A stretch of DNA of 64,000 nt, taken from the IMG/VR virus record IMGVR_UViG_3300046665_000434, positions 90,262-154,261 of that record; one strand, 5' to 3'. The notes beneath the pieces are model-generated. The model ran no database searches, had not been told where the DNA came from, and saw nothing but the letters and a program-made list of their open reading frames with translations. The position numbers were made by a program, and so were the translations under genes. How positions within the stretch are numbered: the stretch's first letter is position 1; the number at the start of each line of letters is the position of its first letter. Of this stretch, positions 1 through 64,000 are shown in pieces. The DNA comes from a virus.

Positions 1-135
1 GTTGTTATTGCCGACGAGTTCGACAACATCATCGAACTCCTGTTCAGGATCACCAAGGTGTTCGCCGGTCAGGATCAGAGGCCGATCGATCTCACCTGCT
101 TCTACCGCATAGTCGAACAGCGGGTTATTTAACAT
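1..135 (-). CDS. 5' part of a head protein, paralog of 2921..4252 (runs off the window edge)
   Basis: My translation from ATG at 135: MLNNPLFDYAVEAGEIDRPL..., similar to the N-terminus NLLMGYAVESG of 2921..4252; same strand as the neighbouring genes. Confidence 0.6.
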   Translation of the reverse strand, partial: MLNNPLFDYAVEAGEIDRPLILTGEHLGDPEQEFDDVVELVGNNN

Positions 136-162
136 GGATTGCTCACTTGTGCTGAGTGTTGG

Positions 163-2856
163 TTATTCCGTAGTACGTTTGATATCGACTCGCATCGATG
201 CCAGCGTCTTATAGATATCGATCGGCTCACACTTGAGGATATACTCCTCGATCGTGTGTTGTGTCTTGTACTCGTTCTGAATGCCGTTCTGCTGATTGAG
301 ATTAGGAAACCATCCGTCTTCCGCTTCAGCTTTGATGGTGTACAAGAACACCGGCAGGCGCAGAACATCGTTCAACGTGAAGCTGTCTGGTGTTTCGATC
401 GTGATACGTTTTGTCTTCTGATCGTAGTGATACCGATCCAGACGCCATTTCTTTTCGATCGCAGACGAGATACCCAGCATGATGGCTTCATGCCGATCCG
501 ATGAACTATACAGCCATTCATTGGATTCAGTACCGTCCCACTCAACCAACTTACCTGAACGCAAGAAGCCAGGCATCAGCTCCTCTTGTTTATACATCGA
601 CCCGTGGTACAGGTAGTGCGGCAGCTCAAACCCTGAGGATTCTTTACTGTAGCTACGTTCCTGTCCCCAACCTTGGCCGCTGTGGCCGCTCTGGTCAAGC
701 GTATTGCCGATACCTAAGATGTCAGCCAGCAACTGACCAAGACCTTGCAGGAACGAGAACGTGAAGCCTTCTGACGAGTATTCGGATATGTCCACCGACT
801 CCAGAGACAGATACGCGCCCAATGGATCAGTGACCATTCGTTTCTCAAGCGCCAGCGTGTCGAGGTCGACGTTCTTCACCGACATGATCGCAGCTACCTG
901 AGCCTGACTCCACTCCAGGATCTCGTTACTACGAGTACTGATGTTAGGCTGACTGCCGGTATCGAGCAAGAACGAGAACACATCCACGTCCTCATCCTGA
1001 CCAAGGCGCGCAGCACGAGCGATGGTCTGGATCTTGATCGCTTCACGGAATGCCTGATTGAGCAGCAGGATACGGTTGGCTGCCGTCAGCGGAACCCCGG
1101 TCGACAGGGACTGGTAGGTCGCAATCAACGGATTGAGGTCTTCGTCCTTATAGAACTTAGCCACAATCTGAGGCAGGTCTTTGTTAGTAGCGCCAAAGAT
1201 ACGAGCAGGGGAATACCCGTCCTTGAAGACCTTCTCAGCAACAGCCTCGACGACCTCTACCCAGCTGGTGAAGATCAGCGTCTTCTTCTTGGCACCATCG
1301 ATGTATTTCTCAAAGTCGATGTACTGCACCATTTCGACGTGACACTTGGAACGCATGCCGCCAACAATCGAGCCGAGCGCCTCACCCATCACTTTGAGTG
1401 GTAGGTACTTCACGACACTCTTAGCCGATCTGAACTCAGCCTTCATTGCAGAAGGTAGAGACGGGATGATCTGCTTACGCTCGTACTGGTTGGCGAGCAT
1501 CGCCTCTTCTTTCATGGTCCGTGGATCGAATCCAGAGGACACGATCTTCACTGCCTTGTTGTACTCGACGAATTCTCTCCGTTGAGCATCATTGGTTAGT
1601 GTCTTCTCGAACCAGTCAAGACCTGCCTGATACTGGCGTTCGTAAGCCTTACGGTTGAGTTCGTAATAGTGCGTACGCTCATCGATGAATTTTCGCAACA
1701 CCGTACTGATGTTCTCAAGCGTGTACTTGTCGCCGTCCGGCATCTTGACGAGAACTTGCTCTTCGGTAACGTTGGTCTTGACCACGTCTTGTTTAGGGAC
1801 ATGGTACTTGAGGTGCCCCATCCGGTTACGCAGGATATCGTTGGCGCGCTTTGCATCACGGCCGTAGATCTTCCTGAAGCGTTCTTCCGTATCGTTGTCA
1901 AACAACGGGTCGATACACTTGAGGAATGGGATACACTCAACGCCCAGCGCCAAGATAGGCGTACCGGACGACCAGATGGAATAACTGACAGCCTTCATCT
2001 GGCACAGTTCGATCAGCAGTTGCGCACGGTCGGACTGGATACGGTTGAAGTTGTGGGACTCATCAAGAATAACAAACGTGTTGTTAAACTCACGGCTGTT
2101 GGCCTTGACGTAATCCAACATTTCCTCAAGCGACTCGTAATGGCAGATGTAGTAGTGCTTGTCCAACGTCAATGGTTGTCCGCTGGTGCTGTACCAGTAA
2201 GGACGGCGCTTGGTCAGAATACCATCGATGGTATCTTTCCAGACGGTCTCAGTTACTGGTTTAGGGCAGATCACGATCACCTTGTTAGGGTGAGTAGATT
2301 CCGCACACACCAACGTACCAACGGTCTTACCGCTACCAGCGCCTGCATCGAGCATGTAGCCCTTCAGCTGGAAGGCTGGGACCAGACGTCCAAAGATCTC
2401 GATGAACTCGCTCTGGAACGGTTTGAGAGGGAATGGAGCCAACCCGACAATAGAGTCAGGGTCAGTCGCCATCTTGAAACTCTTACCGTTAGGATTGCTG
2501 AGCTTACCGCCCTTCTGCTGAGACTGGATTTCAAGAGCTTGTCGATCAGCATCACCCAGCCAAGTGTTTTCCTTACACTCGTCAATGATCTTTTGCAGTA
2601 CACGTTTTGGCGTACGTGTTTGTCTGTCGTCGTAGATACGTTGACAGATATACAGGAAGTCAGGGCCGAAGAAGTGACGCATGCGGATCTCAGACGACCG
2701 CACCACCGAGAACATGTATTTGAAGAGGGTGTTGTTACCCCAAAGCCGATACATGTCACGACGTAGCAATTCGGTACTGATCCCTTCAATAATCAGAAAG
2801 GTTGGGGTGGATTCAACTTCGATCAACCCTAGGCGACGTTTCAATCCTGCAAACAT
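163..2856 (-). CDS. Virion SF2 (SNF2/DEAD-like) helicase with an extra C-terminal ART-like domain
   Basis: Walker A GAGSGKT, ILDESH, motif III SGTP, motif V STGV, motif VI QTIARAARLGQ; start placed at ATG 2856 (track starts at GTG 2868). Confidence 0.85.
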   Translation of the reverse strand: MFAGLKRRLGLIEVESTPTFLIIEGISTELLRRDMYRLWGNNTLFKYMFSVVRSSEIRMRHFFGPDFLYICQRIYDDRQTRTPKRVLQKIIDECKENTWLGDADRQALEIQSQQKGGKLSNPNGKSFKMATDPDSIVGLAPFPLKPFQSEFIEIFGRLVPAFQLKGYMLDAGAGSGKTVGTLVCAESTHPNKVIVICPKPVTETVWKDTIDGILTKRRPYWYSTSGQPLTLDKHYYICHYESLEEMLDYVKANSREFNNTFVILDESHNFNRIQSDRAQLLIELCQMKAVSYSIWSSGTPILALGVECIPFLKCIDPLFDNDTEERFRKIYGRDAKRANDILRNRMGHLKYHVPKQDVVKTNVTEEQVLVKMPDGDKYTLENISTVLRKFIDERTHYYELNRKAYERQYQAGLDWFEKTLTNDAQRREFVEYNKAVKIVSSGFDPRTMKEEAMLANQYERKQIIPSLPSAMKAEFRSAKSVVKYLPLKVMGEALGSIVGGMRSKCHVEMVQYIDFEKYIDGAKKKTLIFTSWVEVVEAVAEKVFKDGYSPARIFGATNKDLPQIVAKFYKDEDLNPLIATYQSLSTGVPLTAANRILLLNQAFREAIKIQTIARAARLGQDEDVDVFSFLLDTGSQPNISTRSNEILEWSQAQVAAIMSVKNVDLDTLALEKRMVTDPLGAYLSLESVDISEYSSEGFTFSFLQGLGQLLADILGIGNTLDQSGHSGQGWGQERSYSKESSGFELPHYLYHGSMYKQEELMPGFLRSGKLVEWDGTESNEWLYSSSDRHEAIMLGISSAIEKKWRLDRYHYDQKTKRITIETPDSFTLNDVLRLPVFLYTIKAEAEDGWFPNLNQQNGIQNEYKTQHTIEEYILKCEPIDIYKTLASMRVDIKRTTE

Positions 2857-2920
2857 GGTGACTCTCACTTAGAGCCTGGGGCCCCTGAATTCATGGAACC
2901 CCAGTCAGTGTGGGGATTGA

Positions 2921-4252
2921 CTACTTCTTCTCTTCTTTCTTTTCAGCTTTCTTGAAGATGGTGTAACACTCGACGTTGGTTCTGAGGATACGAACACCGC
3001 AACGTTGGAAGTTGTCGCACTCTTGGGCGATTTCATTGTAACCCATCGACATCTTCATGAACGCATTGATAACGTACTTATAGCCTGCGTATTTCGAGAT
3101 GCGTTTCTTGTAAGTGGCAAGCGCCACATTACGTGCGGCTTTCCAGTCGTCTTTCCGCTGCTGCTCGTTGGCGCTAAGGTGTTCGCCCCGAAGATTCGCC
3201 AGATCTGCACTGCCCAGACTCCAGCCGTATTCCCTGTCAGTTTCTCTCAAAATTTTATCGAGAGTATCACCTTCGGTCTTGGTGGCCTTGTCCAAGATCT
3301 GTTGGTAACGCTGACTCATGCCGGTGAATCTGCCAATGGTGGCCTGGATCGAATCGTTGATCGTCTTCTGCTCGAACGAGAAGGCTTCCAGCGCATTGAC
3401 TGCCTCGACCAGATCCTTGATTTCCATCGGAGCAGTTTCGGTGACTTGGTGCGTACGATTATGCCGCTTGACGGACAGGGCGAAATGCTGCTTGGGATCG
3501 AACACCGCTTTACTGTCTTCGATGAACGGCATCTCGGTGACCCGGTTAAAACCGATCTCGTGATAAATATCTTCAGAGCTAGTCACGCCCTCGAGAGTCG
3601 CAGGATCAAGGCGAATAACGTCTTCCTGGATCTTGGACAGTTTACGCGTGGTGTCTTGGATATGGCGAACGGCTTCATGGATGTCAGACATCTTGATGGC
3701 GAACTTACCACTGGCGGTGAATCCGTATCCAGGAGCCGCCATCGAGAACGCTCTGACCTTCTTGTCAGACAGTGTCGGAATGATCTCTTTGATCGCGCGC
3801 AGATCGTCAGCGACTTTAGCAGCGTGGTGGATACGCATGCCTAGCAGCTTTCTGAGGCCCTCCATGAACTTTGCAGCAGCTTGCTTGATCCATTCCCAGA
3901 TCTTGGCGAGGAAGCTTTTCTGCTTATCCTCAGCTTCGGTAGAGTAATCCGACGCCGACTCGAACGAAGGCGCAATCAGACTGATCGGCAGATGTGCGAT
4001 ACCGGCAGACTGGATCAGCGCACCTACCGCTACCTCGTACTGTTTAGCAGTCGCCGCAGTAGCTTCTATCGACAAGAAACGCAGAGACAGACTCTCCATG
4101 CTTTCGACGAAGGAGATTGCTCTTACCAAGTCATGACCATGCTGACGGATTGCATGGACAGCCTCTTGGGAATACTCGATTGGAACTAGTACTGGCACCG
4201 CACCGGATTCCACGGCATAGCCCATCAATAGGTTATCTTCACGCATGATCAT
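2921..4252 (-). CDS. phiKZ-type internal head / inner-body protein
   Basis: N-terminus rich in S/A-x-E protease motifs (AVE, SQE, SME, SIE, SFE, STE) followed by the KIWEWIKQ amphipathic helix typical of this family. Confidence 0.7.
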   Translation of the reverse strand: MIMREDNLLMGYAVESGAVPVLVPIEYSQEAVHAIRQHGHDLVRAISFVESMESLSLRFLSIEATAATAKQYEVAVGALIQSAGIAHLPISLIAPSFESASDYSTEAEDKQKSFLAKIWEWIKQAAAKFMEGLRKLLGMRIHHAAKVADDLRAIKEIIPTLSDKKVRAFSMAAPGYGFTASGKFAIKMSDIHEAVRHIQDTTRKLSKIQEDVIRLDPATLEGVTSSEDIYHEIGFNRVTEMPFIEDSKAVFDPKQHFALSVKRHNRTHQVTETAPMEIKDLVEAVNALEAFSFEQKTINDSIQATIGRFTGMSQRYQQILDKATKTEGDTLDKILRETDREYGWSLGSADLANLRGEHLSANEQQRKDDWKAARNVALATYKKRISKYAGYKYVINAFMKMSMGYNEIAQECDNFQRCGVRILRTNVECYTIFKKAEKKEEKK

Positions 4253-4281
4253 GTCCCAAATAAGGAAGTAGTTTCATAAAA

Positions 4282-4596
4282 TTACGCTGCCGGAAAGCAG
4301 GTCTCTGGAATGTCTGGAAGATCGACAGTAATCCCAGCTTTGTCGTGCGTACAATCGGCACAATAGATGATGGTGTTGTTCGTCACGAAGCTGTGACAGA
4401 TTGAATTCAGCCAGTCTTTGGAGACCTTGACTGACGGCGTAAACGTGATCATTGAGGCATCCTGATTCCAGCCCCAGTTATAATCAGGACGGACATGGTA
4501 GACCCGTATCCAATGCAGTTCATCGCATGCGGGGCAATAGAAAGCTACTCCGTCACCGCGCTTTACCAACTTAGATCCTAACCGTTCCATAATCAC
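4282..4596 (-). CDS. Small Cys/His metal-binding protein (DUF6527-like)
   Basis: CPACxxxH, WGWN..TFTPSV, CHSFVT..I.YCADCTH pattern. Confidence 0.65.
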   Translation of the reverse strand: MIMERLGSKLVKRGDGVAFYCPACDELHWIRVYHVRPDYNWGWNQDASMITFTPSVKVSKDWLNSICHSFVTNNTIIYCADCTHDKAGITVDLPDIPETCFPAA

Positions 4597-4645
4597 ACCT
4601 CTCGTTAAAAGTTATTATATAGCCTAATCTTCTTGGACAGTCATC

Positions 4646-5443
4646 ATGCTAGCGGTCATTATTAAAGGCAATCCGAAGTTCATCAACACTCCGCTAGCTA
4701 AGTCGTACTATAGTGATATCGAGACGTTTCTAAAATCTCTCGGTTACACAGTTGAGTTTAATGCCGGTAAAGACTACACTCGTCCTAGACAGGATGCGGA
4801 TCTCTATATCGGACATTCTCGTGGTGCCGACCGTTATGACTTCATGGACGCTAAGAACAAAAGCAAGTTCTTGAAGTTCGGTGTCCTTGAAGGCTATATC
4901 CATCCGGTAGATGCCGCGTGGCAGAAAGTAACGAAGCCTGGAACCGGCGTTCCCCCAAACGAACACTTCATCTTCACTGATGAGCAGAAAGAAGCTATCC
5001 GAAGTAAAACGGCCGAGCTCTCTACGGAATCGAACTCAACTGTCGATACGTTGATTGCTAACGCCATGAAAGAAAAGTTCCTTGGCCCAGCCTCTCTTAA
5101 TAAACACATGGAGAATCTGGTTGTCATCGAGTCTAATGGTAAACCTGTAGGCTTCTATATACCGTTCCAAGAAAAGGACGGTGTCTGGCGTACGGGATCG
5201 ATTTACCTGCTACCTGAATATCGTGGACGTGGGATCGCTAAAGACGTGATCGCCAAGTTCGCGAAAGAGCGGAGAGTAAGGGCATGGATAGAGCGTGGAA
5301 ATACAGCCAGCGTTCGGGCCTTTACTGCGGCAGGGTTGGCGGGGACTGGACGACGCTTGCTGGTGAACGGTAAGCACTTTGATGAGTACGTTACTCTTGA
5401 AGAATCGTTAGAGCGCAATACGCGTATCCTGAGCTGGGACTAA
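4646..5443 (+). CDS. Two-domain protein: GHSRG hydrolase-like domain + GNAT acetyltransferase
   Basis: YIGHSRG; GNAT motif A IYLLPEYRGRGIAK and motif B NTASVRAF; STE linker and SLE..W tail. Confidence 0.7.
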   Translation: MLAVIIKGNPKFINTPLAKSYYSDIETFLKSLGYTVEFNAGKDYTRPRQDADLYIGHSRGADRYDFMDAKNKSKFLKFGVLEGYIHPVDAAWQKVTKPGTGVPPNEHFIFTDEQKEAIRSKTAELSTESNSTVDTLIANAMKEKFLGPASLNKHMENLVVIESNGKPVGFYIPFQEKDGVWRTGSIYLLPEYRGRGIAKDVIAKFAKERRVRAWIERGNTASVRAFTAAGLAGTGRRLLVNGKHFDEYVTLEESLERNTRILSWD

Positions 5444-5449
5444 TCATTA

Positions 5450-5734
5450 TATGCAAGCACCGGGTAGGGTGTAAGCAGACGGTGGCGGTTACGCCTGATC
5501 GAGTGACACACTCCTCGGTTAGGTAACCAGTGGTCAGGATGTCCTCTCTGACCTAAGACGTTATTGCTGTGGGTGCGATAACGTCTGCTGAAGCGAATGC
5601 TCAGCCTACAACGTTTGGTAGCGCGGGGACATGCCAAACGTTGTGGGGTGGACATACATACCCCAGTGTGACCACTACCGTACATCCCTCGATCCTTCCA
5701 CTCCTAGGGATCGAGGGATGTACCTTTCTTTATG
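5450..5734 (+). ncRNA. Putative structured non-coding RNA A
   Basis: No credible ORF; five hairpins inside a closing helix 5479-5485/5675-5681; TATG at 5450; 15-bp terminator stem 5681-5722. Confidence 0.6.
5681..5731 (+). terminator. Intrinsic terminator
   Basis: TACATCCCTCGATCC / GGATCGAGGGATGTA perfect stem followed by CCTTTCTTT. Confidence 0.75.
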
Positions 5735-5749
5735 CCGCATCCATACTTT

Positions 5750-5789
5750 TTCAATGAAATTATCTACAGTCATACATAACGGAGGTGAC
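5750..5789 (+). promoter_or_regulatory. Putative phage (early) promoter, copy 1
   Basis: 32/40 identical to 22341-22380; both lie at the head of + strand accessory gene clusters. Confidence 0.65.
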
Positions 5790-5802
5790 TAAACAAACCA
5801 AT

Positions 5803-5815
5803 GTCCGAGGAGGAC
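5803..5815 (+). promoter_or_regulatory. SD-containing hairpin (GTCC-GAGGA-GGAC variant)
   Basis: One of ten copies; compensatory stem variant. Confidence 0.7.
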
Positions 5816-5817
5816 TC

Positions 5818-6159
5818 ATGTCGTATTCTAATGCATTGAAAATCGGTGGTGTGCTGGTATTGGCTGCAATCGGTGTCGTAGCTGCTGTCAAAGCGTACCA
5901 CGAGAAAGAAGCCGCTTCTGAAGAGAAGCTAAAACCTCTCCAGACACTGGCCATGAAAGTAATGCTCAATAAACTCCTGGTGGAGATCAGCGAGCTGATC
6001 GTATCCAAACAGGTGATGCCGGATGACGATCTGTTTATCAGAGTCAGGGTGTTCAGGGATCTCGCCAAGGCCGACTATGTAGATCTCAGCCATCTTGACC
6101 TGTGTATGCTGGTTCAGGAAGCGCAGGGCATACTGTCCACACTCAAATCCATGCCTTAA
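5818..6159 (+). CDS. Small N-terminally membrane-anchored protein (paralog of 7203..7553)
   Basis: ATG 5818 right after the SD hairpin; hydrophobic N-terminus LKIGGVLVLAAIGVVAAVKAY. Confidence 0.75.
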   Translation: MSYSNALKIGGVLVLAAIGVVAAVKAYHEKEAASEEKLKPLQTLAMKVMLNKLLVEISELIVSKQVMPDDDLFIRVRVFRDLAKADYVDLSHLDLCMLVQEAQGILSTLKSMP

Positions 6160-6170
6160 TAGGAGGTTAC

Positions 6171-6626
6171 GTGAAGAATCCATTCAAACGTTACGCAACT
6201 ATATTCGATCGGTTGGCAGATAGTTTTCGAATCCGTACCTTTTCTCCTAAGGACGAGGTGAAGGACGTTGTAGAAATAGGCTTCGTTGAGGCATTAGGTA
6301 TATATCTTCACCACATCACGCGTGACCTTATTCGTCAAGGACATTCTGTAATGAGTGTCGTCGGTAAGGTCAAAGCCGCCAGAAGTGACGGTTGGGAAGA
6401 TGATATCGCCGCAATGATCAACGAGTATACCAGTCGCTCTACGGTCACGTATCAGCGCTATCCGGCCGGTGTCATGTCGATAGGTATCCCTCAACAAACT
6501 TATCGCTTGAAGCTGGTGCGTACGGTGAAGAAACCGGCTTCGGATTTCGCGGGAGATATGACCCGCGGAAAAGTAGAACTGTCGGAACAAGTGCTGACCA
6601 CTATCAAAAATTATTCGTCGGACTGA
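6171..6626 (+). CDS. Hypothetical protein
   Basis: AGGAGG at 6161 then in-frame GTG at 6171. Confidence 0.7.
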   Translation: MKNPFKRYATIFDRLADSFRIRTFSPKDEVKDVVEIGFVEALGIYLHHITRDLIRQGHSVMSVVGKVKAARSDGWEDDIAAMINEYTSRSTVTYQRYPAGVMSIGIPQQTYRLKLVRTVKKPASDFAGDMTRGKVELSEQVLTTIKNYSSD

Positions 6627-6636
6627 TCCGACTAAA

Positions 6637-6650
6637 GACCGTAGGAGGTC
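6637..6650 (+). promoter_or_regulatory. SD-containing hairpin GACC-GTAGGA-GGTC
   Basis: Repeat motif, 3 nt before ATG. Confidence 0.7.
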
Positions 6651-6653
6651 ATC

Positions 6654-7172
6654 ATGTTTCTTGTTTCTCGCAGTATCTTCAATCAACTCAAATCTGATTA
6701 TCTCGACCTCCCTCTCGGCGCCATCGATGAAGGTCTGCGTAACAGCATCCGTAAGATCAACATGATGAACGGTATAGTGACGTTCGCTTGCTGTGAAAGC
6801 CATTTGGAGACTGAGGAGTTTCCAGAATACGGTAGTCAATTCTACGTCGCCTTCCGGGCTAGCACTAACTACGGTATCCTTAAAATAAAGAGCATCTACA
6901 AAGGCTTTGCAGGACAGCTGGAGTTGATGGTCCCAAACCCTTATCTTGAGAATGAGTTATCGTGGACCAACCCGCGACTCGAGATCGATGAGACCTGTCA
7001 AGTTGATGGTACTGATCGACAATGGTCATTAGTGATCAGAGTAACCGTATTCAGCCATTCTTTCAAGGAAGTAGTCCTTAAAGCTTTCGAGAATGCTGTC
7101 AATAAAGAGCTGGTGCGGGACATCCCAAAAACAACTGCGGCTAAGCCGCGCCGATTCAGGCCGTCTTTCTAA
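6654..7172 (+). CDS. Hypothetical protein with TYW3-like N-terminal motif
   Basis: IDEGLRNSIRKIN...VTFACCESH resembles the ID..I..lv..IN....T.ssCsG motif. Confidence 0.6.
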   Translation: MFLVSRSIFNQLKSDYLDLPLGAIDEGLRNSIRKINMMNGIVTFACCESHLETEEFPEYGSQFYVAFRASTNYGILKIKSIYKGFAGQLELMVPNPYLENELSWTNPRLEIDETCQVDGTDRQWSLVIRVTVFSHSFKEVVLKAFENAVNKELVRDIPKTTAAKPRRFRPSF

Positions 7173-7186
7173 ATCTTACTGTCATC

Positions 7187-7199
7187 GACCGAGGAGGTC
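7187..7199 (+). promoter_or_regulatory. SD-containing hairpin GACC-GAGGA-GGTC
   Basis: Repeat motif, 3 nt before ATG. Confidence 0.7.
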
Positions 7200-7202
7200 A
7201 TT

Positions 7203-7553
7203 ATGTCGCTTTATAACGTATTGAAAGTTGGTGCTGTACTGGCAGTTGCTGGCGCTGCCGGCTACATTGGTTACAAAGCCATAGTGGCCTATAAAGAAGA
7301 ACAGGAGTATCAGGCAAAGCAAGAAGAAATCAACGACATTAAAACACAGTTAGTGTTAAAAATGATGTCCATCCGCCTGATCGTTTCTTTCAACGGTTCT
7401 GAATGGCTGGAGATTAAAGATCCTCAGGCTTACAGTTATTACGTAGATCTTGTCAACGCCCGCAGCACCGGTTACCGTGGATTCAGCCATGCTGACTTCA
7501 AGCTCCTCTTGTACAAGCTGGAATACGTGTACGCAGTAGTTACTGCACGGTAA
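7203..7553 (+). CDS. Small N-terminally membrane-anchored protein (paralog of 5818..6159)
   Basis: MSLYNVLKVGAVLAVAGAAGYIGYKAI followed by a charged helix. Confidence 0.8.
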   Translation: MSLYNVLKVGAVLAVAGAAGYIGYKAIVAYKEEQEYQAKQEEINDIKTQLVLKMMSIRLIVSFNGSEWLEIKDPQAYSYYVDLVNARSTGYRGFSHADFKLLLYKLEYVYAVVTAR

Positions 7554-7555
7554 TA

Positions 7556-7597
7556 TACAGGAGAGGCGTAAGCCTCTCCTGTACTCTTCTTTTTTTT
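7556..7597 (+). terminator. Intrinsic terminator
   Basis: TACAGGAGAGGC-GTAA-GCCTCTCCTGTA plus T tract. Confidence 0.85.
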
Positions 7598-7627
7598 GTT
7601 GTAATAGCTTACATTTGGTTTCAATAC

Positions 7628-7933
7628 TATGTAGAAGTACCCGTGGCTAATAGCCATTACAGTACAGCCATGCTCTTTAACAACTCGGTGTCAGTCACAG
7701 TAAGTGCTATCTCAGTACAGCTCCCTGATAATGACTCTCTAGCATAGCGGGTATCCAGCCCTGCATCTTAGCGCCTTTCTGGAACGATAAGCGCGCTCCA
7801 TTCGATCATGTACGAAATATCAAGTCGTTGAGCAGTAAGGGCGCTGCGCTCTGGCGATACACGACAAGGGTTGAGTCGGGTCTTTGGAAGAAACAAAGAA
7901 GTCATACGGCCCGGCCTTGCGCCGGGCTTTATG
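7628..7933 (+). ncRNA. Putative structured non-coding RNA B
   Basis: Lies between two terminators; TATG at 7628; nested long-range helices 7638-43/7748-53, 7756-62/7867-73, 7770-78/7837-45. Confidence 0.45.
7903..7933 (+). terminator. CATA..TATG-flanked hairpin terminator
   Basis: GCCCGGC-CTTGC-GCCGGGC-TTTATG. Confidence 0.65.
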
Positions 7934-7991
7934 CTGTATGTAAGTATTTATAATGACGAAGTACTTATGAACATCAGTGTAGACTTCCGCC

Positions 7992-8780
7992 ATGACAAAG
8001 ATCAACTACCCTATCCTTGGAGCAGAATCCATGAACCCAGACATCGATCGTCCTACACGGCCAACTTTAGCTGAAGCTATCGCAGCGATCACAAAGCCAG
8101 CGCCGTATTGGCCACAAGACCTCATCGTCAAAGTGGTATCGCTACCGTCGAAGATGGCCGCAGACGAGCAGTTGCGTGATGCGTTTATCAACGTAATCGA
8201 AAACTTGGCAACCAATATCAGTTCGTTCAGTACTGAGCGTGTATTGCGGCCAGCTAGTGTCGGCGATGATGTCCTTGAATTCTCCAATAACTTTAATGGC
8301 ATCACTGTCCACGCGCCGGAATACGAGAACAAACCCGTCCTGCGCATGTTGCGCCAGATCCAGAATCAGTACATGGTAGGTCGTAGTCTGTCCCAACTGG
8401 CAAGGGACCCTTTCGCACTGATTGCGTTCGAGCCGAACAAGACTCGTACCGACGTGATCGATGCCTGGTTCATTCCGTCGTTTTTCATCAGCACCCTGCC
8501 TGCACATATTTGCAGTAAGAGTATCAGATCCGCGGCCGATACCGTCATCGGCGGTGAAATTTATTCGTTCGATCTGTCCGGTGAAACCCTCCAGAGTGAT
8601 CTGATCAGCGATGTCGCGTCGAAGATGTACAAGTCTATGATGCTCACTCCGGAAGGTGAACAGACCAACTCTGAGTTCTCATGGCCAGGTGCGTTGAAAC
8701 AGCTGCTGCCTAACGGTAGTACTGATGTACTGAGTAACCGTATGCAAGGTTATTCGGAAGTCATCAAACAGGCAGAATAA
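7992..8780 (+). CDS. Hypothetical protein
   Basis: 262-aa ORF followed by a terminator; possible start at the downstream ATG after GGAG. Confidence 0.75.
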   Translation: MTKINYPILGAESMNPDIDRPTRPTLAEAIAAITKPAPYWPQDLIVKVVSLPSKMAADEQLRDAFINVIENLATNISSFSTERVLRPASVGDDVLEFSNNFNGITVHAPEYENKPVLRMLRQIQNQYMVGRSLSQLARDPFALIAFEPNKTRTDVIDAWFIPSFFISTLPAHICSKSIRSAADTVIGGEIYSFDLSGETLQSDLISDVASKMYKSMMLTPEGEQTNSEFSWPGALKQLLPNGSTDVLSNRMQGYSEVIKQAE

Positions 8781-8790
8781 CCTGATCCCT

Positions 8791-8821
8791 GCATAGGTCC
8801 GGCTACTGCCGGACTTTATGC
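8791..8821 (+). terminator. CATA..TATG-flanked hairpin terminator
   Basis: GCATAGGTCCGGC-TACT-GCCGGACTTTATGC. Confidence 0.7.
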
Positions 8822-8877
8822 CGTGTCATTTCTCACCAAACCGACTTATCTAATAGACAACTAATCGAGCATCTGAA

Positions 8878-9867
8878 ATGACTACATTTATCGTAATGAC
8901 TTATGAACGTTCTTATCATGCCCATCACCGTCACGCCAGCAGTGGCTTTATCGCGTTTGCTGTAGCTAGCGCCGATATATTGGACTATAAACGAACCATA
9001 GTCGATAGCCCTAGCCCTCACCTTACGAAACCTGACCATTTTATCGAGATGGAGTTAGGGTTTCCGCATGCGGTAAGACCATTTTTGAGTGAGCTGGTCG
9101 ACTCGTTCTTTCATCACAAAGACAGTGAACTATGGAAAATGTCGCAGTTCTTGGTGGTTGCTCAGTACGACCCGCAGAAAGACAAGATCGTCAATAAGCA
9201 AATTATCCCGCTGCGCGATATCAAGAAAGCATTTCTGCCGGAGCAACCGATTGACGATAAGTTTTCCAAAGTGGGGTTGGAGTTCCGTAACAACTTGAAC
9301 GAGGAAGATATCTCTATCGTAAAAGAGGTGGCGTTGAACCTCGACCTGAACGAACGGCTGCTCACAAAAGCCAGACGCTGGAATGCTGGAGATAACAAAC
9401 GCCTCGGCCAATTTCAGCTGGTGAAGAACCACTGCAAAATGATCGGTATTCGTCAAGCTCCATTCTCGGTCCACTCTTTAGATACCGATATCCATATTGA
9501 TCGGTTCAATTCGAAGAACATCGAATTGATGGAGACGTTCTTCAATAAACACGTCACTTCGATCGAATACGGTATCGGTGATTTGAGAAGCGCGAAACTC
9601 TTTTACGCCGGCCCTCTTACGGCAGAGATGGTCACTGGCATGGTGGAGTTGTTTAAACGTTCTGAATTCGACATCCTCTATTATCAAACCAATACCCTCG
9701 GTAATGAGGTCGTCGAAGCTGAGGTTCTGAATCTTAGTTCCGGTAGTTTTGGGATCCATGAACAGGCTGGGATGCCAGAGCGTGGCTTTGTTGATTTCCA
9801 CGCCCTCAGACATCCAAAAGGCGAAGGTGCGCTGCGATTCGCCGAACAACTCCACAACCAGCTGTAA
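8878..9867 (+). CDS. Hypothetical protein
   Basis: 329-aa ORF, no recognised motif. Confidence 0.7.
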   Translation: MTTFIVMTYERSYHAHHRHASSGFIAFAVASADILDYKRTIVDSPSPHLTKPDHFIEMELGFPHAVRPFLSELVDSFFHHKDSELWKMSQFLVVAQYDPQKDKIVNKQIIPLRDIKKAFLPEQPIDDKFSKVGLEFRNNLNEEDISIVKEVALNLDLNERLLTKARRWNAGDNKRLGQFQLVKNHCKMIGIRQAPFSVHSLDTDIHIDRFNSKNIELMETFFNKHVTSIEYGIGDLRSAKLFYAGPLTAEMVTGMVELFKRSEFDILYYQTNTLGNEVVEAEVLNLSSGSFGIHEQAGMPERGFVDFHALRHPKGEGALRFAEQLHNQL

Positions 9868-9890
9868 ATAATTACATGATGTCACCGTGA

Positions 9891-10288
9891 TATGTAAAAG
9901 GTCTATCACGGATCAGTTACCTCCTTTGGGGAGCGGTGTTGTAATTCCCCGTCTGGCCGACAACCGCTCTCACTTTTTATTCCTTGGGATCGTATTACGG
10001 TTCCTCAAGAACCCCGCCGCGTAGCGTATTTGCCCGCGCGCGGCTAGGTACTGCACCGCCTCACCCTATAGGTTGCAGTTACAGCCAGCGAAGGCTGGTG
10101 GACCTCGTATAGCGCTGTCGAATGCTGTTAGTTAATGGGGTGGTCTCTCACACTGAGCCGCCAGTTGTCGGTAGGCCGGGTTAAGGCTTGGTCGCCCAGT
10201 TCACCTTGACCTGATCTTGGTGTTCTACCTGAATCTATCGACAAGTCCTGCCTCTCCTGCCTCCTTAGGGAGGTGGGGGAGTTTTATG
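9891..10288 (+). ncRNA. Putative structured non-coding RNA C
   Basis: ~400 nt without a credible ORF; at least seven hairpins; end-to-end helix GATCAG 9911-16/CTGATC 10211-16; TATG at 9891; terminator 10252-10285. Confidence 0.6.
10252..10288 (+). terminator. Intrinsic terminator
   Basis: CTCTCCTGCCTCC-TTAG-GGAGGTGGGGGAG-TTTT. Confidence 0.7.
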
Positions 10289-10352
10289 CTGTTAGGGATA
10301 TGGTATGCAGTGGTAGCCTCCATTGTACCGCAACACTTTAAAGGACTGTCAC

Positions 10353-10877
10353 ATGAAACTCAATATCGCTCTGTCTGCTGTAGCGAACGTGCTGGGTGCT
10401 ATCAACGCTGCCAACACCGCTGTTAGCCTGGCCCTCACCGAAGCCCAGGTTACTTTCGCTGCACCAGCGGTAACTGCCGGCACTGCTGGCCGTAACACCT
10501 CCATTACCTTGACCGGCGTCAATGGCCAGGGCGTCGAAGGTTCTCGTACATTCTCCTACACCCGCCAATCCCTGGCTGCTGGTGCCGTGGCTTCGACTGC
10601 TCCGGCAAGCGTTACCACAGCGCCTGGCGATACCGAAGCAGCTTCGCTGACCAAGGTCGCTACTGCTCTGGGTCTGCTGGCTGGTGAGTTCACTTCGAGT
10701 GCGTTTACCGCTCCTGCGGACATGACCACTCCGGGCACCATCACTCTGACCGCCAACGCGGCCAGTCTGGTGTACACCGGGGCTCGTACGGTGGCTTTGA
10801 ATTTTCCTGACTCCGACGTAGACTTCGCCACCCTGGCGCCGACTACTGACCTGGACGGTTTCGATGCTGAAGCCTAA
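10353..10877 (+). CDS. Virion structural protein, member of the repeated-module family (probably high copy)
   Basis: AAGGA SD; Ala/Thr-rich; module LGAINAAN..VTFAAP..NTSITLT..G...FSYTR..L and DLDGF tail; codon usage like the capsid gene. Confidence 0.8.
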   Translation: MKLNIALSAVANVLGAINAANTAVSLALTEAQVTFAAPAVTAGTAGRNTSITLTGVNGQGVEGSRTFSYTRQSLAAGAVASTAPASVTTAPGDTEAASLTKVATALGLLAGEFTSSAFTAPADMTTPGTITLTANAASLVYTGARTVALNFPDSDVDFATLAPTTDLDGFDAEA

Positions 10878-10894
10878 GGCAGTTAGTTGATACA

Positions 10895-10928
10895 GCATAC
10901 AGCCCCGGCGAAAGCCGGGGCTGTATGC
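10895..10928. terminator. Bidirectional hairpin terminator
   Basis: GCATACAGCCCCGGC-GAAA-GCCGGGGCTGTATGC between convergent genes. Confidence 0.85.
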
Positions 10929-10941
10929 CGTTCGTGTTACA

Positions 10942-12780
10942 TCACGGGTTGTAATGCAGAATCATTCGATTCTGGAACCACGACCCTACCGTCGGCTCGA
11001 TACAAACGCATCGAGTGTACTTGGTCGAGTTAGCCTCAGGAACTGACGTACTCGGCAAGACGAAACGGAACCAGTTACAACCTCCGATACCGCCATCGAC
11101 CTTACTGTCGTTCATCGACCAGTTGGTCCTGTCAGTGTTGGCGTTCAACCAGTTGATAACCGCCGCTGCGGTAGTCGACGGATCGTTAGGCTTCCACCAA
11201 CCTCCAGTACCGAGTGCTTCGAGGTTGGTCTTGATAGCACTGGCATCGTACGCGTACAGGATGTCTCGGCCGATACGGAATACCGAACCTGGAACAAACA
11301 ACGAACTGGTCGACAATACCGTCAGGTTAAAACCAACCAGACCTGTGATAGTTGCATCAGCAACATCGAGAGTAGTCAGCGACAACCCGAACTTACTGTT
11401 GATCGCAGCCAGCGAAGTCCAGATGGTAGATCCCATCCCGCTGCCCGGAAGTGTCAGATCAACTTTGTTTATGAACGCAAGGTTGATCGGGAACCGTTTG
11501 AATTTAAGAGTTACAGCATTCTTAAACCCAGATGGCCTCAATGCCCTCACACTCACGGACGAGTTATACGTAGCATCTCCGGTAATTGTCTGAACCGACT
11601 CGAAGACTACACCGTTTGACTTGAACCCAGTACCGTACTGTTTGTTCAGCTGGGCCAGGAACGATGCCAGAGGCGTCAAGGAGAACGTCGGTTGGATAGG
11701 CGGTTTTGTGATCGCATAAGCCTGGACGTTACGAAGACGCATGATCTTACCAGCAGTGACTGGAGTGAACGTCAATGTGGTGGCGTCGACACTAGCAGCA
11801 GTCCATGCCGCACCATCAGGAGATGTCGGGAAAGTACCCAACGGCAAGTTGTACGTATATGCCGTAGGCATCGCTGTGGCTTTAGCCGTAGACGTCGAAC
11901 CATTGGTGGTCAACGTTGTGTTAACCGTAATCCCCGTCGAATCACCGGCCTGACCGCCCATGCCGAGGACGAGTGCATCGATCGTGTGGTTGGGTGGCAG
12001 GAACGTTGCCAAACTGACTGCCAGTGCTCCGGTATTCGTAGACTGGACAGCGGCTCCTGACGAAGGGAGTACCCAATTCAACGTGTCCAGAAGGGTCGTT
12101 GTATAGATGCCCGTCAAGGGTGCCCAAGCGGAACCTACTGCCGAATCAAGACACAGCGGAACCAGACGACGTGGTCCAATGCGACCGTTGAAGGTATCGC
12201 CAGTCACGTTGTCGTACAGCATGATATCTCGGAAGGAGCACCCGCCTGCATAGTTCGATGGTGAGAGCCTGAAAAACACACCGAAGTTACCAGCAGCGAA
12301 AGCGGTCTTTAGAGTAGCCGACAGTGCTTTACTGCGGACAAACACGTTATTGACGTATACCGAAACCGTCCCCGCTACCGTATCAAACACGTCTTCAATG
12401 TACGCGGTATCACCGACCGCGATGTTAGGACTGAAGTCAGAAACGATCAGGCCGCCATCCGCACTCCCAGTACCGTTGAAGTTCTGGTCAACCGACACCA
12501 TCGTGTGCGCTGGCAACAATGGCACAGCTTCGATGGTAACCCGATACGCCAGAGTGAAACTCGTAGGGTTAGTCATCAACCCCGTGAAGAGGATCGTCGC
12601 GTACGTATCGGTGGTCGAAGTTCCGGGCGGGGCGGTAATCGCCCCTCGGTTGTTAACCTGGAATCCTTTCCCGTTGCTAGGCTCTTGGGCATAGCGAGTG
12701 AATGCATAGCCGCTGGTTGCAAGCCAGGTATCCGTAACGTTCTTGACGCAATGGTCAAATTGAATTGCTGCACGTAACAT
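10942..12780 (-). CDS. Tail-fibre/virion protein: lectin-like N-region + family module + LHYN C-domain
   Basis: Beta-rich N-region shared with 13334 and 14360; C-terminus shared with 16386. Confidence 0.75.
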   Translation of the reverse strand: MLRAAIQFDHCVKNVTDTWLATSGYAFTRYAQEPSNGKGFQVNNRGAITAPPGTSTTDTYATILFTGLMTNPTSFTLAYRVTIEAVPLLPAHTMVSVDQNFNGTGSADGGLIVSDFSPNIAVGDTAYIEDVFDTVAGTVSVYVNNVFVRSKALSATLKTAFAAGNFGVFFRLSPSNYAGGCSFRDIMLYDNVTGDTFNGRIGPRRLVPLCLDSAVGSAWAPLTGIYTTTLLDTLNWVLPSSGAAVQSTNTGALAVSLATFLPPNHTIDALVLGMGGQAGDSTGITVNTTLTTNGSTSTAKATAMPTAYTYNLPLGTFPTSPDGAAWTAASVDATTLTFTPVTAGKIMRLRNVQAYAITKPPIQPTFSLTPLASFLAQLNKQYGTGFKSNGVVFESVQTITGDATYNSSVSVRALRPSGFKNAVTLKFKRFPINLAFINKVDLTLPGSGMGSTIWTSLAAINSKFGLSLTTLDVADATITGLVGFNLTVLSTSSLFVPGSVFRIGRDILYAYDASAIKTNLEALGTGGWWKPNDPSTTAAAVINWLNANTDRTNWSMNDSKVDGGIGGCNWFRFVLPSTSVPEANSTKYTRCVCIEPTVGSWFQNRMILHYNP

Positions 12781-12790
12781 AGTTCAGCTC

Positions 12791-13321
12791 CTAGGACCAG
12801 TCGAGGGTCGTACCGGTAATCACGGCGGTGATTGGTTTCAGCGCCATGCCTAGAACAATCGTCAGGCCGGGAATGAAGAAACGGCTGGTCGTCGCTGCGG
12901 TGAGCGTGATACTCTCGTCCGTACTGGCGATGGTAATGGGATTGATGTCATCAGATGTCAACGTCATCCCACTGGCCGTATTGAGCAACGGCAGCAATGA
13001 AGTCAGGTCTGTTGCAGAACTGAAATCGAAGTGAGATTTATCGTCGATGATCCGGCCGATGTCAACCCGATTGTACGGCAGCGTAATAGAGCCCTGGAGG
13101 TTCGATGTACCTGTAGCCGTCACCAACACCTGGCTGTTGTAGTTGGCATTCCCGGTGAGCACTGTAGGGGCTCCCAGCGTGAAGTCAGACGATGTCCGCG
13201 GAGACTTAGCCGCAGCAATGACCAAGTTCATCAAAGCGACCTGTCCAGTTACCCCTTTTGGCAGAACGGCTGGAGGAATACCGATGGCATAACCAACGAT
13301 GCTTCTGATGGCGATTGTCAT
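12791..13321 (-). CDS. Virion protein, family module only
   Basis: Closely matches the C-terminal ~170 aa of 14360..15859; own GGAGG SD. Confidence 0.8.
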   Translation of the reverse strand: MTIAIRSIVGYAIGIPPAVLPKGVTGQVALMNLVIAAAKSPRTSSDFTLGAPTVLTGNANYNSQVLVTATGTSNLQGSITLPYNRVDIGRIIDDKSHFDFSSATDLTSLLPLLNTASGMTLTSDDINPITIASTDESITLTAATTSRFFIPGLTIVLGMALKPITAVITGTTLDWS

Positions 13322-13333
13322 TTTTGTACCTCC

Positions 13334-14347
13334 TTACGCGTCTGGGGTCATGGTGAGGGTAGTGGCAAGGATCTTACGATCCGTCCATTTACCGCCGTCT
13401 GGAGCAAGTGGGATGTTCGGCAACTTCTGCCCGTAAGTCAACGTGGTAGGAACGACCAGCGTAGTAGAAGTACCCGCAGTAGCTCCCTGCTTCACATCAA
13501 CTTTGAGGTTGGCCGCAGTAGCTGAGGTCGTACGGCCAGATATTGCCAACGATACACCGTCGATCTTGAACCCTGTCGGAATCGAAGACCCAAGACCCAC
13601 TACTAATGGAGTCTTATCCGCAGGGCTGTTGAGCACCGCGGCGTTGTTGTAGTCATTGGTAAGAACTGTCAGCAGATCGGGACTAGCGCCTGACGTCGGA
13701 GTCCATCCCGCACCACTGGCGGTTGCAGCGTAGATAGGCAGAATCTTTCGATCACCGAGCCGAGTCGTGATACCGTCACCTGCCACATCGTCAGCACTGT
13801 GGAAGTCTCTGATCTCCATGACGCCAGCTGAGTTAGCGCTAGACAACATGGGGAAAATATAAAGTCTCCTTGTACTGGCCATCTCGGTCTTAAATGCGGC
13901 CGCCAATACGATTGGTGTTTTTGCCACGCCGTCGTAATACGGAGTGATGGTCCCAGCCGCGATGTCGTAAACGTAATCGACGAACATCGTAGTCCCGACA
14001 GTACTCGCTGGGAAGAAATCCGTAAACGACCCAAGAGAAACTGTATTCGAAGATAACACAGATGGGGCCATGGCAATTGCGAATCCGCTACTACCCGCTG
14101 CCGTTAGTGTCACTCTGAGTCCAAAGAACACTTTAGTCGCAGTAGCACCAAACGTACCCCCGTCGATCTGCATCAACGTGCGGTTAGCGTTAGTGCCAGT
14201 AGGGCACGTCATCGCACCAGCAGTAGTGACGAAAGCACCTTTCCCGACTTCACCGTTATAATGACTAACCGGAATGCCTGCCGTTGTAAACCACGTATCG
14301 ACTACGTTTTTAAGGCAGTGGTCGTAGTTGAAAAAACTGAGTAACAT
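13334..14347 (-). CDS. Virion protein, lectin-like region only
   Basis: DHCLKNVVDTW start shared with 10942; APDGGKWT near the end. Confidence 0.8.
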   Translation of the reverse strand: MLLSFFNYDHCLKNVVDTWFTTAGIPVSHYNGEVGKGAFVTTAGAMTCPTGTNANRTLMQIDGGTFGATATKVFFGLRVTLTAAGSSGFAIAMAPSVLSSNTVSLGSFTDFFPASTVGTTMFVDYVYDIAAGTITPYYDGVAKTPIVLAAAFKTEMASTRRLYIFPMLSSANSAGVMEIRDFHSADDVAGDGITTRLGDRKILPIYAATASGAGWTPTSGASPDLLTVLTNDYNNAAVLNSPADKTPLVVGLGSSIPTGFKIDGVSLAISGRTTSATAANLKVDVKQGATAGTSTTLVVPTTLTYGQKLPNIPLAPDGGKWTDRKILATTLTMTPDA

Positions 14348-14359
14348 ATCGACGCCCTC

Positions 14360-15859
14360 TTACAGGAACCCGTTGAGAACCGGGTTAGGGAATTCAGTGC
14401 TGATGTTCGGGATGTCACGACCGACCAGGAATGTAGAGCCTGGGATAAAGAAGCGACTAGTCGCAGCAGCAGTGAGTGTCACCGATGTGGAACCGGAGAC
14501 GATGTCCCCATCTACGATATCATCAGCGTTGATGGTCATTCCGCTCGCCGTTACCAACTTAGGCAACAGATCGAGGATCTTCACTTCAGAGCCGATGGTC
14601 AGTGAGAGTGGGTCGTCGAACATCCGGGTAAGATCTACCCGGTTGTAGAACATGGTCCACGAGCCACGAAGACCCGACCCTACAGTTGAACCTACCACTA
14701 CTTGAGTGTTAAAGTTCGCATTACCGGTCAACACGTCCGGCGCAGCAGCCGTGAAGTTTGCAGGTACTCGAACCGGCTTAGCGGTCGCAGCGATCAGGTT
14801 TAGCAACGCTTGACGGCCAGTCACGCCCTTAGGCAGTGGAGGCAGTGCGTAGGTAACCGCATAGCCCTGGATGTTAGCGACGTTCACTACCCCGGCCGGA
14901 GTCGTAACCAGATCGATGTTTCCGATCGATGTCTTGGTCAGCTTCTCGCCCAGAGGACCTTTGTGGAATACACCAAGAGATCCGCTGTAGGAGTACCCGG
15001 TTGCTGCGGCGTTGGCCGAAGTACCAGCGAGATCAGTACCGCCTTCGTTCAACTTACCGGCTACGGCGATCACCGCACCGGTGGTCGATCCGAGACCTGC
15101 GTTCAGCTCAATCGCATATGCTGCACGAGATGCAGGGATGGCGCTGAGAAGACGTGTAGTCAACGGCATCACTGGACTAGGAGCTACGGCGATCTTTGTA
15201 GTCGGAACAGCTCCAGGCTCACTCAGAGCGGCTACAAGAGATCCTCCAGCTGGGTTGGTCGTCCAGTTGGTCCCTGTTGCAGCATTCAGAGTAACCGGAT
15301 AGTTCTTCCAGCTGGTGTATGGCCCAGTAGGTTGACCGAGGCTTGCTTGATCATCACTGATGATGATGTCGGACCAGTCGATCTGGTTGGCCACACTACC
15401 TTTGGCTTCCAGGCCGAACGAGAAGCTGCGCAGACCTGCGCCGACGTTGAGGCCGCCGATACTAACCCCATCGCACAGACATTCGACGTTACCCGTTGCG
15501 AAGGTATACGAGAACTCGAGGCAGTATTCTTTGTTGAGGACAAGGTTCGTGATCGCAGCAGCGCGAATCAGGAACGTACCACCGAAGTAAATGATCCCGG
15601 CCTGGTTGTTGACCAGCGCCGTAACGCGAGCTTTTACACTCACCCACAGCTTGGCCGTAGGAGCAGCCAAGTAAGGGTCAAGCGGGATGGTGATTCGTTC
15701 CAGGCCTGCGGTGGTGCTGTTACTGACGATCCAGCCGTTGACGATAGTGTTCGACACAGATTGATCTGCGCCGCGAGTCAAGCCGTGAGTAGCGTAGTTG
15801 GCCCAACTCGTATCGTTCTGCGGTAAATGGTTGACTGCAATAATTGCTCTGACGGCCAT
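14360..15859 (-). CDS. Tail-fibre/virion protein: lectin-like region + family module
   Basis: Concanavalin-like beta pattern (YCLEFSY..GNVECLCDG); module with YNRVDL; VLNGF tail. Confidence 0.8.
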   Translation of the reverse strand: MAVRAIIAVNHLPQNDTSWANYATHGLTRGADQSVSNTIVNGWIVSNSTTAGLERITIPLDPYLAAPTAKLWVSVKARVTALVNNQAGIIYFGGTFLIRAAAITNLVLNKEYCLEFSYTFATGNVECLCDGVSIGGLNVGAGLRSFSFGLEAKGSVANQIDWSDIIISDDQASLGQPTGPYTSWKNYPVTLNAATGTNWTTNPAGGSLVAALSEPGAVPTTKIAVAPSPVMPLTTRLLSAIPASRAAYAIELNAGLGSTTGAVIAVAGKLNEGGTDLAGTSANAAATGYSYSGSLGVFHKGPLGEKLTKTSIGNIDLVTTPAGVVNVANIQGYAVTYALPPLPKGVTGRQALLNLIAATAKPVRVPANFTAAAPDVLTGNANFNTQVVVGSTVGSGLRGSWTMFYNRVDLTRMFDDPLSLTIGSEVKILDLLPKLVTASGMTINADDIVDGDIVSGSTSVTLTAAATSRFFIPGSTFLVGRDIPNISTEFPNPVLNGFL

Positions 15860-15879
15860 GTGTTTTCTCCACCGTTGGG

Positions 15880-16377
15880 CTAGAAGCCAGGCAACGTATT
15901 GTCGACGAAGGCATTGTTGATCAGGATCGAATCAGAGAAGTCGATCGTGACGTTTCCGATCCAGCCGTAACTGTCGGACTTAGCCTCCATCTGGAACGTG
16001 ATAGTGCCGTCCGAGTTTGCTGTGGCCGTATGGTCAACCAAGTCATCGGCGCCGAACGGGATGCCTGAGATCTTCTTCAAGAAAGGAAGCATACCGGCAG
16101 TGTTAGTGCCATCGACTGCTTTGTTGCCTTTCTTGTTGACGAACGTGAACTCGCTCAGATCGATCCGGTTATACCAGACCACGCGCTTGCCAGTACCCAC
16201 TGTCGACGACGGAGTGAACTCGACCGTGATGCGAGTGTTGGCGTTGTACGTAGTCTGTTCGCCGGAAGTGGTCGCTCTCGGGACACCGAGCGTAACATCA
16301 GCAGCAGCGACAGTAACACCGGCCGCGACTGACAGGTACGCTAAGACGTCTTGCTTACTTGTCAAGTAAATGCTCAT
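15880..16377 (-). CDS. Virion protein, family module
   Basis: NTRITV..G...WYNRIDL...SYGWIG..TLPGF. Confidence 0.8.
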   Translation of the reverse strand: MSIYLTSKQDVLAYLSVAAGVTVAAADVTLGVPRATTSGEQTTYNANTRITVEFTPSSTVGTGKRVVWYNRIDLSEFTFVNKKGNKAVDGTNTAGMLPFLKKISGIPFGADDLVDHTATANSDGTITFQMEAKSDSYGWIGNVTIDFSDSILINNAFVDNTLPGF

Positions 16378-16385
16378 CGTGCACG

Positions 16386-17321
16386 TTACCTGTTGTAATG
16401 AAGATAGATTTTACCGGTGAACCAACTATCGGCCGCGGCGTTGAGAACGATCAGCTGGTTGTAGTCCGTGGAGTTGGCTTCTGGATAATTGGCGTTTGGC
16501 AATGCCACGTTGTTCCAATTGATGTTACACGTACCGCCGTCGGTAGACGCTGCACTATTGTTCCAGTTAGTTCGACCGGTGTTAGCATTCAACCAATCGA
16601 GTATCTGGATAAACGGTCCGGTTGCCTGCCCTGCCGGAGAATACCACGGATTCGGGATGGTTGCGAACACCGCTTTAAGTGCAGACGCATCAAGACCATA
16701 AGTCTGAAATTGTCCAAGCGGCTTCTTACCGACCAGAGTCAGGCTACCATCAGGGAATACACGCCCCGCCAGCACTTGCTTAGCATCAGGGATCAGATCC
16801 GTGATCTTAGGCTTGGCAGCAATCCAACGCACAGCGAACGTGCCGATGTATCCGACACTCGTCTCTTTCGCGGTAACTGTCAGTGTTTGAGAAGGACGGC
16901 CTTTGATCAACGGATCGCTAGTCGAAATGGTGAACTGGATGTTGTTGAAGTCATCCGTGGTAAACGCTGTGCCATTCTGACTGTTGATATCCGCCAGAAG
17001 CTGGTACAGCGTAAACGTGTTCTGCGCAGCGCCGTTAGGCACTACCGGACTTGGCTTCATCACGGTCAGCGGGTTACCGCGGAACAGGACAGCCAAGTCG
17101 ATACGACGATAGCGAATTGGCTTGCTGTTGATCCAGGTGGTGTGCGTACCAGGACCTACTGTCAGCGCACTGTTAAGAGTCGGCTTGGACGAGACGCTAA
17201 CTTTGGTCACAGGCCCCAACCGACAGTTGTCCTTAGACACTGGTGTCGGAAGAGAACCCGAGTTGTTAGCGTTGATCAAATCCAACACCAGACTGGTTGA
17301 ATCTTCGGTGATGATCGGCAT
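16386..17321 (-). CDS. Virion protein, family module + LHYN C-domain
   Basis: LDLINANN..YRRIDL..GYIG; ends KIYLHYNR. Confidence 0.8.
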   Translation of the reverse strand: MPIITEDSTSLVLDLINANNSGSLPTPVSKDNCRLGPVTKVSVSSKPTLNSALTVGPGTHTTWINSKPIRYRRIDLAVLFRGNPLTVMKPSPVVPNGAAQNTFTLYQLLADINSQNGTAFTTDDFNNIQFTISTSDPLIKGRPSQTLTVTAKETSVGYIGTFAVRWIAAKPKITDLIPDAKQVLAGRVFPDGSLTLVGKKPLGQFQTYGLDASALKAVFATIPNPWYSPAGQATGPFIQILDWLNANTGRTNWNNSAASTDGGTCNINWNNVALPNANYPEANSTDYNQLIVLNAAADSWFTGKIYLHYNR

Positions 17322-17326
17322 GGTGA

Positions 17327-18121
17327 CTAGACCTTATCGAAGGTGTTGTAGTGGAAATACAAATCCCCCGACATTCCTGAGGACTGGATCGCACTTTGGA
17401 TAACCACCCGATCGAACGCCTGATTGCTATCAGGGATTGCCGAGGTAGCGTTATCGCTGCACGGACCTTTAGTCCATGGTGGAATTTCCAATGCGCCGCA
17501 GGCAGTGGAGAACGCTGCGTAGTCCTTGTACGTCCCGGTTGCGATATCCGGCAGCATCGAATCACGCAGAGAAGTGAAGTCCTTACCCCACGTCAATACA
17601 CGCGCCGATTTCTTGCCGAGCTTCGGATCAGTCGGATGGGTCAGTACCGGCAGATACCGCAGACCAACGATGCTGTCGAGCAGAGTCCTGCCGTACATGA
17701 ACTCAACATCAAACGATCCCAACCAGCCGAGACTTTCAGGTTTTGCTGTCAGAGTCAGTGATGCTGTTTCGTTCAACTGAAGAGTCGGAGGAGTAAAGTC
17801 CTCCAGATCCTCAACCGACAGGAACATCTGAAACGTCGCATTGAGCAACGAGATGATCGATTCCTTGGTGAACGGTTCGGTACTACGCACCTGAGCATCG
17901 GGGGCGATGTCTGCAAGTACGATACGCTTATACAGCACATCGACTTGGTTGATGTACGTACGACCAGGAACCGCCAGCACTGTTACACGGGTGTTGTAAT
18001 CATCCCCAGTTTCAGCCGTCGGTACATCGAACGTCACGTTGAGCGTGTTCAAAGGGCGCAGTGGCGTGTTAGCCAGGTTGATCTCTTTGAGCAGTTCGGT
18101 TTGACTGAGAGTGGTCGCCAT
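17327..18121 (-). CDS. Virion protein, family module + LHYN-type C-domain
   Basis: YNTRVTV..YKRIVL..SLGWLG; ends LYFHYN. Confidence 0.8.
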   Translation of the reverse strand: MATTLSQTELLKEINLANTPLRPLNTLNVTFDVPTAETGDDYNTRVTVLAVPGRTYINQVDVLYKRIVLADIAPDAQVRSTEPFTKESIISLLNATFQMFLSVEDLEDFTPPTLQLNETASLTLTAKPESLGWLGSFDVEFMYGRTLLDSIVGLRYLPVLTHPTDPKLGKKSARVLTWGKDFTSLRDSMLPDIATGTYKDYAAFSTACGALEIPPWTKGPCSDNATSAIPDSNQAFDRVVIQSAIQSSGMSGDLYFHYNTFDKV

Positions 18122-18123
18122 GA

Positions 18124-18957
18124 TCAGTCCTCAACAGGTGCGTTAAAGTGCAGGCACAAGTCCCCGGTGAGTCCCAGAGAGGCAGTGGCAGACAATGTAA
18201 CCACGATACCGAACTGGTAGGCCGGGTTCAGACGAGGGTGACCGGAAGCCGCTCCCACGTAAGCCACGGTAGCCCCGTCCAGAGAATAACGACCGTTACC
18301 CGTCACGATCCACGAATCACCTGTGTTAGCCGCAAGAGCAGCCTGCAACAAAGTGAACCGATCAGCACCGTCTACGGTCACTGCATGCAGACCGGTGTAT
18401 TGGTCAGACATGTCGCGCCAGTAAGAGTAGAACACCGCGAATGGTTTCGTGGTATCCGTCTCTGGGTAGTAAAGGCCTGGAAGATCAGTGTTAGTGATCG
18501 AGGTGGTCAGATCGTAACCGCCCGCAGTGACGGTAAAGGTGACTTGGCCTACCCAACCCAGGCTACCTTCGGCAGCTACGAGGGTGACATCGCCAGCACC
18601 GTTGGTCAGGTTGACTGGAGAGGTGACTACGTCGGATAGCAGAAAGCCAGTACCGTACAACTGGTTCAGACGCTGAGCGAATTTCCAAGTGTCGGTGATA
18701 CCGCTGGCCAGAAGACCGGGTTTGGTCAGAGTCACCAGATCTGCCAGATTGCGACGCTTGTAGCGAATGGTCACAGCGCCATCGTAGGTACTGTTGACGT
18801 CCTTACTGGTGATGGTAAGGCTGGTGTTCGTGCCGGAAGCATCTGGAGTTACAACCGTCGGAGCACTGTACGTGTATTGCTCACGGATCAGTTGTACCAG
18901 ACTGGTGGTATTGATAGAGCCCAGGATGTCCGTGATCGGATCTTTATACAACGACAT
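18124..18957 (-). CDS. Virion protein, family module + LHYN-type C-domain
   Basis: NTSLTIT..YDGAVTIRYKRRNL..SLGWVG; ends LCLHFN. Confidence 0.8.
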   Translation of the reverse strand: MSLYKDPITDILGSINTTSLVQLIREQYTYSAPTVVTPDASGTNTSLTITSKDVNSTYDGAVTIRYKRRNLADLVTLTKPGLLASGITDTWKFAQRLNQLYGTGFLLSDVVTSPVNLTNGAGDVTLVAAEGSLGWVGQVTFTVTAGGYDLTTSITNTDLPGLYYPETDTTKPFAVFYSYWRDMSDQYTGLHAVTVDGADRFTLLQAALAANTGDSWIVTGNGRYSLDGATVAYVGAASGHPRLNPAYQFGIVVTLSATASLGLTGDLCLHFNAPVED

Positions 18958-18967
18958 AGTGACAACC

Positions 18968-19786
18968 TCAAGCCCGGTTATAGTGAATGTAAGCCGTTCC
19001 GTGGTACGTAGCCGATGACACAGCTTTCTGAACGACCACGTTAGTGAAGGCCTGGTTGGCTTCAGGGACGTCCTTGGTCAGGTAGTCGAAGGTCGTGCCA
19101 GGCAACGGTCCCGGATAGTTAGGGAAGCCGTTTTCAGCCATCATGCCTTGGATATATTCCCACTCAACCCAATAACCGTAACGGGTCAGGAAGTGAGCCT
19201 GATAGTCCGAGAAATCAATCCCCCAAGACAAAAGATCGATACATTTCAGAGTCGCATCCGGAGTTTGTGGATGGACCAGCACTGGAAGTTCGGTAGTCGT
19301 CACTGCCGTAGCCAGCATAGGCCGCAGCCGAGTGAAGCGTACTACAAAGCTGCCGGTATAGCCGAGGCTGTTCTGATCGGCTTTGAGTTCGATGTTGAGC
19401 TGCTCATTACCGCCCAGCCAACTGACACTGGTGTTCACCACGTCATTCGTCGTCAGATTGATGCCGACGGCTTTGTTGATGGCGGGCAAGAGACTCCAGA
19501 CATCCAACTGACCGAGCGCTTTGACGACAGGGCGTACACCGCCAAATGCTTTCGTCAAGTCGATCCGTTGGTATTGGAAGTTGGCAGAGCCTTCGTAGTT
19601 CTGGCTATTCCACATGGCCGTAGTTGGAAGGATGATTTTACCGGTATCCCCTGGTCTCATCTTTCCGAAATACAGATCGGATGCCACCAGCGCAGCAGGT
19701 AGTGTATTCTGAAGATTGATGAGCCGTAGGATCTCATCGATCGGTTTCCCATCGAAAAGCTGCATGGTTTTCTCCTGCGGTGACAC
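18968..19786 (-). CDS. Virion protein, family module + LHYN-type C-domain
   Basis: YEGSANFQYQRIDL..SLGYTG; ends AYIHYN; start may be ATG 19765. Confidence 0.8.
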   Translation of the reverse strand: MSPQEKTMQLFDGKPIDEILRLINLQNTLPAALVASDLYFGKMRPGDTGKIILPTTAMWNSQNYEGSANFQYQRIDLTKAFGGVRPVVKALGQLDVWSLLPAINKAVGINLTTNDVVNTSVSWLGGNEQLNIELKADQNSLGYTGSFVVRFTRLRPMLATAVTTTELPVLVHPQTPDATLKCIDLLSWGIDFSDYQAHFLTRYGYWVEWEYIQGMMAENGFPNYPGPLPGTTFDYLTKDVPEANQAFTNVVVQKAVSSATYHGTAYIHYNRA

Positions 19787-19859
19787 GCGTTAACGCAATA
19801 AAGAATGAAGAGACAGGCCGAAACCCGTCTCTTCATCCGTTTGACCAGGATACCGGGTA

Positions 19860-20417
19860 TTACGGAGTAACAGGTTTGGCGCGAGGAACCACGGTCAGAC
19901 CATCCAGAGTTTGGTTGGTGATCACGGTTGCCAGGTCGATATCTTCGGCCTTCAGAATGAACGTCAGGCTGCCGCGATATGCCAGGGAATCAGCATCGGC
20001 CACCAGCTGTACAGCGTGTTCTTCGTTCAACTCACCGGTGAACGTCGGCAGAGGGCCGTCGACGATTTCGGAAGGGTCGATGTTGGTCAACAGCTGGGCG
20101 TTGATTTCCGGCAGCATGTCGGCGATGTTCACCGCGTTACCGACAGTGAAGACCAGTTCCATGTCGGTGCCATCAGCCCACTTGGTGTGCTCGGCCAGAT
20201 TTGGACGGTTGTACTGGACAGTCACCGCGCCAGTGTAGCCAGAACCTTCTTTGGCTGTGAAGGTAATGGTGGTGTTCTTCGGCGGATTAGTGCCGGTGGT
20301 TTCGATAGGTAGACCAATGTCGACCAGACCTTCGGTCAGGACTTTGCCATTGGTGATACCGGACGTGTTGACCAGATCGAGCAACAGCGCCTTCGAGGCT
20401 TTAGTGAAATCACTCAT
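19860..20417 (-). CDS. Virion protein, family module
   Basis: LLDLVN..NTTITFTA..YTGAVTVQYNR..TLDGL. Confidence 0.8.
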   Translation of the reverse strand: MSDFTKASKALLLDLVNTSGITNGKVLTEGLVDIGLPIETTGTNPPKNTTITFTAKEGSGYTGAVTVQYNRPNLAEHTKWADGTDMELVFTVGNAVNIADMLPEINAQLLTNIDPSEIVDGPLPTFTGELNEEHAVQLVADADSLAYRGSLTFILKAEDIDLATVITNQTLDGLTVVPRAKPVTP

Positions 20418-20488
20418 GGTAGATAGACTCGCATGGTTACAGTGAGGTGCCGCCAGAAGTGACGGTGTCTATTAGGTAGGCATAGGAT

Positions 20489-21031
20489 TTACGTCGGAGA
20501 AGGGGCTTCTCGTGGAACGTAAGTCAGGCCGTCCAGATCCAGGTTGGTAATGACAGTGCTCAGTTCGATCAGATCAGGTTTGATCGTCACGGTCAACGAA
20601 CCGATGTAGCACAATGAACCCGGTTTCGCAGTGACGGTCACATCGATCGGGGTATCGACATACGGAGGTACGTCACCGTCGGTGTAATCGTCGGAAGTCA
20701 GATTGACGCCGAGACGCTCGTTCAGAGTGACGACCACGTCGGCAATCTTCTTGTAGCTGTTCGGGTTGAGGCTGAGGGTGTTATCCGGAATCGCCAGATA
20801 CACATCGGCAATATCAGTAGTCAGGTCGAGTCGGTCGTAATTGACGTCGACAGTACCCTTGTACTTGGTCGAATCAGGCTTTGCAGTGACGGTCACCTTG
20901 GAGTTCTTGGCTCCGGTAGTTGTCGCCACGTTACTGTAGACCAACTCGGTGTCTTCGATAGTTTTACCGTTGACGCGGTTGATCATGTCAGTAATGACGA
21001 CGTGGGGGACCTTCGTTAGATCATCAGCCAT
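20489..21031 (-). CDS. Virion protein, family module
   Basis: NSKVTVTA..YKGTVDVNYDRLDL..DLDGL. Confidence 0.8.
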   Translation of the reverse strand: MADDLTKVPHVVITDMINRVNGKTIEDTELVYSNVATTTGAKNSKVTVTAKPDSTKYKGTVDVNYDRLDLTTDIADVYLAIPDNTLSLNPNSYKKIADVVVTLNERLGVNLTSDDYTDGDVPPYVDTPIDVTVTAKPGSLCYIGSLTVTIKPDLIELSTVITNLDLDGLTYVPREAPSPT

Positions 21032-21092
21032 GATGCAGCTCTCGTGTGGGTTTTAGTTAGGGGCGGTTATATCATCGTGAAGCGCATAGAGC

Positions 21093-21120
21093 CGTATGGA
21101 GAGGTACTCCTCTCCATACG
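21093..21120 (-). terminator. Hairpin terminator
   Basis: CGTATGGAGAGG-TACT-CCTCTCCATACG, 12-bp stem just after the stop at 21128. Confidence 0.65.
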
Positions 21121-21127
21121 TTAGGGC

Positions 21128-21664
21128 TTATGCTGGCGGGGAGTACGTCAGGCCAGACAGATTCGGAATAGTGATCAGTGTTGCCAGATCCACCAGACTC
21201 CTGGTAACCTTGAGTGTCAGCTGACCCAAGTACACTACCGAGTTCGGCCGCATCACCAAATCAACGCTTACGAAGTCTTCATCATCGCCACTCAATGCAG
21301 GCAATGTTTGTTCGATGATCTTGTCAGCGGTGATGTTGGTGTTCAGACGTTCATTCAACTCAGGCAACAGATCAGACAGGACCGTGTACTCGCCTTTATC
21401 GAACGTCAGGATAGACGGCGCATTAGGCGGTATGAAGTCTATCAACCGTACGCGGTTATAATAGAACGAGGTGCTGTCCCGAAAGCCTAAGCCTGGGATA
21501 GCAGTCGCCATGATCACCGTGTTGCGATTCACAGTCGGAAGCGGATTGAACGTGGTCGGCGTACCGAAGGTTACCTGCGCAGAACTTAGGGGTTTGTTGC
21601 CATTGTCGTTACGGATGAGGTCGATGAGAACATCCACCTCACTTCGTGTGTAATCGATATCCAT
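21128..21664 (-). CDS. Virion protein, family module
   Basis: Start reassigned to MDIDYTRS (21664); LIDLIRNDN..VTFGTP..YYNRVRL..NLSGL. Confidence 0.8.
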   Translation of the reverse strand: MDIDYTRSEVDVLIDLIRNDNGNKPLSSAQVTFGTPTTFNPLPTVNRNTVIMATAIPGLGFRDSTSFYYNRVRLIDFIPPNAPSILTFDKGEYTVLSDLLPELNERLNTNITADKIIEQTLPALSGDDEDFVSVDLVMRPNSVVYLGQLTLKVTRSLVDLATLITIPNLSGLTYSPPA

Positions 21665-21701
21665 ACACGCATACTCAGCTGAAGGGCATATAGGAAGAGG
21701 T

Positions 21702-22298
21702 CTACGCCGGGTCGAATGCGGAGAGGTTGGTGACAGGCGCGAGGTTCGCAAAATCTCTGGCTACCAACTCATCATAATTGCCGCCATCAGTCGGCTCGGT
21801 CGCCCCAGGCGCTGTAAGGCCATTCAGGACGTTGTTAGGGAATTGGGCTGCCAACGATAGCGAACCTTCCACAACGTTGATCTGAAGCGTCCCTATCCAG
21901 ACGTAGGACTGATCGATAGGTGTGATCGTTGCAACACTTCCATCGAAGGTATAAGTCTTGACCTCTTCATAACCCAAGGGTAGGTTGTACTTAGTGCGCA
22001 GAGCGTACATGATGGAGGCGTAAGTAGGCTCGCCGTCGAGTTCGACAGTTACGTCATCGACACCGATTTCATGAAACGCTTCAGTGAGGTCATGGCGTTT
22101 GTAATAGTAGACTTGGGAGCCTTCTATCTGTGTGCCAAACGCGGTGCCCATCACGGCGGTGTTCATGCCATCATCAAACACTCCAGGATATAACTCCGTA
22201 AACCTGAGGTTGGAAGCATCTAGAAAGACGCCGTATTCCTCAAGTATTGCGCTATTCGTTGTACGAATCATGTCGTACAGTAGTTCAACACCTGCCAT
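21702..22298 (-). CDS. Virion protein, family module
   Basis: NTAVMGTA..EGSQVYYYKRHDL..SYVWIG..VLNGL. Confidence 0.8.
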   Translation of the reverse strand: MAGVELLYDMIRTTNSAILEEYGVFLDASNLRFTELYPGVFDDGMNTAVMGTAFGTQIEGSQVYYYKRHDLTEAFHEIGVDDVTVELDGEPTYASIMYALRTKYNLPLGYEEVKTYTFDGSVATITPIDQSYVWIGTLQINVVEGSLSLAAQFPNNVLNGLTAPGATEPTDGGNYDELVARDFANLAPVTNLSAFDPA

Positions 22299-22340
22299 AT
22301 CGACACCTGTTCTGTGGGCTGATCCCTACATTATTCGTTA

Positions 22341-22380
22341 TTCATTGAAAACATTTACAGTCATACATAGTGAAGGTGAA
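22341..22380 (+). promoter_or_regulatory. Putative phage (early) promoter, copy 2
   Basis: 32/40 identical to 5750-5789; sits in a divergent intergenic gap. Confidence 0.65.
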
Positions 22381-22392
22381 TCCACAACCAGC

Positions 22393-22406
22393 GACCGTAG
22401 GAGGTC
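22393..22406 (+). promoter_or_regulatory. SD-containing hairpin GACC-GTAGGA-GGTC
   Basis: Repeat motif, 3 nt before ATG. Confidence 0.7.
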
Positions 22407-22409
22407 ATC

Positions 22410-23006
22410 ATGGATTATTCAGCAATCAACCACGTCATCTATCGGATCAAATTGCCGAAAGAGATGTTCGTTATCGGTGGCACATTCGCTGCCGGTCTGA
22501 CGGAACCTAGCCTGGCAAAGGCGATGGGTGGTGGTGGCGAGCAGATTAAACTGTTCGTCTCGTCGAGCAACTTCGAAGTGTTGAAAAACTACACTCCGGA
22601 TGTTCCTCGAGCTGTTCTGACCGTGGAGGACGATCAGATCAGTTTGCGCGATGGACACATGCACATTGTGTTCCATCGGGGACTTCCTCAATCCTGGGTT
22701 AACGAGAGTGGTTACCAGGTCCAACATCCAGTGCCTCTCAAGCACTGGCTCGACACCAACGGCTATGAAAGCTGGGCGGTGTTGATGCAAGACACTCCAT
22801 TCGAAAAACGGATGGAGGGTTGGGTGTTGACGGAGGAGGAGGCTGTATTCAAGGAAGAATGCTCCCGCCATGACTGGTATTCCGATTACTCCGACGACTT
22901 CAGTGTCGTCAAGAACGGAAAGGTAGGACTTAATGTTCTACTGGCCCGTCGGGATGTAATCGGCGGTAAGGCGCGCGAGATCTTCGCGCACTACTCCAAC
23001 CGGTAA
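22410..23006 (+). CDS. Hypothetical protein with C-terminal HDWYxxYSDD phage motif
   Basis: HDWYSDYSDDFSV motif recurs in small phage proteins; N-terminus FVIGG weakly resembles a nucleotidyltransferase. Confidence 0.75.
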   Translation: MDYSAINHVIYRIKLPKEMFVIGGTFAAGLTEPSLAKAMGGGGEQIKLFVSSSNFEVLKNYTPDVPRAVLTVEDDQISLRDGHMHIVFHRGLPQSWVNESGYQVQHPVPLKHWLDTNGYESWAVLMQDTPFEKRMEGWVLTEEEAVFKEECSRHDWYSDYSDDFSVVKNGKVGLNVLLARRDVIGGKAREIFAHYSNR

Positions 23007-23070
23007 GGTGGGGAAGGAGGGAGTGAAAGCTCCCTCTTATTTTCTAACAGAATCCGAGGACGATAGATCA

Positions 23071-23565
23071 ATGAATATTGATAGTAAATCAAATATTAAG
23101 TTCAGCCGTAATTTACAATTTGTAGGCATCGATCATCCGTGCGTCTACTCTCGACTCCATACTCCGCCGGCGAACAACATTCCGGTGACTCTGGAAATTA
23201 CCGACGACAGGGATGATCAGATATCTGTGAAGGGTGAACTCTGGGTTTCTTTGGATTTCATCGGGGACGATGTGTTAGATTCGGTTGCAGTTAGGCAACG
23301 TATCTACATGTCAGTGCAAAATTTCTTCGGCGCGAGTAAATTTCTCGGCCGGGTAAAAATACGGTACGCTGATCAGCATCAATCTTCCAGTCAGCCTGAC
23401 GACGCAGATGATGAGTTCTGGGACCACCGCAGCACCTACGAGTCCATCGCTCTACTGGCGGCGCAGCTGGCTAAGGTCGATCCTAAAGACTTCCTTAAAA
23501 CGGAAGACTCGAAGATCTTAAATAAAGCGCTCGGCGAACTCTGTTTCCACGCCGCGTTGTCTTAA
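23071..23565 (+). CDS. Hypothetical protein
   Basis: ATG 23071 after a degenerate motif ATCCGAGGACGAT. Confidence 0.65.
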   Translation: MNIDSKSNIKFSRNLQFVGIDHPCVYSRLHTPPANNIPVTLEITDDRDDQISVKGELWVSLDFIGDDVLDSVAVRQRIYMSVQNFFGASKFLGRVKIRYADQHQSSSQPDDADDEFWDHRSTYESIALLAAQLAKVDPKDFLKTEDSKILNKALGELCFHAALS

Positions 23566-23575
23566 CTCAATAAAC

Positions 23576-23588
23576 GACCGAGGAGGTC
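23576..23588 (+). promoter_or_regulatory. SD-containing hairpin GACC-GAGGA-GGTC
   Basis: Repeat motif. Confidence 0.7.
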
Positions 23589-23591
23589 ACC

Positions 23592-23966
23592 ATGCAACTC
23601 AATAATGACAGCGTCATTCAAATCGCTGATAAGCTTTGGTTCGTTATGGGACCAGACGATAAATGTCGAGAATTCACCAAATCGCTTAGCGGCGCTGAGT
23701 CGATCTACTGCGTGTCCGGTTACTTCGGCGGTTTGTCGTTAGATGTACCGCTTGGCCTGTATCGAGCTATTGGTAATTTCGTGATCGCGGATGTTGTCGA
23801 CGAAGTTGACGCATCGATCCACTTCGCCAACCTCAAGCTGATCAAAAGCATGTTGGGAAATAAGTTGATTGAAAATACAACTACCCGAATGACCGTTGAT
23901 TATCTTTTCGTCAGTCGTGACTGTCCTGTTTTAGAGCGGGGCGAGCCTGGTTTCTATTGTTCTTAA
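23592..23966 (+). CDS. Hypothetical protein
   Basis: ORF preceded by the SD hairpin. Confidence 0.75.
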   Translation: MQLNNDSVIQIADKLWFVMGPDDKCREFTKSLSGAESIYCVSGYFGGLSLDVPLGLYRAIGNFVIADVVDEVDASIHFANLKLIKSMLGNKLIENTTTRMTVDYLFVSRDCPVLERGEPGFYCS

Positions 23967-23967
23967 C

Positions 23968-23980
23968 GTCCGAGGAGGAC
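23968..23980 (+). promoter_or_regulatory. SD-containing hairpin (GTCC-GAGGA-GGAC variant)
   Basis: Compensatory stem variant. Confidence 0.7.
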
Positions 23981-24811
23981 ATGATGAAAAAGTCACAACG
24001 CAACAAACCCAATGCTTCTCAAGGTACACCATGTCTCGTCATCTTTGACGAGTTTGCTAAACTACAGGCGAAGATTGCTGCCTTCCAACCGAAATACATT
24101 GTGGCGTATGAACTGCTGAGCTTCTTGCCGCACAGCTTGATCGAGCGTATCCACAACGAATGTAAGGGAAATGATCTCGCTCACCAGCCTGATCATGTCT
24201 TCGGTGTTGTCCGTCAGGTGGATCGGATTCTCACTACCTTTCCACAATACGAGCATTATCGCAAGGTGTTGCTCGGCGCGGCGCTGCTCCACGATGTCAA
24301 GTGTCACGTCAACCGTGATATCCATCACGTCCTGGCTGCGCAGTCTGTCGATGCGTACTACGGCAACATCGGCGTCTACGATATCCATGAGCTGGAGTTG
24401 ATCAAACTCTGCATCCTGGAACATCGTGCGTCGTTTAAAGGCGTACGTACTGGCCCGATTACTGAGATCATGGCTGCTGCTGATCGAGGTATTCCTGACG
24501 TGATGCGCTTCTTGCAGCGCGCTGTGTTGTTTCGCATCAGTAACGAGGGGATCACTCCCGATAACGTTACCGATGTAATCATTGAGCGACAGGTCAATAG
24601 TGCTGTCGAGCACTTGATCGATAAGTACGGTTCAAACGGGTACGCTTGGAAAAATGAATCCAAGTTCACGACCTGGGTAATGCGTGATCACATCGCCTCG
24701 TTTATCGAGACGCTTACGGACTTTACGCCTGAGGTTATCGCTAGCGGTATTCAGCGGTATCCCGGTTGGCTTAAAGAAGCCTATAAACCCACACACGAGA
24801 CTCCATCATGA
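23981..24811 (+). CDS. HD-domain metal-dependent phosphohydrolase
   Basis: HQPDHV, ALLHDV, HH, EH, AAADR; start 23981 or 23984. Confidence 0.8.
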   Translation: MMKKSQRNKPNASQGTPCLVIFDEFAKLQAKIAAFQPKYIVAYELLSFLPHSLIERIHNECKGNDLAHQPDHVFGVVRQVDRILTTFPQYEHYRKVLLGAALLHDVKCHVNRDIHHVLAAQSVDAYYGNIGVYDIHELELIKLCILEHRASFKGVRTGPITEIMAAADRGIPDVMRFLQRAVLFRISNEGITPDNVTDVIIERQVNSAVEHLIDKYGSNGYAWKNESKFTTWVMRDHIASFIETLTDFTPEVIASGIQRYPGWLKEAYKPTHETPS

Positions 24812-25161
24812 GTAGCGTCAAAATTGTAGTAATGGGTAATCCACTTATCCTGACTCTATCTACCGTGACTCCTGTTGGCCAGCACCGGATTGGTTCGGTG
24901 CGGGTGGAGTTTGATCATGGCGAACCAATCCATGTCCGTGTCTACGGACATGTGCGTATCTTTGAGAACGCCAAACTCCGTGCTCGCTTTGAGACGGACC
25001 TGCGCAAGTACTGCGAGAACCCGGCAGTGCTCGAACAGATCATCCCGTACAACGGTAGCCTCGCAAAGGCTCGTCGATTCAATCCATCCAAAACCCAAGT
25101 AAATGAACGTGACTGGTATAAAGGCACAAAGAAGGGCCTCGCAGCCGTCATCGTTAGCTGA
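24808..25161 (+). CDS. Hypothetical protein
   Basis: ATGA overlap with the HD gene. Confidence 0.65.
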   Translation: MSSVKIVVMGNPLILTLSTVTPVGQHRIGSVRVEFDHGEPIHVRVYGHVRIFENAKLRARFETDLRKYCENPAVLEQIIPYNGSLAKARRFNPSKTQVNERDWYKGTKKGLAAVIVS

Positions 25162-25176
25162 GCATAACACCCGAAA

Positions 25177-25189
25177 GACCGAGGAGGTC
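25177..25189 (+). promoter_or_regulatory. SD-containing hairpin GACC-GAGGA-GGTC
   Basis: Repeat motif. Confidence 0.7.
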
Positions 25190-25192
25190 ACT

Positions 25193-25651
25193 GTGTCGTA
25201 TCGAATCTCTCCAGCAACAGCAGAACTTTTGCTTTCAATTAGTCAGAAAGGTATTCGTCTGACTAACAGCGCTGACATTCAGTTAGCTGGGAACGCAGAG
25301 GTGATCCTTAAATCAGGTAAAGAGTTTATCGTCGGTGTCGATAGCGGCACTCTTTACCTGATCGATATTGTTGACGATCAGCCGTTCTTCATCTCTGACG
25401 CGACTCACTGGGGTGAATTGCAGGGCGTCTGGTCGCATTACTTTAATTTAGTCGCTATGACTAATTCGTCCGATCCGTTAGGACCTATCTGGTTCGAGTA
25501 CGATGATCCTGAGATCTGCCGATTTGACGGACTATCTCACGCCGAAGCCATACGTCAAGATCAATTGGTGATGTCGGCACACAAACAAATCGAACCGCTG
25601 CCTAAACAGGTTCACCGTCAAGCTGACAAACTGTCTATCCAGCATCACTAA
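25193..25651 (+). CDS. Hypothetical protein
   Basis: In-frame GTG at 25193 right after the SD hairpin. Confidence 0.7.
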   Translation: MSYRISPATAELLLSISQKGIRLTNSADIQLAGNAEVILKSGKEFIVGVDSGTLYLIDIVDDQPFFISDATHWGELQGVWSHYFNLVAMTNSSDPLGPIWFEYDDPEICRFDGLSHAEAIRQDQLVMSAHKQIEPLPKQVHRQADKLSIQHH

Positions 25652-25667
25652 TCGGTATACCCACATC

Positions 25668-25680
25668 GACCGAGGAGGTC
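25668..25680 (+). promoter_or_regulatory. SD-containing hairpin GACC-GAGGA-GGTC
   Basis: Repeat motif. Confidence 0.7.
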
Positions 25681-25682
25681 AC

Positions 25683-26186
25683 ATGAACATCATCAAACTC
25701 AATGCCCGTCGTGTAGTAGTCAGCGAAGCTGGCGTCACCAAAGTGATCAACCTGCCGTGTGGCGTCAGCTATTCCGAAGATCACCAGCGCTTTTACGCCT
25801 GGGTAATCGATCCTCAAACTGACAGCTGGAAGGGCAAGAGCTGGGGTGCCAAGAAGCATGGTGCTATCGAAGCCTTTGAGAACGCCGTAGAGGCTCGTGA
25901 AGAGTCGTTGTCGTATCTCTTGACCCGTCGTCTGCTTCCGCGCATTCGTCGTCCCTACGAGATCCGTGAGATCAGCGGGCTGTTTTACGTCAGAGATCCG
26001 TTGGCGAAGAAGTATCGGATGTTCTCAACGCTTGCACAAGCTGCGAAGTTCAACATCGATATCACTAAAGAGTGGATCGGTGAATACACGTTTGACAAGT
26101 TGACCATGATTCAGATCGAACGTAGCGGCTATGGCGTAAAAGCCGTCCTCGCTAAATACGACCATCGGCATGAGACTCGTCACTGA
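25683..26186 (+). CDS. Putative AP2-like DNA-binding protein
   Basis: GVSY....RFYAW.......KSWGAKKHG...AFENAVEARE matches the AP2 domain pattern. Confidence 0.6.
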   Translation: MNIIKLNARRVVVSEAGVTKVINLPCGVSYSEDHQRFYAWVIDPQTDSWKGKSWGAKKHGAIEAFENAVEAREESLSYLLTRRLLPRIRRPYEIREISGLFYVRDPLAKKYRMFSTLAQAAKFNIDITKEWIGEYTFDKLTMIQIERSGYGVKAVLAKYDHRHETRH

Positions 26187-26383
26187 TGACTCACTTCAGC
26201 ACGAACCAAGGTAATCACGGCTCAGCTGATGCACATCGTGAGCTCGACAATATCCAAGACCGTAAACGGAGAGAGCGCTTTGAACAGAAAGCAGTCATCG
26301 TCCTCAGTGTTGTCATCGGTGTCTTCAGTCTCCTCGGAGCTGTTCTCATCATCCAAGGCCTTCCTATCCTCTTCGAGGGGTAG
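26186..26383 (+). CDS. Small membrane protein
   Basis: TGATG overlap; C-terminal hydrophobic helix. Confidence 0.6.
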   Translation: MTHFSTNQGNHGSADAHRELDNIQDRKRRERFEQKAVIVLSVVIGVFSLLGAVLIIQGLPILFEG

Positions 26384-26393
26384 ACGTCGGGAG

Positions 26394-26567
26394 GTGTTAC
26401 CCATCCTGGCTTTGGCTGCGGTGTTTGTGGTAGCGTTGGACTTCTGTCTGATGCGAGACATCTCTGCGGCTAATACGCCTCCCTGCTTCGATTACAAGGG
26501 CCAAGCTGAAGCAGGGGTGATTGTAAACACCGAGGCTCTTCGAAACGTAGACCTGTGCGGGAAATGA
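26394..26567 (+). CDS. Possible small membrane or secreted protein
   Basis: In-frame GTG then hydrophobic LPILALAAVFVVAL; start uncertain. Confidence 0.35.
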   Translation: MLPILALAAVFVVALDFCLMRDISAANTPPCFDYKGQAEAGVIVNTEALRNVDLCGK

Positions 26568-26617
26568 GTCATGCCAAAAGTAATTGAACCGGGTAAGCGC
26601 TAGTTAATTACATCACC

Positions 26618-26631
26618 GACCGTAGGAGGTC
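26618..26631 (+). promoter_or_regulatory. SD-containing hairpin GACC-GTAGGA-GGTC
   Basis: Repeat motif. Confidence 0.7.
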
Positions 26632-26634
26632 ACT

Positions 26635-27015
26635 ATGAGTAGTAATGAAATCGTTATAGGTCGAGGTGGCATCACCCGACGTCAAAATGCCGTAATGGCG
26701 TATGAACTGTTCCTTACTGCGAAGCATCTGGAAGTAATGGAAGCTTTGCGGCCTCACTACAACGATAACTACGTCGACACCTTGATCTGTTCTGAGATCC
26801 TGTTGGAGTGGTTCGAGATCGTATCGTCGAATACGGCTGGATCTTTCGACGAGCTGTGGTGGGCATTTTACTACACTCGCATTGCGATGACCGATCCGAA
26901 GCTCGGCAACCTTTTAAGTGTTAGGGCGAGCGACTACTGTAATTTTACGGCTAAGGCTAGTGAGATCATGCGTTTCATCGCAAACCTTGACAACCGTATC
27001 TCTCAATACTGCTAA
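26635..27015 (+). CDS. Hypothetical protein
   Basis: ORF preceded by the SD hairpin. Confidence 0.75.
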   Translation: MSSNEIVIGRGGITRRQNAVMAYELFLTAKHLEVMEALRPHYNDNYVDTLICSEILLEWFEIVSSNTAGSFDELWWAFYYTRIAMTDPKLGNLLSVRASDYCNFTAKASEIMRFIANLDNRISQYC

Positions 27016-27020
27016 CCAAC

Positions 27021-27033
27021 GACCGAGGAGGTC
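27021..27033 (+). promoter_or_regulatory. SD-containing hairpin GACC-GAGGA-GGTC
   Basis: Repeat motif. Confidence 0.7.
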
Positions 27034-27036
27034 ACT

Positions 27037-28014
27037 ATGAACCGTCATGCCAGTAAGTTTGATCATGTACCGTATCCCGAAGTCAGTCCGTTTACTAAGG
27101 AACATGTCGTCGCAGGATTCCTTCCTGGAACTCGTCCAGTCGTTTTGGAAAGCCAACTCGCCGGCGGTGTTCTGAAGATCACCTACACTGGGCTGTTCGA
27201 TCTTTACCGTAAACACATCGCTTCGACCATCATGCGCCACCGCGGCACAAGTATCACGCCAAGTGATAAACTGGTAGATTCGATGCGACTTCTGAAACCA
27301 GCCATGGAGCCGGTGCTGATCTACATGTTGCAATGCTGGTCGCCAATTGTTAAAGGTAGTTTCGAACCATTGGGACGCTTCGCCTACGAAATCATTGATG
27401 AGCCTTACGACGTGAAGGCGAACATTGAAAAGGCAGTGGGGTATGCTGAGGAGCTGTATGCGCTGGCTCAGGCCATGGAAGATCCAACGATCATGGAACA
27501 AGCTGCGCTGAGCGGGGTGACGTTTGATGAGTTCCGTGCTTCGGTGACAGCGGCAGCCAAGAAAGCTCATGGCTACAAATGGAAAGAAGGGGTTCCGATT
27601 ACGCAGGGGCAGAGCGATAACGATACCCCAACGACTCCGTTCAAGTCTAAGCTCGCCGGACTGGGAGAACTGAATCCTGGCCTCGACGACTCCCTCACAC
27701 GCCTGATGTCAAAAGAACAGAAGATCGGCATTAGTCTTACTAACCTGCGCACGGTCTACGAGTGTCTTGATGACCTCTCGGGCGTTGACGATGCGTCCGG
27801 TATCAACATCACCTATCCGATTGCAGGCGGCGAGTCTGTTACCAAGTGGGTGCCGTTCGACACGCTGGCAGATGTGTTTGCCGAACCTCTGGGAATGCGG
27901 TCCATCAAGATGATCCTGAGTATCAATCCTGAACTTCGGAACATGGCCATCGTTTCCGTAGCGTCTCGGATCACCACCATGTTTGCCGAGGCTGTAAAGA
28001 GAGGCGAGATGTAA
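27037..28014 (+). CDS. Hypothetical protein
   Basis: 325-aa ORF preceded by the SD hairpin. Confidence 0.8.
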   Translation: MNRHASKFDHVPYPEVSPFTKEHVVAGFLPGTRPVVLESQLAGGVLKITYTGLFDLYRKHIASTIMRHRGTSITPSDKLVDSMRLLKPAMEPVLIYMLQCWSPIVKGSFEPLGRFAYEIIDEPYDVKANIEKAVGYAEELYALAQAMEDPTIMEQAALSGVTFDEFRASVTAAAKKAHGYKWKEGVPITQGQSDNDTPTTPFKSKLAGLGELNPGLDDSLTRLMSKEQKIGISLTNLRTVYECLDDLSGVDDASGINITYPIAGGESVTKWVPFDTLADVFAEPLGMRSIKMILSINPELRNMAIVSVASRITTMFAEAVKRGEM

Positions 28015-28047
28015 TCTCGCTAACCCCACACCCACTAGGAAACTGAA

Positions 28048-28374
28048 ATGAAGAGTTACGATCTGAACGAAATCGAAGAAGCCATCAAGCTCAACTCTGC
28101 CCGGACTGTTCCACCAGTAACGCGTATTGTTGATGATGCGCCCCGCCCGGTGCGCTGGTACACTCGTGAAGAACCTCGCGGTACTGTCAGCCGTCCTTCT
28201 AAGGAACGGGTGAACGAGATCGTCATCGAGCGTCATCTGATCGAACTGGTCGATTACAGCAATGCCGGTGGTGACCATGTCTGCTTCGGCATCAAGGAGG
28301 GTACTGCATATCGCAAGATCCACCTCGATACTGAAACTGGTGACCTGCACGTTGGTCTTGATCTGATCTTCTGA
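28048..28374 (+). CDS. Hypothetical protein
   Basis: AGGA SD; ends just before a terminator. Confidence 0.7.
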   Translation: MKSYDLNEIEEAIKLNSARTVPPVTRIVDDAPRPVRWYTREEPRGTVSRPSKERVNEIVIERHLIELVDYSNAGGDHVCFGIKEGTAYRKIHLDTETGDLHVGLDLIF

Positions 28375-28378
28375 TCAG

Positions 28379-28433
28379 TGCGGCATACAGCTGGGGCGTG
28401 AGCCCCAGCTGTAGCTTCTTCTTTTTTTTGTCT
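28379..28433. terminator. Bidirectional terminator; exact 55-bp copy at 51895-51949
   Basis: TACAGCTGGGGC-GTGA-GCCCCAGCTGTA plus T8. Confidence 0.85.
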
Positions 28434-28777
28434 TAGCCACGAACAATTTGAAGTGTCGTCGAGAAGTTCTCATGCGATAAGTGGGTGAAGATGCCGTTCT
28501 CCAGCCCTGCTGCGAAATCTTCGCCTGACCGGTAGTGGAGTCTTCCACACTGGAATCGCATCAACCACCCGCCTACTTCAACATCGTAGATATCATGCCA
28601 GACTCCGGCTACATACACACACCGCCCATCACTTAACACAAGGATCAGCGGCACTTTACCCTGCTTGTCAAATATGCGGTAGTGGTTAGTCGACCACGAA
28701 CACTCGAAGATCGTAGTTACCGTAGGGGCGTACTGTTTGATCTCTACGATCTCAAAAGCCTTTATCACTTCACGCAT
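28433..28777 (-). CDS. Hypothetical protein
   Basis: GAGGT SD; directly downstream of the DnaB-like gene. Confidence 0.7.
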   Translation of the reverse strand: MREVIKAFEIVEIKQYAPTVTTIFECSWSTNHYRIFDKQGKVPLILVLSDGRCVYVAGVWHDIYDVEVGGWLMRFQCGRLHYRSGEDFAAGLENGIFTHLSHENFSTTLQIVRG

Positions 28778-28787
28778 GAGTTACCTC

Positions 28788-30332
28788 TTAGTCGAAGTCA
28801 GTCCAATCCTGACCAGGTTCACCGGCTGTGAGTCGGCCACCTACCTTCTTAAAGGAAGTGTCTTCTTCAAGATCGATATCCCACTTCACGCCCATCATCG
28901 GGTGAGGTAGGAACTTGACAGCGAAGTATTTATCCTCTTCTGCTGTACTGCCCATCTTCCGGTGTTTCTCCCACTGGTACTCGAGATATGCAAATCCGTT
29001 ATGCATGGTCTTGGCAATCAGCTTGGCAAAGTCAAACTCTGTCTCAAGCTTCTTACAGCTCTCGTAGTACCCGCCGCCAGGGAGGCGTTTAATGTAGTCG
29101 GGATAGTTACGTGCCAGCTCTTTTGCCTGAGTAGAGAGTTGGTGTACGCCATAGACCGCAATGTTGTTAGGCGAGGTGTAGCGACGAATGATCCGTACGA
29201 CGAGCTGTGCTTCTTCACCAGCCACAGACGCGACGATATCAGACTTATCCATCAGGTGAGGGTAGTCGATGCCCAGAGAGAAGATCTCGAAACCTTCTTT
29301 CTTGATCTCTTCCAGATCAGCAATCAGATCAAATGGAGATGCGCCAGTGGTGTAGTCGAGGATGCGAACGTTCCAACCGTTCTCGGTCAGACGCTTACTG
29401 ACATACGACGCCATCTCATCAGCAGGGACACCCTTCGTTTTGATGGGCATCTCGTACTTGGTTTCGTGCTGCTTCAAGCCGACATACAGCTTCTGGAGGA
29501 TCAGCTCAGGCTTATCTTCCAGTGTGGCCAGGACGTGCATCGGCTTCTTGGTCTTATCAATCAGTGTAGGACTGTTGAAGATACACATGGCCATGAAGTC
29601 ATCGAGCAGATCACCAGATTTGTTATTGCCTGGCAACGCACTGGTATTGCCCCACTCGCCTCGGCGTACACCGTACTGTTCCCCGTACATCCTGTTCTTG
29701 GCTTTCAGGCCCAGTTTCAGAATGCTGTTAGGATCGATGGCAGCCTGGGCCATCTCGTACGCTTGGGTGATGTTTTCAATGTCATTGAAGTCAAGGCTAC
29801 GTACCGCAGTAACTGCACGACGTTTACCTGCCAGAGGGAGTTCCTGGAGTTTCAGGATGAGCTCATCCCGCCACTTGCTCAGGTTCTCGATCTTGTCCCT
29901 GTTGAAGCCTACCCGATGGCTGGCTTTCTTCAACGTGTCAAACAGTTCCTCAACGCCAATAAAGTCGTAGAGTTCGTGAGAGACTTCTTTCACTTTCTCG
30001 GCAGCCGCATCAGGATCATCGACTACCAGCAACGTTCTGCAAAAGAGATCATATAGGCGATCATTGTCCCCGCAGGCGAGACGTACTCGCACCATCATGT
30101 CGTTCAGATCGTACGGATGAGCAATACCTTTCTGCTTCATCCAGACCAAATGTCCACGCAGTCGCTGGATTGCGTTCTGCTCTCGGCCTGATCCATTGGG
30201 ATCATCGTTGACGACGATGTGCACTAACGCACGATCCAGCATGAACGTCAAAGCGTCCGCGTCGTGGTTAGGGATGTAGCTTGCGTAATAAACGGCACTA
30301 ATGGCCTTGGCTAACAGTAGCTTGATTTCCAT
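28788..30332 (-). CDS. dnaB: DnaB-like replicative helicase (phiKZ gp118-like)
   Basis: GVRRGE..ALPGNNKS (divergent Walker A), TLED, IDY, HQLS, KHR; next to the capsid gene as in phiKZ-like phages. Confidence 0.75.
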   Translation of the reverse strand: MEIKLLLAKAISAVYYASYIPNHDADALTFMLDRALVHIVVNDDPNGSGREQNAIQRLRGHLVWMKQKGIAHPYDLNDMMVRVRLACGDNDRLYDLFCRTLLVVDDPDAAAEKVKEVSHELYDFIGVEELFDTLKKASHRVGFNRDKIENLSKWRDELILKLQELPLAGKRRAVTAVRSLDFNDIENITQAYEMAQAAIDPNSILKLGLKAKNRMYGEQYGVRRGEWGNTSALPGNNKSGDLLDDFMAMCIFNSPTLIDKTKKPMHVLATLEDKPELILQKLYVGLKQHETKYEMPIKTKGVPADEMASYVSKRLTENGWNVRILDYTTGASPFDLIADLEEIKKEGFEIFSLGIDYPHLMDKSDIVASVAGEEAQLVVRIIRRYTSPNNIAVYGVHQLSTQAKELARNYPDYIKRLPGGGYYESCKKLETEFDFAKLIAKTMHNGFAYLEYQWEKHRKMGSTAEEDKYFAVKFLPHPMMGVKWDIDLEEDTSFKKVGGRLTAGEPGQDWTDFD

Positions 30333-30373
30333 ACCGCCTCACCGCAGGCATTGCTAGTTGATGGGTGCATCTA

Positions 30374-30898
30374 ATGAACAGACCTATTGAACTCAGGTTC
30401 ATTCCGAAATGGTTGGGTGGTGCAATCACTCATTATAAAACGGACTACAAAGACTTCGAAAGCATAGTATCGAGTCATGATGTGGATCTTTACCGCCTCG
30501 CTAACACGATGCTGAAAGCGGCTCTGTTTCGGCTGGGGATTCGTGACTTCGTGATGCCTGATGCACTGGTCTCGTTCAAATATTCTGAGGAGGATGCACT
30601 CTTCGCTTTGTTTGGCCCAAACGCCGGTGACAAGAAGATCGCTGAGTTTGCTTTGAGTAGTTTCTCCATTGTTCCTGATAAATATGACGGTATCATCATC
30701 GTCGAAAAGGACAACACTACTGGTAAGCAAGACTTCTTGCGTGAGTTGCTTAATGCCGTCGCCTTGTACCGCGGCAAGGAAGCAGCTTACTCGTCTGACT
30801 CTTTCAGACAGTTTCTTATCCGTATCGATACCAGTGCTGGTGAAAGTCACGCAGTTCATGAGAAGCTTGAACTCGAGAACGACACCGAAAAGAACTGA
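30374..30898 (+). CDS. Conserved protein upstream of the capsid gene (possibly virion)
   Basis: ORF between helicase and MCP; synteny. Confidence 0.65.
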   Translation: MNRPIELRFIPKWLGGAITHYKTDYKDFESIVSSHDVDLYRLANTMLKAALFRLGIRDFVMPDALVSFKYSEEDALFALFGPNAGDKKIAEFALSSFSIVPDKYDGIIIVEKDNTTGKQDFLRELLNAVALYRGKEAAYSSDSFRQFLIRIDTSAGESHAVHEKLELENDTEKN

Positions 30899-31073
30899 TT
30901 GATGATATGGAAATCTGTTATGCGCGTGCGCAGATAGATTTGATAGTTTTGTGAAGTAATACGCCTTGCTGGACAAGGGTTGCTAATTGTAGTCGACTAT
31001 AGTTAGACAGGCGTCAATCCTAAAATCGAAGCTTCGTATATTTAAGTTACCAAATTGCAATTTGGAGCAACAC

Positions 31074-33329
31074 ATGAGTCTCATTAAACTCAACAATGCC
31101 GGATCGAATTTCGAAGACAAGAAACTGTCTGCGCCGGCACTGCGTCAAGCTCTGGCCGATCCGGCTCAGAACTATACCACCGAATCCAACGACATGCTGA
31201 AGTGGCTGGAAGACGGTAGCTTCGAAGGCCGTGCTGACCTGAACGGCGCCGCCAAGACCCTGCAACAAATCCTGGAACCGGACCACGTCGGCAAGGCTGC
31301 CTATGGCAACCCGAACGGCATGAAGATGGCTTCGTTCGTTGCCTCCTTCGCCAACAACCTGCCTGCTCTTCTGCGCATGCAAACCTCGGTTGAAGCCAAA
31401 GGCCTGGCTGACGGCGTGCGTTACGCACCTGCCGACGGTTCGGACTTCGAATCCGAGTACTCGAAAGAGTCCTTCGACAACCAGGAACTGAACGACTTCT
31501 TCGCCGTCTCCATCGGCCTGAACTACAAAATCGCTCGCCAGGGTCCGGCGATGGAAATGGTGTACCGCACCATTCCTCTGACTCCTGAGCAAGGCGGTTT
31601 CGACATCGTCGTTCCGAACCTGTTCGTTGAAAACACCCTGCGCCACGAACTGGACGGTTCCGAGTCCGACTTCGGCTTCCGCCGCGTCATCGACTCCTCG
31701 ATCGACTACACCGTTCTGAACGACAACAGCACTCAGATCGTTCCGACCTACAACGACACCACCAAGGACAACTTCGTTTCGACGACTGTCCTGGCTCCGT
31801 TCGAATACGAAAACGGTCGTCGTAAGGTTCTGACCAGCGGTCTGAAACTGGGTCAAACCATCCAGATCTTCGGCCTGGGCCAAGCTGACAGCGTGCAACG
31901 CGTTGGCCAACCTGACTACACCGAAGCCCTGGACCGTAACATCGGTATCGCTACCGTCTTCGTTGCCCTGGGCGGCGAAACTGTCGGCTTCGACACCAAA
32001 GGTCTGCCATTCAGCCGCTACATCAAGATGCCAGAACAAGGCGGCCGTCAAATGTCGCTGAACTTCAACGTATCTTCGTTGGAGATCTCGCCGACCACCA
32101 AAGCGTGGGATGGCGATGCACTGACTGGCGCTACCTTCAAGCTGATCCAGGATGGCAAGTACACCGTCCGTCTGAAAACCCGTCTGAACGGTCAAGTTGA
32201 CGTTGAGCGCGGTACTATCGACGTGACTGCTACCAGCCTGACCGTGATGTACATCACCAACGAAGCCAAAGAGCGCATCCCACTGGACAGCGGCGTTGGT
32301 CAACAAATCGTTACCGGCCTGGCCGGTCTGGCGACAGTAGCCTGGTGGCCGGACGCTCGTCTGACCAACAGTAACCACCGTCACCTGGGTCTGATGCTGA
32401 ACGTCCGTACCGTTGCCGAGCGTCTGCTGACCCGTCAACGTTCGCCGTTCTTCGTTCCGTACCCGCTGAACGAAAACCGTGACCAGTCCGTAATGGATTG
32501 GCTGACTTTCGCGGTGAGCCAGTACATCAACAACGAAGGTGTTGGTACGCTGATCAACTACCACGAGCGCCTGATGCGTCTCACTGGTGGTCTGCGTGGC
32601 GACCTGACCGTCGGCGACTTCGAGATCAACGCCCTGCCTATCGAAGGTATCGGCCGTTACCTCGTCAACCCGTACGTCCAGGAAGTCGAGATCGACCTGC
32701 TGAACAACACCCAGTCGCAGAACACTGCCGACAACGTTGAAAACGGTATCGCGGTTCTGACCAACGCCCTGCGTTCGGTTGGCTTCGACATCCTGCAACG
32801 TACCAACTACGAAAACGCCGCCCGCTACATGGACGGTGGTGAAGTAGCCAACAAGTTCAAGTTCGGCCTGGTAACCAGCCCGATCATCGAACGCTTCCTG
32901 ACCATCACCGGTGACAGCCGTACCCTCGGCGCGAACCTGACTTACCAGCTGGAATCTGACGTCGACGCCCGTCTGACCGAAAGTCTCTACATGGTAATGA
33001 TCCGTGATGGCGACGGTGTTGACCCGCTGAACGCTGGCGCAATGCTGCTGACCCCAACGCTGGTATCGACCATCTCCGCGACCCGTGACAACCGTCCGGT
33101 CAACGAAGCAATCGTACAGCCGCGCTTCCAGCACTACAACTTCTGCCCGATCGTGGTGAAGTTCGTCGTGAAGGGCGTGCGTGAGCTCCTGGAGCAAACC
33201 ATTCCCTTTCGTGTCAAGGTCGAACCGGCTGATGTTGAAGACGGTGACACCGATCCAGGTACTGGGACTGGCACCGGTGGTACTGGGGCCGGCGCAGGTA
33301 ACATCGACTCCGGCGCCGGTGGCGCTTAA
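31074..33329 (+). CDS. Major capsid protein (phiKZ gp120-like)
   Basis: ~750 aa; strongest codon bias in the window; propeptide with SFE/SVE/SKE sites; C-terminal VQPRFQHYNFCPI; GGAG SD; own terminator. Confidence 0.85.
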   Translation: MSLIKLNNAGSNFEDKKLSAPALRQALADPAQNYTTESNDMLKWLEDGSFEGRADLNGAAKTLQQILEPDHVGKAAYGNPNGMKMASFVASFANNLPALLRMQTSVEAKGLADGVRYAPADGSDFESEYSKESFDNQELNDFFAVSIGLNYKIARQGPAMEMVYRTIPLTPEQGGFDIVVPNLFVENTLRHELDGSESDFGFRRVIDSSIDYTVLNDNSTQIVPTYNDTTKDNFVSTTVLAPFEYENGRRKVLTSGLKLGQTIQIFGLGQADSVQRVGQPDYTEALDRNIGIATVFVALGGETVGFDTKGLPFSRYIKMPEQGGRQMSLNFNVSSLEISPTTKAWDGDALTGATFKLIQDGKYTVRLKTRLNGQVDVERGTIDVTATSLTVMYITNEAKERIPLDSGVGQQIVTGLAGLATVAWWPDARLTNSNHRHLGLMLNVRTVAERLLTRQRSPFFVPYPLNENRDQSVMDWLTFAVSQYINNEGVGTLINYHERLMRLTGGLRGDLTVGDFEINALPIEGIGRYLVNPYVQEVEIDLLNNTQSQNTADNVENGIAVLTNALRSVGFDILQRTNYENAARYMDGGEVANKFKFGLVTSPIIERFLTITGDSRTLGANLTYQLESDVDARLTESLYMVMIRDGDGVDPLNAGAMLLTPTLVSTISATRDNRPVNEAIVQPRFQHYNFCPIVVKFVVKGVRELLEQTIPFRVKVEPADVEDGDTDPGTGTGTGGTGAGAGNIDSGAGGA

Positions 33330-33352
33330 CAGCTGATGTTGCTAGCTGAATA

Positions 33353-33384
33353 ACATACAGCGGGGCGTGAGCCCCGCTGTATGT
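33353..33384 (+). terminator. CATA..TATG hairpin terminator
   Basis: ACATACAGCGGGGC-GTGA-GCCCCGCTGTATGT. Confidence 0.8.
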
Positions 33385-33486
33385 CGTTAATGTAAGTAAA
33401 GAGATTACAACAATACATTATTAATTCTGACGAGGCGAAATACAAAGAGATGCTTGGAGCGTTGTACTTTTTAACTACGGGGATAT

Positions 33487-34608
33487 ATGAGTATGAATAG
33501 TGGAGATCGTACGCCCACTTTCACGAAGTACTCTGTGCTGACTAACATGCACGTCATGGAACTGGTAGATGGTCATGCGTGTTCATCGATGACTCAGTCT
33601 GTCAGGAACGTTAGTTCTCGCGAGGTGAGAATAAAGGATAGGTTTGGTGTGAACCAAATCCTCCACGCCTCGAAGAATGCTCGACCGCCGGAATATATCG
33701 ATATCTTCTTGCGTTGGGAAATGACGGAGCAGGCTTACAAAGACACATGCAGGGATTTCAGGAGACGTTACGGTTCTGGAGCACCAGTTACCGCAGCGCT
33801 ACTGGCTGCGTGGTACGATGGGGAAGCATTGAACCATCGACGCGATATGATGCGCACTTACGAGATCCAAGTGGAGATCGTGGTTGCGGATGTAATTGCC
33901 GCAGGCGGTACTGTTTATATCGAGGAACTCGATTTGACAGTCTGTGTCAACGGTGCAGATCGTCGCGAGGAGGAGCATCCTTTTAGTCCGAGCAATCGGG
34001 TAAGAAGGGGCTTAGCTAGCGAGATCCCGCACATGGGGGAGGAAACTTTCGTTATGTCTATTCGTGCAATTGACAACAGTTCGTTGAAGTCAAGGCACGA
34101 CAGGTTTCTGAAGATCGGTGATTTGGTTTACCATGTTCCGATTGAAAGAGACCACATGTGTGATAATGGCGTATACATCACAACGAGATATGACGCAGAT
34201 ACAAAGAACGCCACAGGGAGAACTCAAAGGGTGGTTACTCGCCGGATGGGTTTCGATGAAGCTGACAAACTGTTTCAGATGTACGATACAATCGAACAGG
34301 CCCGTGAAGGCCTGACCACGGAAGAGCTTCGTAAAGAAGAAATTCTAAGGCGACAGTATGAGCAGAAGATTGCTGATCTGGAGCGGCAAAATGAGAAACT
34401 CGAACGGGACCATGCGCATTGGCGTGAGCGGTCTACTCATGAACAGCAATCTAGCCGAGAGAAGGAGGAGAGGAATCAAAAACGTAACTCAGAGGAAAAT
34501 GTGCGGGAACAAACTCGCAGTTTCACGGAATGGATGAAACTTGTGGGTGGCTTTATGACTGCATTAGTGGGTATAGCCGCGACAGTCGCGAAATTGAAAC
34601 CTACTTAA
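33487..34608 (+). CDS. Conserved phiKZ-like protein with C-terminal coiled coil and hydrophobic tail
   Basis: Between MCP and the RNAP subunit; E/R/K-rich helix then WMKLVGGFMTALVGI. Confidence 0.75.
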   Translation: MSMNSGDRTPTFTKYSVLTNMHVMELVDGHACSSMTQSVRNVSSREVRIKDRFGVNQILHASKNARPPEYIDIFLRWEMTEQAYKDTCRDFRRRYGSGAPVTAALLAAWYDGEALNHRRDMMRTYEIQVEIVVADVIAAGGTVYIEELDLTVCVNGADRREEEHPFSPSNRVRRGLASEIPHMGEETFVMSIRAIDNSSLKSRHDRFLKIGDLVYHVPIERDHMCDNGVYITTRYDADTKNATGRTQRVVTRRMGFDEADKLFQMYDTIEQAREGLTTEELRKEEILRRQYEQKIADLERQNEKLERDHAHWRERSTHEQQSSREKEERNQKRNSEENVREQTRSFTEWMKLVGGFMTALVGIAATVAKLKPT

Positions 34609-34631
34609 CAACTAACTAGCAGGGCTGACAA

Positions 34632-36356
34632 ATGCCGGATATCGAACTGTTTTTAGAAGCTCAGGAGGATATGCCTGTTTTCTCTCAGGACATCCTGGAT
34701 GGCTTAGCCGTCAAGGGTCTCCTCTGGGCAAAAGAAGAGGTTGACACTCTCATCGAATGCGCTGAGAAGGCTTATCCCGAAGGCTTTGAGTTCGCAAGGT
34801 CTCGTATCTGTAGTCCAAAAGAAGCCATCATTGCGATGTCTTCGTTACTCTCCAAGTCCTCGGACCGTGATCCATCCATCGATCTGGCCCCAACGGATGT
34901 CTACTTGGTTGAGTATCAGTTCACGTTCAATGGCCAGGACCTGATCAAACGGTATCTTTTCTTGCCGTATGCTCGTACTGCCGGTTTGATGATGATTGCT
35001 GCAAAGTTCTTTTCCATCAGTCCGGTAGCTTCTGACCCTGGCTTGTCGATTGGACCTGATTATGTCTTCGTCAGGTTCAGCCGGGCACCCGTCACGTTTC
35101 GTCAAACATTGGCAACCCTCAACGTCAACGGTGAGGAAGTCTCTGAGTATCTCGCGTACTCGTGGTTGCACAACCGTGGCGGTGCCAACAACAAGACCAA
35201 TCAGAGCGACACTCTGGTAATTGGCGGCGCTTTGGCTACATTGCCGCACTATCTGTTTGCAAAATACGGTCTCGAAGAATCCTTCCGCAAGTTTGCGGGT
35301 ACGGAGTTTGAACTGACCAAGATTGATATTCCCTACGGCGGTGAAGAAAAAGACCGTTGGGAACTCACTCGCGAATGCCTGATGGCTCAGGGGTACGATC
35401 TGAGCTCGTGGACGGTGTATTCCTCCGCACACTACAAACCCACCGCGTTGAAGATGAAGACGCCTTACAAGGCTATCGCTACAAACGTGGTGATGTTGGT
35501 GCCAACGCGTAACGTGAGCAAACTGACATCTGCATTCGTCAGGGCGTTCTTTTACATGTTGGATCATTTCCCTGAACCTACATCAGGTATTAGCTTCGAA
35601 GAATACTTGGTGGAATTGCGGGGAGAAGAGCGGTGGAAGATCTGGATGGGATATATCCAATTCGGTGATCAGTATGGCGTTGGTAAGCTGACTGAAAACA
35701 TCAACCACCATTTAGCGAGTCTCGATCAGTACGTCGACATCGAGGCTCGTCGGATGTTCATGGAAGAAGAACGTCTGGATATCGACGATATCTATCAGTT
35801 GTTCTGCTACATCCTCAACAACATTGAGGAATTGATCAACAACAAGGAAGAAGATATCGGGACCATGTACGGTAAGCGGTTGCAGACTTCGCAGTATGTT
35901 CTTCGGGATATCACTGCATCGATCTTTCGTTGCTTGTTCGAGATTACCAACAACAAGAAGCGCAAGTTCGAGAAAGAGGACTACAACAAGACGCTCGGCA
36001 AGTACTTCATGCCGACTATCATTTTCAATCTGAGGAAAACCAGCCAGAAGCCTTTCATGTCGTCCGTCTCTACCCCAGGCGACAACATGTATCCAAAGAT
36101 CACTTCTCGGCTCGTTATGCAGGCGCAAACCAGTAGTGGCAGAAAGCCTTCTAACCTCAATGTGAATGATCCGACATCCTGGCTTCATGCCTCCATTGCT
36201 GAACTGGGTAACCATCTGGTACTGCCCAAGAACACGCCGCTGGGCCGCATGACGTTAAACCCTACGGCGAGGCTCGATGATAAGGGCACTACTCAGCGAA
36301 AAGAATCGATGGCACCCACAGTCGAGTATATCGGCGACGCCATTAGCCGCAATTAA
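34632..36356 (+). CDS. Non-virion RNA polymerase subunit, beta N-terminal part (phiKZ gp123-like)
   Basis: YLFLPYA..AGLMMI....SISPV and MYGKRL resemble conserved beta regions; size and position after the MCP. Confidence 0.7.
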   Translation: MPDIELFLEAQEDMPVFSQDILDGLAVKGLLWAKEEVDTLIECAEKAYPEGFEFARSRICSPKEAIIAMSSLLSKSSDRDPSIDLAPTDVYLVEYQFTFNGQDLIKRYLFLPYARTAGLMMIAAKFFSISPVASDPGLSIGPDYVFVRFSRAPVTFRQTLATLNVNGEEVSEYLAYSWLHNRGGANNKTNQSDTLVIGGALATLPHYLFAKYGLEESFRKFAGTEFELTKIDIPYGGEEKDRWELTRECLMAQGYDLSSWTVYSSAHYKPTALKMKTPYKAIATNVVMLVPTRNVSKLTSAFVRAFFYMLDHFPEPTSGISFEEYLVELRGEERWKIWMGYIQFGDQYGVGKLTENINHHLASLDQYVDIEARRMFMEEERLDIDDIYQLFCYILNNIEELINNKEEDIGTMYGKRLQTSQYVLRDITASIFRCLFEITNNKKRKFEKEDYNKTLGKYFMPTIIFNLRKTSQKPFMSSVSTPGDNMYPKITSRLVMQAQTSSGRKPSNLNVNDPTSWLHASIAELGNHLVLPKNTPLGRMTLNPTARLDDKGTTQRKESMAPTVEYIGDAISRN

Positions 36357-36382
36357 AAACCCGCGCAACTTAGGAGTGTGTA

Positions 36383-38311
36383 ATGAGTCGACGCGATGAA
36401 CAACTTTGGGAAGATGTGTCTCAAGAGGTTATTGACTACATCAAACGCAAAGATAACGATCGTGATCTGAAAGGCACCTTGGTCGGCGAGCTGCGCTCTA
36501 AGTACTACGATGCAATGAGCGAAGATCGTTGGCGTTCTCGTGAGTTTGGTGATCTGGTTGATACCGTGGTCGCTTCCTTGCGAGAAGTCGAGGACAACTA
36601 TGCCCGTGAGGGTGACCGTAAGCGGGATATCATTGCGCAAGCTGCGCAGCTGATCGTTGATGGTCACTTTGCGGTACAGGTTCTCGATTCCAATGTGGCT
36701 CGTGAGCTGAAGAACGAGGTCTACGATGCGCTGCTCGATGCCAAGGATGAAGCTATCCGCATCGCTCGGCGCAGTTCTCGTGGAGATCGTGATGATGATC
36801 GTGACCGGGATCGCGATGGCCGTAACCCCTACGACGATCGACGCGATCGGGACAGGGATCGAGACCGTAATCGGGATCGCAGCAGTCGTCGCGATACTGG
36901 TACAAGCGGCCGCCGGCGTGAAACTACTGATGATGGCTGGGATATCCTGTCTGACATCGGTGATGACGATGATGACGATCGTCAGCGCGAGAAAGATCGC
37001 AAGTACCAGGATGAGATTCGGGAAGTGGATCTGCGGGATGATCGCAGCTATGCTCCAGAGCCTCTGCGGGAAGAACCGGTACGTCAGCCTCGGGTTACTA
37101 TCTCGACTGACGTGGACGGTCCAGATTACAGCCAGGCGAGTCCTTTCGAGGACTTCATTGAAGGTGGCGAGCGGTTTCGTGCAGCTCACCTGAGTGACTG
37201 GCAACTGACGCCTGATTTCGATCTGGATACTCCAGAACAGATCCGGCTCAGCGCTATTCCAACGCTGTACAACATCAACACCCACATCAAGTACTACGTG
37301 ATGGACGCCGAAGGTTGCGTCCGAGAGGAGTTTGAAAAAGTGACTGACGAAAACCGCCGTCTTGCTCATCAACTGCGCGAAGATCCTCGCGTAGAAGAAG
37401 TCTCTCGTCCACGTTCGGCCCGCGTTACTCTGACGCGTGACGACAGCGACCTCAGCCAACATCGTGAACAACGCCAAGCCGGTCAGTCGCTGGCTAAGCA
37501 GTTGGACGAAGTAGATATCAGCGAACTGAAGTTCTCGGCCACCAACATGGCTGACAGTTTGCCAGGTATCGTCTTCTCCGGTCAGATGGACATGATCGAC
37601 GGCGGCAACAAGCCGCGGGCTGGTCTGTACTTCCGTCGTTCGCCATTGGTCATCCGCGGTGAAGGCCAGCTGGACCTGATCGATCAGGTAAATGATACCA
37701 CCACCCTGACGGCTGCTGCTGACCGTATGGTCGAGCTGCGCGACAAGTTCGACAAGCCGATCTGGGAAACGCTCAACAAACGCTTCGCTGAAAACGTCCT
37801 GCGCGTCAGCCGGTATCAGTTCCAGTTCAACGGTGTTGCAAAGTTCAACTTCTCCAGCTCCTTCGGCCGATTCCTCCAGGCGTTCCGTGAAGCTCGTGGC
37901 AACGAAGAAACCAGTCTGTTCTCCCGTCGCATCATGCACGTCATCCAGGCGTCCTGTGCGCACATGCTGGTCGAAGACATCAACTTCAATGCCGACGACC
38001 TGATGAAAGGTCGTAAGGCTGACGCTCTGATGTTCACGGACTTCTTCGCGGTCATCAGCATCAACTCCACCCTGGACGATCTGGGCATCGGTAACGTGGT
38101 CAGCAACGAGCCGACTGGCGTGTCGATCGAATCGACTTCCAATGCCGATCTGTACAAGCAATTCCGCCGGATCTTCGACAAACTCGAAGACGAGGTCCCT
38201 GCACAAACCCGTGGTCGTCTGCTGATATCTACCGCCGACAATCGTCTGCTGGAAGTACACCCTTATTTCGGGGAGCACAAGGCGTACATCCTGTCCGCCG
38301 TCGAGCAGTAA
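36383..38311 (+). CDS. Conserved protein with an Arg/Asp (RD) dipeptide low-complexity region
   Basis: AGGAG SD; DRDDDRDRDRDGR..DRRDRDRDRDRNRDR. Confidence 0.8.
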   Translation: MSRRDEQLWEDVSQEVIDYIKRKDNDRDLKGTLVGELRSKYYDAMSEDRWRSREFGDLVDTVVASLREVEDNYAREGDRKRDIIAQAAQLIVDGHFAVQVLDSNVARELKNEVYDALLDAKDEAIRIARRSSRGDRDDDRDRDRDGRNPYDDRRDRDRDRDRNRDRSSRRDTGTSGRRRETTDDGWDILSDIGDDDDDDRQREKDRKYQDEIREVDLRDDRSYAPEPLREEPVRQPRVTISTDVDGPDYSQASPFEDFIEGGERFRAAHLSDWQLTPDFDLDTPEQIRLSAIPTLYNINTHIKYYVMDAEGCVREEFEKVTDENRRLAHQLREDPRVEEVSRPRSARVTLTRDDSDLSQHREQRQAGQSLAKQLDEVDISELKFSATNMADSLPGIVFSGQMDMIDGGNKPRAGLYFRRSPLVIRGEGQLDLIDQVNDTTTLTAAADRMVELRDKFDKPIWETLNKRFAENVLRVSRYQFQFNGVAKFNFSSSFGRFLQAFREARGNEETSLFSRRIMHVIQASCAHMLVEDINFNADDLMKGRKADALMFTDFFAVISINSTLDDLGIGNVVSNEPTGVSIESTSNADLYKQFRRIFDKLEDEVPAQTRGRLLISTADNRLLEVHPYFGEHKAYILSAVEQ

Positions 38312-38435
38312 TTCCGCAGGCGCTCGCCTCGTCAGCACGGCGCTAGCATCCGCAGACACCACTCCACATCCATCACTCTAATCGCACTGATATAGTGCCA
38401 GGACGAATCCGTAGGCCCTTAACCGGGTCTACGGT

Positions 38436-38463
38436 GCACTATCCGTCGGGTAGTGTTTTTTTT
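38436..38463 (+). terminator. Intrinsic terminator
   Basis: GCACTATCC-GTC-GGGTAGTGT plus T tract. Confidence 0.75.
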
Positions 38464-38483
38464 GTTGTCGTGAGGGTTTATTG

Positions 38484-39128
38484 ATGTCGAGTCTTATCGA
38501 GCGGATGGCCTTTGGTGATCTGACCTCTCCTTCGTTTGAAGGAAGCGGGATTGAATACGAAGTAGAGATCTATCTGGAAAACTTCGATCTATCCCAGATA
38601 CAAGCTATGGCTTCTTCTAAGGAGCATCAAGAGCAATGGGGTATCTACGTTCCAAAGACTGATCAGAACGCCTCTGGCGGCTCTCTGAGGGTCAGGAAGA
38701 CTATCTTCCAAGACGGTACTACACTGCTGGAAGATTGCTGCAAGACAGAACTGGGCGAAAACGGTAAATTCGAGGACGAGAGTACTGTCTCCGAAGCCCG
38801 CTTCAAACAGTTCGAACTACTGGCTGACCAAGGGTTGATCAAGGTGCGATACGTCGTCCCTTCTGAAACTCGTGTCGGTGTGGCGTTCAAATACGAAGTT
38901 GATGTCTTCTACAACAAGGCCGGTGAATTGGTCCCTTGGGCAAAGGTCGATGTTGAGTTCGAGAAAGGTACGGTCTTGTCTCCGGATGAGATCCCATTCA
39001 CTCGCGATACTTTGCTCTTCGTCACGCCTGAAGATAAGGCTGCTGACAAGGACGGTATCCGGGCTAAGGTGGGAGCGATGTACAAGAAGTACTTCTGCGC
39101 TACCAACAAGTTTGTATCGGCTGAATAA
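38484..39128 (+). CDS. CYTH / triphosphate tunnel metalloenzyme-like protein
   Basis: IEYEVE (ExExK-like), LRVRK, IKVRY, YEVDVF, KVDVEF. Confidence 0.7.
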   Translation: MSSLIERMAFGDLTSPSFEGSGIEYEVEIYLENFDLSQIQAMASSKEHQEQWGIYVPKTDQNASGGSLRVRKTIFQDGTTLLEDCCKTELGENGKFEDESTVSEARFKQFELLADQGLIKVRYVVPSETRVGVAFKYEVDVFYNKAGELVPWAKVDVEFEKGTVLSPDEIPFTRDTLLFVTPEDKAADKDGIRAKVGAMYKKYFCATNKFVSAE

Positions 39129-39135
39129 AGATAAG

Positions 39136-39167
39136 GCATACAGCGGGGCGTAAGCCCCGCTGTATGC
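39136..39167. terminator. Bidirectional CATA..TATG hairpin terminator
   Basis: GCATACAGCGGGGC-GTAA-GCCCCGCTGTATGC between convergent genes. Confidence 0.85.
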
Positions 39168-39175
39168 TCGATGGA

Positions 39176-39604
39176 TCAAGTTCCAGGTACGTTTGGCAAG
39201 AACGCAGAGATCACCAACTTGAGGATCTCAACAATTTGGCTGGTATCACCAACTCTTGCGACGATATAGAGCACAATCACTGCAAACATGAACACGGCCA
39301 CTTTCGTAATAGCCGCAGACATGTGTTCCAATGCTTGTGGATCGATGGCAACCACTGGAGCTGCTGGAGCAGGCGGAATCCTGGAACCACCCCCTGCTGC
39401 GATTTCCGATGAGAATACCATCTCCTTAGTTGCGGCGTCCAGCGTGTCAATAGCTTGCTGGATCTGCAATGGCTCGGCAGTCTGTGGGTCAAGCTGACTC
39501 TCAGGAGGCAGAAAACCGTTTATCAGTCTAACCAAGGTCCCTTCCCAGGGAAACCCCACATCCGGGTTGTTGACCATCAGCACAATAGCTTCTCGAACGT
39601 TCAT
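39176..39604 (-). CDS. Membrane protein
   Basis: C-terminal hydrophobic helices; GGGAG SD. Confidence 0.7.
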   Translation of the reverse strand: MNVREAIVLMVNNPDVGFPWEGTLVRLINGFLPPESQLDPQTAEPLQIQQAIDTLDAATKEMVFSSEIAAGGGSRIPPAPAAPVVAIDPQALEHMSAAITKVAVFMFAVIVLYIVARVGDTSQIVEILKLVISAFLPNVPGT

Positions 39605-39669
39605 GTGAACTCCCGGATGTCAAGTGTTGATGAGTGTGAAGATTTGTCTTCATCTTATATTGTAGCAGT

Positions 39670-40272
39670 TTAGCTGAACGCGCGACTAGCCTCGTAAACG
39701 AGGTATTGCTCTACACTGATCCCATCGATACAGTGCTCATCAAGTCTACTAAGATCGATACCGACAGTCGATAAGATCTTAGGATTGTCCAAGATGAAAC
39801 GCCTGATGTCTTCCTTGGTTGTTTTGTCAGGGCCTTTTGTCACGTACATCCCCGGTGGACAAGCGGCCTTCTTTGCCTTGCCTGGCGGAACCTTGATGAA
39901 ATCAAGAGTCTTGCTGTACCGATATACTGCATCGTCAATGACATCCATCGATTTACACAGCTTACGGAATACATCAATGCCCAAGTGAGAGAATGGAGAT
40001 TCGATGCCAAATACATCAGGATCAAACTCTTCACAAACATCCGTGATGAAAGGCCCAATCGTTGCAAGCCTTGCCTCGAGGCGTCCACGGTTATCAGCGA
40101 GGCCAGCGAAACGTGTATACGCCCCGCGGCTAGCCGACAGGGTTTTTGCGAAGATGATGTCTGACACACCCGTCATCAGGTTGTGATCTGACACAATCAC
40201 TCCAACAGTGTCTGTCCCGTTATCAACACCGCACATTCGGTAGTTCCAACCATCTCTGCCGATATTGATCAT
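39670..40272 (-). CDS. ruvC: RuvC-like Holliday junction resolvase
   Basis: CGVDNG, GIESPF, PPGKAKKA, TTKEDI, DEHCIDGI. Confidence 0.8.
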   Translation of the reverse strand: MINIGRDGWNYRMCGVDNGTDTVGVIVSDHNLMTGVSDIIFAKTLSASRGAYTRFAGLADNRGRLEARLATIGPFITDVCEEFDPDVFGIESPFSHLGIDVFRKLCKSMDVIDDAVYRYSKTLDFIKVPPGKAKKAACPPGMYVTKGPDKTTKEDIRRFILDNPKILSTVGIDLSRLDEHCIDGISVEQYLVYEASRAFS

Positions 40273-40323
40273 GACATCTAGGGTGCTTTTATTGTTTATA
40301 GCACCCTCTCCATTCTCACATAC

Positions 40324-41226
40324 TTAAACGTTCTGGGTAGCGAAGTCAGTACCGATTGTTTCAAGAGTCGGGATAGACATCGTGCCCAGCAGTGGGATCT
40401 GACAACCGACGTCAAACGTCAGGTTCAGTTCTTGCGTGTTGTAGAACACAGCCTTGTAGTCAGCAGCGAAAGCGTAAGCCTGAACACCGATGGCTTCCAT
40501 GAAGTTGACCGAGCCGGCAGTGGACGGGACGCTGATCTGACGGTTCACCGCAGTGTTCAGGCAGAACTCGCTCCAGATCGCATAACGCTCATCACCGTTG
40601 TACAGGATCTTGATGGCGTTGATATATTCGGTGATCACGTTCTCAGTCATGCTGACTGGGAGCAGAGCACGTACGCCGACGCTGACGTCTGTCGTGGTGA
40701 CAGCGCCAGTAGGTGGTAGCTCGACGCCCTCAGGATAGAGGTTGGAGGTGCTAGGCACGAACGGTACTTCGATGTCAGGCTGATCAGGCTCTTTGGTGAT
40801 GATCAGCGTTTCCACGTTGACATCTTCCAAGTTGGTATCGATCCGCAGGCCGTAGTAGGCGTAGTAGTTGATACCATTGAACAGCAGCTCTTTACGCAGC
40901 GCATAGCGAGCGCGGGCGTTAATGTCGAAGTCGTTATCGACCTCACGCAGAGCGAACGGTACAGGGCCGTACAGAGAGGCGTCGGTGGCCATGTGGTCTT
41001 TGATGGAGGTCAGGGGAATACCTTCAACCCCAACAGCCATCAAGTGGCCCTTGTTACCGGCAGTCAAGATGCCGAGCATCAGCTTTTCGCCAGCAACTGG
41101 CTTCGCTGTAGCTTGAATATCGAGACGTTCGTTCATGGTGCTGTGCGGCTGGGGATCGCTCACCTGACCCAACAACATCTTGACCATGTTCCGAAGTCCA
41201 TAAATGGCGTTTTGCGTCGTGTTCAT
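40324..41226 (-). CDS. Conserved virion (tail/baseplate) protein, phiKZ gp139-like
   Basis: TMNERL..GNKGH..H.A.DASLY..VPF.LR...ND......RYALR pattern; synteny with RuvC. Confidence 0.6.
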   Translation of the reverse strand: MNTTQNAIYGLRNMVKMLLGQVSDPQPHSTMNERLDIQATAKPVAGEKLMLGILTAGNKGHLMAVGVEGIPLTSIKDHMATDASLYGPVPFALREVDNDFDINARARYALRKELLFNGINYYAYYGLRIDTNLEDVNVETLIITKEPDQPDIEVPFVPSTSNLYPEGVELPPTGAVTTTDVSVGVRALLPVSMTENVITEYINAIKILYNGDERYAIWSEFCLNTAVNRQISVPSTAGSVNFMEAIGVQAYAFAADYKAVFYNTQELNLTFDVGCQIPLLGTMSIPTLETIGTDFATQNV

Positions 41227-41235
41227 GAGGGGTCC

Positions 41236-42273
41236 TTAATGCTGGAATACGGTCATTACGTGGGAGCGATCGTACAGCAGATCACTAGGAGTGTTCGTGT
41301 CGGCGTACCGGTAAGCGATCTTCAGCAAACCAGTCAGGTTGCCGCACAACTCACCCAGATTGATGGCAATGACGTAGTTATACGCTTGCACATGACTAGG
41401 GAAGTCCTTGCTGACGAACCCGTTGTAAACAACTTCACTACCACGTAGATTGAAATCAACCTGTTGTCCATCGACTGCAACCCAAGGATCACCCGTCAAT
41501 TGCGACAAAATAGCAGCCAGTGTGGTATCGGTGCCGAGGATCGTGCCTTTAGCAATACCGTAGAGCACTGACTCGTAAGCCCGACGTTCCTTGTGACTGA
41601 TACCTTGCTCACAGAGCAGATACACGCCATTCGGTGTCAGGAGATCCACGCGAGGAAGATCGTAGCTACCAGTCTTGTAGAACTCTCGGAGATCCATCCG
41701 AGAATCAATACTGGTGCCAAGCCCTTCTATCGCCCGGCGGGTATGTACTTTGATGTTACCGTACCAGAGTAGGTGGCCGGGTAGCATGGCCAGTACGTAG
41801 TTACGGTTGTCTAGAGCAGGCGGGAATGGCTCGACAACTTCGCTGTCTTCTTCATCGACTGCATCAAAGGACGGGATCTCATGCACTGGCGTGATGTCTA
41901 CCAATGAACGAGAGATCAGGTTTAACTCAGAGACATCCTTTTCGATCAGGATACCGTACTGTTCGAGGATCGCCTGATAGACAGCCTCTTCAGTATGTTC
42001 CTTCACCCAGATCACGAAAGGACCGCCAATCAACATGGCGATATCTACCCGGTTATAACGAAAGGGTGCTTTGTCAGAAGTCCAGCCAGTTGGATCAACG
42101 AACATGAGATCAACAGTACTCAGTCCAGTCGGTTCCAACAGTGCAGGCAAGCCAAAGCTGATTTGCTCTGGTGCAAACAGGCGGTCGTTCTTATAGTTGA
42201 TGAAATCAACCAATTGCTCTTTCGAGGGCTTGCTAAACGGAAATAGGACAGGCTCTCTTTTACGGTGCATCAC
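41236..42273 (-). CDS. Virion protein, family module + C-domain
   Basis: LVDFINYKN..ISFGLP..FRYNRVDI; C-terminus like 18124 (TGDPW..FNLRGSEVVYNG). Confidence 0.75.
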   Translation of the reverse strand: MMHRKREPVLFPFSKPSKEQLVDFINYKNDRLFAPEQISFGLPALLEPTGLSTVDLMFVDPTGWTSDKAPFRYNRVDIAMLIGGPFVIWVKEHTEEAVYQAILEQYGILIEKDVSELNLISRSLVDITPVHEIPSFDAVDEEDSEVVEPFPPALDNRNYVLAMLPGHLLWYGNIKVHTRRAIEGLGTSIDSRMDLREFYKTGSYDLPRVDLLTPNGVYLLCEQGISHKERRAYESVLYGIAKGTILGTDTTLAAILSQLTGDPWVAVDGQQVDFNLRGSEVVYNGFVSKDFPSHVQAYNYVIAINLGELCGNLTGLLKIAYRYADTNTPSDLLYDRSHVMTVFQH

Positions 42274-42301
42274 AAGCCTCCGGGCTATTGGCGCGTCACC
42301 A

Positions 42302-42883
42302 CTAACTAGGCACTGCGTAAGTCAAACCGTCCATCACCACAGAAGGGATGGCGACAGTAAGATCTACTATCTGGTCAAAGTCAGGTGGAGTCAGACCGTT
42401 AAGAATGTTGACAGGGAACGCGTCTGCAAGGCTAGGTTCCTCTACAGGCTCGTTGAGCGCTATTGTGGCTTCACCAACCCATCTCAATGACTGAGGTTTG
42501 GCTTTGAGCACGAACGAATTCGTACTGATAACACCATTCTCAAAATCATCAGTCGTCCAAGCCATGCCAGAGGCAACAGCGAGGTTCGTCATGATTCCGT
42601 AGATCGTCAGAGGAGGATCGAGGTCAAGGACTGCATTACCAAAGATCGTCGCTACATTGATCCTATCGTAGGTATACTCGAGTGTCCCGGTGTGGCGTCG
42701 ATAGATAATCTCATCCGTCGAGTCATGGGTCGAGATAAGAACTTTGGTCCGAGTCCCCTCAATAGCCTCAGGCGCACCGACACTGGCGTGCTGAGGCATG
42801 AGGTTCAAGTTGAGTTGGTTGTTCGCCATGATCAATAGTGCCACGGCAGGATCGTATTTCAATAACCGTAGCGTGTCAGTCAT
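42302..42883 (-). CDS. Virion protein, family module
   Basis: RTKVLI..G...YTYDRINV..SLRWVG..ILNGL. Confidence 0.75.
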   Translation of the reverse strand: MTDTLRLLKYDPAVALLIMANNQLNLNLMPQHASVGAPEAIEGTRTKVLISTHDSTDEIIYRRHTGTLEYTYDRINVATIFGNAVLDLDPPLTIYGIMTNLAVASGMAWTTDDFENGVISTNSFVLKAKPQSLRWVGEATIALNEPVEEPSLADAFPVNILNGLTPPDFDQIVDLTVAIPSVVMDGLTYAVPS

Positions 42884-42902
42884 GGTGGCATCCGTAGGTT
42901 AC

Positions 42903-43856
42903 TCAAGTCGTCACAGTGTATTCGACGAGCACCGGACCTACGTAGGCCAAGGAGTTATCATCGAAGAACACTACGAGCTTGTTTTTCCCCACTGCATTGC
43001 TGGGGAAGGGTTCCGGGCGAATATCGGAAGGTTCGATGTCACAGCCCAACTCATCCCCTAGCATTTTAGCCAGATCAGTGTGGTTGGTCTTGCGAGGACC
43101 TTTGAGTTTGACAGAGTACCTGAACGTCCTTGGGAACGAACGACGTCCATAGAAGACCGTGATCGTGCCGACATACGGAGCACCCGTGAAGGTCATCGTG
43201 ATCGAGGTGTTATCCCCGTTCTCGTCAGGACCATTCATTGTCGGGTTACCGAGTACCATCATTGCTGAGGTCACTGGGGTCGGTAGCCGATCAGCGTTAC
43301 CCATGTTCAGATAAGTCACCAATCGGCCTTTCACATCGGCAGAACGATATTCCGTATTGAAGCTGAAGGTATACCGATCCACAGCGATCAGGTGACCGAT
43401 CTCAATCCCGGCCATCGCAAGCGTTGCACGCATCTCACCTACCCAGCGCCACGACAACTCACCTGCAAGGATATCGATCGGTCCAAACGACAGGAACATC
43501 GAAGGGACCAAGTCATTGCTGGCAATAGGGATGGCGTAGGGGAAGAAGATATTGCGCAGTACAGAATCGCCAGTGATGGGCGTAATCGCTTTGACTGTCT
43601 TGTTGAGGCCGGAAGTGAAAGCATTTAGATCGATACGATCGTAAGTGAAGTCATGGGTTCCGACTCGGTCCCACAGGTTGAGTGGGGTCCTGCTCTTATC
43701 GACAGACACAGTGACCAGCGTCTTCAGACCTCCCAACGATTTCGGTGGTTCGATCTTTAGATAGCTGGATTTTAGGGGTGCTTTCAACCTCTCCCCTATT
43801 TGCGCCTTCAGCGCATCTAAGGGATGCATCGTAAGGAGCAACTCTGGAGCCGTCAT
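42903..43856 (-). CDS. Virion protein, two tandem family modules
   Basis: FTYDRIDL..SWRWVG, then NTSITM..YVGTITVFYGRR..SLAYVG. Confidence 0.75.
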   Translation of the reverse strand: MTAPELLLTMHPLDALKAQIGERLKAPLKSSYLKIEPPKSLGGLKTLVTVSVDKSRTPLNLWDRVGTHDFTYDRIDLNAFTSGLNKTVKAITPITGDSVLRNIFFPYAIPIASNDLVPSMFLSFGPIDILAGELSWRWVGEMRATLAMAGIEIGHLIAVDRYTFSFNTEYRSADVKGRLVTYLNMGNADRLPTPVTSAMMVLGNPTMNGPDENGDNTSITMTFTGAPYVGTITVFYGRRSFPRTFRYSVKLKGPRKTNHTDLAKMLGDELGCDIEPSDIRPEPFPSNAVGKNKLVVFFDDNSLAYVGPVLVEYTVTT

Positions 43857-43865
43857 GGCGCATCC

Positions 43866-46094
43866 TCAAATTTTCAGCAGTAGTTTCCGCCTAGCTTCAG
43901 TCAGTAGATCGTAACCTGACAACTCTGACGAGATGACAAGATCTGATAGGTCTTGCTCAGGTATAGGGAGATACCCGGCGACCCCTGTCTGTGCATATGC
44001 CGATAGATCCGTTACCGGCGGACGAAGTAGCCCAACCCCAGGTGCTGACAGCGGGATAGAGTTCGGGTGACTACCAGAACCCACCAGCTTGACCGGAACA
44101 CATACCGGAACATGGATTGTTTGTTCTTCTGTCCGCGTCTCAAATTTAATGCAGGGCGGCTTTGTCGGCATTTTGATCTGTTCAGACTCGATCGCATGCA
44201 CATCCATGATTTCTGGAAATGTGATCTCGATAGGGATATCTTCCGTCAGCAACTCAATGGTCTTAGAGAGCTTAGGGAATTTACCATCGATGATCTTGAT
44301 CGGACTATCATTGATCTGGCCAATGTACTGCACAGAGTACGACGAGAGAGTGCGCATGATCCGAAGCATGGCTGCATGGATCTCACGTACGGCACTGACG
44401 TTACTGACGTCAACCCCTGTCGCAGTCTGCAAGATATCGGTAGCCATCTGAGCGTACTCAAGATGTCCCATCGACGAGGTGTCGATACCGTTATCTTTCA
44501 ACCACAGATCGTAGTCCTGCTCGCCAGCGAGGTCGATCCTGATGTCCATGTAGCATCGGTCAATCACCCGGTGCAGTTCGCCTTCCACTTTATAGTCACC
44601 GTTATAGTGACGCATATTGCGGTGCTTGATCATGACATCATGCACGTCCTGACACATCTCATTGAACGATTCAGTCGAGACATATCGACTGATCGGCACC
44701 TGAGTCTCGAGGATGTACCTCAAGTAGTAGTTAGGGACGCGACTCTTGTTAACCGCGCCCTGCAATTCAGCGAGGGTCGGTAACGGGATACGACGAACGC
44801 GGCGAGCACCGATGACTGGCACCTTGATCAACTCAATCCCGTTTGCCATGTTAAAAGCATAGAGATAAAAGATGAACGCGTTCTTCACGCTCAGGCTATA
44901 CAGATCCCCGTTACCGGGGTTGATGAACCTGACGACCGACGTGTATCGATCATAGTGCGACAGATAGATCCAATGGTTGAGCAGTACTTCAGTGATGGTA
45001 AATGGTTCTGCATCACTGCGGTCGACTACGTTCGATTCCAACACCTTGGTAGGTAATTGGTTGAAGAGCGACACCTGCATCTTCTGGATAGCTTCTTTCT
45101 CGATGTCGTCCCGAACGATCGGGTTATCTCGAGCCAGCGGCAGTTCCAGGTCAAGCAATTCACCAACAGTCTTCTCGTTAGATCCCGCCGCAGGATCAAT
45201 CCCGTTGATAGTGAAGCGATCCAATTGAATGGTAGGCTTCAGCGTATCTTCAAGTTTGTCATACGTCTGGCTGATGTTATACCCAGCCAACGAGAACCCA
45301 CGATCAGTCAGGATCTTTTGTGTCAACCACTCGAACGTCTCACGACGACCCAGATTACGGTTGAGGTAGAGGATGTTCCGATAAAGGAACAGTCTCTGCT
45401 TCATGGTCATGTAGTCAAACTCAAGACCAACCGCATTGTTGTGGGACAACAGATACTGACGAATGTGGTACGTGTGAGCTTGCTGTGTCTTACAGCAGCG
45501 CAGACGACTGTTGAGTACTTCAAGAACCAGCTTCGAGTACAGTCCACTGATCAACAGCGGGTAGTAGTACGGTTCAAACAATCCGTAGTCCGGGTTATCG
45601 TACCGGTTAAAGTACAACGACACGTACCGTTGCAAGTCAGGCAACAGCCGCTGTTCTTGCGCTTCTACGAGGGAGGTATCGTAGGAGAGGATTGTATGGT
45701 CATCCGCCCCGATCGCTGTGTCTATGTTTATCGGGTTGATGATACCGTTTATTAGCATTTCTTGATCGGGGTACGCATCACGCAGGTCGTTGTAATAGCG
45801 ACTTCCGTACGTGTACTCTTTGCGAGTAGCGCGGTGGATCAAGAGGTTGGCTTTAGTGAAATCAATCGTCTCCTGAGTATCAAGCGAAGTCACCTGCATG
45901 ACCGTGTTCGTGGCGTGATAAACGCCAGACAGGTTGAGGTAGTACTTCCAGCTGTAAGGATCATCAGGATCGACAACGTTCCCCAGTTGTATCAGCCGGG
46001 TATTGATTGCTGTAGCCGTGTATTTACTTTTGATCACCAGCGTCGCTACAAGCTTGATGACGCTCAAGATGTAAAGCCTGTAGTAGGCGTTCAT
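43866..46094 (-). CDS. Conserved virion protein (phiKZ gp128-like, possibly baseplate)
   Basis: Start reassigned to MNAYY (46094); P.SWKYYLNLSG.YH motif; divergent from the portal gene as in phiKZ. Confidence 0.65.
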   Translation of the reverse strand: MNAYYRLYILSVIKLVATLVIKSKYTATAINTRLIQLGNVVDPDDPYSWKYYLNLSGVYHATNTVMQVTSLDTQETIDFTKANLLIHRATRKEYTYGSRYYNDLRDAYPDQEMLINGIINPINIDTAIGADDHTILSYDTSLVEAQEQRLLPDLQRYVSLYFNRYDNPDYGLFEPYYYPLLISGLYSKLVLEVLNSRLRCCKTQQAHTYHIRQYLLSHNNAVGLEFDYMTMKQRLFLYRNILYLNRNLGRRETFEWLTQKILTDRGFSLAGYNISQTYDKLEDTLKPTIQLDRFTINGIDPAAGSNEKTVGELLDLELPLARDNPIVRDDIEKEAIQKMQVSLFNQLPTKVLESNVVDRSDAEPFTITEVLLNHWIYLSHYDRYTSVVRFINPGNGDLYSLSVKNAFIFYLYAFNMANGIELIKVPVIGARRVRRIPLPTLAELQGAVNKSRVPNYYLRYILETQVPISRYVSTESFNEMCQDVHDVMIKHRNMRHYNGDYKVEGELHRVIDRCYMDIRIDLAGEQDYDLWLKDNGIDTSSMGHLEYAQMATDILQTATGVDVSNVSAVREIHAAMLRIMRTLSSYSVQYIGQINDSPIKIIDGKFPKLSKTIELLTEDIPIEITFPEIMDVHAIESEQIKMPTKPPCIKFETRTEEQTIHVPVCVPVKLVGSGSHPNSIPLSAPGVGLLRPPVTDLSAYAQTGVAGYLPIPEQDLSDLVISSELSGYDLLTEARRKLLLKI

Positions 46095-46127
46095 GACATG
46101 GCCCCGATCTGGAAAGGAGAGGAGTAG

Positions 46128-49001
46128 ATGGAAACAACAAGTCCACGTGCGCAGCGTATCCAACAATTCAGGAATTTGAAGCCGGGAGATGAGCGTGTTC
46201 TCGGTCGTTTGGTAGCTGACCGCCAAGACCCTAACAAGGGTAAACTGAAACACCCTGATCTATCGGCCATCTCCAGTGTCGTTAAACGCACCCTGCGTGA
46301 AGCTACTGACCTGAGAAACATCTTCCAGGTCATGCCGGATCTAAATCTGGCACGAGATATTTTGGTCAGTGCTGTAGTAGCCCCTGGTGATCTGGCTACC
46401 ACGTCTCTGGTAATGTCTAACGGACTTCCAGGACAGGACACGCCTCTTACTGCACAGCTCACTGACTTGCTATACAACTTCCATGTCACAGAGCAGCAAA
46501 TCGAGAAGAAAGTATCAGGCTGGGTAGACGACGCATTGATTGCATCGGGCGCCCACCCTATCCTCATTCTTCCTGAAGCGTCTCTTGATCGGATGATCAC
46601 TGGCGTTGACTCTGCCAGTATGGAATCTGTCGCCAGCTTCGGCGGCGAGTGGGAAGGCAGCTGGTTCAAGTCAAAAGGCATCTTCGGAGTCAGTTTGCCG
46701 ACTGTCGATAAAATCCAGTATGCAAGCTTCGAGTCGACCAGGAATCGCCTCCGTAGCGCGGACATGGCGGAGTATCATACCATCAAGTTCGAGTGTAAAA
46801 CTGCAAAGAAGGTGGAGGATAAACGAGTCAGTCTTCCCTTCCGAGTGACCGACAACTTGGCTGCTCTGCGGATGCCTGCGGTACAAGGGATGAAGCGTGA
46901 ACGCTCCTTGTCTTCTGCTTACGGCTCGCCGTCGTTCGAGATGTTGAGTAAACGTCGCCGTACGGTAAATGAGCCACTGAACGACACGTTGGCTGATGGT
47001 GATGGGAAACGTAAGCCAGGTGCTAAGAAAGCCAAGTTGGCTGAAGCGTCAGGTAATATCTATTCCAAGTTCTTCAGATCGCCACAAGCTGTTAAACGTA
47101 GCCGTCTGGAAGTCGTTCCGTCGCTGCGTCAAGCCGGCGAAGATACTGTCGGCCACCCGTTGGTCTATCACCTCCCTGTCGAATCGGTCATGCCTATTTG
47201 CGTACCGGGTGATGAAACCAACCACGTCGGCTATATCGTACTGTTGGATGCTAACGGCTATCCGCTGTCGTATTCCAAACGCCTGGACTTCTACGACGAT
47301 CTGCGTCGCGGGTCTACCGGCGGTACTGATCAGGTGGGATCGTCAAGCCAAGTGGCTGGTGAGCTGCTGAACATGGCAAACGAGACGTTGGGTGGCGGTA
47401 TCACTAACGCCTCTAACAATGTCATCGATCGTCTGGCTCAGTTGCATGGTGAGTTCATCGACCATGATATCGTGTCTCGCATCAAGAGCGGTATCATGGG
47501 TGGTGAAGTCGAGATCAGTCACAGTCAGAACGTTGACCGTCTGCTCTTTGCTCGCACCATGAAGAACCAACAGACCACCATGCTGTACGTGCCTGCTGAG
47601 TTGATGGTCTACATGGCGTATGACTACAACGAATACGGCGTGGGTAAATCCATTCTGGAAGATGCCAAAGCTCTGGCGGCTATGCGTGCCAACCTGCTGG
47701 TAGCTTCTGTAATGGGCGCTACTCGTAACGCTATTCCTGGTAAAGACATCAACATCGAGCTGGATGATGAAGATGAAGATCCAGTGGCCGCGGTGACGTA
47801 TCTGGCGAACGAGGCGATCTCGCTTGCGTATCACCAGTTCCCTACGTCGGTGGTCAGTATTCAAGGTCTGGCTGAACAGCTCCAGATGTCGGGCTTCTCT
47901 GTTAACGTTACCGGTAACAGCAAGTATCCTGATGTCAAGACCACGATCACGCCAAAAGAAAGCTCTTACGTCCCGGTCGACAACGAACTGATGCAGAACC
48001 TGTACACTGCATTGATTCGGGTGTTCTCCCTGACGCCTGAGATGCTCGATGGGGCCAATTCTCCTGAGTTCGCCACTACCATCGTCCGTAACAGTTTGCT
48101 GCTCCTCAAACGCGTCATGGTGCTTCAGGGCATGACTAACCCGATGATCACGTCGTACGTGCGTACCTTTACGTATAACTCTGGTCCTCTGGTTGAGCAG
48201 ATGCTTGACATCATCGAGGAAAACGAGAAGTTCGTCCCTGAGGAATTCAAGGAAGAGCCGATCGAATACCTCAAGGCATTCATCAACGCGTTCATGGTTA
48301 AGCTTCCAGCTCCAGAGACTGATAGTCTCGAGAAGCAGATCGAGATGTACAAGGCGTATTCGGATGTTCTGGATACCGTACTGCCAGCTTTCATTAGCGA
48401 AGAGTACTTCCACGGTTACACCAACGACCTGGTTCGTGAAGCAGTGCCTACGATGGTTGCTTCGATCAAGGGTATCGAGTTGCGTCGTTGGATGCGTGAG
48501 AAGGGTCTGTTCCGTGAATTGGATATCTTCGTTAATACTGAAGAAGGTAGTCCAATGATGAACCTCACCAAAGAGATGCAGGCACACGTCAGCGCCGTGT
48601 TTGCAGCAAGCGGTGACTACATCAAGCTGGTAGCTGAGGATGCTTACAAGAAGCGTAAGGCTGATGAGCGTCTGAAGAAACTGGATCAGAAAGTGAAAGA
48701 TGCCATGGCTGGCACCGGTGCTGAAGATGACGCTGAACAAACTCCTGACTTCTCTGGCGATGTTCCTACAGTCCCTGGTGATGAAGCGGCTGGTAATGGC
48801 GATGACGAATTCATGGACGACTTCGACAACGATCCTGATAACACCAATGCTGGTAAAGATGACAAGCCCGAAGACGAACCAACTGAGGGTGAAAACAAAC
48901 CTGCTGAAACAGAATCTGAACCTAATGAAGGAAAAGGCGAAGGTGAAGAAGATGCGGGCGATAACACCGGATCGGATATAGGCGACCTGCCTAAGATCTA
49001 A
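46128..49001 (+). CDS. Portal protein (phiKZ gp129-like)
   Basis: 957 aa; PDLNLARDILVS, LYVPAELMVYMAYDYNEYGVGKSIL, LTPEMLD; acidic tail; S-x-E sites; synteny. Confidence 0.7.
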   Translation: METTSPRAQRIQQFRNLKPGDERVLGRLVADRQDPNKGKLKHPDLSAISSVVKRTLREATDLRNIFQVMPDLNLARDILVSAVVAPGDLATTSLVMSNGLPGQDTPLTAQLTDLLYNFHVTEQQIEKKVSGWVDDALIASGAHPILILPEASLDRMITGVDSASMESVASFGGEWEGSWFKSKGIFGVSLPTVDKIQYASFESTRNRLRSADMAEYHTIKFECKTAKKVEDKRVSLPFRVTDNLAALRMPAVQGMKRERSLSSAYGSPSFEMLSKRRRTVNEPLNDTLADGDGKRKPGAKKAKLAEASGNIYSKFFRSPQAVKRSRLEVVPSLRQAGEDTVGHPLVYHLPVESVMPICVPGDETNHVGYIVLLDANGYPLSYSKRLDFYDDLRRGSTGGTDQVGSSSQVAGELLNMANETLGGGITNASNNVIDRLAQLHGEFIDHDIVSRIKSGIMGGEVEISHSQNVDRLLFARTMKNQQTTMLYVPAELMVYMAYDYNEYGVGKSILEDAKALAAMRANLLVASVMGATRNAIPGKDINIELDDEDEDPVAAVTYLANEAISLAYHQFPTSVVSIQGLAEQLQMSGFSVNVTGNSKYPDVKTTITPKESSYVPVDNELMQNLYTALIRVFSLTPEMLDGANSPEFATTIVRNSLLLLKRVMVLQGMTNPMITSYVRTFTYNSGPLVEQMLDIIEENEKFVPEEFKEEPIEYLKAFINAFMVKLPAPETDSLEKQIEMYKAYSDVLDTVLPAFISEEYFHGYTNDLVREAVPTMVASIKGIELRRWMREKGLFRELDIFVNTEEGSPMMNLTKEMQAHVSAVFAASGDYIKLVAEDAYKKRKADERLKKLDQKVKDAMAGTGAEDDAEQTPDFSGDVPTVPGDEAAGNGDDEFMDDFDNDPDNTNAGKDDKPEDEPTEGENKPAETESEPNEGKGEGEEDAGDNTGSDIGDLPKI

Positions 49002-49010
49002 CTGAGTCTA

Positions 49011-49040
49011 GCAGACTGGTGGGTTTCCCCACCAGTCTGT
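49011..49040 (+). terminator. Hairpin terminator
   Basis: GCAGACTGGTGGG-TTTC-CCCACCAGTCTGT then CTATG. Confidence 0.75.
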
Positions 49041-49164
49041 CTATGCTGTAAATGTTTACAAACGCTATCTATGTTTTGATAAAAAGCCTTCCTCCTCTTC
49101 CCCTACCCTTCGGTAGTGTGGGTAAGGGCTTTATTTTGCATTAATTACTAAGTGAGTATATCTG

Positions 49165-49875
49165 ATGTCTGAGAGACCACCTATCACAGTAACCTTCAAA
49201 GGTATCACTGCGTCTATCTCACTACCTACGTTGCGTGAGGTCATGAATGGATACGGTGCCCGTATGAAGGATACCCACTTCACTAACATCGTCAAACTGG
49301 TAGAAGAGGAAGTGGGCCCTCTGGAAAAAGTCTACGATGCAGCTAGTTCATGGACGCCGGAGGATGAGATTAAGCCTGTCTGGCTGATGTTGGATAAACT
49401 GGTGGAACCTGTCACCTTAGAAACACCAATCAAACGCGTTCGTCCAATTGATCGAACCGTTAATGACGTACCCGGTGTTGAGTTTGTGCCTACCTACGCA
49501 TTGGCACTTGACGAACCTATCGAACTCAAGGAGGGTGGGCAGCAGTACTCTATTCGCGTCCATCTGGCTAGCCTTCCTTGGGACCAGACTCTGAATGAAA
49601 CTGTTACATTTCCCGAAGTCAATATTCAAGGATTTGTCCTGGCTGCGCCTGAGGGCGATACGATTGTTTGGGTCCCAGGTAAGATCAATTGGACCGACAA
49701 CGTTACGCGGCACTGCACCCTGGTCTGTCATGAACGTAACCTCATTCCTGGTCTTGAGGCCCTTAATGGCCAATTGGAAATCGATCGCGGATGGCTCGAG
49801 CTTAATATCTGGACAGTTGCTGATACAGTCCGTATCAAAGGCATCCTTCTGTCGGTGTGCTCTAAACAAGCGTAA
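49165..49875 (+). CDS. Hypothetical protein
   Basis: 236-aa ORF. Confidence 0.7.
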   Translation: MSERPPITVTFKGITASISLPTLREVMNGYGARMKDTHFTNIVKLVEEEVGPLEKVYDAASSWTPEDEIKPVWLMLDKLVEPVTLETPIKRVRPIDRTVNDVPGVEFVPTYALALDEPIELKEGGQQYSIRVHLASLPWDQTLNETVTFPEVNIQGFVLAAPEGDTIVWVPGKINWTDNVTRHCTLVCHERNLIPGLEALNGQLEIDRGWLELNIWTVADTVRIKGILLSVCSKQA

Positions 49876-49921
49876 GCTAAGTATTTACAGTCCCACATTA
49901 CCGACATGATTCCCCAAGCTA

Positions 49922-49942
49922 ACGGCGGGATAATCCCGCCGT
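49922..49942 (+). terminator. Hairpin (probable terminator)
   Basis: ACGGCGGGA-TAA-TCCCGCCGT then CTATG. Confidence 0.55.
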
Positions 49943-49984
49943 CTATGCTGCACCCTAAATAACCACCAAGAAGGAAGCCGTTGT

Positions 49985-51301
49985 ATGCCGTTGACATTCT
50001 TCGATTATACTAATCACGTAGAAATCCGCCAAGTCTACGAAGCCAACCGCCACGAAAAACTCGCGGCGTACGTCTACCGTGTTCGTCCGACCAAAGAAGG
50101 CCTGGACCTCATGAAGGACCGTAAACGTTTCTCCATGCCGAAGAAGATCTTCGGTAAGCACCACTTCTACCGTGATGAAATCATGGACGCCTACAATGGC
50201 AAAACAGGATCGACTGGCGTCATCCTGAACGGCCTGAAAGGCTCTGGCAAGTCCATGCTGGGAGAAGATCTCTGCAACGTCGCACTGAAGCAAGAGCTGC
50301 CAGTGCTGGTCATCGACCATGTCATCCCTGCCGAAGCGCTGCGTCAGATCCTGAAGATCATCGGTCCGTGTGTTGTATACATGGACGAGTTCGGCAAGAT
50401 CTACAGCGGCTCCGATCGCGAAGGCATGCTCACTCTGTTTAGCGATACCGACGTCAAGAAGGTATTGTTCATCGTCACTTCTAACAAGAAGGAAGAGCTG
50501 AACAAGTACATGCTGAACCGTCCAGGGCGTTTCCAGTTCTGCATCACTTATCGCGGTATTGACCGTGCTACCGTCCAGGAAATCTTGACTTATAACAAGA
50601 TCACTGGTGAGATGTACGAAGCCATGCTGGGTTATGTTTGCACTCACTCGCTCAGCTTCGACATGATCAACTACATCTGTCCACTCGCCAAGAAGTACAA
50701 ATCGGCGGCAGAGTTGATGAAGCGGATCGAGATTCTCAACGTACCGAAGCCGGTCTACCGTTATTACACCTTCAATGGTGTAATCCACAACGGCAAACCT
50801 TTCTACGGTACGGCTCGTCTGTTGCCAAACGAAAATGGCTTTGAGATGGAACTCACCGCCGAAGGTAACGACATGGAACTGGTCGGCAGCTACACCGTCG
50901 ACATGGCGAAAGCCAAGAAGGTAGGGATGTCAAACCCTAACGAAAAAGAGATTTCCTATCGCGTCAACCTCGATGAGAACTCGATAGTTCAGGTTACTAT
51001 CGATTGGCGGGCAACCATCGATACTGTCGTGATGGAGCATGTCTTCAAATCCCCGGAACGGCAAGCGGCTGAGAAAGCTGCGCATGAAGAAGCGAAACGT
51101 ATCGAGGCTGCGAAGAGAGCTGAACAATCGGCTGGTGCAGACTTGGCTACTCTCAATCCCGCCGCAGCAAAACTGCTGCGGAATGGTAGCATGGGTCTCG
51201 GCCTTGACTTCATGCCCGGTTATATCCACCATATCGAAGCCCTCGGTGACCGTGAACCGTCCAAGGGTTCGACCAATGCACTGGCCTCTGAAGGAGAGTA
51301 G
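49985..51301 (+). CDS. AAA+ ATPase
   Basis: GLKGSGKS, VYMDEFGK, VTSN, NRPGRF (second region of homology). Confidence 0.85.
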   Translation: MPLTFFDYTNHVEIRQVYEANRHEKLAAYVYRVRPTKEGLDLMKDRKRFSMPKKIFGKHHFYRDEIMDAYNGKTGSTGVILNGLKGSGKSMLGEDLCNVALKQELPVLVIDHVIPAEALRQILKIIGPCVVYMDEFGKIYSGSDREGMLTLFSDTDVKKVLFIVTSNKKEELNKYMLNRPGRFQFCITYRGIDRATVQEILTYNKITGEMYEAMLGYVCTHSLSFDMINYICPLAKKYKSAAELMKRIEILNVPKPVYRYYTFNGVIHNGKPFYGTARLLPNENGFEMELTAEGNDMELVGSYTVDMAKAKKVGMSNPNEKEISYRVNLDENSIVQVTIDWRATIDTVVMEHVFKSPERQAAEKAAHEEAKRIEAAKRAEQSAGADLATLNPAAAKLLRNGSMGLGLDFMPGYIHHIEALGDREPSKGSTNALASEGE

Positions 51302-51306
51302 TCTTA

Positions 51307-51894
51307 ATGAATAGTGGCATTGCTAAACTCGTAACACTCGGCGTCACCTTCATTGGCGGCACCGCACTCGGGATCGGCCTGAAGTATGCTCACGAAGTAT
51401 CATCCACTCCGCCTGCAACTTCTGATCGTCACCACCCCATCAACCTGCACAACGGCCTGTACTGTCTCGAGTATGGTATCGTACCCAGCCAGTATCACAA
51501 CCGTTTCATGCCTGCGTTCAAGTATCTCTCACAGTACCGCTTGAACAACGGCGTTCTGACCACCGATAACGCGCTTCTGAGCCCGTTGTGGTGCCTGAGT
51601 AATAGCGACGTAGCGATTCTGCTAGCGGCCGCTCTGGCAAGCCAGCACGCCTTCCTGGACTACGGTGAGTTGTTCAGCGAAATGGTGCTCAAGTGGAACT
51701 CGGCGCAGATGCGTTTCGTTTCGATGAGCGACCTGATGGATAACGTCATTGACTCCGGCGAAGTCCGTTACACCAAAGAAAGCTACGAGATGGCAGCGAC
51801 GGATGTTCTGAAAGCCGTAACCGGTAATCAAGAATTCCGTATCTCTCGTTTCATTCGTGATCAAGCGGCTATCCTCGAGAAGCTGCTGGGTTGA
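51307..51894 (+). CDS. N-terminally membrane-anchored hypothetical protein
   Basis: AGGAG SD; hydrophobic N-terminus. Confidence 0.7.
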   Translation: MNSGIAKLVTLGVTFIGGTALGIGLKYAHEVSSTPPATSDRHHPINLHNGLYCLEYGIVPSQYHNRFMPAFKYLSQYRLNNGVLTTDNALLSPLWCLSNSDVAILLAAALASQHAFLDYGELFSEMVLKWNSAQMRFVSMSDLMDNVIDSGEVRYTKESYEMAATDVLKAVTGNQEFRISRFIRDQAAILEKLLG

Positions 51895-51949
51895 TGCGGC
51901 ATACAGCTGGGGCGTGAGCCCCAGCTGTAGCTTCTTCTTTTTTTTGTCT
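51895..51949. terminator. Bidirectional terminator; exact 55-bp copy at 28379-28433
   Basis: Identical sequence; lies between convergent genes. Confidence 0.85.
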
Positions 51950-52625
51950 AGGCGGCCTTGGTGTTGCCGTTCAGGAAGCCTTTGACATATTTGTTGTTGA
52001 CTTTGTGCAGACACTCGATGCGCAGGATCTGACCATCTTTGTTGAGGTCAAGGCCGCTGTTTGGCTCGAATGGTGCATCACCGGTTTTCCACATGACGTA
52101 GGAATCTGGCTTGCCGATACCGGCGGGCCAGATGATGGCCATGTAGATGTCACCCAGGTTGTTCAACTTACCCTTGTAGGGTTTGAAGTACTTCTCGACA
52201 TAATCGAGTTGTTGAACAACTGTCATCGCAGCCAGTGCTTCAACGGTAGTACCGAGACCGGTAGCCGTAGCCTTCATGAACTGGATCAAACCAGTTGCTG
52301 TCGACACCGGCGACTTCGTAGCTGGACTGAACTGCTCACCAGTCTCCCACGCCATGCAGGCCATGAAGTCATGGATAGTGATCGGCGCCATGCCGAGGTT
52401 CTTGATCATCTGCACCAGACGATCGATTTCAGAAGTACCGAACTTCACGCCCCAGCAGATCTTGGTCACGCCATACTTGTGGCTTTGATCAACAGTGCTG
52501 TTTTTCAGGGCATCGAGTGCATCCTGAGAGTTCTTGCCCCATTTACCATCGATGGTGCCTGGATTGAAACCCAGAGTCATCAGATAGGTTTGGGTTTGGA
52601 TAATGGTTGGATCACCAGTACTCAT
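51948..52625 (-). CDS. Modular endolysin: peptidoglycan-binding domain + lytic transglycosylase
   Basis: QTYLMTLGFNPGTIDGKWGKNS (PG_binding_1); CMAWETG..F, ATGLIQFM (SLT-like, catalytic Glu). Confidence 0.85.
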   Translation of the reverse strand: MSTGDPTIIQTQTYLMTLGFNPGTIDGKWGKNSQDALDALKNSTVDQSHKYGVTKICWGVKFGTSEIDRLVQMIKNLGMAPITIHDFMACMAWETGEQFSPATKSPVSTATGLIQFMKATATGLGTTVEALAAMTVVQQLDYVEKYFKPYKGKLNNLGDIYMAIIWPAGIGKPDSYVMWKTGDAPFEPNSGLDLNKDGQILRIECLHKVNNKYVKGFLNGNTKAA

Positions 52626-53276
52626 TTAGCTCACCGTAGGTTGTTGCGGCGGTTGACGTTTAGCACGGATGTCAGACAAGGCCGCCAATACAGGATCGAA
52701 TGGTTCGTCGACCAAGAACAGCGTGTTCTCGTAATCTTGGCCATTCTGATTGGCAGTGTACTCGACCTTTACGTACCCCCGTACCACGGGCATACCATCC
52801 GGGGTAGGCTCGTAGCTAACAGTCATCTTGACGGTCTGAAGACCTTGCTTCTCAGCAAAGGGACCGATGAATGCTGTAGAGAACACATCCAGTGCCGCTT
52901 TCTCTTCATCGGTCAGCAGAGCGCCGCCTTTGGAGTAGTGGGTACTCCAGATATCCCGAGCGTAGAACTCAGCCAGGATAGGAGCCAGGATAGGGCCACG
53001 GGTAACGCAGTCCATCGTTTCCAACTCGGTAGTTGGTGACTTGATGATCACGCCAGCGAGATATTCTTGCGCAGTCTTGGGCAATGCTGTGTAGCCCATC
53101 AGCTGGAACTGCATGATACCTGGAGACGGTGCTGGGCCCTTTACAGTCCATACGGCGTTATACAGTCGAGCGTAGGGATATGCATCCAGGTCAGTGCGGA
53201 AGAGTCCACGGTCAATACCAGGATAGTCGTTGAACGGATTAGCGTTAGTAGGGACCGGTGGTTGGGGATGTGGCAT
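52626..53276 (-). CDS. Hypothetical protein directly upstream of the endolysin
   Basis: Start reassigned to MPHPQPP (53276); stop abuts the endolysin start. Confidence 0.65.
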   Translation of the reverse strand: MPHPQPPVPTNANPFNDYPGIDRGLFRTDLDAYPYARLYNAVWTVKGPAPSPGIMQFQLMGYTALPKTAQEYLAGVIIKSPTTELETMDCVTRGPILAPILAEFYARDIWSTHYSKGGALLTDEEKAALDVFSTAFIGPFAEKQGLQTVKMTVSYEPTPDGMPVVRGYVKVEYTANQNGQDYENTLFLVDEPFDPVLAALSDIRAKRQPPQQPTVS

Positions 53277-53345
53277 AAAAAGTCTCTCTAAATTGATATG
53301 ACTGAAAGCCGATATGGCGCGACCATAATAGTTGGGGTTCTTTAC

Positions 53346-54452
53346 ATGATTACGCAAGAAAAACTCGACGGTATCACATCGGCGATCGGACGATACACTA
53401 CTGCGATACAAGCACTTGCTGCTCTTTCCGCAAGTACCGACGTCACTTACTCTATTGCGTTGTCGGCAGAAGACCTAAAAGTAAGTATGGGTCTTGGCGA
53501 GAACATGCAACAGGTCATGGGCACTTATGACCGATTCGTCATGGGGAGTGATCGCAAGCTCAATACCGTCACCCCTAAGATCTACGAACGGTGGGCAGCT
53601 CAACTCCCTCCATTCAACCTCCTCAGAAGTTTGGGCGTAGGGTATGTGAACGGCGATAACATCGGTCAGGCGCCAGAAAACATTGGCCCAACGGCTGGTA
53701 AATTCGGCCGGGGGCTTGTCTCTAAAGAAAACTCTCTGGTGGGTAACGATACCGATTTCCAAATCGAAGTTACCATGACAGGTCCGTCGATTCGTAATGT
53801 CACTGGCCCCGATCAGAACTACTCTCTTGGTGCGATGGGCGTCGTCATCGGATACGTCACGAACAGTGATGGGACTATCGATTATCTGTCGGTTGTTCGT
53901 AACACGGGAGACTGGGGTAGTCATCCTCGATTCGGGCTTTATCTGAACCTGATCGATTTTGATACTCCAAACATCCCGTTGGTAGGCACCAGCGCCGGCC
54001 TTACTGAACTGGATTGGAATACCGACCCGGTTAAGTTGCGCGTTACTCTTAGCGGAAGTACGCTGACTCTGGAGACTACATTGCCAGGCTCCACTACCTA
54101 CGTGGCCGCAGCTAAACTCACGTACGCCTACACCGCCGATACCACTCTTCAGAAGATCAAGAACAGCCGCCGGTTCGGTTATACGGTAATTGGCGACTAC
54201 CGCGGCAACGGCAACGACCAGTCTGTGGTAGACCAGCTGTACACTTGGAACACATCGATCCTCAGGACCACGACCAAGCCCATCATGGATCTTGTGAACA
54301 ACGTGGTCTACAAGTTCGTGAACAATGCATGGGCTGTAGAGTCCGGAACAACTCCTGCGACTTACCTGAAACCGGGTAAGCAGTACATGTCGGTAGGTAC
54401 GCGGAAATTGGTATATATCGACAAGAACCTTGCCGGTACATGGTTGCGCTAA
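53346..54452 (+). CDS. Putative tail/virion protein (beta-rich, lectin-like)
   Basis: Thr/Gly-rich beta pattern; start uncertain (53298 or 53346). Confidence 0.6.
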   Translation: MITQEKLDGITSAIGRYTTAIQALAALSASTDVTYSIALSAEDLKVSMGLGENMQQVMGTYDRFVMGSDRKLNTVTPKIYERWAAQLPPFNLLRSLGVGYVNGDNIGQAPENIGPTAGKFGRGLVSKENSLVGNDTDFQIEVTMTGPSIRNVTGPDQNYSLGAMGVVIGYVTNSDGTIDYLSVVRNTGDWGSHPRFGLYLNLIDFDTPNIPLVGTSAGLTELDWNTDPVKLRVTLSGSTLTLETTLPGSTTYVAAAKLTYAYTADTTLQKIKNSRRFGYTVIGDYRGNGNDQSVVDQLYTWNTSILRTTTKPIMDLVNNVVYKFVNNAWAVESGTTPATYLKPGKQYMSVGTRKLVYIDKNLAGTWLR

Positions 54453-54455
54453 CAG

Positions 54456-54485
54456 CATACAGCGGGGCGCAAGCCCCGCTGTATG
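54456..54485. terminator. Bidirectional CATA..TATG hairpin terminator
   Basis: CATACAGCGGGGC-GCAA-GCCCCGCTGTATG. Confidence 0.85.
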
Positions 54486-55682
54486 TCATGTGTCGCTGTC
54501 GTCGTGCGACAAGAACGCAAAGATATCAGCAAACAAACCCGCAGTAATCGGATTACCATCCCATGCCAAACTAGGTACACTGACCACTTGATCGGTGAAC
54601 CATTGTGCTTGGCTGATTGGGGTTACGGTGTTATTCGCACCATGCCACAACTTTGTTGGATAGTAAGGCAAGATCGGCGTTGCTTGATCCTTGAGGTCCT
54701 GAGTAGTACCGCCCAGATAGTTAGTCAAGGACTGCGTCAACGAAGCAGCGTAGAGACCGGATGGATTATAGAACCCGTTAATCCCTACAAATTTAGTAGC
54801 GACCCAGAGCTTCTCTTCAACGGTCATAGCCATGGCAGCCAAATGTGCACCAACGCCAATACCGATGATCCAAACGTCAGCGTACATAGACCGAAGCTTC
54901 TTCAACTGTTTACATAGCTCTACGTGAGCAGTGGTCAGTTTAGGTGCTCCGACCGTAGACTCGGGATATCGAAGTCTGTACGTATGCACATTTTCACGAG
55001 CAAACGCCATCTCAATCCCAGTTTTGGCTGGGACCACTTCGTTAAAGCCAGGCTGAACACCCCAATCAGATCCGTAAATGATCGCGACACAGCGGTTACT
55101 TAATTCGCCGGTGATGATAAATCCAGGGAGCCTTGCACTGTACGGTCGCGTCTCCACACCGTCACTACTATTCAGAGTAAACGAGTGAGAGTGGTCTCCC
55201 CCGTATCCAGAATAAAACGTAGCAGTACCGTAAGTTCCTCGAAGATCCATTGCATCAGGATCGTCATCAGGTCCAGGACTGTGGTACGAGTGGTCGAAGT
55301 GGAACTGACTGCCGTAGTTAGGTACGTTTGTCAGAGGGTGATCCGGCTGACCAGCAGGGTCCCCAGATACAGAGTGGGTATGGTCAGACGTTCTGTCCTC
55401 AGTCAAGGCGCCCGGCAGTGATCCGTCATCCCGTGGTTTCAAGAACCTACCGGCCGGGCTTGGGAGCCTGAAACTATCACCTTCTGTGCCATTCCCTGCT
55501 TTCGAGCCAGAAGTGTAAAGATGGCCGAGTTTGTCGAACAGTGTTGGGAATGTAGCAATTTTCACTAACGACCCATCGACCGGTAACCGTCCAGGAGGGA
55601 CTGTGTCAGTCAATGCTTCAACGTAAACGCCAGCATAATCTTTAATTTGACGGTCTGGCGTGAATTTAATCACAGGAATCAT
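54486..55682 (-). CDS. Tail-collar fibre protein fused to a degenerate alpha/beta-hydrolase domain
   Basis: PPGRLPVDG..FPTLF..LG..FRLP, HxH repeats, ETRP; then IIYGSDW, WIIGIGVGAHLA, LWHGANNTVTP. Confidence 0.75.
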   Translation of the reverse strand: MIPVIKFTPDRQIKDYAGVYVEALTDTVPPGRLPVDGSLVKIATFPTLFDKLGHLYTSGSKAGNGTEGDSFRLPSPAGRFLKPRDDGSLPGALTEDRTSDHTHSVSGDPAGQPDHPLTNVPNYGSQFHFDHSYHSPGPDDDPDAMDLRGTYGTATFYSGYGGDHSHSFTLNSSDGVETRPYSARLPGFIITGELSNRCVAIIYGSDWGVQPGFNEVVPAKTGIEMAFARENVHTYRLRYPESTVGAPKLTTAHVELCKQLKKLRSMYADVWIIGIGVGAHLAAMAMTVEEKLWVATKFVGINGFYNPSGLYAASLTQSLTNYLGGTTQDLKDQATPILPYYPTKLWHGANNTVTPISQAQWFTDQVVSVPSLAWDGNPITAGLFADIFAFLSHDDSDT

Positions 55683-55685
55683 AAT

Positions 55686-56285
55686 TCACCCCAAATGGAT
55701 ACAAAGAATAGCGCCGTAGCCTTTAGGCTCTACGTTGGGTGAGGAATGTGCGCCATCAAGAATCATTCCACCACTCACGCCGCCCGAGTGGTCATGTGCG
55801 CCGTGTCCTGCACTACCCGGAAATTGCCCCCAATCGGCTGGATACATACCCCCACCGCCCGCGTGGGCGTTCTTGATACCGCCAGCGAACCGTCCACCTG
55901 AGGAAGGCGCATGCGTGTGCGCACCATCAGACGACGATGATCCCGTATGTGTGTGTGCCTGCAACGCACTACTCACTTCTTGCAATACCGATTTACCGAT
56001 ATTGCGCCCATTGGAGTTATTTGGGTTCCAAGGCCTAGGGTATAACGACAACGCACTTGCGTTGATCTGGTTCCACGCCGGCAGTTTGAAATGCAGGACG
56101 TCATCAATAGTCGTCTGACCGTATTTGAACCCCAAAATATTGAGCAGCTCAGGGTTATCCAAAGCCGGGACATAGCCGCCGCTCAATGGCATCCAGGGCT
56201 TGGTCACCTGAGGATACGACAGATATCGAATCGTACCTACCATACTGATCGTCGGCTTAACGACCGGGACGATGAGAGAGATCAT
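55686..56285 (-). CDS. Tail-collar domain fibre protein
   Basis: VGTI..WMPLSG..PELLNILG..FKLP; HTH/HAH/HDH motifs. Confidence 0.8.
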   Translation of the reverse strand: MISLIVPVVKPTISMVGTIRYLSYPQVTKPWMPLSGGYVPALDNPELLNILGFKYGQTTIDDVLHFKLPAWNQINASALSLYPRPWNPNNSNGRNIGKSVLQEVSSALQAHTHTGSSSSDGAHTHAPSSGGRFAGGIKNAHAGGGGMYPADWGQFPGSAGHGAHDHSGGVSGGMILDGAHSSPNVEPKGYGAILCIHLG

Positions 56286-56296
56286 TCTTCTTCACC

Positions 56297-56878
56297 TTAT
56301 GCAATGGTTTCTAACACGTCGCCGAATGCACAGACGCAGAGCACCAGTATGACGTGGTTAGGCACCGTCTCAACCCCACCTCCGCCGCTAGCAGTTACGC
56401 TGTGGCTGTGGTTTGTGTTTGGGTAATACTGGATACCGTTATCCGCACCAGCATCGCCGATACCGGGGTCGACGTCGTAAATGATGTTATACGGTAAGTC
56501 GTACCACTGGATGACGGTAACCCCGTGAGTATGACCACCCCCCGATGCCAACTGGCCGCCCGGATGACCGTGACTCCTCACCGCGCTACCCCCGATGTTG
56601 AACACCGGGTCGCCGTTGTGTGGATTCACTTGTTCGATAATGTCAGTTACTTCCAGGATTCGGAAACGTCCGCTCCCATCTCGACCATGTCGATAACCAA
56701 TTGCCCGGAAGAGTGCAGGTTGATCAGTAGGCGAATAGTAACTACCATCCGCTTTTAACCATCCTGCCGGGATCGCAGACGTTGGAAAGTAAGCAAGTTC
56801 ACCTGGCTGAATCAGTGGGTTGGTTGGGCCTGTAGGAGGCCTTACGTGGTAGCGAAAACGAATGAATTCATCAGCCAT
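56297..56878 (-). CDS. Tail-collar domain fibre protein
   Basis: GELAYFP....PAGWLKADG..PALFRAIG; HGH/HTH/HSH; ETVP. Confidence 0.85.
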   Translation of the reverse strand: MADEFIRFRYHVRPPTGPTNPLIQPGELAYFPTSAIPAGWLKADGSYYSPTDQPALFRAIGYRHGRDGSGRFRILEVTDIIEQVNPHNGDPVFNIGGSAVRSHGHPGGQLASGGGHTHGVTVIQWYDLPYNIIYDVDPGIGDAGADNGIQYYPNTNHSHSVTASGGGGVETVPNHVILVLCVCAFGDVLETIA

Positions 56879-56887
56879 GTGACCTCC

Positions 56888-57802
56888 TTAAATGACCCAG
56901 TTCTGGTCAGTTCCGATCCATACCGGTAGGCGCTGATAAACGTCGTTGACCAAAACAGGCTCGCCGACGGCCGCTGTACCGTTCACGCATTTGATCTTCT
57001 TGTCGTTACTGACGATGTAAGGCTCGACGCCCAGAAGTGCCTGGATCATTACCCAGTTGCCAGTAACCACCGAACCGGTAATAGAAGGCATGGTCAACTT
57101 GACGTTATTCTTGATGACCAAATAACGACGGTTGATCTCAAGTACGGTGTCATGGTCGACAATCACGTAGTTGAGTTCACGACGAATCGCTTCCAACGCG
57201 CTGGTCAACCGATCATCGAACTCCAGCAGCTTGTCAGTGACTTGCTGCACCAGCAGTTGACGAGAAGCCGTGTCGCCGTCACGGATCGCATTACCCAGGT
57301 CATTAATGGCCCAGATCATGTTTTCCCAACGATACGTCTCGTAGATCGAGTGTTTGTGCGGCGTAGGGTTGAAGTACGCAGGTACACCAATGATCTCGCC
57401 CCAGTACACAGGCCGGTCATCGCCAGTCAACAGATCGATCATGGCTTTCAATGCAGCAGTAGAGTACGAGAACTCACCGCCGACGTATTGGCCAGTAAAA
57501 TAGATCTGAGTACCAATGTCAGGGTTGATGATCTGAACACCGGCATAAACCGGTTGACCTGTAGCCTGAGTCGCTTCGTCGTACAAATGAATCAACTTGT
57601 AGTCGACGTTAGGCAACAGGTTCTGACCGGTAACGGCATCTTGCAACACCAAGTTAGTGTTGTTGAAGAAAGGGCCATAATCCGGAGCAAACAATCGCCC
57701 GCGGCGAGAGCCGATCACATGGGACTCGTTAACGACCTTGTTATCAGGACTCGTGCCCGACAAGTCAAGCGGGTACTTGAAAATGATAGGAACTGATGGC
57801 AT
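56888..57802 (-). CDS. Virion tail-associated protein
   Basis: KYPLDLSGTSPDNKVVNESH..P.YGPFF..YVGGEF..P.PHKH; paralog of 57818. Confidence 0.75.
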   Translation of the reverse strand: MPSVPIIFKYPLDLSGTSPDNKVVNESHVIGSRRGRLFAPDYGPFFNNTNLVLQDAVTGQNLLPNVDYKLIHLYDEATQATGQPVYAGVQIINPDIGTQIYFTGQYVGGEFSYSTAALKAMIDLLTGDDRPVYWGEIIGVPAYFNPTPHKHSIYETYRWENMIWAINDLGNAIRDGDTASRQLLVQQVTDKLLEFDDRLTSALEAIRRELNYVIVDHDTVLEINRRYLVIKNNVKLTMPSITGSVVTGNWVMIQALLGVEPYIVSNDKKIKCVNGTAAVGEPVLVNDVYQRLPVWIGTDQNWVI

Positions 57803-57817
57803 GGGGTATTAACCTTA

Positions 57818-58855
57818 TTAACGAGCGTTGAGTGTGATGATGCCTGCCTCGAAGGCCGAGGTTACCGTATCCACCACTGCGTTGAGGGAAGATTCCGTCT
57901 GAGCAAGAACTGCGGTGGCCACGTCGGATTTGATTCCGTCTAGGTCATCGGTCGTCAGGGTGGTATCCAACTTCTGATTTATCACATCCAGCAAATCGTT
58001 GATCTGCTGTTGCGTGTAATAGCTGTTGAACTGATTACGGATACCCGTCAGGAGGAGGTTCATCTCTCCTTTGGTGTAGTAATCGCCTTCGCCAGGACCC
58101 GTGCCGCCACCGCCGCCATTCTCGATCAGCTCTTGAAGTTTCTGATCGATCTCAGAAGCAGTGTAATACGTATTGAACTTCGCCATGATGTCGGCGATCA
58201 TGGTGTTGATTTCAGACTTCTTGTAGTACAGGCCAAAAAGAATCGGCGGGTTCTGCAAGTAAGTATCTGTTTGGTTTTGTACGGCGGCCACCAATGCTGC
58301 GACAGCTACCAGCATTTCTTTCATGCCGGTGAAGTCATCGGCAGGGTGGTTGTGCTCTACCGGAGGGAACACTTCCGGTTTGCCGCTGACTTCATCGTAG
58401 GTTACTGAACGAGGATCAACCAGACGGTTGGCGAGGATCTCGAAGATCTTGTTCTCGTCGAGTGTCCAGTTACCGCCGAGCGTCTGATACTCGAGTTCGA
58501 TCTGGCCAGAGAGCGTCGGATCGAAGAACAGAATACTGCCGTAGATCCCGCCGAGCACGTTCTGCAACTCGTAGGAAGCCGCCTGGAATTCGTGACCACA
58601 GGCATAATCGGTTCCGCGGGTGAGGTACTGGCCCGTCGGGATGTATTTGATCTTCAGCGAGTCACGGAAGTACGGCGTTGCAAACGGGATCGCGAAGTGG
58701 AAACGGATGGCAAAGTCGCCACTCTCCAATTCCTGATCGGTCGGAGCATCCGGCGGATTCAGTGTCTGACGTTCGCCTTTGACGAGGTTGGTGGTCGCAG
58801 TGCCGGTCTGGTCTTCCGGATAGAGGTATTGCAGTACTGGATCTGTAGAAGCCAT
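57818..58855 (-). CDS. Virion tail-associated protein with YYTxxEI repeats
   Basis: YPEDQTG...NLVKGE..P.ATPYF..YQTLGG..PP.EH.H; four YY(T/K)xx(E/Q)(I/M) repeats. Confidence 0.75.
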   Translation of the reverse strand: MASTDPVLQYLYPEDQTGTATTNLVKGERQTLNPPDAPTDQELESGDFAIRFHFAIPFATPYFRDSLKIKYIPTGQYLTRGTDYACGHEFQAASYELQNVLGGIYGSILFFDPTLSGQIELEYQTLGGNWTLDENKIFEILANRLVDPRSVTYDEVSGKPEVFPPVEHNHPADDFTGMKEMLVAVAALVAAVQNQTDTYLQNPPILFGLYYKKSEINTMIADIMAKFNTYYTASEIDQKLQELIENGGGGGTGPGEGDYYTKGEMNLLLTGIRNQFNSYYTQQQINDLLDVINQKLDTTLTTDDLDGIKSDVATAVLAQTESSLNAVVDTVTSAFEAGIITLNAR

Positions 58856-58938
58856 GAACGGTCTCCGTTAATGTATGAAGCGCCACCACCTGCTATCTGG
58901 CTAGGCATATCATTTTTGAGGCATCTGGAGGATTAGGT

Positions 58939-60219
58939 ATGTATACGTGCGATAAAGCACTGTTGAAACAACGCGGCGATAATAGTCGGGTGTTGGAAGC
59001 GGTGGTGAACACCGTCAAAGTCCGGAGTATCCTTGACGAAAACTCCATCGCCATCCTCGTACTGTCTCACGTCGATGTTGACCACCAGATGAGTCTTGAC
59101 CTGACTACCGTGACAGATCTGATCTACGGTCTGCGTGACGACATCACGGTCGACGAGTGGCTGCAAGTGCTGGGTGATACTGCCCTACCTACAGTAGACA
59201 CCGTACCTACAAGGACCGCAGCCGTCGCTAAGTGCAACGATCTGTTCATTGCGGGCTACCATGCTACTAAGGTGCACCCAGGCGCCAGCGTCGATTCTGA
59301 CTTCCCCGATGAAGAATTGACCGACATCCTCGTCACCAAGACAGACGTCGACTATCAGCTGTTCTACGATCACTGCCTCGTCACCGTAAACGGTCTGTTG
59401 CACTTGACTGACGCGTCGACTGCTGGTGTGACGATTATCGACGGCGGCCGTACGGTCAACTACTCGAACAAACACGAGATCAGCATCATCAGCTTCCGTG
59501 ACATCGGCAAGGTGGCGTGCTACCCGATCAAGTCTGAGAACGTTTATAAGCGTGGCGGTACAGCGCTCAAGAACGGCTTCAACATCAACTTACCGGGTGT
59601 TGATCTGAACAACAAGGTCATCATGGTGTCACTGGGCGGCTATCTGCACTTTGCTAACCATTGCTATAAGATGATCGGAGACAACACGATCAACATCGAA
59701 TGGTACAAACTACTGTTCGAAGAACGCTACTTCAATTCGGATAGCCTCATCGATTTGGACGCGTTTAACAAGACCTTGGTCAGGAACCCTAACCACGGTG
59801 ATACACTCGACATGTTCCAGGCAATGAGTGACGAATCGATCATGGCGTATCTGACCTTGAGTCAGACATTCATCATCACACTCGATGCCAGCAACTTCTA
59901 CTTCGAGCGTCATCCGTTGGAACGCACCGGTTTGTTTGGCCGGTACTACACTTACGAGCGTCCCGACTTCCCACTACAACTGGAGAGTGGACTCCTGCCT
60001 GCGTATGTGGCTGTGCCTGAGACCGAGGCGTATGTGATTGCCATTCCTGACAACTACGTCCGTCGGTACGTGAGCGAAACCAAGAAGCCATCGGATGATG
60101 GTTACTTCAGTGGTGCATTATATTCCAGCCATCCTACTCGCGAAGGCGATGGGTATCTGCTGGAACTGGGCACTGAGTTCTTGACGACGCCTACGACAAC
60201 TACGGCTACTGCTCCTTGA
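58939..60219 (+). CDS. Conserved phiKZ-like (probably virion) protein
   Basis: CLVTVNGLLH and VSLGGYLH internal repeat; GGAGGA SD. Confidence 0.7.
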   Translation: MYTCDKALLKQRGDNSRVLEAVVNTVKVRSILDENSIAILVLSHVDVDHQMSLDLTTVTDLIYGLRDDITVDEWLQVLGDTALPTVDTVPTRTAAVAKCNDLFIAGYHATKVHPGASVDSDFPDEELTDILVTKTDVDYQLFYDHCLVTVNGLLHLTDASTAGVTIIDGGRTVNYSNKHEISIISFRDIGKVACYPIKSENVYKRGGTALKNGFNINLPGVDLNNKVIMVSLGGYLHFANHCYKMIGDNTINIEWYKLLFEERYFNSDSLIDLDAFNKTLVRNPNHGDTLDMFQAMSDESIMAYLTLSQTFIITLDASNFYFERHPLERTGLFGRYYTYERPDFPLQLESGLLPAYVAVPETEAYVIAIPDNYVRRYVSETKKPSDDGYFSGALYSSHPTREGDGYLLELGTEFLTTPTTTTATAP

Positions 60220-60233
60220 ACCAATCCTGACGA

Positions 60234-60264
60234 CATAAGGCCGGGGCTAGACCCCGGCTCTATG
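60234..60264. terminator. Bidirectional CATA..TATG hairpin terminator
   Basis: GCCGGGG-CTAGA-CCCCGGC between convergent genes. Confidence 0.7.
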
Positions 60265-60267
60265 CTG

Positions 60268-60531
60268 TTAAGGAATATTCATCCACGGGTTGCCGTTAGC
60301 GTCGTGAGTACATGATGCCAGACTACCTTGCCGAACGATAGGTATTCCACGGATGCGTGCCCAAGGAGAACCCGTCACCATGATAGGTCCTGCGTGAGCG
60401 CCTGTGCCGTGCCCTGCTACCCCGTCACCAACAAGCGAGATAGACAACCCCTCTACTCGATAAGTGACTGCTCCTGGGCCTGTGATGACCCCGCCTGCGA
60501 TTGACTCGCCTACCAACGATACCATTGCCAT
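60268..60531 (-). CDS. PAAR-like spike tip protein
   Basis: SLVGD...GH...H..TGSP...I.GIPIVRQG..ASCTH; TAATG-coupled to the spike gene. Confidence 0.8.
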   Translation of the reverse strand: MAMVSLVGESIAGGVITGPGAVTYRVEGLSISLVGDGVAGHGTGAHAGPIMVTGSPWARIRGIPIVRQGSLASCTHDANGNPWMNIP

Positions 60532-61382
60532 TATGGACCACCGTCCCACATTGGGGCTTTGACGACAATACCTGCCGACGTATGAGTTTGTGTGCTACCA
60601 CCGCCATCAAGGAGGAGTTGTAACCCTGCCTTAACAGTAGCATTCTTGCCGACAGTGACTGTCATGTTTCTGGCCACATCGACTAGCATGTCTTGGGGAG
60701 CGTACATCTTGATATCTTTCTCATCAAGTTTGATGAACGTACCCTCAGCATTCTGAAGATGAATCAACTTCAAAGCACTGACCAGATTGATAAAGTTACC
60801 AATATCGTCCTTGATATTGAACTCGCCTTTATCGAAGTCGAAGTACATCTCGTACAGAAACGGCTCACCGTTAGCTTTACAGCTACTGAAAGCAAGCTTC
60901 TTGCTGTGAGACGAGAACTCAATCCAGTACATGTTGGCTGGGCTGAGTACGGTATCTACACCCGGCTCCTGTTCCTGGGTAGACGCACTGATGCCCCAGA
61001 CAATCGTTTCCAGTTTCTTGAGATGGTCATCAAGACCCATGTCGCGCCACCAGAACTTATCCTGGTTAGCGGCCTGCCAGATCTCTACGCGATTACCGCG
61101 ACGAACATCGGGAGGCGATAGGCGGTTAGTACCAGCTGGCATCCACGTACACTTGATAGTGTTGTTACCGGCGACCTTGCCAGTAATGGCATTGCCTTGA
61201 GAATCCGTTGTCGCAAAGGCCAATTGTTGAGGGTTATCGGTAAGTTCACCATCTCGCATGGTCAACCATTCGGTAGGAGTAATCTCCACCTCTTTGACAA
61301 ACCCACCGCCCTCAGGGTGAGTAAGACCCTTGTTCTCAGCAACGACGCCGACGGCCACCTTACGGTAAGCAGACACGTTCAT
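60531..61382 (-). CDS. Baseplate central spike protein (phiKZ gp164-like)
   Basis: OB-fold-like W.P...NR.SPPDVRRG; C-terminal beta-helix repeats; adjacent to PAAR. Confidence 0.75.
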   Translation of the reverse strand: MNVSAYRKVAVGVVAENKGLTHPEGGGFVKEVEITPTEWLTMRDGELTDNPQQLAFATTDSQGNAITGKVAGNNTIKCTWMPAGTNRLSPPDVRRGNRVEIWQAANQDKFWWRDMGLDDHLKKLETIVWGISASTQEQEPGVDTVLSPANMYWIEFSSHSKKLAFSSCKANGEPFLYEMYFDFDKGEFNIKDDIGNFINLVSALKLIHLQNAEGTFIKLDEKDIKMYAPQDMLVDVARNMTVTVGKNATVKAGLQLLLDGGGSTQTHTSAGIVVKAPMWDGGP

Positions 61383-61449
61383 TCACGACCTCCTAAAATT
61401 TAACTAAGTCGCCCAATACTACAGTTGCTTATCACAAGGTAGCATTACG

Positions 61450-63879
61450 ATGTTCTTCGAATACGTCAGATTGGAAGGATGCGACCGAACATCTCTGAAT
61501 GGCTCTAACGTCATCACTATCCGTCCTACCACCAAAGCTCAGATGGTATTGGGCACAAACGGTAGCGGTAAGTCGAGCCTACTTGAGATCGGATTCAGTC
61601 CCCTTCCCCCGGATGCAGAATACTTCCCTAATGGCGGATCACTCGACCAGACGATCCTGCATAAAGGCCATGTCTATAAACTCAATTCAACGTTTGGAGC
61701 AAAGAACTCTTACTCGTTCATAGTAGACGATGGCGAGAACCTGAATAAAGGCAGAACGGTTACTGCTCAGTTAGAACTCGTCAAGATCCATCTTGGCTAT
61801 GACCGGATGATCCATAAGTTCGTCACCGGCGGTGTCAAGTTCACCAAACTCAGTGTGATGGAACGTCGTGATTGGTTTGCACGATTCTCTCCGACCAACT
61901 TTGACTTTGCGTTTTCTAAATACAACGCTTGGAAGAAGGAGCTCAGCTCTCGTGTCAGCCTGATCAAGTATCTCAAAGAACGTATCCTTGAGACTCAAGA
62001 TCTACTCCATCCCGAAGAAGAGCGCATCTCGATGCGTAAACATTCGGCTGAGCTGCACGATACTCTCGAGATGCTGCTCAGAGAACCTCGTCAGACGACA
62101 GAACCTGTTACTGAGGCTCGTCTCGAGGAACTGACCAACAAGTTGGATTCCGTCACTACGGACTTCTTGTTCCAAGAGTATCCAGACACCTTGGGCGCTG
62201 AAAGCTTTGATGATCTTGATAAGATGCTTCGAGACGTCAGAGACGAGATTCTGCTGGTTCAAGGTGAGCTGAGGTTTGCGTCGGATCGGTACGCAGAATG
62301 TGATCGGCTGAGGGAATTGACTGAAAAGTCGATGAAGGTTGACCCGCAGTATCTGAGAACCTCTCTGTCGCAGCTCCAGAGCGACTATGACGCCATTCCG
62401 GAGTTTGTGACTGGCGTACATGCTTCATTGCTCATCAACGCCGCTAAGCCCATCTCTGAGCTGCGTATGGTCATTGCTGATTTACCAAGGGAACGTAAGT
62501 CAGAGTCAGATGTTCGTATGTTGCAAGAAGCCGTCTTTGAGAAACGGATGCGCTATAACCGCGCTGGCAACCTGATGGAATTGATCAAACAGGAAATTGA
62601 TCAGATCCACAGCTGCGAAGAAGTGACTTGTCCGTCGTGCCGTACTGAATTCAAGCCCGGTGTCGAGCCCGGTAAGCTCGAAGAGTTGAAAGCTAGACTC
62701 GGTAATGGTGAGAAGATCTTCACTGAGATGAGTAACGATGTTGAACTCGCTGAAGAAATCTTCGAAGTTGCTTCGTTGTCTGCTGAAGCCTATGCTCGTC
62801 TTGAAGAGATTCGGGCTACGTATCAAGGCCAGTTCCCTGGATTGTTCGTTTATCTCGACAGTGTTGGATGGCAGGAGCTTGGACGTAGTCTAATTGGTCG
62901 TCTGGCGATCTATGAGCGTGATGCGATCTATGCTGAGAAGAAGCTACAGATCGAGCGAGCCATCGCTACAGTGAGCGCACAGTTGGTCCAGTACGAATCT
63001 GAATCAGGTAACTCTGAAAAGATCATGGCCGATTACAGGCAGGCACAAGAGCGGTACGACGATGTCCATTTCAGGATTCGCCTGCTCAAGGATCGTGAAC
63101 AGATCGTAATCAACGCGATGTATGTGTGGACTAAGTACGGTGAGCAGTACAAACTGGGTATCTCGCTCTACGAGGAATTGAAGTCCGATATCCTCTCTTA
63201 CTGCAACTACCAAGGCGATCTTCAGATTGAGGATCTGATCAGGAAGACCAAGTTGGGTCTGGCCAGCATCGAGCTTACATTGAGTGAGCAAGAGACGCTG
63301 GAGAATCTCCTCAAGGATTCTACTAACCAACTGGCCATGGTAGAGATCGAGCGGATGACGTATGCTCGACTGGTCGATGAGATCTGTCCTAAGAAAGGAT
63401 TGCTCTCTGAAATGATCCACATGCAGATGAGTACAGTCATCAATACGGCCAACAAGATCATCAGACGGCTGTGGGGCTACCCCTTGTTCATGTCGACATG
63501 TGCCGCCGATGAGAACGGTATCGATTACAAGATCCCGATGATGGTTGCTGACAGGCCTCGTAGTGATATTGCCAAAGGTAGTACGTCGATCAAAGATGTT
63601 ATCGACGAGGCGTTCGTCATTACTGGTTACTACTGCATGCAGTTGACTGACTTTCCTCTGCACCTCGATGAGATCGGTTCGTCGTTTGACGAAGCCCACC
63701 GTCACAACCTGTTGCCGATGATCAAAGACTTGGTAGACGATAACCACTTCTCGCAAGTGTTCATCATCAGTCACCAGCTCGATGGTCAGACAGCGTTCCC
63801 CAGTTCTCAAACGATCATCATGGATACAAGGAACATTACGTTCCCTCATCCGTACAATCAACATGTGGAGTTCGACTGA
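61450..63879 (+). CDS. sbcC: SbcC/Rad50-family SMC-like ATPase
   Basis: GTNGSGKS, coiled coils, zinc hook CPSC, LHLDEIGSSFD, ISH. Confidence 0.9.
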   Translation: MFFEYVRLEGCDRTSLNGSNVITIRPTTKAQMVLGTNGSGKSSLLEIGFSPLPPDAEYFPNGGSLDQTILHKGHVYKLNSTFGAKNSYSFIVDDGENLNKGRTVTAQLELVKIHLGYDRMIHKFVTGGVKFTKLSVMERRDWFARFSPTNFDFAFSKYNAWKKELSSRVSLIKYLKERILETQDLLHPEEERISMRKHSAELHDTLEMLLREPRQTTEPVTEARLEELTNKLDSVTTDFLFQEYPDTLGAESFDDLDKMLRDVRDEILLVQGELRFASDRYAECDRLRELTEKSMKVDPQYLRTSLSQLQSDYDAIPEFVTGVHASLLINAAKPISELRMVIADLPRERKSESDVRMLQEAVFEKRMRYNRAGNLMELIKQEIDQIHSCEEVTCPSCRTEFKPGVEPGKLEELKARLGNGEKIFTEMSNDVELAEEIFEVASLSAEAYARLEEIRATYQGQFPGLFVYLDSVGWQELGRSLIGRLAIYERDAIYAEKKLQIERAIATVSAQLVQYESESGNSEKIMADYRQAQERYDDVHFRIRLLKDREQIVINAMYVWTKYGEQYKLGISLYEELKSDILSYCNYQGDLQIEDLIRKTKLGLASIELTLSEQETLENLLKDSTNQLAMVEIERMTYARLVDEICPKKGLLSEMIHMQMSTVINTANKIIRRLWGYPLFMSTCAADENGIDYKIPMMVADRPRSDIAKGSTSIKDVIDEAFVITGYYCMQLTDFPLHLDEIGSSFDEAHRHNLLPMIKDLVDDNHFSQVFIISHQLDGQTAFPSSQTIIMDTRNITFPHPYNQHVEFD

Positions 63880-64000
63880 TGTCATTTAGCGATGAAGACT
63901 TCGGAAGATACCTACTTGAGGCCAGGGAGAACGCTAAGCTTTTACCTAGTCGGCAGTTAGCTGGAACTCTCCCGAGACGGTATCCGGAGTCCGAACCCTT
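63879..64000 (+). CDS. 5' part of a hypothetical protein (truncated by the window edge)
   Basis: TGATG overlap; frame MSFSDEDFGRYLLEAR... stays open to the end. Confidence 0.5.
   Translation, partial: MSFSDEDFGRYLLEARENAKLLPSRQLAGTLPRRYPESEP

Follow-up and report, generated by a model that had tools for sequence, protein, structure and literature searches.

The window analysed here is a 64,000-nt stretch of the viral record IMGVR_UViG_3300046665_000434 (positions 90,262 to 154,261; all coordinates below are those of the window), in which an initial annotation had singled out three ORF-poor gaps and proposed that they hold independently transcribed non-coding RNAs. An ORF scan with codon scoring delimits three gene-free stretches (5444–5784, 7554–7991 and 9868–10322) in a genome that is ~90% coding. 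No ORF with a positive codon score lies within them, residual coding signal was absent in all six frames, and no paralogous relic was found in the gaps. As had been described, the three units, here termed RNA A, RNA B and RNA C (Table 1), each open with TATG and close with a hairpin followed by TTTATG, and they share no primary-sequence similarity beyond these promoter and terminator motifs. The reported lack of a tRNA or tmRNA signature also held, with ARAGORN detecting neither in the three gaps. A match in Rfam 15, which would have removed the proposed novelty, was found neither in the whole window at the gathering score nor in 5300–10450 at E ≤ 10; the types without a match include tRNA, tmRNA, group I introns, riboswitches, ROOL/GOLLD, 6S, Y RNA and Rsm/Csr sponges.

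Table 1. Features of the RNA A, RNA B and RNA C units and their immediate neighbours.
Feature	Position	Strand	Description
GNAT gene	4646–5443	+	265 aa; N-terminal phrog_30942 domain, C-terminal GNAT acetyltransferase (PHROG, Pfam)
Putative nvRNAP (TATG-type) start motif of RNA A	5446–5453	+	ATTATATG; predicted +1 = G5453
RNA A	5453–5729	+	~275 nt predicted transcript, G5453 to 18-bp terminator
RNA A body	5479–5681	+	~205 nt; MFE and centroid structures agree
RNA A closing helix P1	5479–5492 with 5668–5681	+	Encloses six hairpins
RNA A kissing loop, 5' partner	5541–5546	+	GUCCUC, loop of hairpin 2; pairs with 5625–5630
RNA A kissing loop, 3' partner	5625–5630	+	GGGGAC, loop of hairpin 5
RNA A terminator	5680–5737	+	18-bp hairpin, CTTTC, then TTTATGCCG
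Next-operon promoter-like motif	5745–5778	+	AT-rich box and TACAGTCATACATA; precedes operon 5818–7553
T-run intrinsic terminator	7556–7600	+	Ends operon 5818–7553, directly upstream of RNA B
RNA B promoter, middle-type	7600–7633	+	TGTAA-N4-TTAC-N15-TATGTA
RNA B	7631–7933	+	~300 nt predicted transcript; core 7670–7799 conserved, 3' half variable
RNA B terminator	7903–7936	+	CATA-hairpin-TTTATGCTG; element repeated many times in relatives' genomes
RNA C promoter, middle-type	9863–9896	+	Overlaps stop codon of gene 8878–9867
RNA C	9894–10288	+	~390 nt predicted transcript
RNA C terminator	10252–10291	+	13-bp CCUCC/GGAGG hairpin and TTTTATGCTG
DUF7941 virion-module gene	10353–10877	+	Pfam PF25613; conserved downstream neighbour of RNA C

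The annotation had attributed a body of nested helices with G-U pairs to all three units. When compared with shuffled sequences, only the body of RNA A folds beyond chance on the plus strand (z = −7.2; −8.4 for the whole unit), whereas that of RNA C is marginal (z = −1.95; −3.1 with its terminator included) and RNA B alone folds no better than its shuffles (z = +0.46). Local 110-nt windows gave the same ranking, A, C, B. The asymmetry in G-U pairs between the plus and minus strands likewise favours the plus strand for RNA A (7 vs 1) and RNA C (11 vs 3), but not for RNA B (4 vs 7).

For RNA A, a covariance model applied in two rounds (R1, then R2) matched all 13 sizeable clade records that constitute our sample of relatives (E 1e-9 to 1e-51), and the copies are full-length and present once per genome. 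With R2, no copy was found in an outgroup of 76 other, more distant phiKZ-like records, nor among the cultured phages searched, which include 201phi2-1, PhiPA3 and PA1C. Across 14 genomes, 54 of the 67 pairs show compensatory changes in an alignment fitted to the model, some of them passing through G-U intermediates, and 88.7% of the cells are paired in the structure-fitted alignment, compared with ~40% when it is slid. Such paired fractions, taken from alignments A3, A4 and A9, are inflated by the fitting of the alignments to the modelled structures, which is offset only in part by the slid controls and by a 6-bp kissing loop that lies outside the covariance model. The latter is paired in 98.4% of cells and covaries in four of its six pairs, the partners in relatives reading GCUCUC/GAGAGC, GUUCCC/GGGAAC, AUUCCC/GGGAGU, AUCCUC/GAGGAU and CCCCGG/CCGGGG. 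Together, these data argue that RNA A is probably a stand-alone structured non-coding RNA of a new family.

The putative start motif of RNA A sits 3 nt past the GNAT stop codon (5441–5443), and (T)ATTATATG or a TATG variant recurs 20–35 nt upstream of the body in most relatives, in differing flanks; TATG with G at +1 is required for a late promoter of phiKZ type, though not by itself diagnostic of one. What had been taken for an AT-rich lead-in is the end of the coding region and is not AT-rich, and the unit lacks a middle-promoter box. An equivalent hairpin with TTTATGCYG follows RNA A in most relatives. Further downstream, the contig has six copies of the TACAGTCATACATA-type motif, all of them 35–45 nt before a ribosome-binding site (RBS), and CAGTCAyACAT is likewise found 3' of RNA A in relatives. 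The GNAT protein had no match beyond generic GNAT families; a tblastn search of this region in 12 relatives placed a homologue 30–90 nt 5' of RNA A in 10 of them, and in three clade members (G008, G013 and G015) RNA A is present and no adjacent GNAT was detected. This adjacency may reflect a conserved gene block only. We infer that RNA A is independently transcribed; since only 3–10 nt separate its start from the GNAT stop codon, and no terminator intervenes, it would at least also form the 3' UTR of the GNAT mRNA.

RNA B has orthologous units in G001, G004, G005, G006, G007, G009, G010, G011 and G014, and relatives likewise have a T-run terminator directly upstream of the unit. Sequence blocks and three covarying hairpins are kept in at least seven relatives; the conserved single-stranded blocks of the 5' core read AGCUCUUUnACAA, ACAGUAAG and CAGCUCCCUG, and hairpin Ha is retained with four different stem sequences. 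Over six relatives, 89% of the cells of the core are paired in a fitted alignment, compared with 30–44% when slid, and a custom script counted compensatory changes in 14 of 20 pairs, two of these relatives being partly misaligned. RNAalifold predicted zero pairs on a plain MAFFT alignment of RNA B, and the 3' half does not align among relatives. RNA B can reasonably be regarded as a second conserved non-coding RNA, a predicted unit of defined limits whose folded core is conserved.

The conservation of RNA C is confined by local alignment to ~70 nt (about 10181–10250), shared only with the two closest relatives, G001 and G014; apart from this block, no BLAST-level homologue was found in the 13 relatives, and there is no covariation support. 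The equivalent promoter in the same two genomes reads GTAATTAyTTAC-N15-TATGTG. Orthologues of the DUF7941 gene occur at 40–70% identity in 11 relatives, and ORF-free units precede the orthologous gene in G001, G014, G009/G011 and G010. Given its poor conservation and weak structure, RNA C is most likely a leader-type RNA, putatively ended by a standard terminator before the DUF7941 gene.

The late promoters of phiKZ have the consensus TATG, with G as the start site, and its middle promoters (e.g., P78M and P62M) carry AAanTTACc centred at about −24, some of them with TATG at +1 (PMC4666361). The TATG motifs had been assigned to the late class; the consensus agrees, but RNA B and RNA C additionally carry a middle box, TGTAA-N4-TTAC, 15 nt before TATG. 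The exact 15-base motif occurs three times in 154 kb, at RNA B, at RNA C and 90 nt before the first tRNA of the tRNA operon, with exact agreement among the three, compared with 0.03 occurrences expected in the window. Taking G as +1, the box places TTAC at −22 to −19, comparable with the phiKZ motif, but it is longer here and has its own, sequence-predicted consensus, TGTAA...TTAC followed by TATGTA. RNA B and RNA C are accordingly predicted to carry a phiKZ-type middle promoter identical to that of the tRNA operon. Contrary to the initial claim, the terminators are not private to the RNAs: the window contains five TTTATGCYG where 0.62 would be expected, one of them after the protein gene at 8815, and hairpins with TATG punctuate the whole contig, in which TATG is 2.5-fold depleted and lies between genes in 33% of cases. 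TTTATG is thus best described as part of a putative genome-wide terminator/late-promoter element, in which the TATG after each terminator can presumably restart transcription for the next gene.

The same observations have to be weighed against cis-acting UTRs rather than genes, with RNA A as a 3' UTR serving stability or 3' end formation of the GNAT mRNA, and RNA B and RNA C as 5' leaders of the genes at 8031 and 10353, their terminators acting as attenuators. We consider this unlikely as a general account. It is favoured by the uninterrupted run from the GNAT stop codon into RNA A and the conserved adjacency of the two, by the layout of B and C (promoter, 300–400 nt, terminator, then a same-strand gene), by the DUF7941 gene always being preceded by C, and by the 17 "5'UTR-derived ncRNA candidates" of phiKZ and eight of 201phi2-1, attributed to premature termination (PMC10914365, PMC11512511). 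However, RNA A keeps its own TATG-type start motif, persists in the three genomes with no adjacent GNAT match, and has a seven-helix junction with a covarying kissing loop that far exceeds the needs of 3' end protection. B is followed by different genes in different genomes, and homologues of 8031 lie elsewhere in G009, G010 and G011, so B is not tied to one downstream gene; each terminator, moreover, has the TATG that could restart transcription. That RNA A instead acts at the DNA level, as an inverted-repeat cluster forming a replication origin, packaging site or protein-binding array, is hardly credible. Its minus strand also folds beyond chance (z = −4.5), several stems combine length with near-perfect pairing, and a point of divergent transcription (4253–4645) lies ~800 nt away, but the plus-strand fold is favoured by 20 kcal/mol and by its internal G-U pairs, compensatory changes pass through G-U intermediates, loop-loop covariation is meaningless in duplex DNA, and promoter-like and terminator signals flank RNA A in plus orientation in most relatives.

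For RNA C, and likewise for the variable 3' half of B, a non-functional spacer or decayed sequence under selection only at promoter and terminator is a possible, if doubtful, explanation. The modest z-score of the C body, local windows that mostly lie near 0, the missing homologues beyond the 70-nt block and the unalignable half of B all fit it, yet neither a coding signature in any frame nor a paralogous relic is present, a 390-nt spacer would be unusual in so densely coding a genome, ORF-free units recur before the DUF7941 gene in relatives, and CCUCCUU occurs twice in C against 0.02 expected from its plus-strand frequency in the contig. A role as RNAIII-like translational regulators, whose C/U-rich anti-Shine-Dalgarno motifs would mask phage or host RBSs, appears quite improbable. 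Anti-Shine-Dalgarno 5-mers are enriched relative to shuffles in A (7 vs 2.2, P = 0.023) and C (14 vs 5.5, P = 0.0085), C contains ACCUCCUU, single-stranded in the centroid fold, and the terminator loop of A reads ACUCCU. But B has zero such motifs, one of the two CCUCCUU copies in C is buried in the terminator stem, no complementarity of more than 12 nt to a target was found in the contig, and the best-exposed motif of A, GUCCUC in the loop of hairpin 2, is explained by the kissing loop and changes together with its partner to GCUCUC, GUUCCC or CCCCGG.

Several known RNA systems were also compared. ROOL (RF03087) and GOLLD (RF01998) are structured, pseudoknotted, phage-carried RNAs of 500–800 nt that are often found near tRNA genes; RNA A, in contrast, is ~205 nt long, resembles them in neither sequence nor architecture and has no Rfam match. 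The stable RNAs C and D of T4 (species 1 and 2) lie within the tRNA cluster, are processed from a common precursor and are expressed with the tRNAs. RNA B and RNA C resemble them in sharing a predicted promoter with the tRNA operon, but are separate units ~25 kb from that operon. A CsrA/RsmA sponge was rejected, as gap A contains five GGA in 285 nt against ~4.5 expected, no Rfam Rsm/Csr model matched, and the loop GGA motifs, which differ among relatives, fall within the covarying kissing loop. A ToxI-like antitoxin was considered because of the adjacent GNAT gene. In type III toxin-antitoxin systems, the ToxI RNA consists of tandem repeats and precedes the toxin gene, a terminator separating the two. 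RNA A instead follows the GNAT gene and contains neither tandem nor direct repeats, and this candidate was likewise rejected.

The closest precedents are in the same virus group. ONT-cappable-seq and grad-seq have revealed 5'UTR-derived, 3'UTR-derived and intergenic small RNAs in phiKZ and 201phi2-1, one of which, sRNA005 / sRNAgp182, keeps its position across genera (PMC10914365, PMC11512511). Such RNAs are, like those predicted here, short ORF-free units with a phage promoter and a conserved terminator motif, and since they have already been reported, the lack of an Rfam match does not make the kind new. They are defined by transcript ends and mostly shorter than 250 nt, whereas RNA A is defined by structure and covariation, and no covariation-supported multi-helix fold or pseudoknot is reported among them in the text consulted (PMC10914365, PMC11512511). 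The sequence layout of B and C would fit the "5'UTR-derived ncRNA" class as it is described there, at lengths (300–390 nt) that exceed the 250-nt filter of PMC11512511.

Overall, we assign a probability of roughly 75% to the reading that RNAs A, B and C are RNA genes of an uncultured clade of phiKZ-like (Chimalliviridae-type) jumbo phages. The proposal of independently transcribed, uncharacterised RNAs interleaved with variable accessory genes thereby finds good support for A, reasonable support for B and weak support for C. Comparative data, which show both A and B to be conserved and to have structure, support the initial observation more strongly than single-sequence folding does. In the covariation-supported fold of RNA A, a long-range helix closes a six-hairpin junction, which is locked by the kissing interaction between the loops of hairpins 2 and 5. 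With low certainty, such a compact RNA could act in trans by binding protein, as a scaffold, cofactor or decoy, for which the adjacent GNAT acetyltransferase would be the first candidate partner. Homologues of the RNAs, but not of the protein genes that separate them, occur in the relatives; the three predicted transcription units probably belong to the conserved backbone of this phage clade, into which the intervening protein genes would have entered as lineage-specific insertions.

The three gaps proved to be ORF-poor, as the initial annotation had described them: every ORF of at least 30 aa within them lacked a positive codon-usage score, and all flanking genes scored positively. Small ORFs were ruled out on the same scores, including an 81-aa antisense ORF across RNA A, whose ATG falls within the terminator stem. 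No coding-like signal was kept in any of the six frames, and six-frame translations of the gaps matched nothing in the rest of the 154-kb contig, ruling out decayed genes or paralogue relics. ARAGORN found neither tRNA nor tmRNA in the window, in agreement with the earlier reading, and in Rfam 15 neither gathering scores nor a cut-off of E ≤ 10 produced a match.

Folding z-scores were calculated against dinucleotide shuffles, both for the whole unit and for the body without its terminator. Nested helices with G-U pairs, which had been described in all three units, were borne out for RNA A and not for RNA B, where z lay near 0; the body of RNA C reached -1.95. Local 110-nt windows reproduced the ranking A, C, B, and RNA A was the strongest folding outlier among the scored ORF-poor gaps of the contig.

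Coordinates of the features discussed (window positions unless marked as contig or L005, a stretch of the same contig), with folding z-scores and internal G-U pair counts of the candidate RNA units
Feature	Position	Strand	Whole-unit z	Body z	G-U pairs, + vs -
RNA A	5453-5729 (body 5479-5681)	+	-8.4	-7.2 on +, -4.5 on -	7 vs 1
RNA A hairpin 2 loop, GUCCUC	5541-5546	+			
RNA A hairpin 5 loop, GGGGAC	5625-5630	+			
RNA B	7631-7933	+	-0.45	+0.46	4 vs 7
RNA C	9894-10288	+	-3.1	-1.95	11 vs 3
Virion helicase, stretch with the additional C-terminal domain	163-860	-			
GNAT gene	4646-5443	+			
113-aa protein gene	5818-6159				
116-aa protein gene	7203-7553				
DUF7941 gene	10353-10877	+			
AT-rich + TACAGTCATACAT(A/T) motif, examples	5765; 22356				
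tRNA cluster	contig ~66.4-71.2 kb (L005 4430-9224)				
52-aa protein unit	contig 73024-73270				
52-aa protein gene (outside window)	contig ~73066-73227 (L005 11067-11228)				
Structured gap	contig 84964-85248				

The window is the terminal 64 kb of the IMG/VR contig (estimated completeness 62%, G+C 51%, ~90% coding), and its virion helicase shares ~40% identity with the virion helicases of LucasX, Noxifer, Goslar and other cultured jumbo phages of the phiKZ-like group. BLAST searches with the region gave no match in near or distant phages or in plasmids, single-protein locus scans of IMG/VR and JGI metagenomes found nothing, a homologue search with the neighbouring 329-aa protein retrieved only itself, and no comparable gaps were found by synteny around the phrog_30942 homologue in Psa21 and 201phi2-1. 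Relatives were obtained by scanning IMG/VR with a helicase alignment (A2), which yielded 79 loci, 15 of them forming one clade with 55–62% identity to the window helicase. The latter also carries an additional C-terminal domain of ~150 aa (phrog_13483) that the tblastn alignments to most relatives do not include; these span residues 1–676 only.

A covariance model built from the RNA A body alone (R1) found full-length matches in 6 of the 15 clade records and none in 12 cultured phiKZ-like genomes. Rebuilt from these six matches, the model (R2) recovered one full-length copy in each of the 13 clade records longer than 10 kb (E 1e-9 to 1e-51), with no match in 64 more distant IMG/VR records and 12 cultured phages. 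In the resulting alignment of 14 sequences (11 distinct rows), which was fitted to the model, standard pairs occupied 88.7% of cells, compared to 35–43% with the partners slid, and both-sided changes were seen in 54 of 67 pairs. Support was good for the closing helix and for hairpins 1, 2, 3 and 5, and weak for hairpin 6 (64%). Hairpins 2 and 5 carry loops that are complementary to one another and unpaired in the model; they hence provide an independent test of the fold. In relatives the corresponding pairs read GUCCUC/GAGGAC, GCUCUC/GAGAGC, GUUCCC/GGGAAC, AUUCCC/GGGAGU and AUCCUC/GAGGAU, and a CCCCGG/CCGGGG pair is shifted by a few columns in one lineage. Altogether, 98.4% of cells pair in this kissing-loop interaction, and compensatory change affects four of its six pairs. 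Because the helices covary, and so do loops that the model leaves unpaired, RNA A is predicted to be a closed multi-helix junction locked by the kissing loop.

The surroundings of RNA A are conserved as well. Most relatives have (T)ATTATATG or a variant of TATG 20–35 nt upstream of the body, which is followed by a hairpin with TTTATGCYG and then by the motif CAGTCAyACAT. A GNAT-domain gene ends 30–90 nt upstream of RNA A in 10 of the 12 relatives' regions searched; in G008, G013 and G015 the short upstream stretch that was searched gave no adjacent GNAT match. Sequence searches of NCBIfam and PDB matched the domain to generic GNAT families only. In the sub-clade of these three records (stretches L111, L110 and L112, respectively), RNA A lacks an immediate terminator. 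Conserved ORF-free sequence continues beyond it for more than 100 nt, and the DUF7941 gene lies ~0.5–1 kb downstream.

When the clade was searched by BLAST with RNA B, only its terminator motif came up. An orthologous unit is nevertheless present in G001 and G014. There, a GTAATTAATTAC promoter box comes after a T-run terminator, with TATGTAGAAAC 16 nt further on, then ~300 nt free of ORFs, and the unit closes with the terminator seen in RNA B. G004, G009, G010 and G011 also have the blocks GCUCUUUnACAA and CAGCUCCCU, in the same order, and partial sets occur in G005, G006 and G007. Between GUAAG and AGCUCCC, a 5-bp hairpin is kept with four different stem sequences, and two more hairpins are kept despite differing sequence. 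Six relatives aligned with guidance from the model have 89% of cells paired, compared to 30–44% when slid, with compensatory change in 14 of 20 pairs, as counted by a custom script with two rows partly misaligned and the window sequence left out. RNAalifold predicted no pairs on a MAFFT alignment, which is not structure-aware, and the 3' half does not align among relatives. The unremarkable folding energy of RNA B is due to its core, made up of short hairpins and single-stranded blocks, and does not mean that conservation is absent. In G009 and G011 (L155 3237-3520, L156), the RNA B orthologue is the first of two tandem ORF-free units; the second, ~280 nt long with a TGTAAGAAGTTAC box, comes before the DUF7941 orthologue.

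RNA C precedes the DUF7941 gene, a virion-module gene conserved in 11 relatives, and an ORF-free unit occupies this position in G001, G014, G009/G011 and G010. In G001 and G014 the unit is ~215 nt long, has the RNA C promoter type and a terminator, and shares ~70 nt with window positions 10181-10250; BLAST of RNA C against the clade gave nothing, and beyond these two records no sequence similarity to the ORF-free units was detectable. RNA C contains two CCUCCUU heptamers (0.02 expected) and is enriched in anti-SD pentamers. The comparison covers three sequences; a leader or spacer is as likely as a trans-acting RNA.

The protein genes between the RNAs behave differently. Genes 5818-7553 and 8878-9867 have a homologue in none of the relatives' regions, and gene 8031 has homologues in three relatives, located elsewhere. 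By these comparisons it is the RNAs that are conserved and the protein genes that vary; since the RNAs are kept while protein genes turn over, the RNAs belong to the backbone of the region. The 113-aa and 116-aa proteins that bracket the accessory operon, neither with homologues in the relatives' regions, have similar N-terminal membrane anchors (MSYSNALKIGGVLVLAA... and MSLYNVLKVGAVLAVAG...) and look like paralogues.

The terminators ending in TTTATG, previously taken as private to the three RNAs, turned out to be the regular punctuation of this phage, a terminator combined with TATG. The core of the phiKZ late promoter is TATG with its G at +1 (PMC4666361); in the contig, TATG is 2.5-fold depleted, with one third of occurrences intergenic. 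A GC hairpin directly precedes half of all TTTATG sites, TTTATGCYG occurs five times in the window (0.62 expected), including once after a protein gene, and a CATA-hairpin-TATG form is found at many intergenic sites; we therefore regard these elements as ordinary punctuation. The RNA B terminator (CATA-CGGCCCGGC...GCCGGGC-TTTATGC) is a clade-wide repeated element, present at many sites per relative genome (85–96% identity; G001, G014, G010, G005 and others).

Both RNA B and RNA C are preceded by TGTAA-N4-TTAC-N15-TATGTA, a motif with just three mismatch-free copies in 154 kb; the remaining one stands ~90 nt ahead of the phage tRNA cluster's first tRNA. In phiKZ, middle promoters carry AAanTTACc centred near -24 (PMC4666361). 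That RNA B and RNA C share their exact promoter with the tRNA operon suggests a "stable RNA" expression class in these phages. A less strict form of this motif also stands before a gene for a small membrane protein; RNA genes are thus not the only ones to carry the signal. The tRNA cluster comprises six standard tRNAs and two further tRNA matches to Rfam, 86 and 122 nt long, which must contain insertions. After the RNA A terminator stands a distinct motif, an AT-rich box with TACAGTCATACATA, in six copies in the contig, which serves the 5818-7553 operon. Each copy, of the form AT-rich + TACAGTCATACAT(A/T), lies 35–45 nt upstream of a strong RBS, and the motif is kept in relatives as CAGTCAyACAT; it is probably an early- or middle-class promoter of the clade.

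Two further contig segments were rejected as RNA genes. The candidate fourth unit, whose promoter reads TTAC-N15-TATGTA and whose terminator is hairpin-TTTATGCCG, codes for a hydrophobic 52-aa protein (MSIGLLLLIIL...GGLPTWGYSRGFGYGPSG...) whose sequence resembles DUF3309-like small membrane proteins and whose gene had been missed by codon-score gene calling. The structured gap likewise corresponds to a missed protein gene.

No antisense complementarity longer than 12 nt to the RNAs was found in the contig; a CsrA-sponge role was rejected, as was an antiterminator role, which rests on a 7-nt match expected ~0.14 times by chance. With low confidence, we consider RNA A most likely to be a trans-acting, protein-binding RNA. 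More specifically, RNA A and the upstream GNAT acetyltransferase might form a functional pair (probability roughly 0.12), with the RNA as cofactor or guide, regulator, or substrate mimic; in the last case RNA A would, for example, be a decoy of an acetyltransferase directed at RNA or aminoacyl-tRNA.

In phiKZ, 17 5'UTR-derived ncRNA candidates and 3'UTR-derived species have been reported, and in 201phi2-1, 11 sRNAs, one positionally conserved across genera (PMC10914365, PMC11512511); the RNAs described here are therefore of an already known kind. The novelty lies in one specific RNA family whose fold is supported, which has a tertiary contact and a recurrent GNAT neighbor, and whose clade range is defined. 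To our knowledge, none of the small RNAs of nucleus-forming jumbo phages has a function, and few have structural support. RNA A is a compact RNA of ~205 nt with covariation-backed secondary structure, a covarying tertiary contact and a defined phylogenetic range, and the data suffice for an Rfam-style family, for probing or cryo-EM constructs, and for GNAT-binding tests. If true, the RNA A-GNAT pair would constitute a phage ribonucleoprotein acetylation system, for which we know of no described counterpart in bacteriophages.

What the first reader, a model, noticed from the sequence alone, without database searches (positions are those of the whole stretch)
5450..5734. RNA A: five-arm multibranch fold closed by a long-range helix
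Seen: ACGGTGG 5479-85 pairs with CTACCGT 5675-81 (extendable to 10 of 11 bp). It encloses GGTTAC 5487-92/GTAACC 5523-28 with inner CCTGATCGAG/CTCGGTTAGG; GGTCAG 5532-37/CTGACC 5548-53; a 12-bp AGACGTTATTGC 5556-67/GCGATAACGTCT 5575-86; GCTGA/TCAGC 5587-5605; and a 13-bp ACAACGTTTGGTA 5608-20/TGCCAAACGTTGT 5632-44. The stem mismatches read as G-U on the + strand, which supports an RNA structure and its strand. The arms abut with almost no spacer.
Basis: seen in the sequence. Interest (0 to 1): 0.7.

Follow-up and report, generated by a model that had tools for sequence, protein, structure and literature searches.

The report
Kissing-loop RNA gene of jumbo phages
The gap after an acetyltransferase gene in this uncultured giant (phiKZ-like) phage holds a real, uncatalogued gene for a folded RNA of about 280 bases; 16 related phages keep its five hairpins and one loop-to-loop contact through matching mutations, but its job is still unknown.

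Summary
The + strand folds far better than chance (-145 kcal/mol, z -8.8). The - strand is 23 kcal/mol weaker, as expected if the wobble pairs are G-U in RNA.

I found 16 distinct homologues in uncultured phiKZ-like phage contigs. Each lies after the same esterase-like/GNAT gene. Arms P2, P3, P4 and P6 are backed by many compensatory changes, and P5 is present in all 16.

The "long-range closing helix" is not conserved and scores no better than shuffled sequence. The fold is tied instead by a 6-7 bp kissing contact between the P3 and P6 loops, and this contact covaries.

The unit starts at an invariant TATG, the phiKZ late-promoter start motif. It ends in a phiKZ-type terminator (hairpin + TTTATGCCG). 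It holds no conserved ORF, and the next gene has its own promoter motif. There is no Rfam match and no copy in nine cultured chimalliviruses.

Function is unknown. My best guess is a stand-alone RNA that acts through its 3D fold, as a protein-binding scaffold or decoy. Rivals are an anti-Shine-Dalgarno regulator and a self-assembling RNA.

This scan has already reported the same family on other genomes (e1-5392801, e1-5402481).

The parts
5450..5453 (+). TATG start motif; predicted +1 is G5453
   Evidence: TATG is invariant in all 15 homologues inspected. phiKZ late promoters are 5'-TATG-3' with the G as the transcription start (PMC4666361). In clade 3 an AAGTTAC motif lies about 24 nt upstream, like the phiKZ middle-promoter motif. 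Transcription itself was not shown.
5452..5477 (+). P1, the 5' hairpin (UGC/GCA plus GCACC/GGUGU) with a GGGUAG loop
   Evidence: It appears in the minimum-energy fold. Relatives carry a hairpin with a GGG(C/U) loop at the same place, and L003 has CAUC/GAUG against CACC/GGUG in the window. Clade L024/L026 lacks it.
5487..5528 (+). P2, a long hairpin (inner stem 5495-5504/5513-5522) whose apical loop holds ACACUCC
   Evidence: 10 consensus pairs are 97.5% paired, and 9 of them have compensatory changes.
5532..5553 (+). P3 hairpin; loop nucleotides 5540-5546 (UGUCCUC) form one side of the kissing contact
   Evidence: All 7 pairs have compensatory changes.
5556..5586 (+). P4, a 12-bp hairpin whose loop holds the conserved GGG(U/C)
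   Evidence: Of 11 consensus pairs, 9 have compensatory changes.
5587..5605 (+). P5, a short hairpin whose 3' strand is part of the conserved GCNCAGCC motif
   Evidence: A hairpin ending in (C/U)AGC is present in all 16 members. Covariation is seen only between L024, L026 and L025, and was judged by eye.
5606..5646 (+). P6, a 15-bp hairpin; loop nucleotides 5625-5631 (GGGGACA) form the other side of the kissing contact
   Evidence: 22 pairs including the extension, 18 of them with compensatory changes.
5647..5679 (+). 3' domain holding the conserved CCNAGUGUG (5662-5670) and a variable linker; its fold is unresolved
   Evidence: The motif is invariant in clades 1-2. The alternative pairings GGGGU/ACCCC and CAUAC/GUGUG were not resolved.
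5680..5740 (+). Terminator: an 18-bp hairpin (5680-5723), then CUUUCUUUAU and TTTATGCCGCAT
   Evidence: The terminator scan found it. Hairpin + TTTATGC(C/T)G recurs at least 9 times in this genome. It matches the published phiKZ terminator motif ...YTTATKYYGT (PMC10914365).
5765..5777 (+). TACAGTCATACAT, a promoter-like motif of the downstream gene; it is not part of the RNA and marks its independence
   Evidence: The 13-mer TACAGTCATACAT occurs 5 times in the genome and its 10-nt core AGTCATACAT 7 times, most with an AT-rich lead-in ahead of genes. It is conserved downstream of the RNA in relatives.

Best explanation
This is a stand-alone gene for a non-coding RNA of about 280 nt, running from G5453 to about 5733 on the + strand. 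It belongs to an uncatalogued family found only in a group of uncultured phiKZ-like jumbo phages. The phage's own RNA polymerase most likely starts it at a TATG start motif and stops it at a phiKZ-type hairpin terminator. The same sequence would also form the 3' end of read-through acetyltransferase mRNA. The RNA folds into a 5' hairpin followed by five abutting hairpins, P2 to P6. The P3 and P6 loops pair over 6-7 bp and lock the fold into a compact shape. What selection keeps is the shape plus a few unpaired motifs (ACC, GGG loops, GCNCAGCC, CCNAGUGUG). I therefore infer that it works in trans through its three-dimensional fold, most likely as a binding platform or decoy for a phage or host protein during middle or late infection. 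Shown: conservation, helices, the kissing contact, absence of an ORF, and the boundary motifs. Inferred: transcription, trans action, and a protein partner.
For: The fold is stable and strand-asymmetric. There are 16 distinct homologues in the same genomic place. Helix covariation with shuffle and slide controls is strong. The kissing helix is 95.5% paired in clades 1-2, with 4 of 7 pairs doubly changed and slid controls at 37-57%. Loops of the same RNA pair better than loops swapped between RNAs in all of 20,000 permutations. Variant pairs include GUCCUC/GAGGAC, AUCCUC/GAGGAU, GCUCUC/GAGAGC, GUUCCC/GGGAAC, AUUCCC/GGGAAU and CCCCGU/ACGGGG. No ORF is conserved in strand, frame or length. TATG is invariant at the 5' edge and is the phiKZ late-promoter start (PMC4666361). 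The terminator matches the phiKZ motif. A separate promoter-like motif lies between the terminator and the next gene. The phage is phiKZ-like by its core genes.
Against: There are no expression data, because every member comes from a metagenome. No terminator separates the acetyltransferase gene from the RNA, so the RNA could exist only as a 3'UTR or a processed piece of one. No partner has been identified. The neighbouring genes give no RNA-related clue. RNA polymerase genes were not found on this 62%-complete contig with Pfam models, so the promoter assignment rests on motif likeness alone. The sequences are related to each other, so the shuffle statistics overstate independence.
Confidence: 0.55

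Rival explanations
1. The RNA is an anti-Shine-Dalgarno regulator. Its C/U-rich loops would pair with the purine-rich ribosome-binding sites of phage mRNAs and block or tune their translation. The main targets would be the repeated SD hairpin G(A/T)CC-GAGGA-GG(T/A)C.
For: Twelve SD hairpins of this kind precede start codons in the genome, three of them just downstream of the RNA. Window 5511-5519 (CTCCTCGGT) is complementary over 9 nt to the commonest of them. Relatives show 5-8 nt matches. A CUCC-like motif recurs in the P2 loop of most members.
Against: In the window the 9-mer lies almost wholly inside the stable P2 stem. In relatives the best match moves between P2 and P3 and is often only 5-6 nt of generic CUCCU. 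The most anti-SD-like loop (L3) is already paired to L6. L3 changes to GCUCUC, GUUCCC and AUUCCC while the SD hairpins of those phages stay GAGGA. Simple antisense pairing does not need such an elaborate conserved fold.
Confidence: 0.15
2. The RNA self-assembles. The L3-L6 pairing would form between molecules, hand in hand, to build rings or cages. This is how phi29 pRNA works, and it is how kissing loops of ROOL and GOLLD turned out to be quaternary contacts.
For: L3 and L6 are complementary, are not palindromic, and covary. P3 (6-7 bp) and P6 (13-15 bp) differ greatly in length, which makes an intramolecular contact less obvious. Covarying kissing loops of ROOL and GOLLD proved to be intermolecular (PMC12286853).
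Against: Nothing in the sequence separates intra- from intermolecular pairing. The RNA is much smaller than ROOL or GOLLD. There is no Rfam match to pRNA, ROOL or GOLLD.
Confidence: 0.12
3. It is only a cis element: a structured 3'UTR and terminator cluster that protects the acetyltransferase mRNA from 3' exonucleases, with no life of its own.
For: The RNA begins 5 nt after the GNAT stop codon with no terminator in between. It is always downstream of that gene, or one gene further.
Against: A stabiliser needs no conserved unpaired motifs and no covarying loop-loop contact. In clade 3 a different gene precedes the RNA and a middle-promoter-like motif is present. The TATG is invariant.
Confidence: 0.08
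4. It is a riboswitch or other leader that controls the downstream small genes by conditional termination.
For: A complex fold is followed directly by a terminator and lies upstream of genes on the same strand.
Against: The terminator is an 18-bp perfect hairpin, and I found no evident antiterminator. A separate promoter-like motif, repeated elsewhere in the genome, lies between the terminator and the gene. The downstream genes differ between clades.
Confidence: 0.03
5. It is a DNA-level element, such as an origin, a packaging site or a set of protein-binding palindromes, and not an RNA.
For: Several arms are long, near-perfect inverted repeats.
Against: The + strand is 23 kcal/mol more stable than the - strand. 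Many family pairs are G-U, which would be A-C on the other strand. The loop-loop covariation has no meaning in duplex DNA.
Confidence: 0.02

Closest known systems
sRNA candidates of chimalliviruses phiKZ and 201phi2-1 (ONT-cappable-seq; PMC10914365, PMC11512511)
   Same: They are short non-coding transcription units of phiKZ-like phages. They are bounded by phage promoters and by the conserved hairpin-TTAT terminator motif, some are intergenic, and their function is unknown.
   Different: The described ones are under 250 nt and mostly derive from 5'UTRs. My covariance model finds nothing in phiKZ, 201phi2-1, PhiPA3, Psa21, pPa_SNUABM_DT01, FLC9, RSL2, LucasX or Xoo-sp14. None of them is described with a covarying kissing contact.
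ROOL (RF03087) and GOLLD (RF02032) ornate phage RNAs (PMC12286853)
   Same: They are phage-encoded, non-coding and elaborately folded. They have covarying kissing loops and an unknown function.
   Different: They are 2-3 times larger and are often next to tRNA islands. There is no Rfam match here and no tRNA in the window. Oligomerisation is untested here.
phi29 pRNA (packaging RNA)
   Same: One RNA carries two mutually complementary, non-palindromic hairpin loops that covary among related phages.
   Different: pRNA belongs to small phi29-like podoviruses, has a three-way junction and 4-nt loop pairs, and binds the portal. There is no Rfam hit here and no evidence of any link to packaging.
C-rich-loop anti-SD sRNAs (S. 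aureus RNAIII/RsaE type, 6C RNA)
   Same: They have several hairpins with C/U-rich loop motifs that are complementary to Shine-Dalgarno sequences.
   Different: Here the best anti-SD loop is occupied by an internal partner and drifts away from the anti-SD sequence. The other candidate is largely buried in a stem.

Membership tests
Any Rfam 15 family | Covariance-model match at or near the gathering score | tested here: not met
   The whole window gave no match at gathering thresholds. At E<=10 on 5300-5900 there were only three chance-level hits of 15-18 bits, against cut-offs of 50-90.
phiKZ-type transcription unit | TATG motif at the transcript start, with G as +1 | tested here: met
   TATG lies at 5450-5453 and is invariant in 15 homologues. 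The motif definition is from PMC4666361. This is a sequence match only, and transcription was not shown.
phiKZ-type transcription unit | Intrinsic terminator: G+C-rich hairpin followed by YTTATKYYGT | tested here: met
   The hairpin is at 5680-5723 and TTTATGCCGC at 5729-5738. The same motif follows at least 9 hairpins in the genome. The motif definition is from PMC10914365.
phiKZ-type transcription unit | The phage encodes split multisubunit RNA polymerases | tested here: inconclusive
   Pfam Rpb2 and Rpb1 domain models find nothing on the 62%-complete contig. These enzymes are highly diverged. The core genes place the phage among about 290 phiKZ-like phages.
ROOL / GOLLD ornate phage RNAs | Match to RF03087 or RF02032, and length above 500 nt | tested here: not met
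   There is no Rfam match, and the RNA is about 280 nt.
ROOL / GOLLD ornate phage RNAs | RNA-only homo-oligomeric assembly | not testable with these tools
   This needs SEC, mass photometry or cryo-EM of the transcript.
phi29 pRNA | Two complementary loops in one RNA that covary | tested here: met
   
phi29 pRNA | Sequence and structure match to the pRNA family, and a phi29-like phage context | tested here: not met
   There is no Rfam hit, and the host genome is a phiKZ-like jumbo phage.
Riboswitch / transcription-attenuating leader | Lies in the 5'UTR of the regulated gene with no promoter in between | tested here: not met
   The repeated promoter-like motif TACAGTCATACAT lies between the terminator and the next gene.
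Anti-SD C-rich-loop sRNAs | Accessible C-rich loop motifs complementary to the SD of targets, conserved across relatives | tested here: inconclusive
   The window has a 9-nt complement, but it sits inside the P2 stem. L3 pairs with L6 and drifts from the anti-SD sequence. A CUCC motif is present in most but not all P2 loops.

The most novel reading that the evidence does not exclude
In that case this 280-nt RNA would assemble into RNA-only rings or cages in infected cells. It would be a small jumbo-phage counterpart of phi29 pRNA or of the ROOL and GOLLD nanocages, perhaps made late in infection for a role in virion assembly, packaging or sequestration.
Probability: 0.12. Interest if true: 0.85.

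Novelty: new variant of a known kind. Interest (0 to 1): 0.6.

Why it matters
Nucleus-forming phiKZ-like phages are models for phage cell biology and are candidates for therapy, yet almost nothing is known about their non-coding RNAs beyond lists of short transcripts. Here is an RNA with a comparative-genomics-grade structure: four covarying helices and a covarying tertiary contact. It is conserved across at least four clades of uncultured relatives, and a second conserved RNA gene lies 2 kb downstream. Folds this elaborate usually mark RNAs that bind proteins, catalyse a reaction or self-assemble. The family gives a defined, synthesisable target for structure work and for asking what giant phages use structured RNAs for. 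It is not a surprise in kind, because orphan ornate RNAs of phages are a known phenomenon. This scan had also already met the family on other genomes.

Tried and rejected
- **Public phage records:** blastn of the region and of 20 kb around it found nothing.
- **Close protein relatives in IMG/VR:** searches with the GNAT gene, the downstream gene, the 443-aa gene and the SNF2 helicase gave nothing. Relatives came only from the large protein collection and the JGI scan.
- **DNA pattern scan of IMG/VR:** it gave 4 true and 5 false hits.
- **Covariance model on cultured phages:** no hit in nine cultured chimalliviruses. There is no second copy in the phage's own contig.
- **Closing helix:** 5'/3' duplex energies were no better than shuffles in any of 14 members. 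I rejected it as a family feature.
- **First kissing-loop tests:** the first automatic test failed because minimum-energy folds ate into the loops. The fixed-window version had a high background per sequence. The permutation test and the column-wise count settled the matter.
- **L3 or L6 as an SD or anti-SD mimic:** rejected, because the pair changes to GCUCUC/GAGAGC and GUUCCC/GGGAAC while the SD hairpins of those phages stay GAGGA.
- **tRNA-like, T-loop, sarcin-ricin-loop, SRP and RNase P resemblances:** I considered these by eye and dropped them. There is no ARAGORN or Rfam support.
- **Functional link to the neighbouring GNAT protein:** its C-terminal half resembles small-molecule and protein acetyltransferases. 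Its N-terminal half (phrog_30942, GHSRG motif) has no RNA-related signal. Co-occurrence cannot be told apart from shared descent.
- **RNA polymerase genes:** Pfam models did not detect them on this incomplete contig.

Full report
**Where it is.** The window is the last 64 kb of a 154-kb IMG/VR virus contig that CheckV rates 62% complete. Its major capsid protein and other large core proteins match 244-290 phiKZ-like jumbo phages at 25-40% identity. The best capsid match is Pseudomonas phage pPa_SNUABM_DT01 at 35.6%. The phage is therefore an uncultured, distant member of the phiKZ-like group. The finding lies between a 265-aa gene (4646-5443) and a small gene that starts at 5818. The 265-aa gene has a GNAT acetyltransferase C-terminal half and an N-terminal half of unknown function with a GHSRG motif.

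**Checking the observation.**
- The + strand of 5444-5740 folds at -145.2 kcal/mol. Shuffles average -97.6, giving z -8.8, and none of 200 shuffles does as well.
- The - strand reaches only -121.8 kcal/mol.
- The two long stems each contain one U-G wobble on the + strand.
- The structure and its strand are real features of the sequence.
- Rfam 15 gives nothing, either at gathering thresholds over the whole window or at E<=10 on the region. There are no tRNA or tmRNA genes in the window.

**Relatives.** DNA searches of cultured phages and close-relative scans of IMG/VR found nothing.
- The GNAT protein has relatives at 41-69% identity in the large protein collection.
- In nearly every contig I fetched, the gene is followed by an ORF-free gap of 300-385 nt (273 nt in L026, which reaches the contig end). 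In one clade the gap comes after one extra 168-aa gene.
- The exception is the most distant contig (41% identity), which has no gap.
- The gaps align, with conserved motifs and obvious compensatory changes.
- A DNA pattern scan of IMG/VR and a protein-guided scan of JGI metagenomes added more.
- There are now 16 distinct sequences in four clades: (1) window and L003; (2) L005, L016, L006, L007, L025, L037, L038 and L042; (3) L008, L010, L011 and L022; (4) L024 and L026.
- A covariance model built from 13 of them scores all members at 102-180 bits.
- The model finds one copy in the phage's own contig.
- It finds nothing in phiKZ, 201phi2-1, PhiPA3, Psa21, pPa_SNUABM_DT01, FLC9, RSL2, LucasX or Xoo-sp14.
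- The stand-alone homologues of the N-terminal domain in cultured phages and in more distant metagenome contigs have no such RNA next to them.

**Secondary structure.** RNAalifold on 13 sequences predicts 39 pairs, 34 of them with compensatory double changes.
- Counted with controls, 91.2% of cells pair. After shuffling partners 68.1% pair, and with the partner slid by 1-3 columns 33-43% pair. No shuffle of 500 reaches the observed value on any of the five measures.
- This covers P2 (9 of 10 pairs doubly changed), P3 (7 of 7) and P6 with its extension (18 of 22).
- P4 aligned separately gives 11 pairs, 9 of them doubly changed.
- P5 is a short hairpin whose 3' strand is the conserved (C/U)AGC. 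It can be drawn in all 16 members, but its core hardly varies.
- A 5' hairpin with a GGG(C/U) loop is present in clades 1-3 and absent in clade 4.

**The closing helix.** ACGGUGG/CUACCGU exists in the window but is not a family feature.
- Clade 2 has a self-contained 5' hairpin there, and clade 4 lacks the segment altogether.
- In 14 members, the best duplex between the stretch 5' of P2 and the 3' tail is no better than with a shuffled tail (z from -1.25 to +0.9).
- In the window itself, GGUUAC can pair either with GUAACC (local) or with GUGACC (long range). The minimum-energy fold changes with the flanks supplied.

**A tertiary contact instead.** The P3 loop and the P6 loop are complementary over 5-8 nt in every member, and the pairing changes together:

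| Member(s) | P3 loop (L3) | P6 loop (L6) |
|---|---|---|
| window | UGUCCUC | GGGGACA |
| most of clade 2 | GUCCUC | GAGGAC |
| L007 | UAUCCUC | GAGGAUA |
| L025 | UGCUCUC | GAGAGCA |
| L037, L038 | CGCUCUC | GAGAGCG |
| L024 | CGUUCCC | GGGAACG |
| L026 | CAUUCCC | GGGAAUG |
| L008 | UCCUCGA | UCGGGGA |

- Loop pairs from the same RNA average 6.1 Watson-Crick pairs, against 4.1 for pairs taken from different RNAs. None of 20,000 permutations reaches the observed total.
- On the model-based alignment of clades 1-2, the seven-pair helix is 95.5% paired. Four pairs carry double changes, and slid controls give 37-57%.
- The sequences are related, so these numbers overstate independence. Even so, the changes occur in separate lineages.
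- The fold is closed by a kissing contact that encloses P4 and P5, not by a helix.
- Sequence alone cannot tell whether this contact forms within one molecule or between molecules. In ROOL and GOLLD, covarying kissing loops turned out to be intermolecular (PMC12286853).

**Boundaries.**
- TATG is invariant at the 5' edge of all members. In phiKZ, late promoters are defined by TATG with the G as +1 (PMC4666361).
- Clade 3 also has AAGTTAC about 24 nt upstream, like the phiKZ middle-promoter motif.
- The 3' end is an 18-bp hairpin followed by CUUUCUUUAUGCCGCAU.
- Hairpin + TTTATGC(C/T)G recurs at least nine times in this genome. It matches the conserved phiKZ terminator motif ...YTTATKYYGT (PMC10914365).
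- Twenty-five nt further on lies TACAGTCATACAT with an AT-rich lead-in. The 13-mer occurs five times in the genome and its 10-nt core AGTCATACAT seven times, ahead of genes. It is conserved in relatives, so the next gene has its own promoter-like signal.
- No ORF is conserved. The longest ATG ORF varies from 15 to 87 codons and changes strand and frame between members.
- No terminator separates the GNAT gene from the RNA, so read-through GNAT mRNA would carry the RNA as its 3' end.

**What it does.** Nothing in the neighbourhood points to a function. The upstream protein looks like an esterase-like domain fused to a small-molecule or protein acetyltransferase. The downstream genes are small, unknown, and differ between clades.

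I tested the idea that the C/U-rich loops bind ribosome-binding sites.
- For it: the genome has twelve SD hairpins of the form G(A/T)CC-GAGGA-GG(T/A)C, and window 5511-5519 is complementary to nine nt of the commonest one.
- Against it: that stretch is buried in the P2 stem. In relatives the match is 5-8 nt and moves about. L3 is occupied by L6 and drifts away from the anti-SD sequence, while the SD hairpins of those phages stay the same.

Selection has preserved a whole architecture, a tertiary contact and several unpaired motifs. I therefore favour a role that depends on the three-dimensional fold: a protein-binding scaffold or decoy acting in trans (0.55). The rivals are an anti-SD regulator (0.15), a self-assembling RNA (0.12), a mere 3'UTR stabiliser (0.08), a riboswitch or leader (0.03) and a DNA-level element (0.02).

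**Novelty.** There is no match in Rfam 15 and none in cultured phages.
- The published phiKZ and 201phi2-1 sRNA candidates are shorter and unrelated by the model.
- It is a new RNA family of a known general kind, orphan ornate RNAs of phages.
- The same family was already reported by follow-up agents of this scan on two other genomes (e1-5392801, e1-5402481). My results were obtained independently before I saw those notes. They agree on the hairpins and the kissing contact, and they weaken the RBS-blocking idea of the second note.

Noticed in passing
window 7554-7991: The second structured gap ('RNA B') is also a conserved family. Eight related loci share a TTAC...TATACTATGTA start region, the blocks GCTCTTTTACAA, TCACAGTAAG and CAGCTCCCTGAT, and in most a hairpin + TTTATGC terminator (alignment A9). 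In the window alone its fold is only modestly better than chance (z -3.0).
   Followed up: partly
window 9868-10330: The third structured gap ('RNA C') has z -3.0. Its only similarity is a 41-nt stretch to L003 7822-7862, and conservation was not established.
   Followed up: partly
window 5803, 6637, 7187, 22393, 23576, 23968, 25177, 25668, 26618, 27021, plus two upstream of the window: A repeated ribosome-binding-site hairpin, G(A/T)CC-G(T)AGGA-GG(T/A)C, lies 0-4 nt before start codons, with 12 copies in the genome. The same motif is present in related phages of clades 1-2.
   Followed up: partly
window 5765-5777 and four further full copies in the genome (two more sites share only the 10-nt core): A promoter-like motif, (T)TCAATGAAAACATT-TACAGTCATACAT, precedes genes. 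It is conserved downstream of the RNA in relatives.
   Followed up: partly
window 4646-5443: The upstream protein is a fusion. Its N-terminal half of about 135 aa has invariant GNPK and GHSRG (GxSxG-like) motifs and matches phrog_30942. That domain is found alone as 201phi2-1 gp429 and PhiPA3 gp373. The C-terminal half is a GNAT domain.
   Followed up: partly
L029 (PhiPA3) 3136-3220: In PhiPA3 the stand-alone homologue of the N-terminal domain is followed by a tRNA-Leu gene at the place where this phage has the RNA.
   Followed up: no
L033 (Ralstonia phage RSL2) 1501-1959: A tblastn match to the GNAT half falls mostly (about 400 of 460 nt) inside a 680-nt stretch of RSL2 with no annotated gene.
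   Followed up: no

Follow-up and report, generated by a model that had tools for sequence, protein, structure and literature searches.

The analysed window is a 64,000-nt stretch (positions 90,262 to 154,261) of the IMG/VR record IMGVR_UViG_3300046665_000434, a 154-kb contig representing a 62%-complete phiKZ-like phage. Two clusters of accessory genes, operon 1 and operon 2, lie on its plus strand, each with the promoter-like motif TACAGTCATACAT 35-50 nt ahead of its beginning and a terminator-like structure at its end (Table 1). Several features point to early operons of a phiKZ-like jumbo phage, namely a phiKZ-type capsid protein in the contig (PF25620, E=3e-138), an RNAP beta-like gene in four complete relatives and a conserved motif 5' of operons of small genes, a highly conserved upstream motif being the mark of such operons in PMC7598289. 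By this analogy, TACAGTCATACAT is probably an early promoter of the virion polymerase, and the genes with hairpins probably belong to the early class.

Table 1. Promoter-like motifs, hairpin Shine-Dalgarno (SD) elements and terminator-like structures of the two operons, in window positions.
Feature	Position	Strand	Gap and start codon	Product or remark
Promoter-like motif TACAGTCATACAT, then 7 nt, then GTGAC	5765..5777	+		Heads operon 1; probably an early promoter for the virion RNA polymerase, class by analogy (PMC7598289)
Hairpin-SD GTCC-GAGGA-GGAC	5803..5815	+	2 nt to ATG 5818	113-aa membrane-like protein; first cistron of operon 1
Hairpin-SD GACC-GTAGGA-GGTC	6637..6650	+	3 nt to ATG 6654	172 aa
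Hairpin-SD GACC-GAGGA-GGTC	7187..7199	+	3 nt to ATG 7203	116 aa
Intrinsic-terminator-like hairpin and T run	7556..7583	+		End of operon 1
Promoter-like motif TACAGTCATACAT, then N7-GTGAA	22356..22368	+		Heads operon 2
Hairpin-SD GACC-GTAGGA-GGTC	22393..22406	+	3 nt to ATG 22410	198 aa; first cistron of operon 2
Hairpin-SD GACC-GAGGA-GGTC	23576..23588	+	3 nt to ATG 23592	124 aa
Hairpin-SD GTCC-GAGGA-GGAC	23968..23980	+	Abuts ATG-ATG 23981/23984	HD-domain phosphohydrolase-like, 276 aa; begins 1 nt past upstream stop
Hairpin-SD GACC-GAGGA-GGTC	25177..25189	+	3 nt to GTG 25193	152 aa
Hairpin-SD GACC-GAGGA-GGTC	25668..25680	+	2 nt to ATG 25683	167-aa tandem AP2-like protein
Hairpin-SD GACC-GTAGGA-GGTC	26618..26631	+	3 nt to ATG 26635	126 aa
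Hairpin-SD GACC-GAGGA-GGTC	27021..27033	+	3 nt to ATG 27037	325 aa
Intrinsic-terminator-like hairpin and T run	28386..28413	+		End of operon 2

An earlier note on this DNA had listed ten hairpin-SD sites, and a motif scan returned an exact match at each of them, 2-3 nt before the start codon (0 or 3 nt at 23968). Within the window GACCGAGGAGGTC occurs five times, GACCGTAGGAGGTC three times and GTCCGAGGAGGAC twice, with 0.00 expected from shuffled sequences. Twelve copies are present in the contig as a whole, every one on the plus strand and 0-4 nt 5' of a start codon, the additional two at genome positions 53031 and 83959. The contig motif is GWCC-G(N)NGGA-GGWC, 13-14 nt long, in which a 4-bp stem (5' NNCC / GGNN 3') encloses a loop of 5 or 6 nt, its 3' arm supplying the last bases of a strong Shine-Dalgarno GGAGG. 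No gene start in the contig has a copy with a non-complementary stem, except for one hairpin-less GTAGGAGGT ribosome site at genome position 84956. Gene duplication was rejected as the source of the repeats, with a best match of E=0.13 in an all-against-all BLASTP of 19 cluster proteins, and the Rfam 15 models gave no match above the gathering score in the window.

Relatives were found via the capsid protein and alignment of the AP2-like protein, while an IMG/VR scan with the DnaB-like helicase found none. The element was present in every relative retrieved (capsid identity 52-83%). In five IMG/VR genomes, four of them complete, CCGNGGAGG occurred 14-20 times on one strand versus 0-3 times on the other, and the reversed-pattern control gave 0-4 hits. 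In this uncultured group of phiKZ-like phages, roughly 15-25 small genes in each genome, probably early ones, begin with the hairpin. Two remoter relatives (capsid about 50% identical) were recovered as structural regions alone, without accessory clusters. The contig had no DNA match in the cultured-phage collection; the nearest cultured capsid, that of Pseudomonas phage pPa_SNUABM_DT01, is 36% identical, and the strand-biased excess of the core was absent in DT01, Xanthomonas phage LucasX and phiKZ.

Across the relatives, the spacing to the start codon ranges from 0 to 6 nt, the core perfectly complements the anti-SD, and 73 of 80 non-redundant elements precede an ATG. The 12 nt 5' of the element contain 9% G. 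Flanking C...A bases are conserved around it, and a fifth flanking pair is possible in just five of the 80, so that extension of the stem is avoided in the other 75. Loops read G-N-GGA, or in a sister subclade U-N(N)-GGA, whose first base can pair with the loop's A, so that roughly two SD guanines stay unpaired; the base preceding N-GGA is G in 62 of the 80 elements and otherwise U, with GGA lying directly against the stem. Within each subclade the first loop base does not vary, for which 16S pairing does not account.

The isolated hairpin was predicted to fold with -4.5 to -4.8 kcal/mol, and in an 84-nt context the predicted pair probability was at least 0.8 at nine of the 12 contig sites. 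Nine stem types, all Watson-Crick, were found among the 80 elements. As MAFFT opened a gap within the stem for the 14-nt variants, pair counts were restricted to 58 ungapped 13-nt elements; both sides had changed in three of the four stem pairs (34 cells), a result matched by none of 500 shuffles and lost when the register was slid. When cores were scored blind to the outer pairs, both outer pairs were Watson-Crick in 73 of 103 start-adjacent cores versus 13 of 94 elsewhere. Sites with all four pairs numbered 38 on the gene strand versus three on the other strand, and those with three of four pairs 49 versus 47, the latter scan being dominated by internal ORF positions and used for its strand totals alone. 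A scan for hairpins of every kind ahead of all start codons was too noisy and was discarded. A blind search of 322 kb with a covariance model returned 29 matches at E<1, every one on the coding strand. At the site orthologous to 25668, before the AP2-like gene, the hairpin was kept in all 18 non-redundant lineages examined, in three stem types, and persisted through two to four stem switches. Several stem sequences coexist within one genome, with no mixed forms. The stem changes solely by paired mutations, and therefore the fold itself is under selection. A 4-bp stem kept by compensatory change is strongly supported by these comparisons, and the selection on structure previously proposed from one double change is borne out by the range of complementary stems and the repeated switches at one orthologous site.

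The same note had placed the element in two plus-strand accessory clusters only, and not before structural or replication genes. With independent gene calls, an SD hairpin was found on 37 of 87 accessory-cluster genes versus 12 of 155 others (p=3e-10); the element belongs to operons behind the conserved promoter-like motif, while none of the structural and replication genes of the window carries it. Other operons behind TACAGTCATACAT have no hairpin. Sorted by type of start, hairpins precede one of 29 coupled starts, seven of ten first cistrons and 27 of 47 cistrons separated by a gap of more than 15 nt. The element marks independently initiated cistrons and is nearly missing from overlapping coupled starts. 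Most internal hairpins (17/25) begin 1-16 nt past the upstream stop; eight of the 25, and all first cistrons, are out of the reach of a terminating ribosome, and coupling is therefore not the general role. Strong SDs without a hairpin are present on other genes, so the hairpin is not needed merely to temper a strong SD.

Taken together, we lean slightly towards the view that the element is an RNA mini-hairpin set into the ribosome-binding sites of cistrons that are initiated independently, within some of the probable early operons of an uncultured phiKZ-like clade. A cis effect on translation initiation, exerted through the RNA, is quite likely; recognition by a dedicated trans-acting protein in addition is possible, at rather less than an even chance. 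In the mechanism we propose, the hairpin would gate access to the SD. The 30S subunit would land on the G-poor, unstructured leader just 5' of the hairpin and take the SD once the weak helix (about -4.5 kcal/mol) opens, and at most internal sites a ribosome terminating 1-16 nt upstream could melt the helix too. One gene class would in this way receive a standard, context-independent yet throttled start signal, and anything stabilising or opening the helix could switch the class as a block. A 4-bp helix would be a weak barrier against a 7-nt SD, and the size of the gating effect is uncertain.

A more specific possibility is that the hairpin is a dedicated translational operator, whose shape and G/U-N-GGA loop are recognised by a phage-encoded or virion-delivered RNA-binding protein, the whole class being shut off or switched on at a set time as by T4 RegA or the MS2 coat protein. 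The constraint on the element indeed exceeds pairing, with an invariant first loop base per subclade, a fixed helix length and conserved C...A flanks; its distribution is all-or-none and class-specific, and several stem sequences per genome fit recognition of shape and loop. The AP2-like nucleic-acid-binding protein, the only gene conserved in the operon, is itself always preceded by the hairpin, as autoregulated repressors are. However, AP2 domains chiefly bind DNA. A fold search of the protein returned weak matches, to the Plasmodium SIP2 tandem AP2 (probability 0.96, E=0.008) and to AP2-type proteins of the Toxoplasma mitoribosome, and these are too little to call it an RNA binder. The conserved loop bases are mostly just SD, and none of the families searched for was found: RegA (PF01818) had no match in the contig, and the phage genomes contained no ribosomal S1 or S21 domains. 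We therefore regard the operator as somewhat unlikely. A class-wide switch, in which a phage protein reads shape and G/U-N-GGA loop on about 20 early leaders and turns them off or on together, is less likely again; one candidate reader is the tandem AP2-like early protein, always linked to and preceded by the hairpin. The earlier note had instead pointed to CsrA/RsmA, whose targets generally have GGA in a short hairpin loop overlapping the SD. That architecture is reproduced here, both in the predicted fold and in the alignment, and a host CsrA/RsmA could act as a repressor of about 20 phage leaders or be titrated by them. The proposal was not otherwise supported: G or U rather than a conserved A precedes N-GGA (no A(N)GGA), GGA is the end of the loop, and the sequence thus departs from the CANGGANG / RUACARGGAUGU context. 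Single hairpins are all that is evident in the leaders, where GGA arises by chance too often for second sites to be counted meaningfully. CsrA (PF02599) matched nothing in the contig or the five relatives searched, of which four are complete. We consider a CsrA site highly unlikely.

Still less probable is a role in RNA processing or protection, either as a cleavage mark for a phage or host endoribonuclease or as a shield of the early-mRNA GGAG from a RegB-like SD-cutting nuclease. T4 RegB cleaves single-stranded GGAG in early SDs whereas structured sites resist it (PMC1702504), and GGAG is half paired here. Against this, no RegB homologue (PF10715) was matched in the contig, the T4 RegB site GGAGRAYARAA (single-stranded GGAG plus an A-rich tract) is not matched by the element, which has GUC/GAC inside the stem in place of the A-rich downstream single strand that RegB needs, and RNase III would need a stem longer than 4 bp. 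An element acting at the DNA level, whether as a palindrome bound by protein, a promoter for each gene or a junction at which microhomology shuffles cassettes, is barely credible. Its position at gene junctions in fast-changing accessory clusters, before unrelated genes, suits the cassette-junction sequence that had also been suggested, a description that holds for its location since it marks independently initiated cistrons; a recombination sequence is nevertheless disfavoured by the covariation, which speaks for RNA pairing. Strand specificity is strict, the loop is asymmetric, and at 5 or 6 nt it does not fix the spacing of half-sites. Base pairing explains complementary stems that coexist without mixed forms, which dimer binding or microhomology does not, and a 0-6 nt spacing to the start with an anti-SD core is expected of a ribosome-binding site, not of a promoter.

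Work on how jumbo phages regulate their genes has centred almost entirely on their own RNA polymerases, and we know of no class-specific translational signal in them. The present element is an evolutionarily supported RNA fold that marks one gene class across an uncultured clade, and at 13 nt it is an easily synthesised object for testing how jumbo phages time or standardise early protein synthesis. It is also the first covariation-backed example of a "start-associated" motif, those of mycobacteriophages having been known since 2011 without a mechanism. If the class-wide switch were real, jumbo phages would gain their first structure-defined translational regulon, and the unexplained start-associated sequence (SAS) of mycobacteriophages a working model. 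Together with the TACAGTCATACAT promoter, the hairpin allows gene starts and probable early operons to be annotated from sequence in metagenomic phages, and it could serve as a portable ribosome-binding-site part.

Several known systems share parts of this design. The operators of T4 RegA, gp43/gp32 and the MS2/Qbeta coat proteins are likewise short RNA elements overlapping the ribosome-binding site, through which one factor controls translation. T4 RegA controls a set of early mRNAs through AU-rich, unstructured sites, whereas the present element is GC-rich and structured, in a contig without RegA; MS2 has one operator, which includes the start codon, compared with about 20 near-identical hairpins per genome here. 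CsrA/RsmA hairpins have the GGA in a small SD-overlapping loop in common with the element, but differ in the flanking consensus, from which these apparently single sites depart, and the phages carry no CsrA gene. In the fourU/ROSE thermometers and the MS2 coat and tisB standby hairpins, a weak helix pairs with part of the SD and has to open. The likeness lies in the weak local SD helix, and the adjacent single-stranded region could be a standby site; those systems are single-gene, with longer or several helices, whereas a 4-bp module is repeated over a gene class here. The lambda boxB hairpin, bound by the N protein, has a 5-bp stem and a GNRNA pentaloop and occurs once per operon in the nut site for antitermination. 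It resembles the element in its short GC-rich stem, in a pentaloop sequence that fits G-N-R-N-A (here GAGGA, GUGGA, GCGGA) and in its place in early transcripts, which are probable ones here, but it is one antitermination site per operon, and here a hairpin stands at each ribosome-binding site.

The closest analogue is the SAS of cluster K mycobacteriophages (Pope et al. 2011, PMC3203893), a 13-nt asymmetric motif with an SD core found a few nt before mostly ATG starts in one orientation. With 11-19 copies per genome, it precedes non-structural genes only, mostly ones separated from the upstream neighbour and of unrelated families, and its outer bases are symmetric (GGG...CCC) in a way that 16S pairing does not explain (PMC3203893); its function was still not known in 2025 (PMC12699233). 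Both elements are 13-nt SD motifs close to starts, in one orientation, before non-structural genes, in more than 10 copies per genome and with conserved flanks for which 16S pairing gives no explanation. The sequences differ, as GGGATAGGAGCCC (≤2 mismatches, cluster K) is unmatched here, and so do the host and the group of phages. SAS copies hardly vary, with no covariation reported, whereas the present element covaries; the SD would sit wholly in the loop of the SAS, but extends into the 3' arm of the present hairpin. A 17-bp inverted repeat (ESAS) also lies upstream of roughly half the SAS sites, and no counterpart of it was seen here. Judged from sequence, the element works like the SAS yet is not a member of it by sequence or lineage.

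The three words that the earlier note had read from the sequence were all present exactly at the positions it gave, with five copies of GACCGAGGAGGTC, three of GACCGTAGGAGGTC and two of GTCCGAGGAGGAC, and the gap of 2-3 nt to the start codon (0 or 3 nt at 23968) was also confirmed. None of the three words is expected by chance (0 in dinucleotide-preserving shuffles), and the start codon at 25193 is GTG. The contig as a whole contains 12 copies of the pattern G[AT]CC-G(T)AGGA-GG[AT]C, 12/12 on the + strand and 12/12 directly before a start codon. All G(T)AGGAGG cores at contig gene starts were checked, and their flanks are complementary with a single exception at genome 84956, a plain GTAGGAGGT ribosome site without complementary flanks. 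The isolated element, a hairpin around the Shine-Dalgarno (SD) sequence, folds into a 4-bp stem closing a loop of 5 or 6 nt (-4.5 to -4.8 kcal/mol, ViennaRNA), and in an 84-nt native context the four-pair probability is at least 0.8 at 9 of the 12 sites, 0.48 at one and low at two. Gene duplication was rejected as the origin of the repeats, as the proteins behind the ten sites are mutually unrelated; one is HD-domain phosphohydrolase-like, another is a tandem AP2-like protein, and the others have no family. The gene at window 23981-24811, in a probable early operon, matches PHROG 3921 as well as jumbo-phage genes with HD-domain/metal-dependent phosphohydrolase annotations (27-39% identity).

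The window covers the final 64 kb of an IMG/VR virus contig that is 154,261 bp long and has a completeness rating of 62%. Its capsid gene matches the PhiKZ major capsid family (E=3e-138), the large helicase as query retrieves phiKZ-like jumbo phages, metagenomic relatives lie on 240-267 kb contigs with capsid identities of 52-83%, and four complete metagenomic relatives encode an RNA polymerase beta-like subunit. Judged by this gene content, the contig is a piece of an uncultured phiKZ-like jumbo phage. A close cultured relative was absent, the top capsid identity being 36% with Pseudomonas phage pPa_SNUABM_DT01.

In syntenic loci of the relatives, the + strand accessory cluster is again flanked by the tail-like DUF7941 genes on one side and the DnaB-like helicase on the other, and many of its genes are preceded by the element. 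The stem types found are GACC/GGTC, GTCC/GGAC, AGCC/GGCT, ACCC/GGGT and TCCC/GGGA, together with ATCC/GGAT, GACT/AGTC, ACCT/AGGT and GTTC/GAAC, all of them Watson-Crick, and the loops are GAGGA, GTGGA, GCGGA and GTAGGA, or TTAGGA, TAAGGA, TTTGGA, TTCGGA and TAGGA in a sister subclade. In one relative (L016:5960-5995), a second mini-hairpin, GTCC-GAATA-GGAC, lies directly upstream of the SD hairpin GTCC-GTGGA-GGAC; the two stems are identical, and the loop of the upstream one is not an SD. The core CCGNGGAGG was counted in five IMG/VR genomes (four complete): one strand has 14-20 copies and the other 0-3, against 0-4 for the reversed-pattern control.

To avoid circularity, sites for the pairing test were picked by the inner core CC-N1-3-GGA-GG alone. 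Both outer pairs were Watson-Crick in 73 of 103 inner cores adjoining a start codon versus 13 of 94 elsewhere. Among 58 ungapped elements, an alignment pre-selected for pairing and so usable for covariation measures and not for percentage paired, both-sided changes occurred in 34 cells, affecting three of the four pairs, the covariation score was 0.48 versus 0.14 in shuffles (equalled by 0/500), and covariation was lost in every slid register. In two genomes, sites with 4/4 pairs numbered 38 on the gene strand versus 3 on the opposite strand; sites with 3/4 pairs were nearly equal (49 versus 47), indicating that there is no population of decayed copies. A covariance model searched against both strands of 322 kb gave 29 matches at E<1. 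Every match was on the coding strand, and two of the 29 lay outside the training set.

The strongest single evidence comes from the orthologous site before the AP2-like gene, where the hairpin was found in every lineage examined, with GACC, GTCC or ACCC stems and six loop variants. On the protein tree, at least two changes of stem type are needed, and the most parsimonious count is four. These stem switches, the paired variants and the both-sided changes bear out the earlier proposal of selection on the 4-bp stem. This comparative evidence shows selection, in one cistron class, on an RNA helix in which the 3' portion of a strong SD is paired.

The anatomy of the element was derived from 80 non-redundant copies. 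The 3' arm starts with the final GG of GGAGG, so that the element is itself the SD sequence; the start codon, ATG in 73/80, follows after 0-6 nt, most commonly 3. The loop opens with G in the window's subclade and with U in the sister one, and 16S pairing does not account for this base because the one after it varies freely. With the A of GGA, it could form a sheared pair (G) or a Watson-Crick pair (U), and only N-G-G or a tetraloop would then be open. The stem-flanking bases are mostly C and A, allowing helix extension in just 5/80, and the G content of the 12 nt upstream is 9%.

In the contig and the complete relative G003, each hairpin cluster starts 35-50 nt downstream of the 13-nt motif TACAGTCATACAT, which is usually followed 7 nt further on by (A/T)TGAA. 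All copies, about 25 in G003, share one strand and precede small-gene operons, several of which have no hairpin. According to a review, one highly conserved motif in each such jumbo phage marks the early operons, which the virion polymerase transcribes (PMC7598289); by this analogy the hairpin operons are taken as probable early operons, and TACAGTCATACAT is probably the early (virion RNA polymerase) promoter of this clade. The intrinsic-terminator-like hairpins ending the two operons, and another at window 10895-10928, have the common outer stem words TACAG...CTGTA, and TACAG echoes the TACAG of TACAGTCATACAT. No confident ORF was found in 251 nt within operon 2 (26384-26634) or in about 400 nt past the operon 1 terminator (7584-7991).

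Features of the window and contig, with coordinates
Feature	Coordinates	Strand	Remark
GACCGAGGAGGTC hairpin	window 7187, 23576, 25177, 25668, 27021	+	
GACCGTAGGAGGTC hairpin	window 6637, 22393, 26618	+	
GTCCGAGGAGGAC hairpin	window 5803, 23968	+	
TACAGTCATACAT promoter-like motif	window 5765-5777, 22356-22368	+	
TACAGTCATACAT further copies	genome 28377, 51728, 52982, 59082, 80941, 83457, 140147	+	
Operon 1	window, motif at 5765 to terminator 7556-7583		
Operon 2	window, motif at 22356 to terminator 28386-28413		
AP2-like protein gene (~170 aa)	window 25683-26186		kept in all relatives, 37-57% protein identity
DnaB-like helicase gene RBS hairpin GCCT-GCGGTG-AGGC	window 30336-30349	-	3 nt before ATG

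Limitation of the hairpin to one gene class, suggested earlier for the accessory genes, held in the enrichment check: with the gene calls supplied with the assemblies and a generous definition, an SD hairpin preceded 37/87 accessory-cluster genes versus 12/155 other genes (Fisher p=3e-10). Eight of these 12 represent a different hairpin, at the helicase gene, that is itself conserved: it is kept in all relatives (with the loop TCTGTG in two of them, L011 and L012), which shows that SD-embedding hairpins are not confined to the early-gene family. Most other contig genes have 4-5-nt SDs, and a handful of strong SDs elsewhere lie outside any hairpin. Adjoining the GGAG of the capsid gene is a perfect 16-nt palindrome, CCAAAT-TGCA-ATTTGG (window 31050-31065), retained with a different centre in relatives (CCAAAT-AGCT-ATTTGG), which may serve as a late-gene operator or fold as an RNA hairpin.

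Counted by start type within the clusters, the element was present at 7/10 first cistrons, 27/47 cistrons whose distance from the preceding stop exceeds 15 nt, 3/12 at 6-15 nt and 1/29 overlapping or abutting starts, which indicates a start signal for de novo initiation. The hairpin likely acts in cis on translation initiation. In the favoured mechanism, the weak helix and the G-poor landing zone would form a translational gate, opened by breathing or by an upstream ribosome, yielding a start signal that is uniform, portable and switchable. Of 25 internal hairpins, 17 start 1-16 nt past the upstream stop codon, reachable by a terminating ribosome; the other 8 are not.

A dedicated trans-acting reader of the hairpin is plausible but more doubtful; the constraints on its loop and length speak for one, as does its class specificity. 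Genes for CsrA, RegA, RegB, S1 and S21 were not found in the contig, nor those for CsrA, S1 and S21 in the complete relatives. The CsrA/RsmA control proposed earlier finds no support either in the element, which lacks the CsrA sequence context. The AP2-like protein, always linked to the hairpin and encoded by the sole operon 2 gene present in every relative, is a weak candidate; its model (pLDDT 76) has two beta-sheet-plus-helix units with a fold similar to the tandem AP2 of Plasmodium SIP2, and 11/15 orthologues give a weak Pfam AP2 match. A processing or protection role is less likely; T4 RegB cleaves at single-stranded GGAG followed by an A-rich tail, and GGAG within a structure resists it (PMC1702504). 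A DNA-level role is less likely as well: given the variable loop length, the different stems coexisting unmixed in one genome and the strict strand specificity, base pairing in the transcript, not a DNA palindrome, is the simplest explanation. From sequence comparison, then, the hairpin is a real, conserved and covarying RNA element of the RBS-embedded or start-associated kind, and it is confined to probable early operons in one clade of uncultured jumbo phages.

No Rfam family matched the window. The nearest described counterpart is the start-associated sequence (SAS) of cluster K mycobacteriophages, a 13-nt SD-containing motif with symmetric outer bases that lies 3-7 nt ahead of starts, in a single orientation and in 11-19 copies, found among non-structural genes (PMC3203893). 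Its function was unknown in that report and remains so in PMC12699233. The element works like SAS but differs from it in sequence, phage group and host, and, unlike in SAS, covariation is shown and part of the SD is buried.

Follow-up and report, generated by a model that had tools for sequence, protein, structure and literature searches.

A candidate non-coding RNA of approximately 390 nt, with its own predicted promoter and terminator, upstream of a virion-protein gene in a probable phiKZ-like jumbo phage

GOLLD and ROOL are large multi-helix non-coding RNAs borne by phages and prophages and often found beside tRNA genes, whilst phage T4 produces the stable RNAs C and D (species 1 and 2), which measure ~120-140 nt, are encoded inside the tRNA cluster and are expressed together with the phage tRNAs. 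In phiKZ and 201phi2-1, ONT-cappable-seq has identified small RNAs derived from intergenic regions and 5′ UTRs, filtered to lengths of <250 nt (PMC11512511, PMC10914365). The subject of the present analysis is a predicted non-coding RNA, RNA C (9894-10286, plus strand, ~393 nt), which displays no credible ORF and no Rfam match. Coordinates refer to the window, i.e. the whole 64 000-nt stretch of DNA that was analysed, unless a genome position is specified. The small RNAs of phiKZ and 201phi2-1 resemble RNA C in that they belong to nucleus-forming jumbo phages and that their units run from a promoter to a terminator preceding the next gene, and some of them adjoin tRNAs or lie upstream of virion genes, as do members of the RNA C family. 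They differ in length (<250 nt, in contrast to ~390 nt for RNA C and up to ~650 nt in its relatives), the comparison being one of description and not of sequence. The small RNA upstream of phiKZ gp182, which has been described as conserved, was considered as a positional homologue and rejected, as the gap in question is only 55 nt and gp182 does not belong to the DUF7941 proteins. RNA C falls outside GOLLD and ROOL: neither gave an Rfam match, whether at the gathering score or with E relaxed to 10, and both the motifs and the host phage group differ. The T4 RNAs C and D sit inside a tRNA cluster, whereas 33 kb separate RNA C from the tRNA cluster of its own genome, with which it has only the predicted promoter type in common. 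GOLLD, ROOL and the T4 RNAs are functional analogies to RNA C rather than relatives, and RNA C represents a new, unnamed RNA family of an already known kind of element.

The window takes up the final 64 kb of an IMG/VR virus record 154 kb in length, with an estimated completeness of 62 %. The major capsid protein matched the phiKZ-type head family (PHROG 3231, E 8e-120) and was 36 % identical to that of Pseudomonas phage pPa_SNUABM_DT01, followed by those of nearly 200 phiKZ-like jumbo phages. No resemblance to known phages at the DNA level was found by megablast and blastn of the gap containing RNA C. The source is most likely an uncultured phiKZ-like (Chimalliviridae-like) jumbo phage. RNA C sits in a 4.9-kb accessory island bordered by a conserved GNAT acetyltransferase gene (4646-5443) and a cluster of paralogous DUF7941 virion-protein genes, and the gene content of this island turns over quickly across relatives. 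Within it, a gene-free gap of 485 bases (gap C, 9868-10352) extends from the stop of a 329-aa ORF (8878-9867) to the ATG at 10353 of a gene for a 174-aa DUF7941 virion protein (10353-10877). On a crude ORF map of the 154-kb record, gap C ranks among the largest stretches without an ORF. The 329-aa ORF had no homologue beyond its own record among 5.8 billion proteins and IMG/VR, and tblastn against known phages gave no match, so it could not be used for locating orthologous loci. The DUF7941 protein had 35 relatives (48-75 % identity), the longest of their contigs measuring 290 kb, and approximately 35 loci were fetched, which are referred to below by L numbers. Elsewhere in the window, a 499-aa virion protein (14360-15859, minus strand) corresponds to two adjacent separate genes in relatives, its counterparts in L002 being a protein of 319 aa and a DUF7941 protein of 206 aa; both fused and split forms thus exist in this paralogous family.

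Gap C begins with a bipartite promoter-like motif (9864-9894, plus strand) that comprises GTAAATAATTAC (9864-9875), a 15-nt spacer and TATG (9891-9894), with the stop codon of the 329-aa ORF (9865-9867) located inside it. Late promoters of the phiKZ nvRNAP have a four-base TATG core and initiate transcription at its G (PMC12809450); by the same logic, the start of RNA C is predicted at G9894, the G of TATG. Copies of this motif with an identical 15-nt spacing were present at only a few other sites in the genome, namely 63526, 66430 and window position 7609, the last of these heading another ORF-free gap, gap B. The copy at genome position 66430 (GTAAAAAGTTAC-N15-TATG; element 66430-66792, outside the window) is followed after 85 nt by the tRNA cluster, which opens with tRNA-Asp and continues with tRNA-Asn and tRNA-Trp. 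Shared sequence therefore suggests that RNA C and the tRNA cluster have a promoter class in common; in 201phi2-1, a tRNA is made from a middle-class promoter (PMC11512511). Among the relatives, GTAAATAGTTAC-N15-TAT(G/A) with identical spacing was identified in ten distinct sequences (L002, L006, L012, L014, L017, L025, L029, L030, L036 and L038). Every instance was on the gene strand and directly before an ORF-free stretch of 250-720 nt, itself upstream of the orthologous DUF7941 gene. This promoter class seems to be reserved for RNA genes.

At the opposite end of gap C is an intrinsic terminator (10252-10285, plus strand) with a 13-bp stem (10252-10281; pair probability ~1.0), a UUAG loop and a UUUU tract. 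Directly past it, a TATG (10285-10288, plus strand) probably serves as a late-type promoter for the virion gene at 10353-10877, judging from its likeness to the phiKZ core. A terminator followed by TTTATGC also closes gap B, a third ORF-free gap (gap A) and most of the relatives' elements, and RNA C conforms to this arrangement: it occupies the equivalent site, is free of ORFs and finishes with a terminator and (T)TTATGC. No terminator was found between the stop at 9867 and position 10252; since the promoter motif also overlaps the stop codon, any read-through mRNA from the 329-aa ORF must carry the region as well. The original prediction had described an inverted repeat, CCGTGATA/TATCACGG (9885-92/9904-11), around the putative TATG start. 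The repeat is exact and does straddle G9894, so its 5′ arm would be absent from an RNA that starts there, and the full hairpin (9885-9911) would be available only in DNA or in read-through RNA. Its placement suggests that it could be an operator-like site.

Coding potential in gap C was negligible. Only three short ORFs were present, all lacking an ATG start and none of them credible, and protein-level similarity was limited to noise of <26 bits in tblastn with 4404 ORFs of the genome and the fetched relatives, which led us to reject a pseudogene. A diversity-generating retroelement (DGR) template or repeat was also rejected, as the genome contains no second copy of the gap, and so was a Csr/Rsm-type sponge, as the six GGA triplets in 397 nt approximate the chance expectation by our own count. 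Across the whole window, Rfam 15 returned no match at the gathering score, with families covered that include group I and II introns, hammerhead, twister, pistol, T-box and riboswitches as well as GOLLD, ROOL, tmRNA, RNase P, 6S and Y RNA. The original prediction had looked to an Rfam scan and to assays of self-cleavage or splicing. With the scan of the gap relaxed to E up to 10, the single match was P26 at 14 bits, and no ribozyme, riboswitch or intron appeared. Nothing relevant was found in ten relative loci at E up to 1, and RNA C does not contain the CUGAUGA string of a hammerhead. A ribozyme, riboswitch or intron identity is not supported; RNA C most likely belongs to a fast-evolving RNA family that is absent from Rfam.

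The region had initially been described as a multi-hairpin RNA of approximately 400 nt, and most of this description held. The seven pairs of sequences quoted with it were correctly placed and are exact reverse complements, and ViennaRNA reproduced the hairpins at 9931-69, 9983-10009, 10016-44, 10050-79, 10085-98 and 10139-62 along with the terminator, with pair probabilities mostly of 0.85-1.0 (~0.5 for 10085-98). On the plus strand, hairpin H1 (9929-9971; GAGCGGU/ACCGCUC, pair probabilities 0.5-1.0) is followed by three central hairpins, H2 (9983-10009), H3 (10011-10049) and H4 (10050-10079), the latter two with pair probabilities of 0.84-1.0. Further downstream, helix H8 (10165-75/10234-44, within 10163-10246; pair probability 0.84-1.0) encloses a hairpin that we designated F (10177-10213). 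The F hairpin has a lower 10-bp helix (10177-86/10204-13) and an upper part in which UUGG (10188-91) pairs with CCAG (10196-99) around a UCGC loop, and it contains the 9-mer CUUGGUCGC (10187-10195). The ORF-free unit of approximately 390 nt, its hairpins, the TATG-type start and a private terminator were thus upheld, whilst the folding z-score was unremarkable: minimum free energy (MFE) z-scores were -3.2 for the plus strand and -2.0 for the minus strand, against a mean of -1.39 (sd 1.2, minimum -3.75) in coding windows of the same genome (n=14). The thermodynamic stability of RNA C is unexceptional and within the range of coding sequence, and folding energy alone therefore does not distinguish the region.

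Most of the fetched loci contained a large ORF-free stretch at the same position. Exceptions were L009, L018, L020, L039 and L040, which had no RNA there and only the terminator and promoter. In two of these, L009 (1496-2272) and L039 (997-1770), an island gene had precomputed weak hits to Acb2/Tad1-hairpin, a family of anti-CBASS and anti-Thoeris sponges; for the L009 protein the hint was not reproduced by a Pfam scan at E 0.01. Comparison of the body of gap C with the first relatives by blastn and nhmmer gave no significant similarity, and a long-RNA profile recovered only the promoter. The relatives' elements nonetheless grouped into conserved families among themselves and were better conserved than neighbouring genes. 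One such family, g1, was identified directly upstream of the virion gene in L005 (3688-3950), with equivalents in L007, L008, L010 and L016; at its 5′ end, a TATAAT-like box takes the place of the GTAAAT...TTAC motif. The g1 elements were 82-94 % identical, in contrast to 77-81 % for the adjacent virion gene and 63-80 % for other neighbours, and their consensus fold contained 17 pairs with compensatory changes. Long elements of ~650 nt in L036, L017 and L002 shared many blocks and gave a consensus fold in which 39 pairs displayed double-sided changes, and L037 contributed a fourth lineage of long elements, in which the unit adjoins tRNA genes. Given the conservation of g1 and the compensatory and double-sided pairs, we read the ORF-free units at this position as real, selected, structured RNAs of this phage clade, on comparative sequence grounds. 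A minimal version of ~75 nt was also observed at ~2240-2320 in L012, L014, L025, L029 and L030, starting with TATG-UGAGAAC; a stem of 12 bp closes it by joining the 5′ end to the bases immediately past the F hairpin. In L036 (~1860-1940), and at equivalent sites in L017 and L002, the string AUCA-CUGAUGA-(stem)-GAAAC-(hairpin)-U-UGAU could be drawn by eye as a type I hammerhead; this candidate was rejected because the Rfam hammerhead models gave no match at E up to 10.

Several features tie RNA C to these elements. The closest relative of the window's DUF7941 protein (63 % identity) is that of L038, a sister lineage with an RNA of ~390 nt (compared with ~393 nt for RNA C) at the same position and with the same promoter motif. 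A block of 41 nt (10110-10150, plus strand) is common to the two RNAs at 80 % identity, including an exact 17-mer (pairwise E 5e-7). An exact 16-mer of the conserved block had five matches in IMG/VR, all of them chance occurrences inside coding sequence. The 9-mer CUUGGUCGC occurs once in the 154-kb genome, and was also present upstream of the orthologous gene in L002, L006, L012/14/25/29/30, L036 and L037, and with one mismatch in L017; that is, in at least six other lineages with unalignable flanking sequence. As a 9-mer is expected ~0.002 times per 600-nt stretch, this recurrence reflects conservation and not chance. The short RNA of the L012 type has UUGG-UCGC-CCAA where RNA C has UUGG-UCGC-CCAG. 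The stem that encloses the F motif differs in sequence in each lineage (helix test p ~0.03-0.06 per lineage), and RNA C likewise holds the motif inside an enclosing stem. Directly 3′ of the F module, L036, L017 and L002 share CUGAUCYUUG, and in their consensus fold CUCUGAU pairs with the 5′ end of the RNA.

A further tie is a signature of CAGCC and GGGGUGG, separated in RNA C by 50 nt (10082-10143, plus strand) with the order and spacing seen in the family. CAGCC-N(25-55)-GGGTGG had two matches in the 64-kb window, both on the plus strand and located in gaps A and C, and among the fetched loci it matched RNA gaps only. In L036, L017, L002 and L037, CAGCC and GGGUGG form the base of a covarying hairpin, the family core. 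Covariance model R1 of this core hairpin matched gap A (E 9e-4) and had no match in gap C; an R1 search of the whole genome and four complete relatives found nothing. Forcing the core hairpin in RNA C cost 14.6 kcal/mol because both of its strands are taken up by local hairpins (10082-98 and 10139-62), whereas in L038 it forms in the minimum-energy fold. RNA C may therefore be a remodelled or decaying member of the family. As for structural conservation in homologues, whose lack the original prediction had named as a refutation, the F motif, the sequences of the clamp (described below) and the signature recur in relatives; no close homologue of RNA C was present among them, similarity of the body reached significance only with L038, and covariation was seen in the helices of relatives.

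Gap A (5450-5734) contains the canonical core hairpin (5592-5674; CAGCC...GGGGUGG with a G-G mismatch) that is matched by R1, a model built from four other phages, and it ends in a terminator followed by TTTATGCC, without CUUGGUCGC. Gap B (7554-7991) carries the promoter motif at 7609, ends in a terminator followed by TTTATGCTG, and shares 67 % identity across 384 nt with L002 (901-1333), in a stretch devoid of ORFs; from this similarity, it looks like a second conserved non-coding RNA family. RNA C has the F hairpin with a remodelled core, and gap A has the core without F, so the modules of the family seem to be separable as far as their distribution in these sequences goes.

The original prediction had further proposed that GATCAG and CTGATC close the RNA, and that the segment 10164-74 can pair in two ways, indicative of a switch or pseudoknot. 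GAUCAG (9911-16), at +17 from the predicted start, is complementary to CUGAUC (10211-16). These sequences would form part of a clamp (plus strand) whose 5′ strand, CACGGAUCAG (9907-9916), has its predicted partner at 10211-10222, where the conserved CUGAUCYUUG is found. This outer pairing matches the clamp in the consensus fold of the long relatives. It also crosses the very stable helix H8, which makes a pseudoknot or alternative folds possible. The free fold of RNA C had an energy of -153.0 kcal/mol (MFE). With the clamp imposed, the optimum was -147.3 kcal/mol (+5.7 over the MFE), contained a long 5′/3′ duplex, and adopted the 9957-64/10164-71 pairing unprompted, whilst a family-like fold with both the clamp and the F hairpin reached -145.3 kcal/mol (7.7 above the MFE). 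Three folds thus lie within 8 kcal/mol, and those with the outer pairing are 5.7-7.7 kcal/mol above the MFE. As for the dual pairing of 10164-74, both helices can be folded, but the 8-bp pairing of 10164-71 with 9957-64 is by itself near chance, with approximately one such 8-mer complement expected per 400-nt RNA by our own arithmetic. The wider complementarity between the two ends was less ordinary: the duplex of 9905-9966 with 10164-10222 had an energy of -47.8 kcal/mol (z -3.45), a value reached by 3 of 1000 shuffles and none of 163 coding windows. On these folding models, a switch or pseudoknot in RNA C is possible yet unproven.

In sum, we consider it probable, if well short of certain, that approximately 390 nt of gap C form an independent gene for a non-coding RNA, with its own promoter and terminator. 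This reading is supported mainly by comparative evidence; the anatomy of the locus, its lack of coding potential, the conservation of motifs and the covariation in relatives are direct observations. It appears unlikely that the region instead belongs mainly to the mRNA of the 329-aa accessory gene, as an extended and structured 3′ UTR transcribed by read-through to the terminator at 10252-10285. Its hairpins would then do no more than shield that mRNA against 3′ exonucleases and insulate the accessory island from the operon of late virion genes. Such a 3′ UTR would agree with the lack of any earlier terminator, with the overlap of promoter motif and stop codon, by which read-through RNA must contain the region, and with an inverted repeat that is whole only in read-through RNA. 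Yet the upstream gene is an orphan among 5.8 billion proteins, whereas the promoter, F motif and clamp recur behind different upstream genes; in L037 the unit comes after tRNA genes and not a protein gene, and a single terminator would suffice for insulation. Also unlikely is a view of the region as a decaying relic, or as a spacer with no function, placed in a hypervariable recombination island, where only the promoter and terminator would function and the short shared motifs would be left over from common descent. The unexceptional folding z-score, the disrupted core hairpin, the several relatives without any RNA at the position and the quick turnover of island genes would all fit a relic. 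Neutral decay, however, would not preserve a full 9-mer across six or more lineages with unalignable flanks, hold sister RNAs at 393 and ~390 nt or give 5′/3′ complementarity with a z-score of -3.45, and the equivalents in relatives are under stronger constraint than neighbouring genes.

Regulation in cis is a doubtful explanation that we rate as improbable. A leader, riboswitch or bistable attenuator of the DUF7941 gene, alternating between the clamp and local-hairpin folds, would account for the conserved position directly upstream of the virion gene and for the three folds of similar energy. The alternative folds spare the terminator, however, which lies outside them and retains a pair probability of ~1.0 in all, and we therefore do not read them as an attenuator. 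A separate TATG promoter is present past the terminator, no riboswitch or T-box was matched, and relatives express the same gene without such a leader. A self-cleaving ribozyme or an ORF-less intron splitting a structural gene is very improbable indeed. The idea gains some appeal from the paralogous virion proteins, which are both fused and split, and from the CUGAUGA...GAAAC string resembling a hammerhead core (by eye) in the long relatives. Against this, no group I intron, group II intron or hammerhead was matched even at E up to 10, and the hammerhead-like string is absent from the window. An intron dividing a gene was specifically rejected, as the paralogues have N-terminal parts to which the 329-aa ORF bears no relation and the downstream gene is complete, its product covering the DUF7941 profile from position 5 with the entire domain and its own start codon.

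If RNA C is a stand-alone RNA gene, transcription would start at G9894 through GTAAATAATTAC-N15-TATG, the promoter class of the tRNA cluster and gap B, and would end at 10252-10285, after which a fresh TATG promoter would serve the virion gene. The product of approximately 393 nt would be a multi-hairpin RNA of a modular family in which most of the sequence evolves beyond recognition, the elements kept being the F hairpin (UUGG-UCGC-CCAG), the CAGCC/GGGUGG element and the GAUCAG/CUGAUC clamp between the 5′ and 3′ ends. Invariant hairpin, loop and bulge sequences may be where a partner, either protein or RNA, recognizes the molecule, with the variable helices as scaffold. Taken together, the invariant elements, modular copies, fast-turnover island and tRNA-type promoter would fit best with a trans-acting RNA, serving as a decoy or scaffold, whose temporal class would be that of the tRNAs; expression, start site, partner and biological role are the predicted components of this model. 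More tentatively, and as a possibility we would not favour at present, RNA C, gaps A and B and the 250-650-nt elements of relatives might together constitute an undescribed, modular and fast-evolving class of large non-coding RNAs of nucleus-forming jumbo phages, expressed from a dedicated 'RNA-gene' promoter shared with tRNAs. On this view, a factor of the host or the phage would bind their invariant hairpins (UUGG-UCGC-CCAG, and CAGCC/GGGUGG with its G-G mismatch), which might for instance function as decoys within an island of accessory or counter-defence genes, and the clamp and local-hairpin folds would be a real switch.

Non-coding RNAs of jumbo phages have barely been charted, and those described so far are short. 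The window and its relatives point to a family of structured RNAs of 75-650 nt, characterized by a dedicated promoter of the tRNA type, constraint above that of neighbouring virion genes and several modular copies per genome. The family could join RNA family libraries, such that gaps of this kind would no longer be annotated as empty. If real, it would offer a tractable way to study what nucleus-forming phages do with RNA, for instance as decoys or scaffolds or in RNA sorting.
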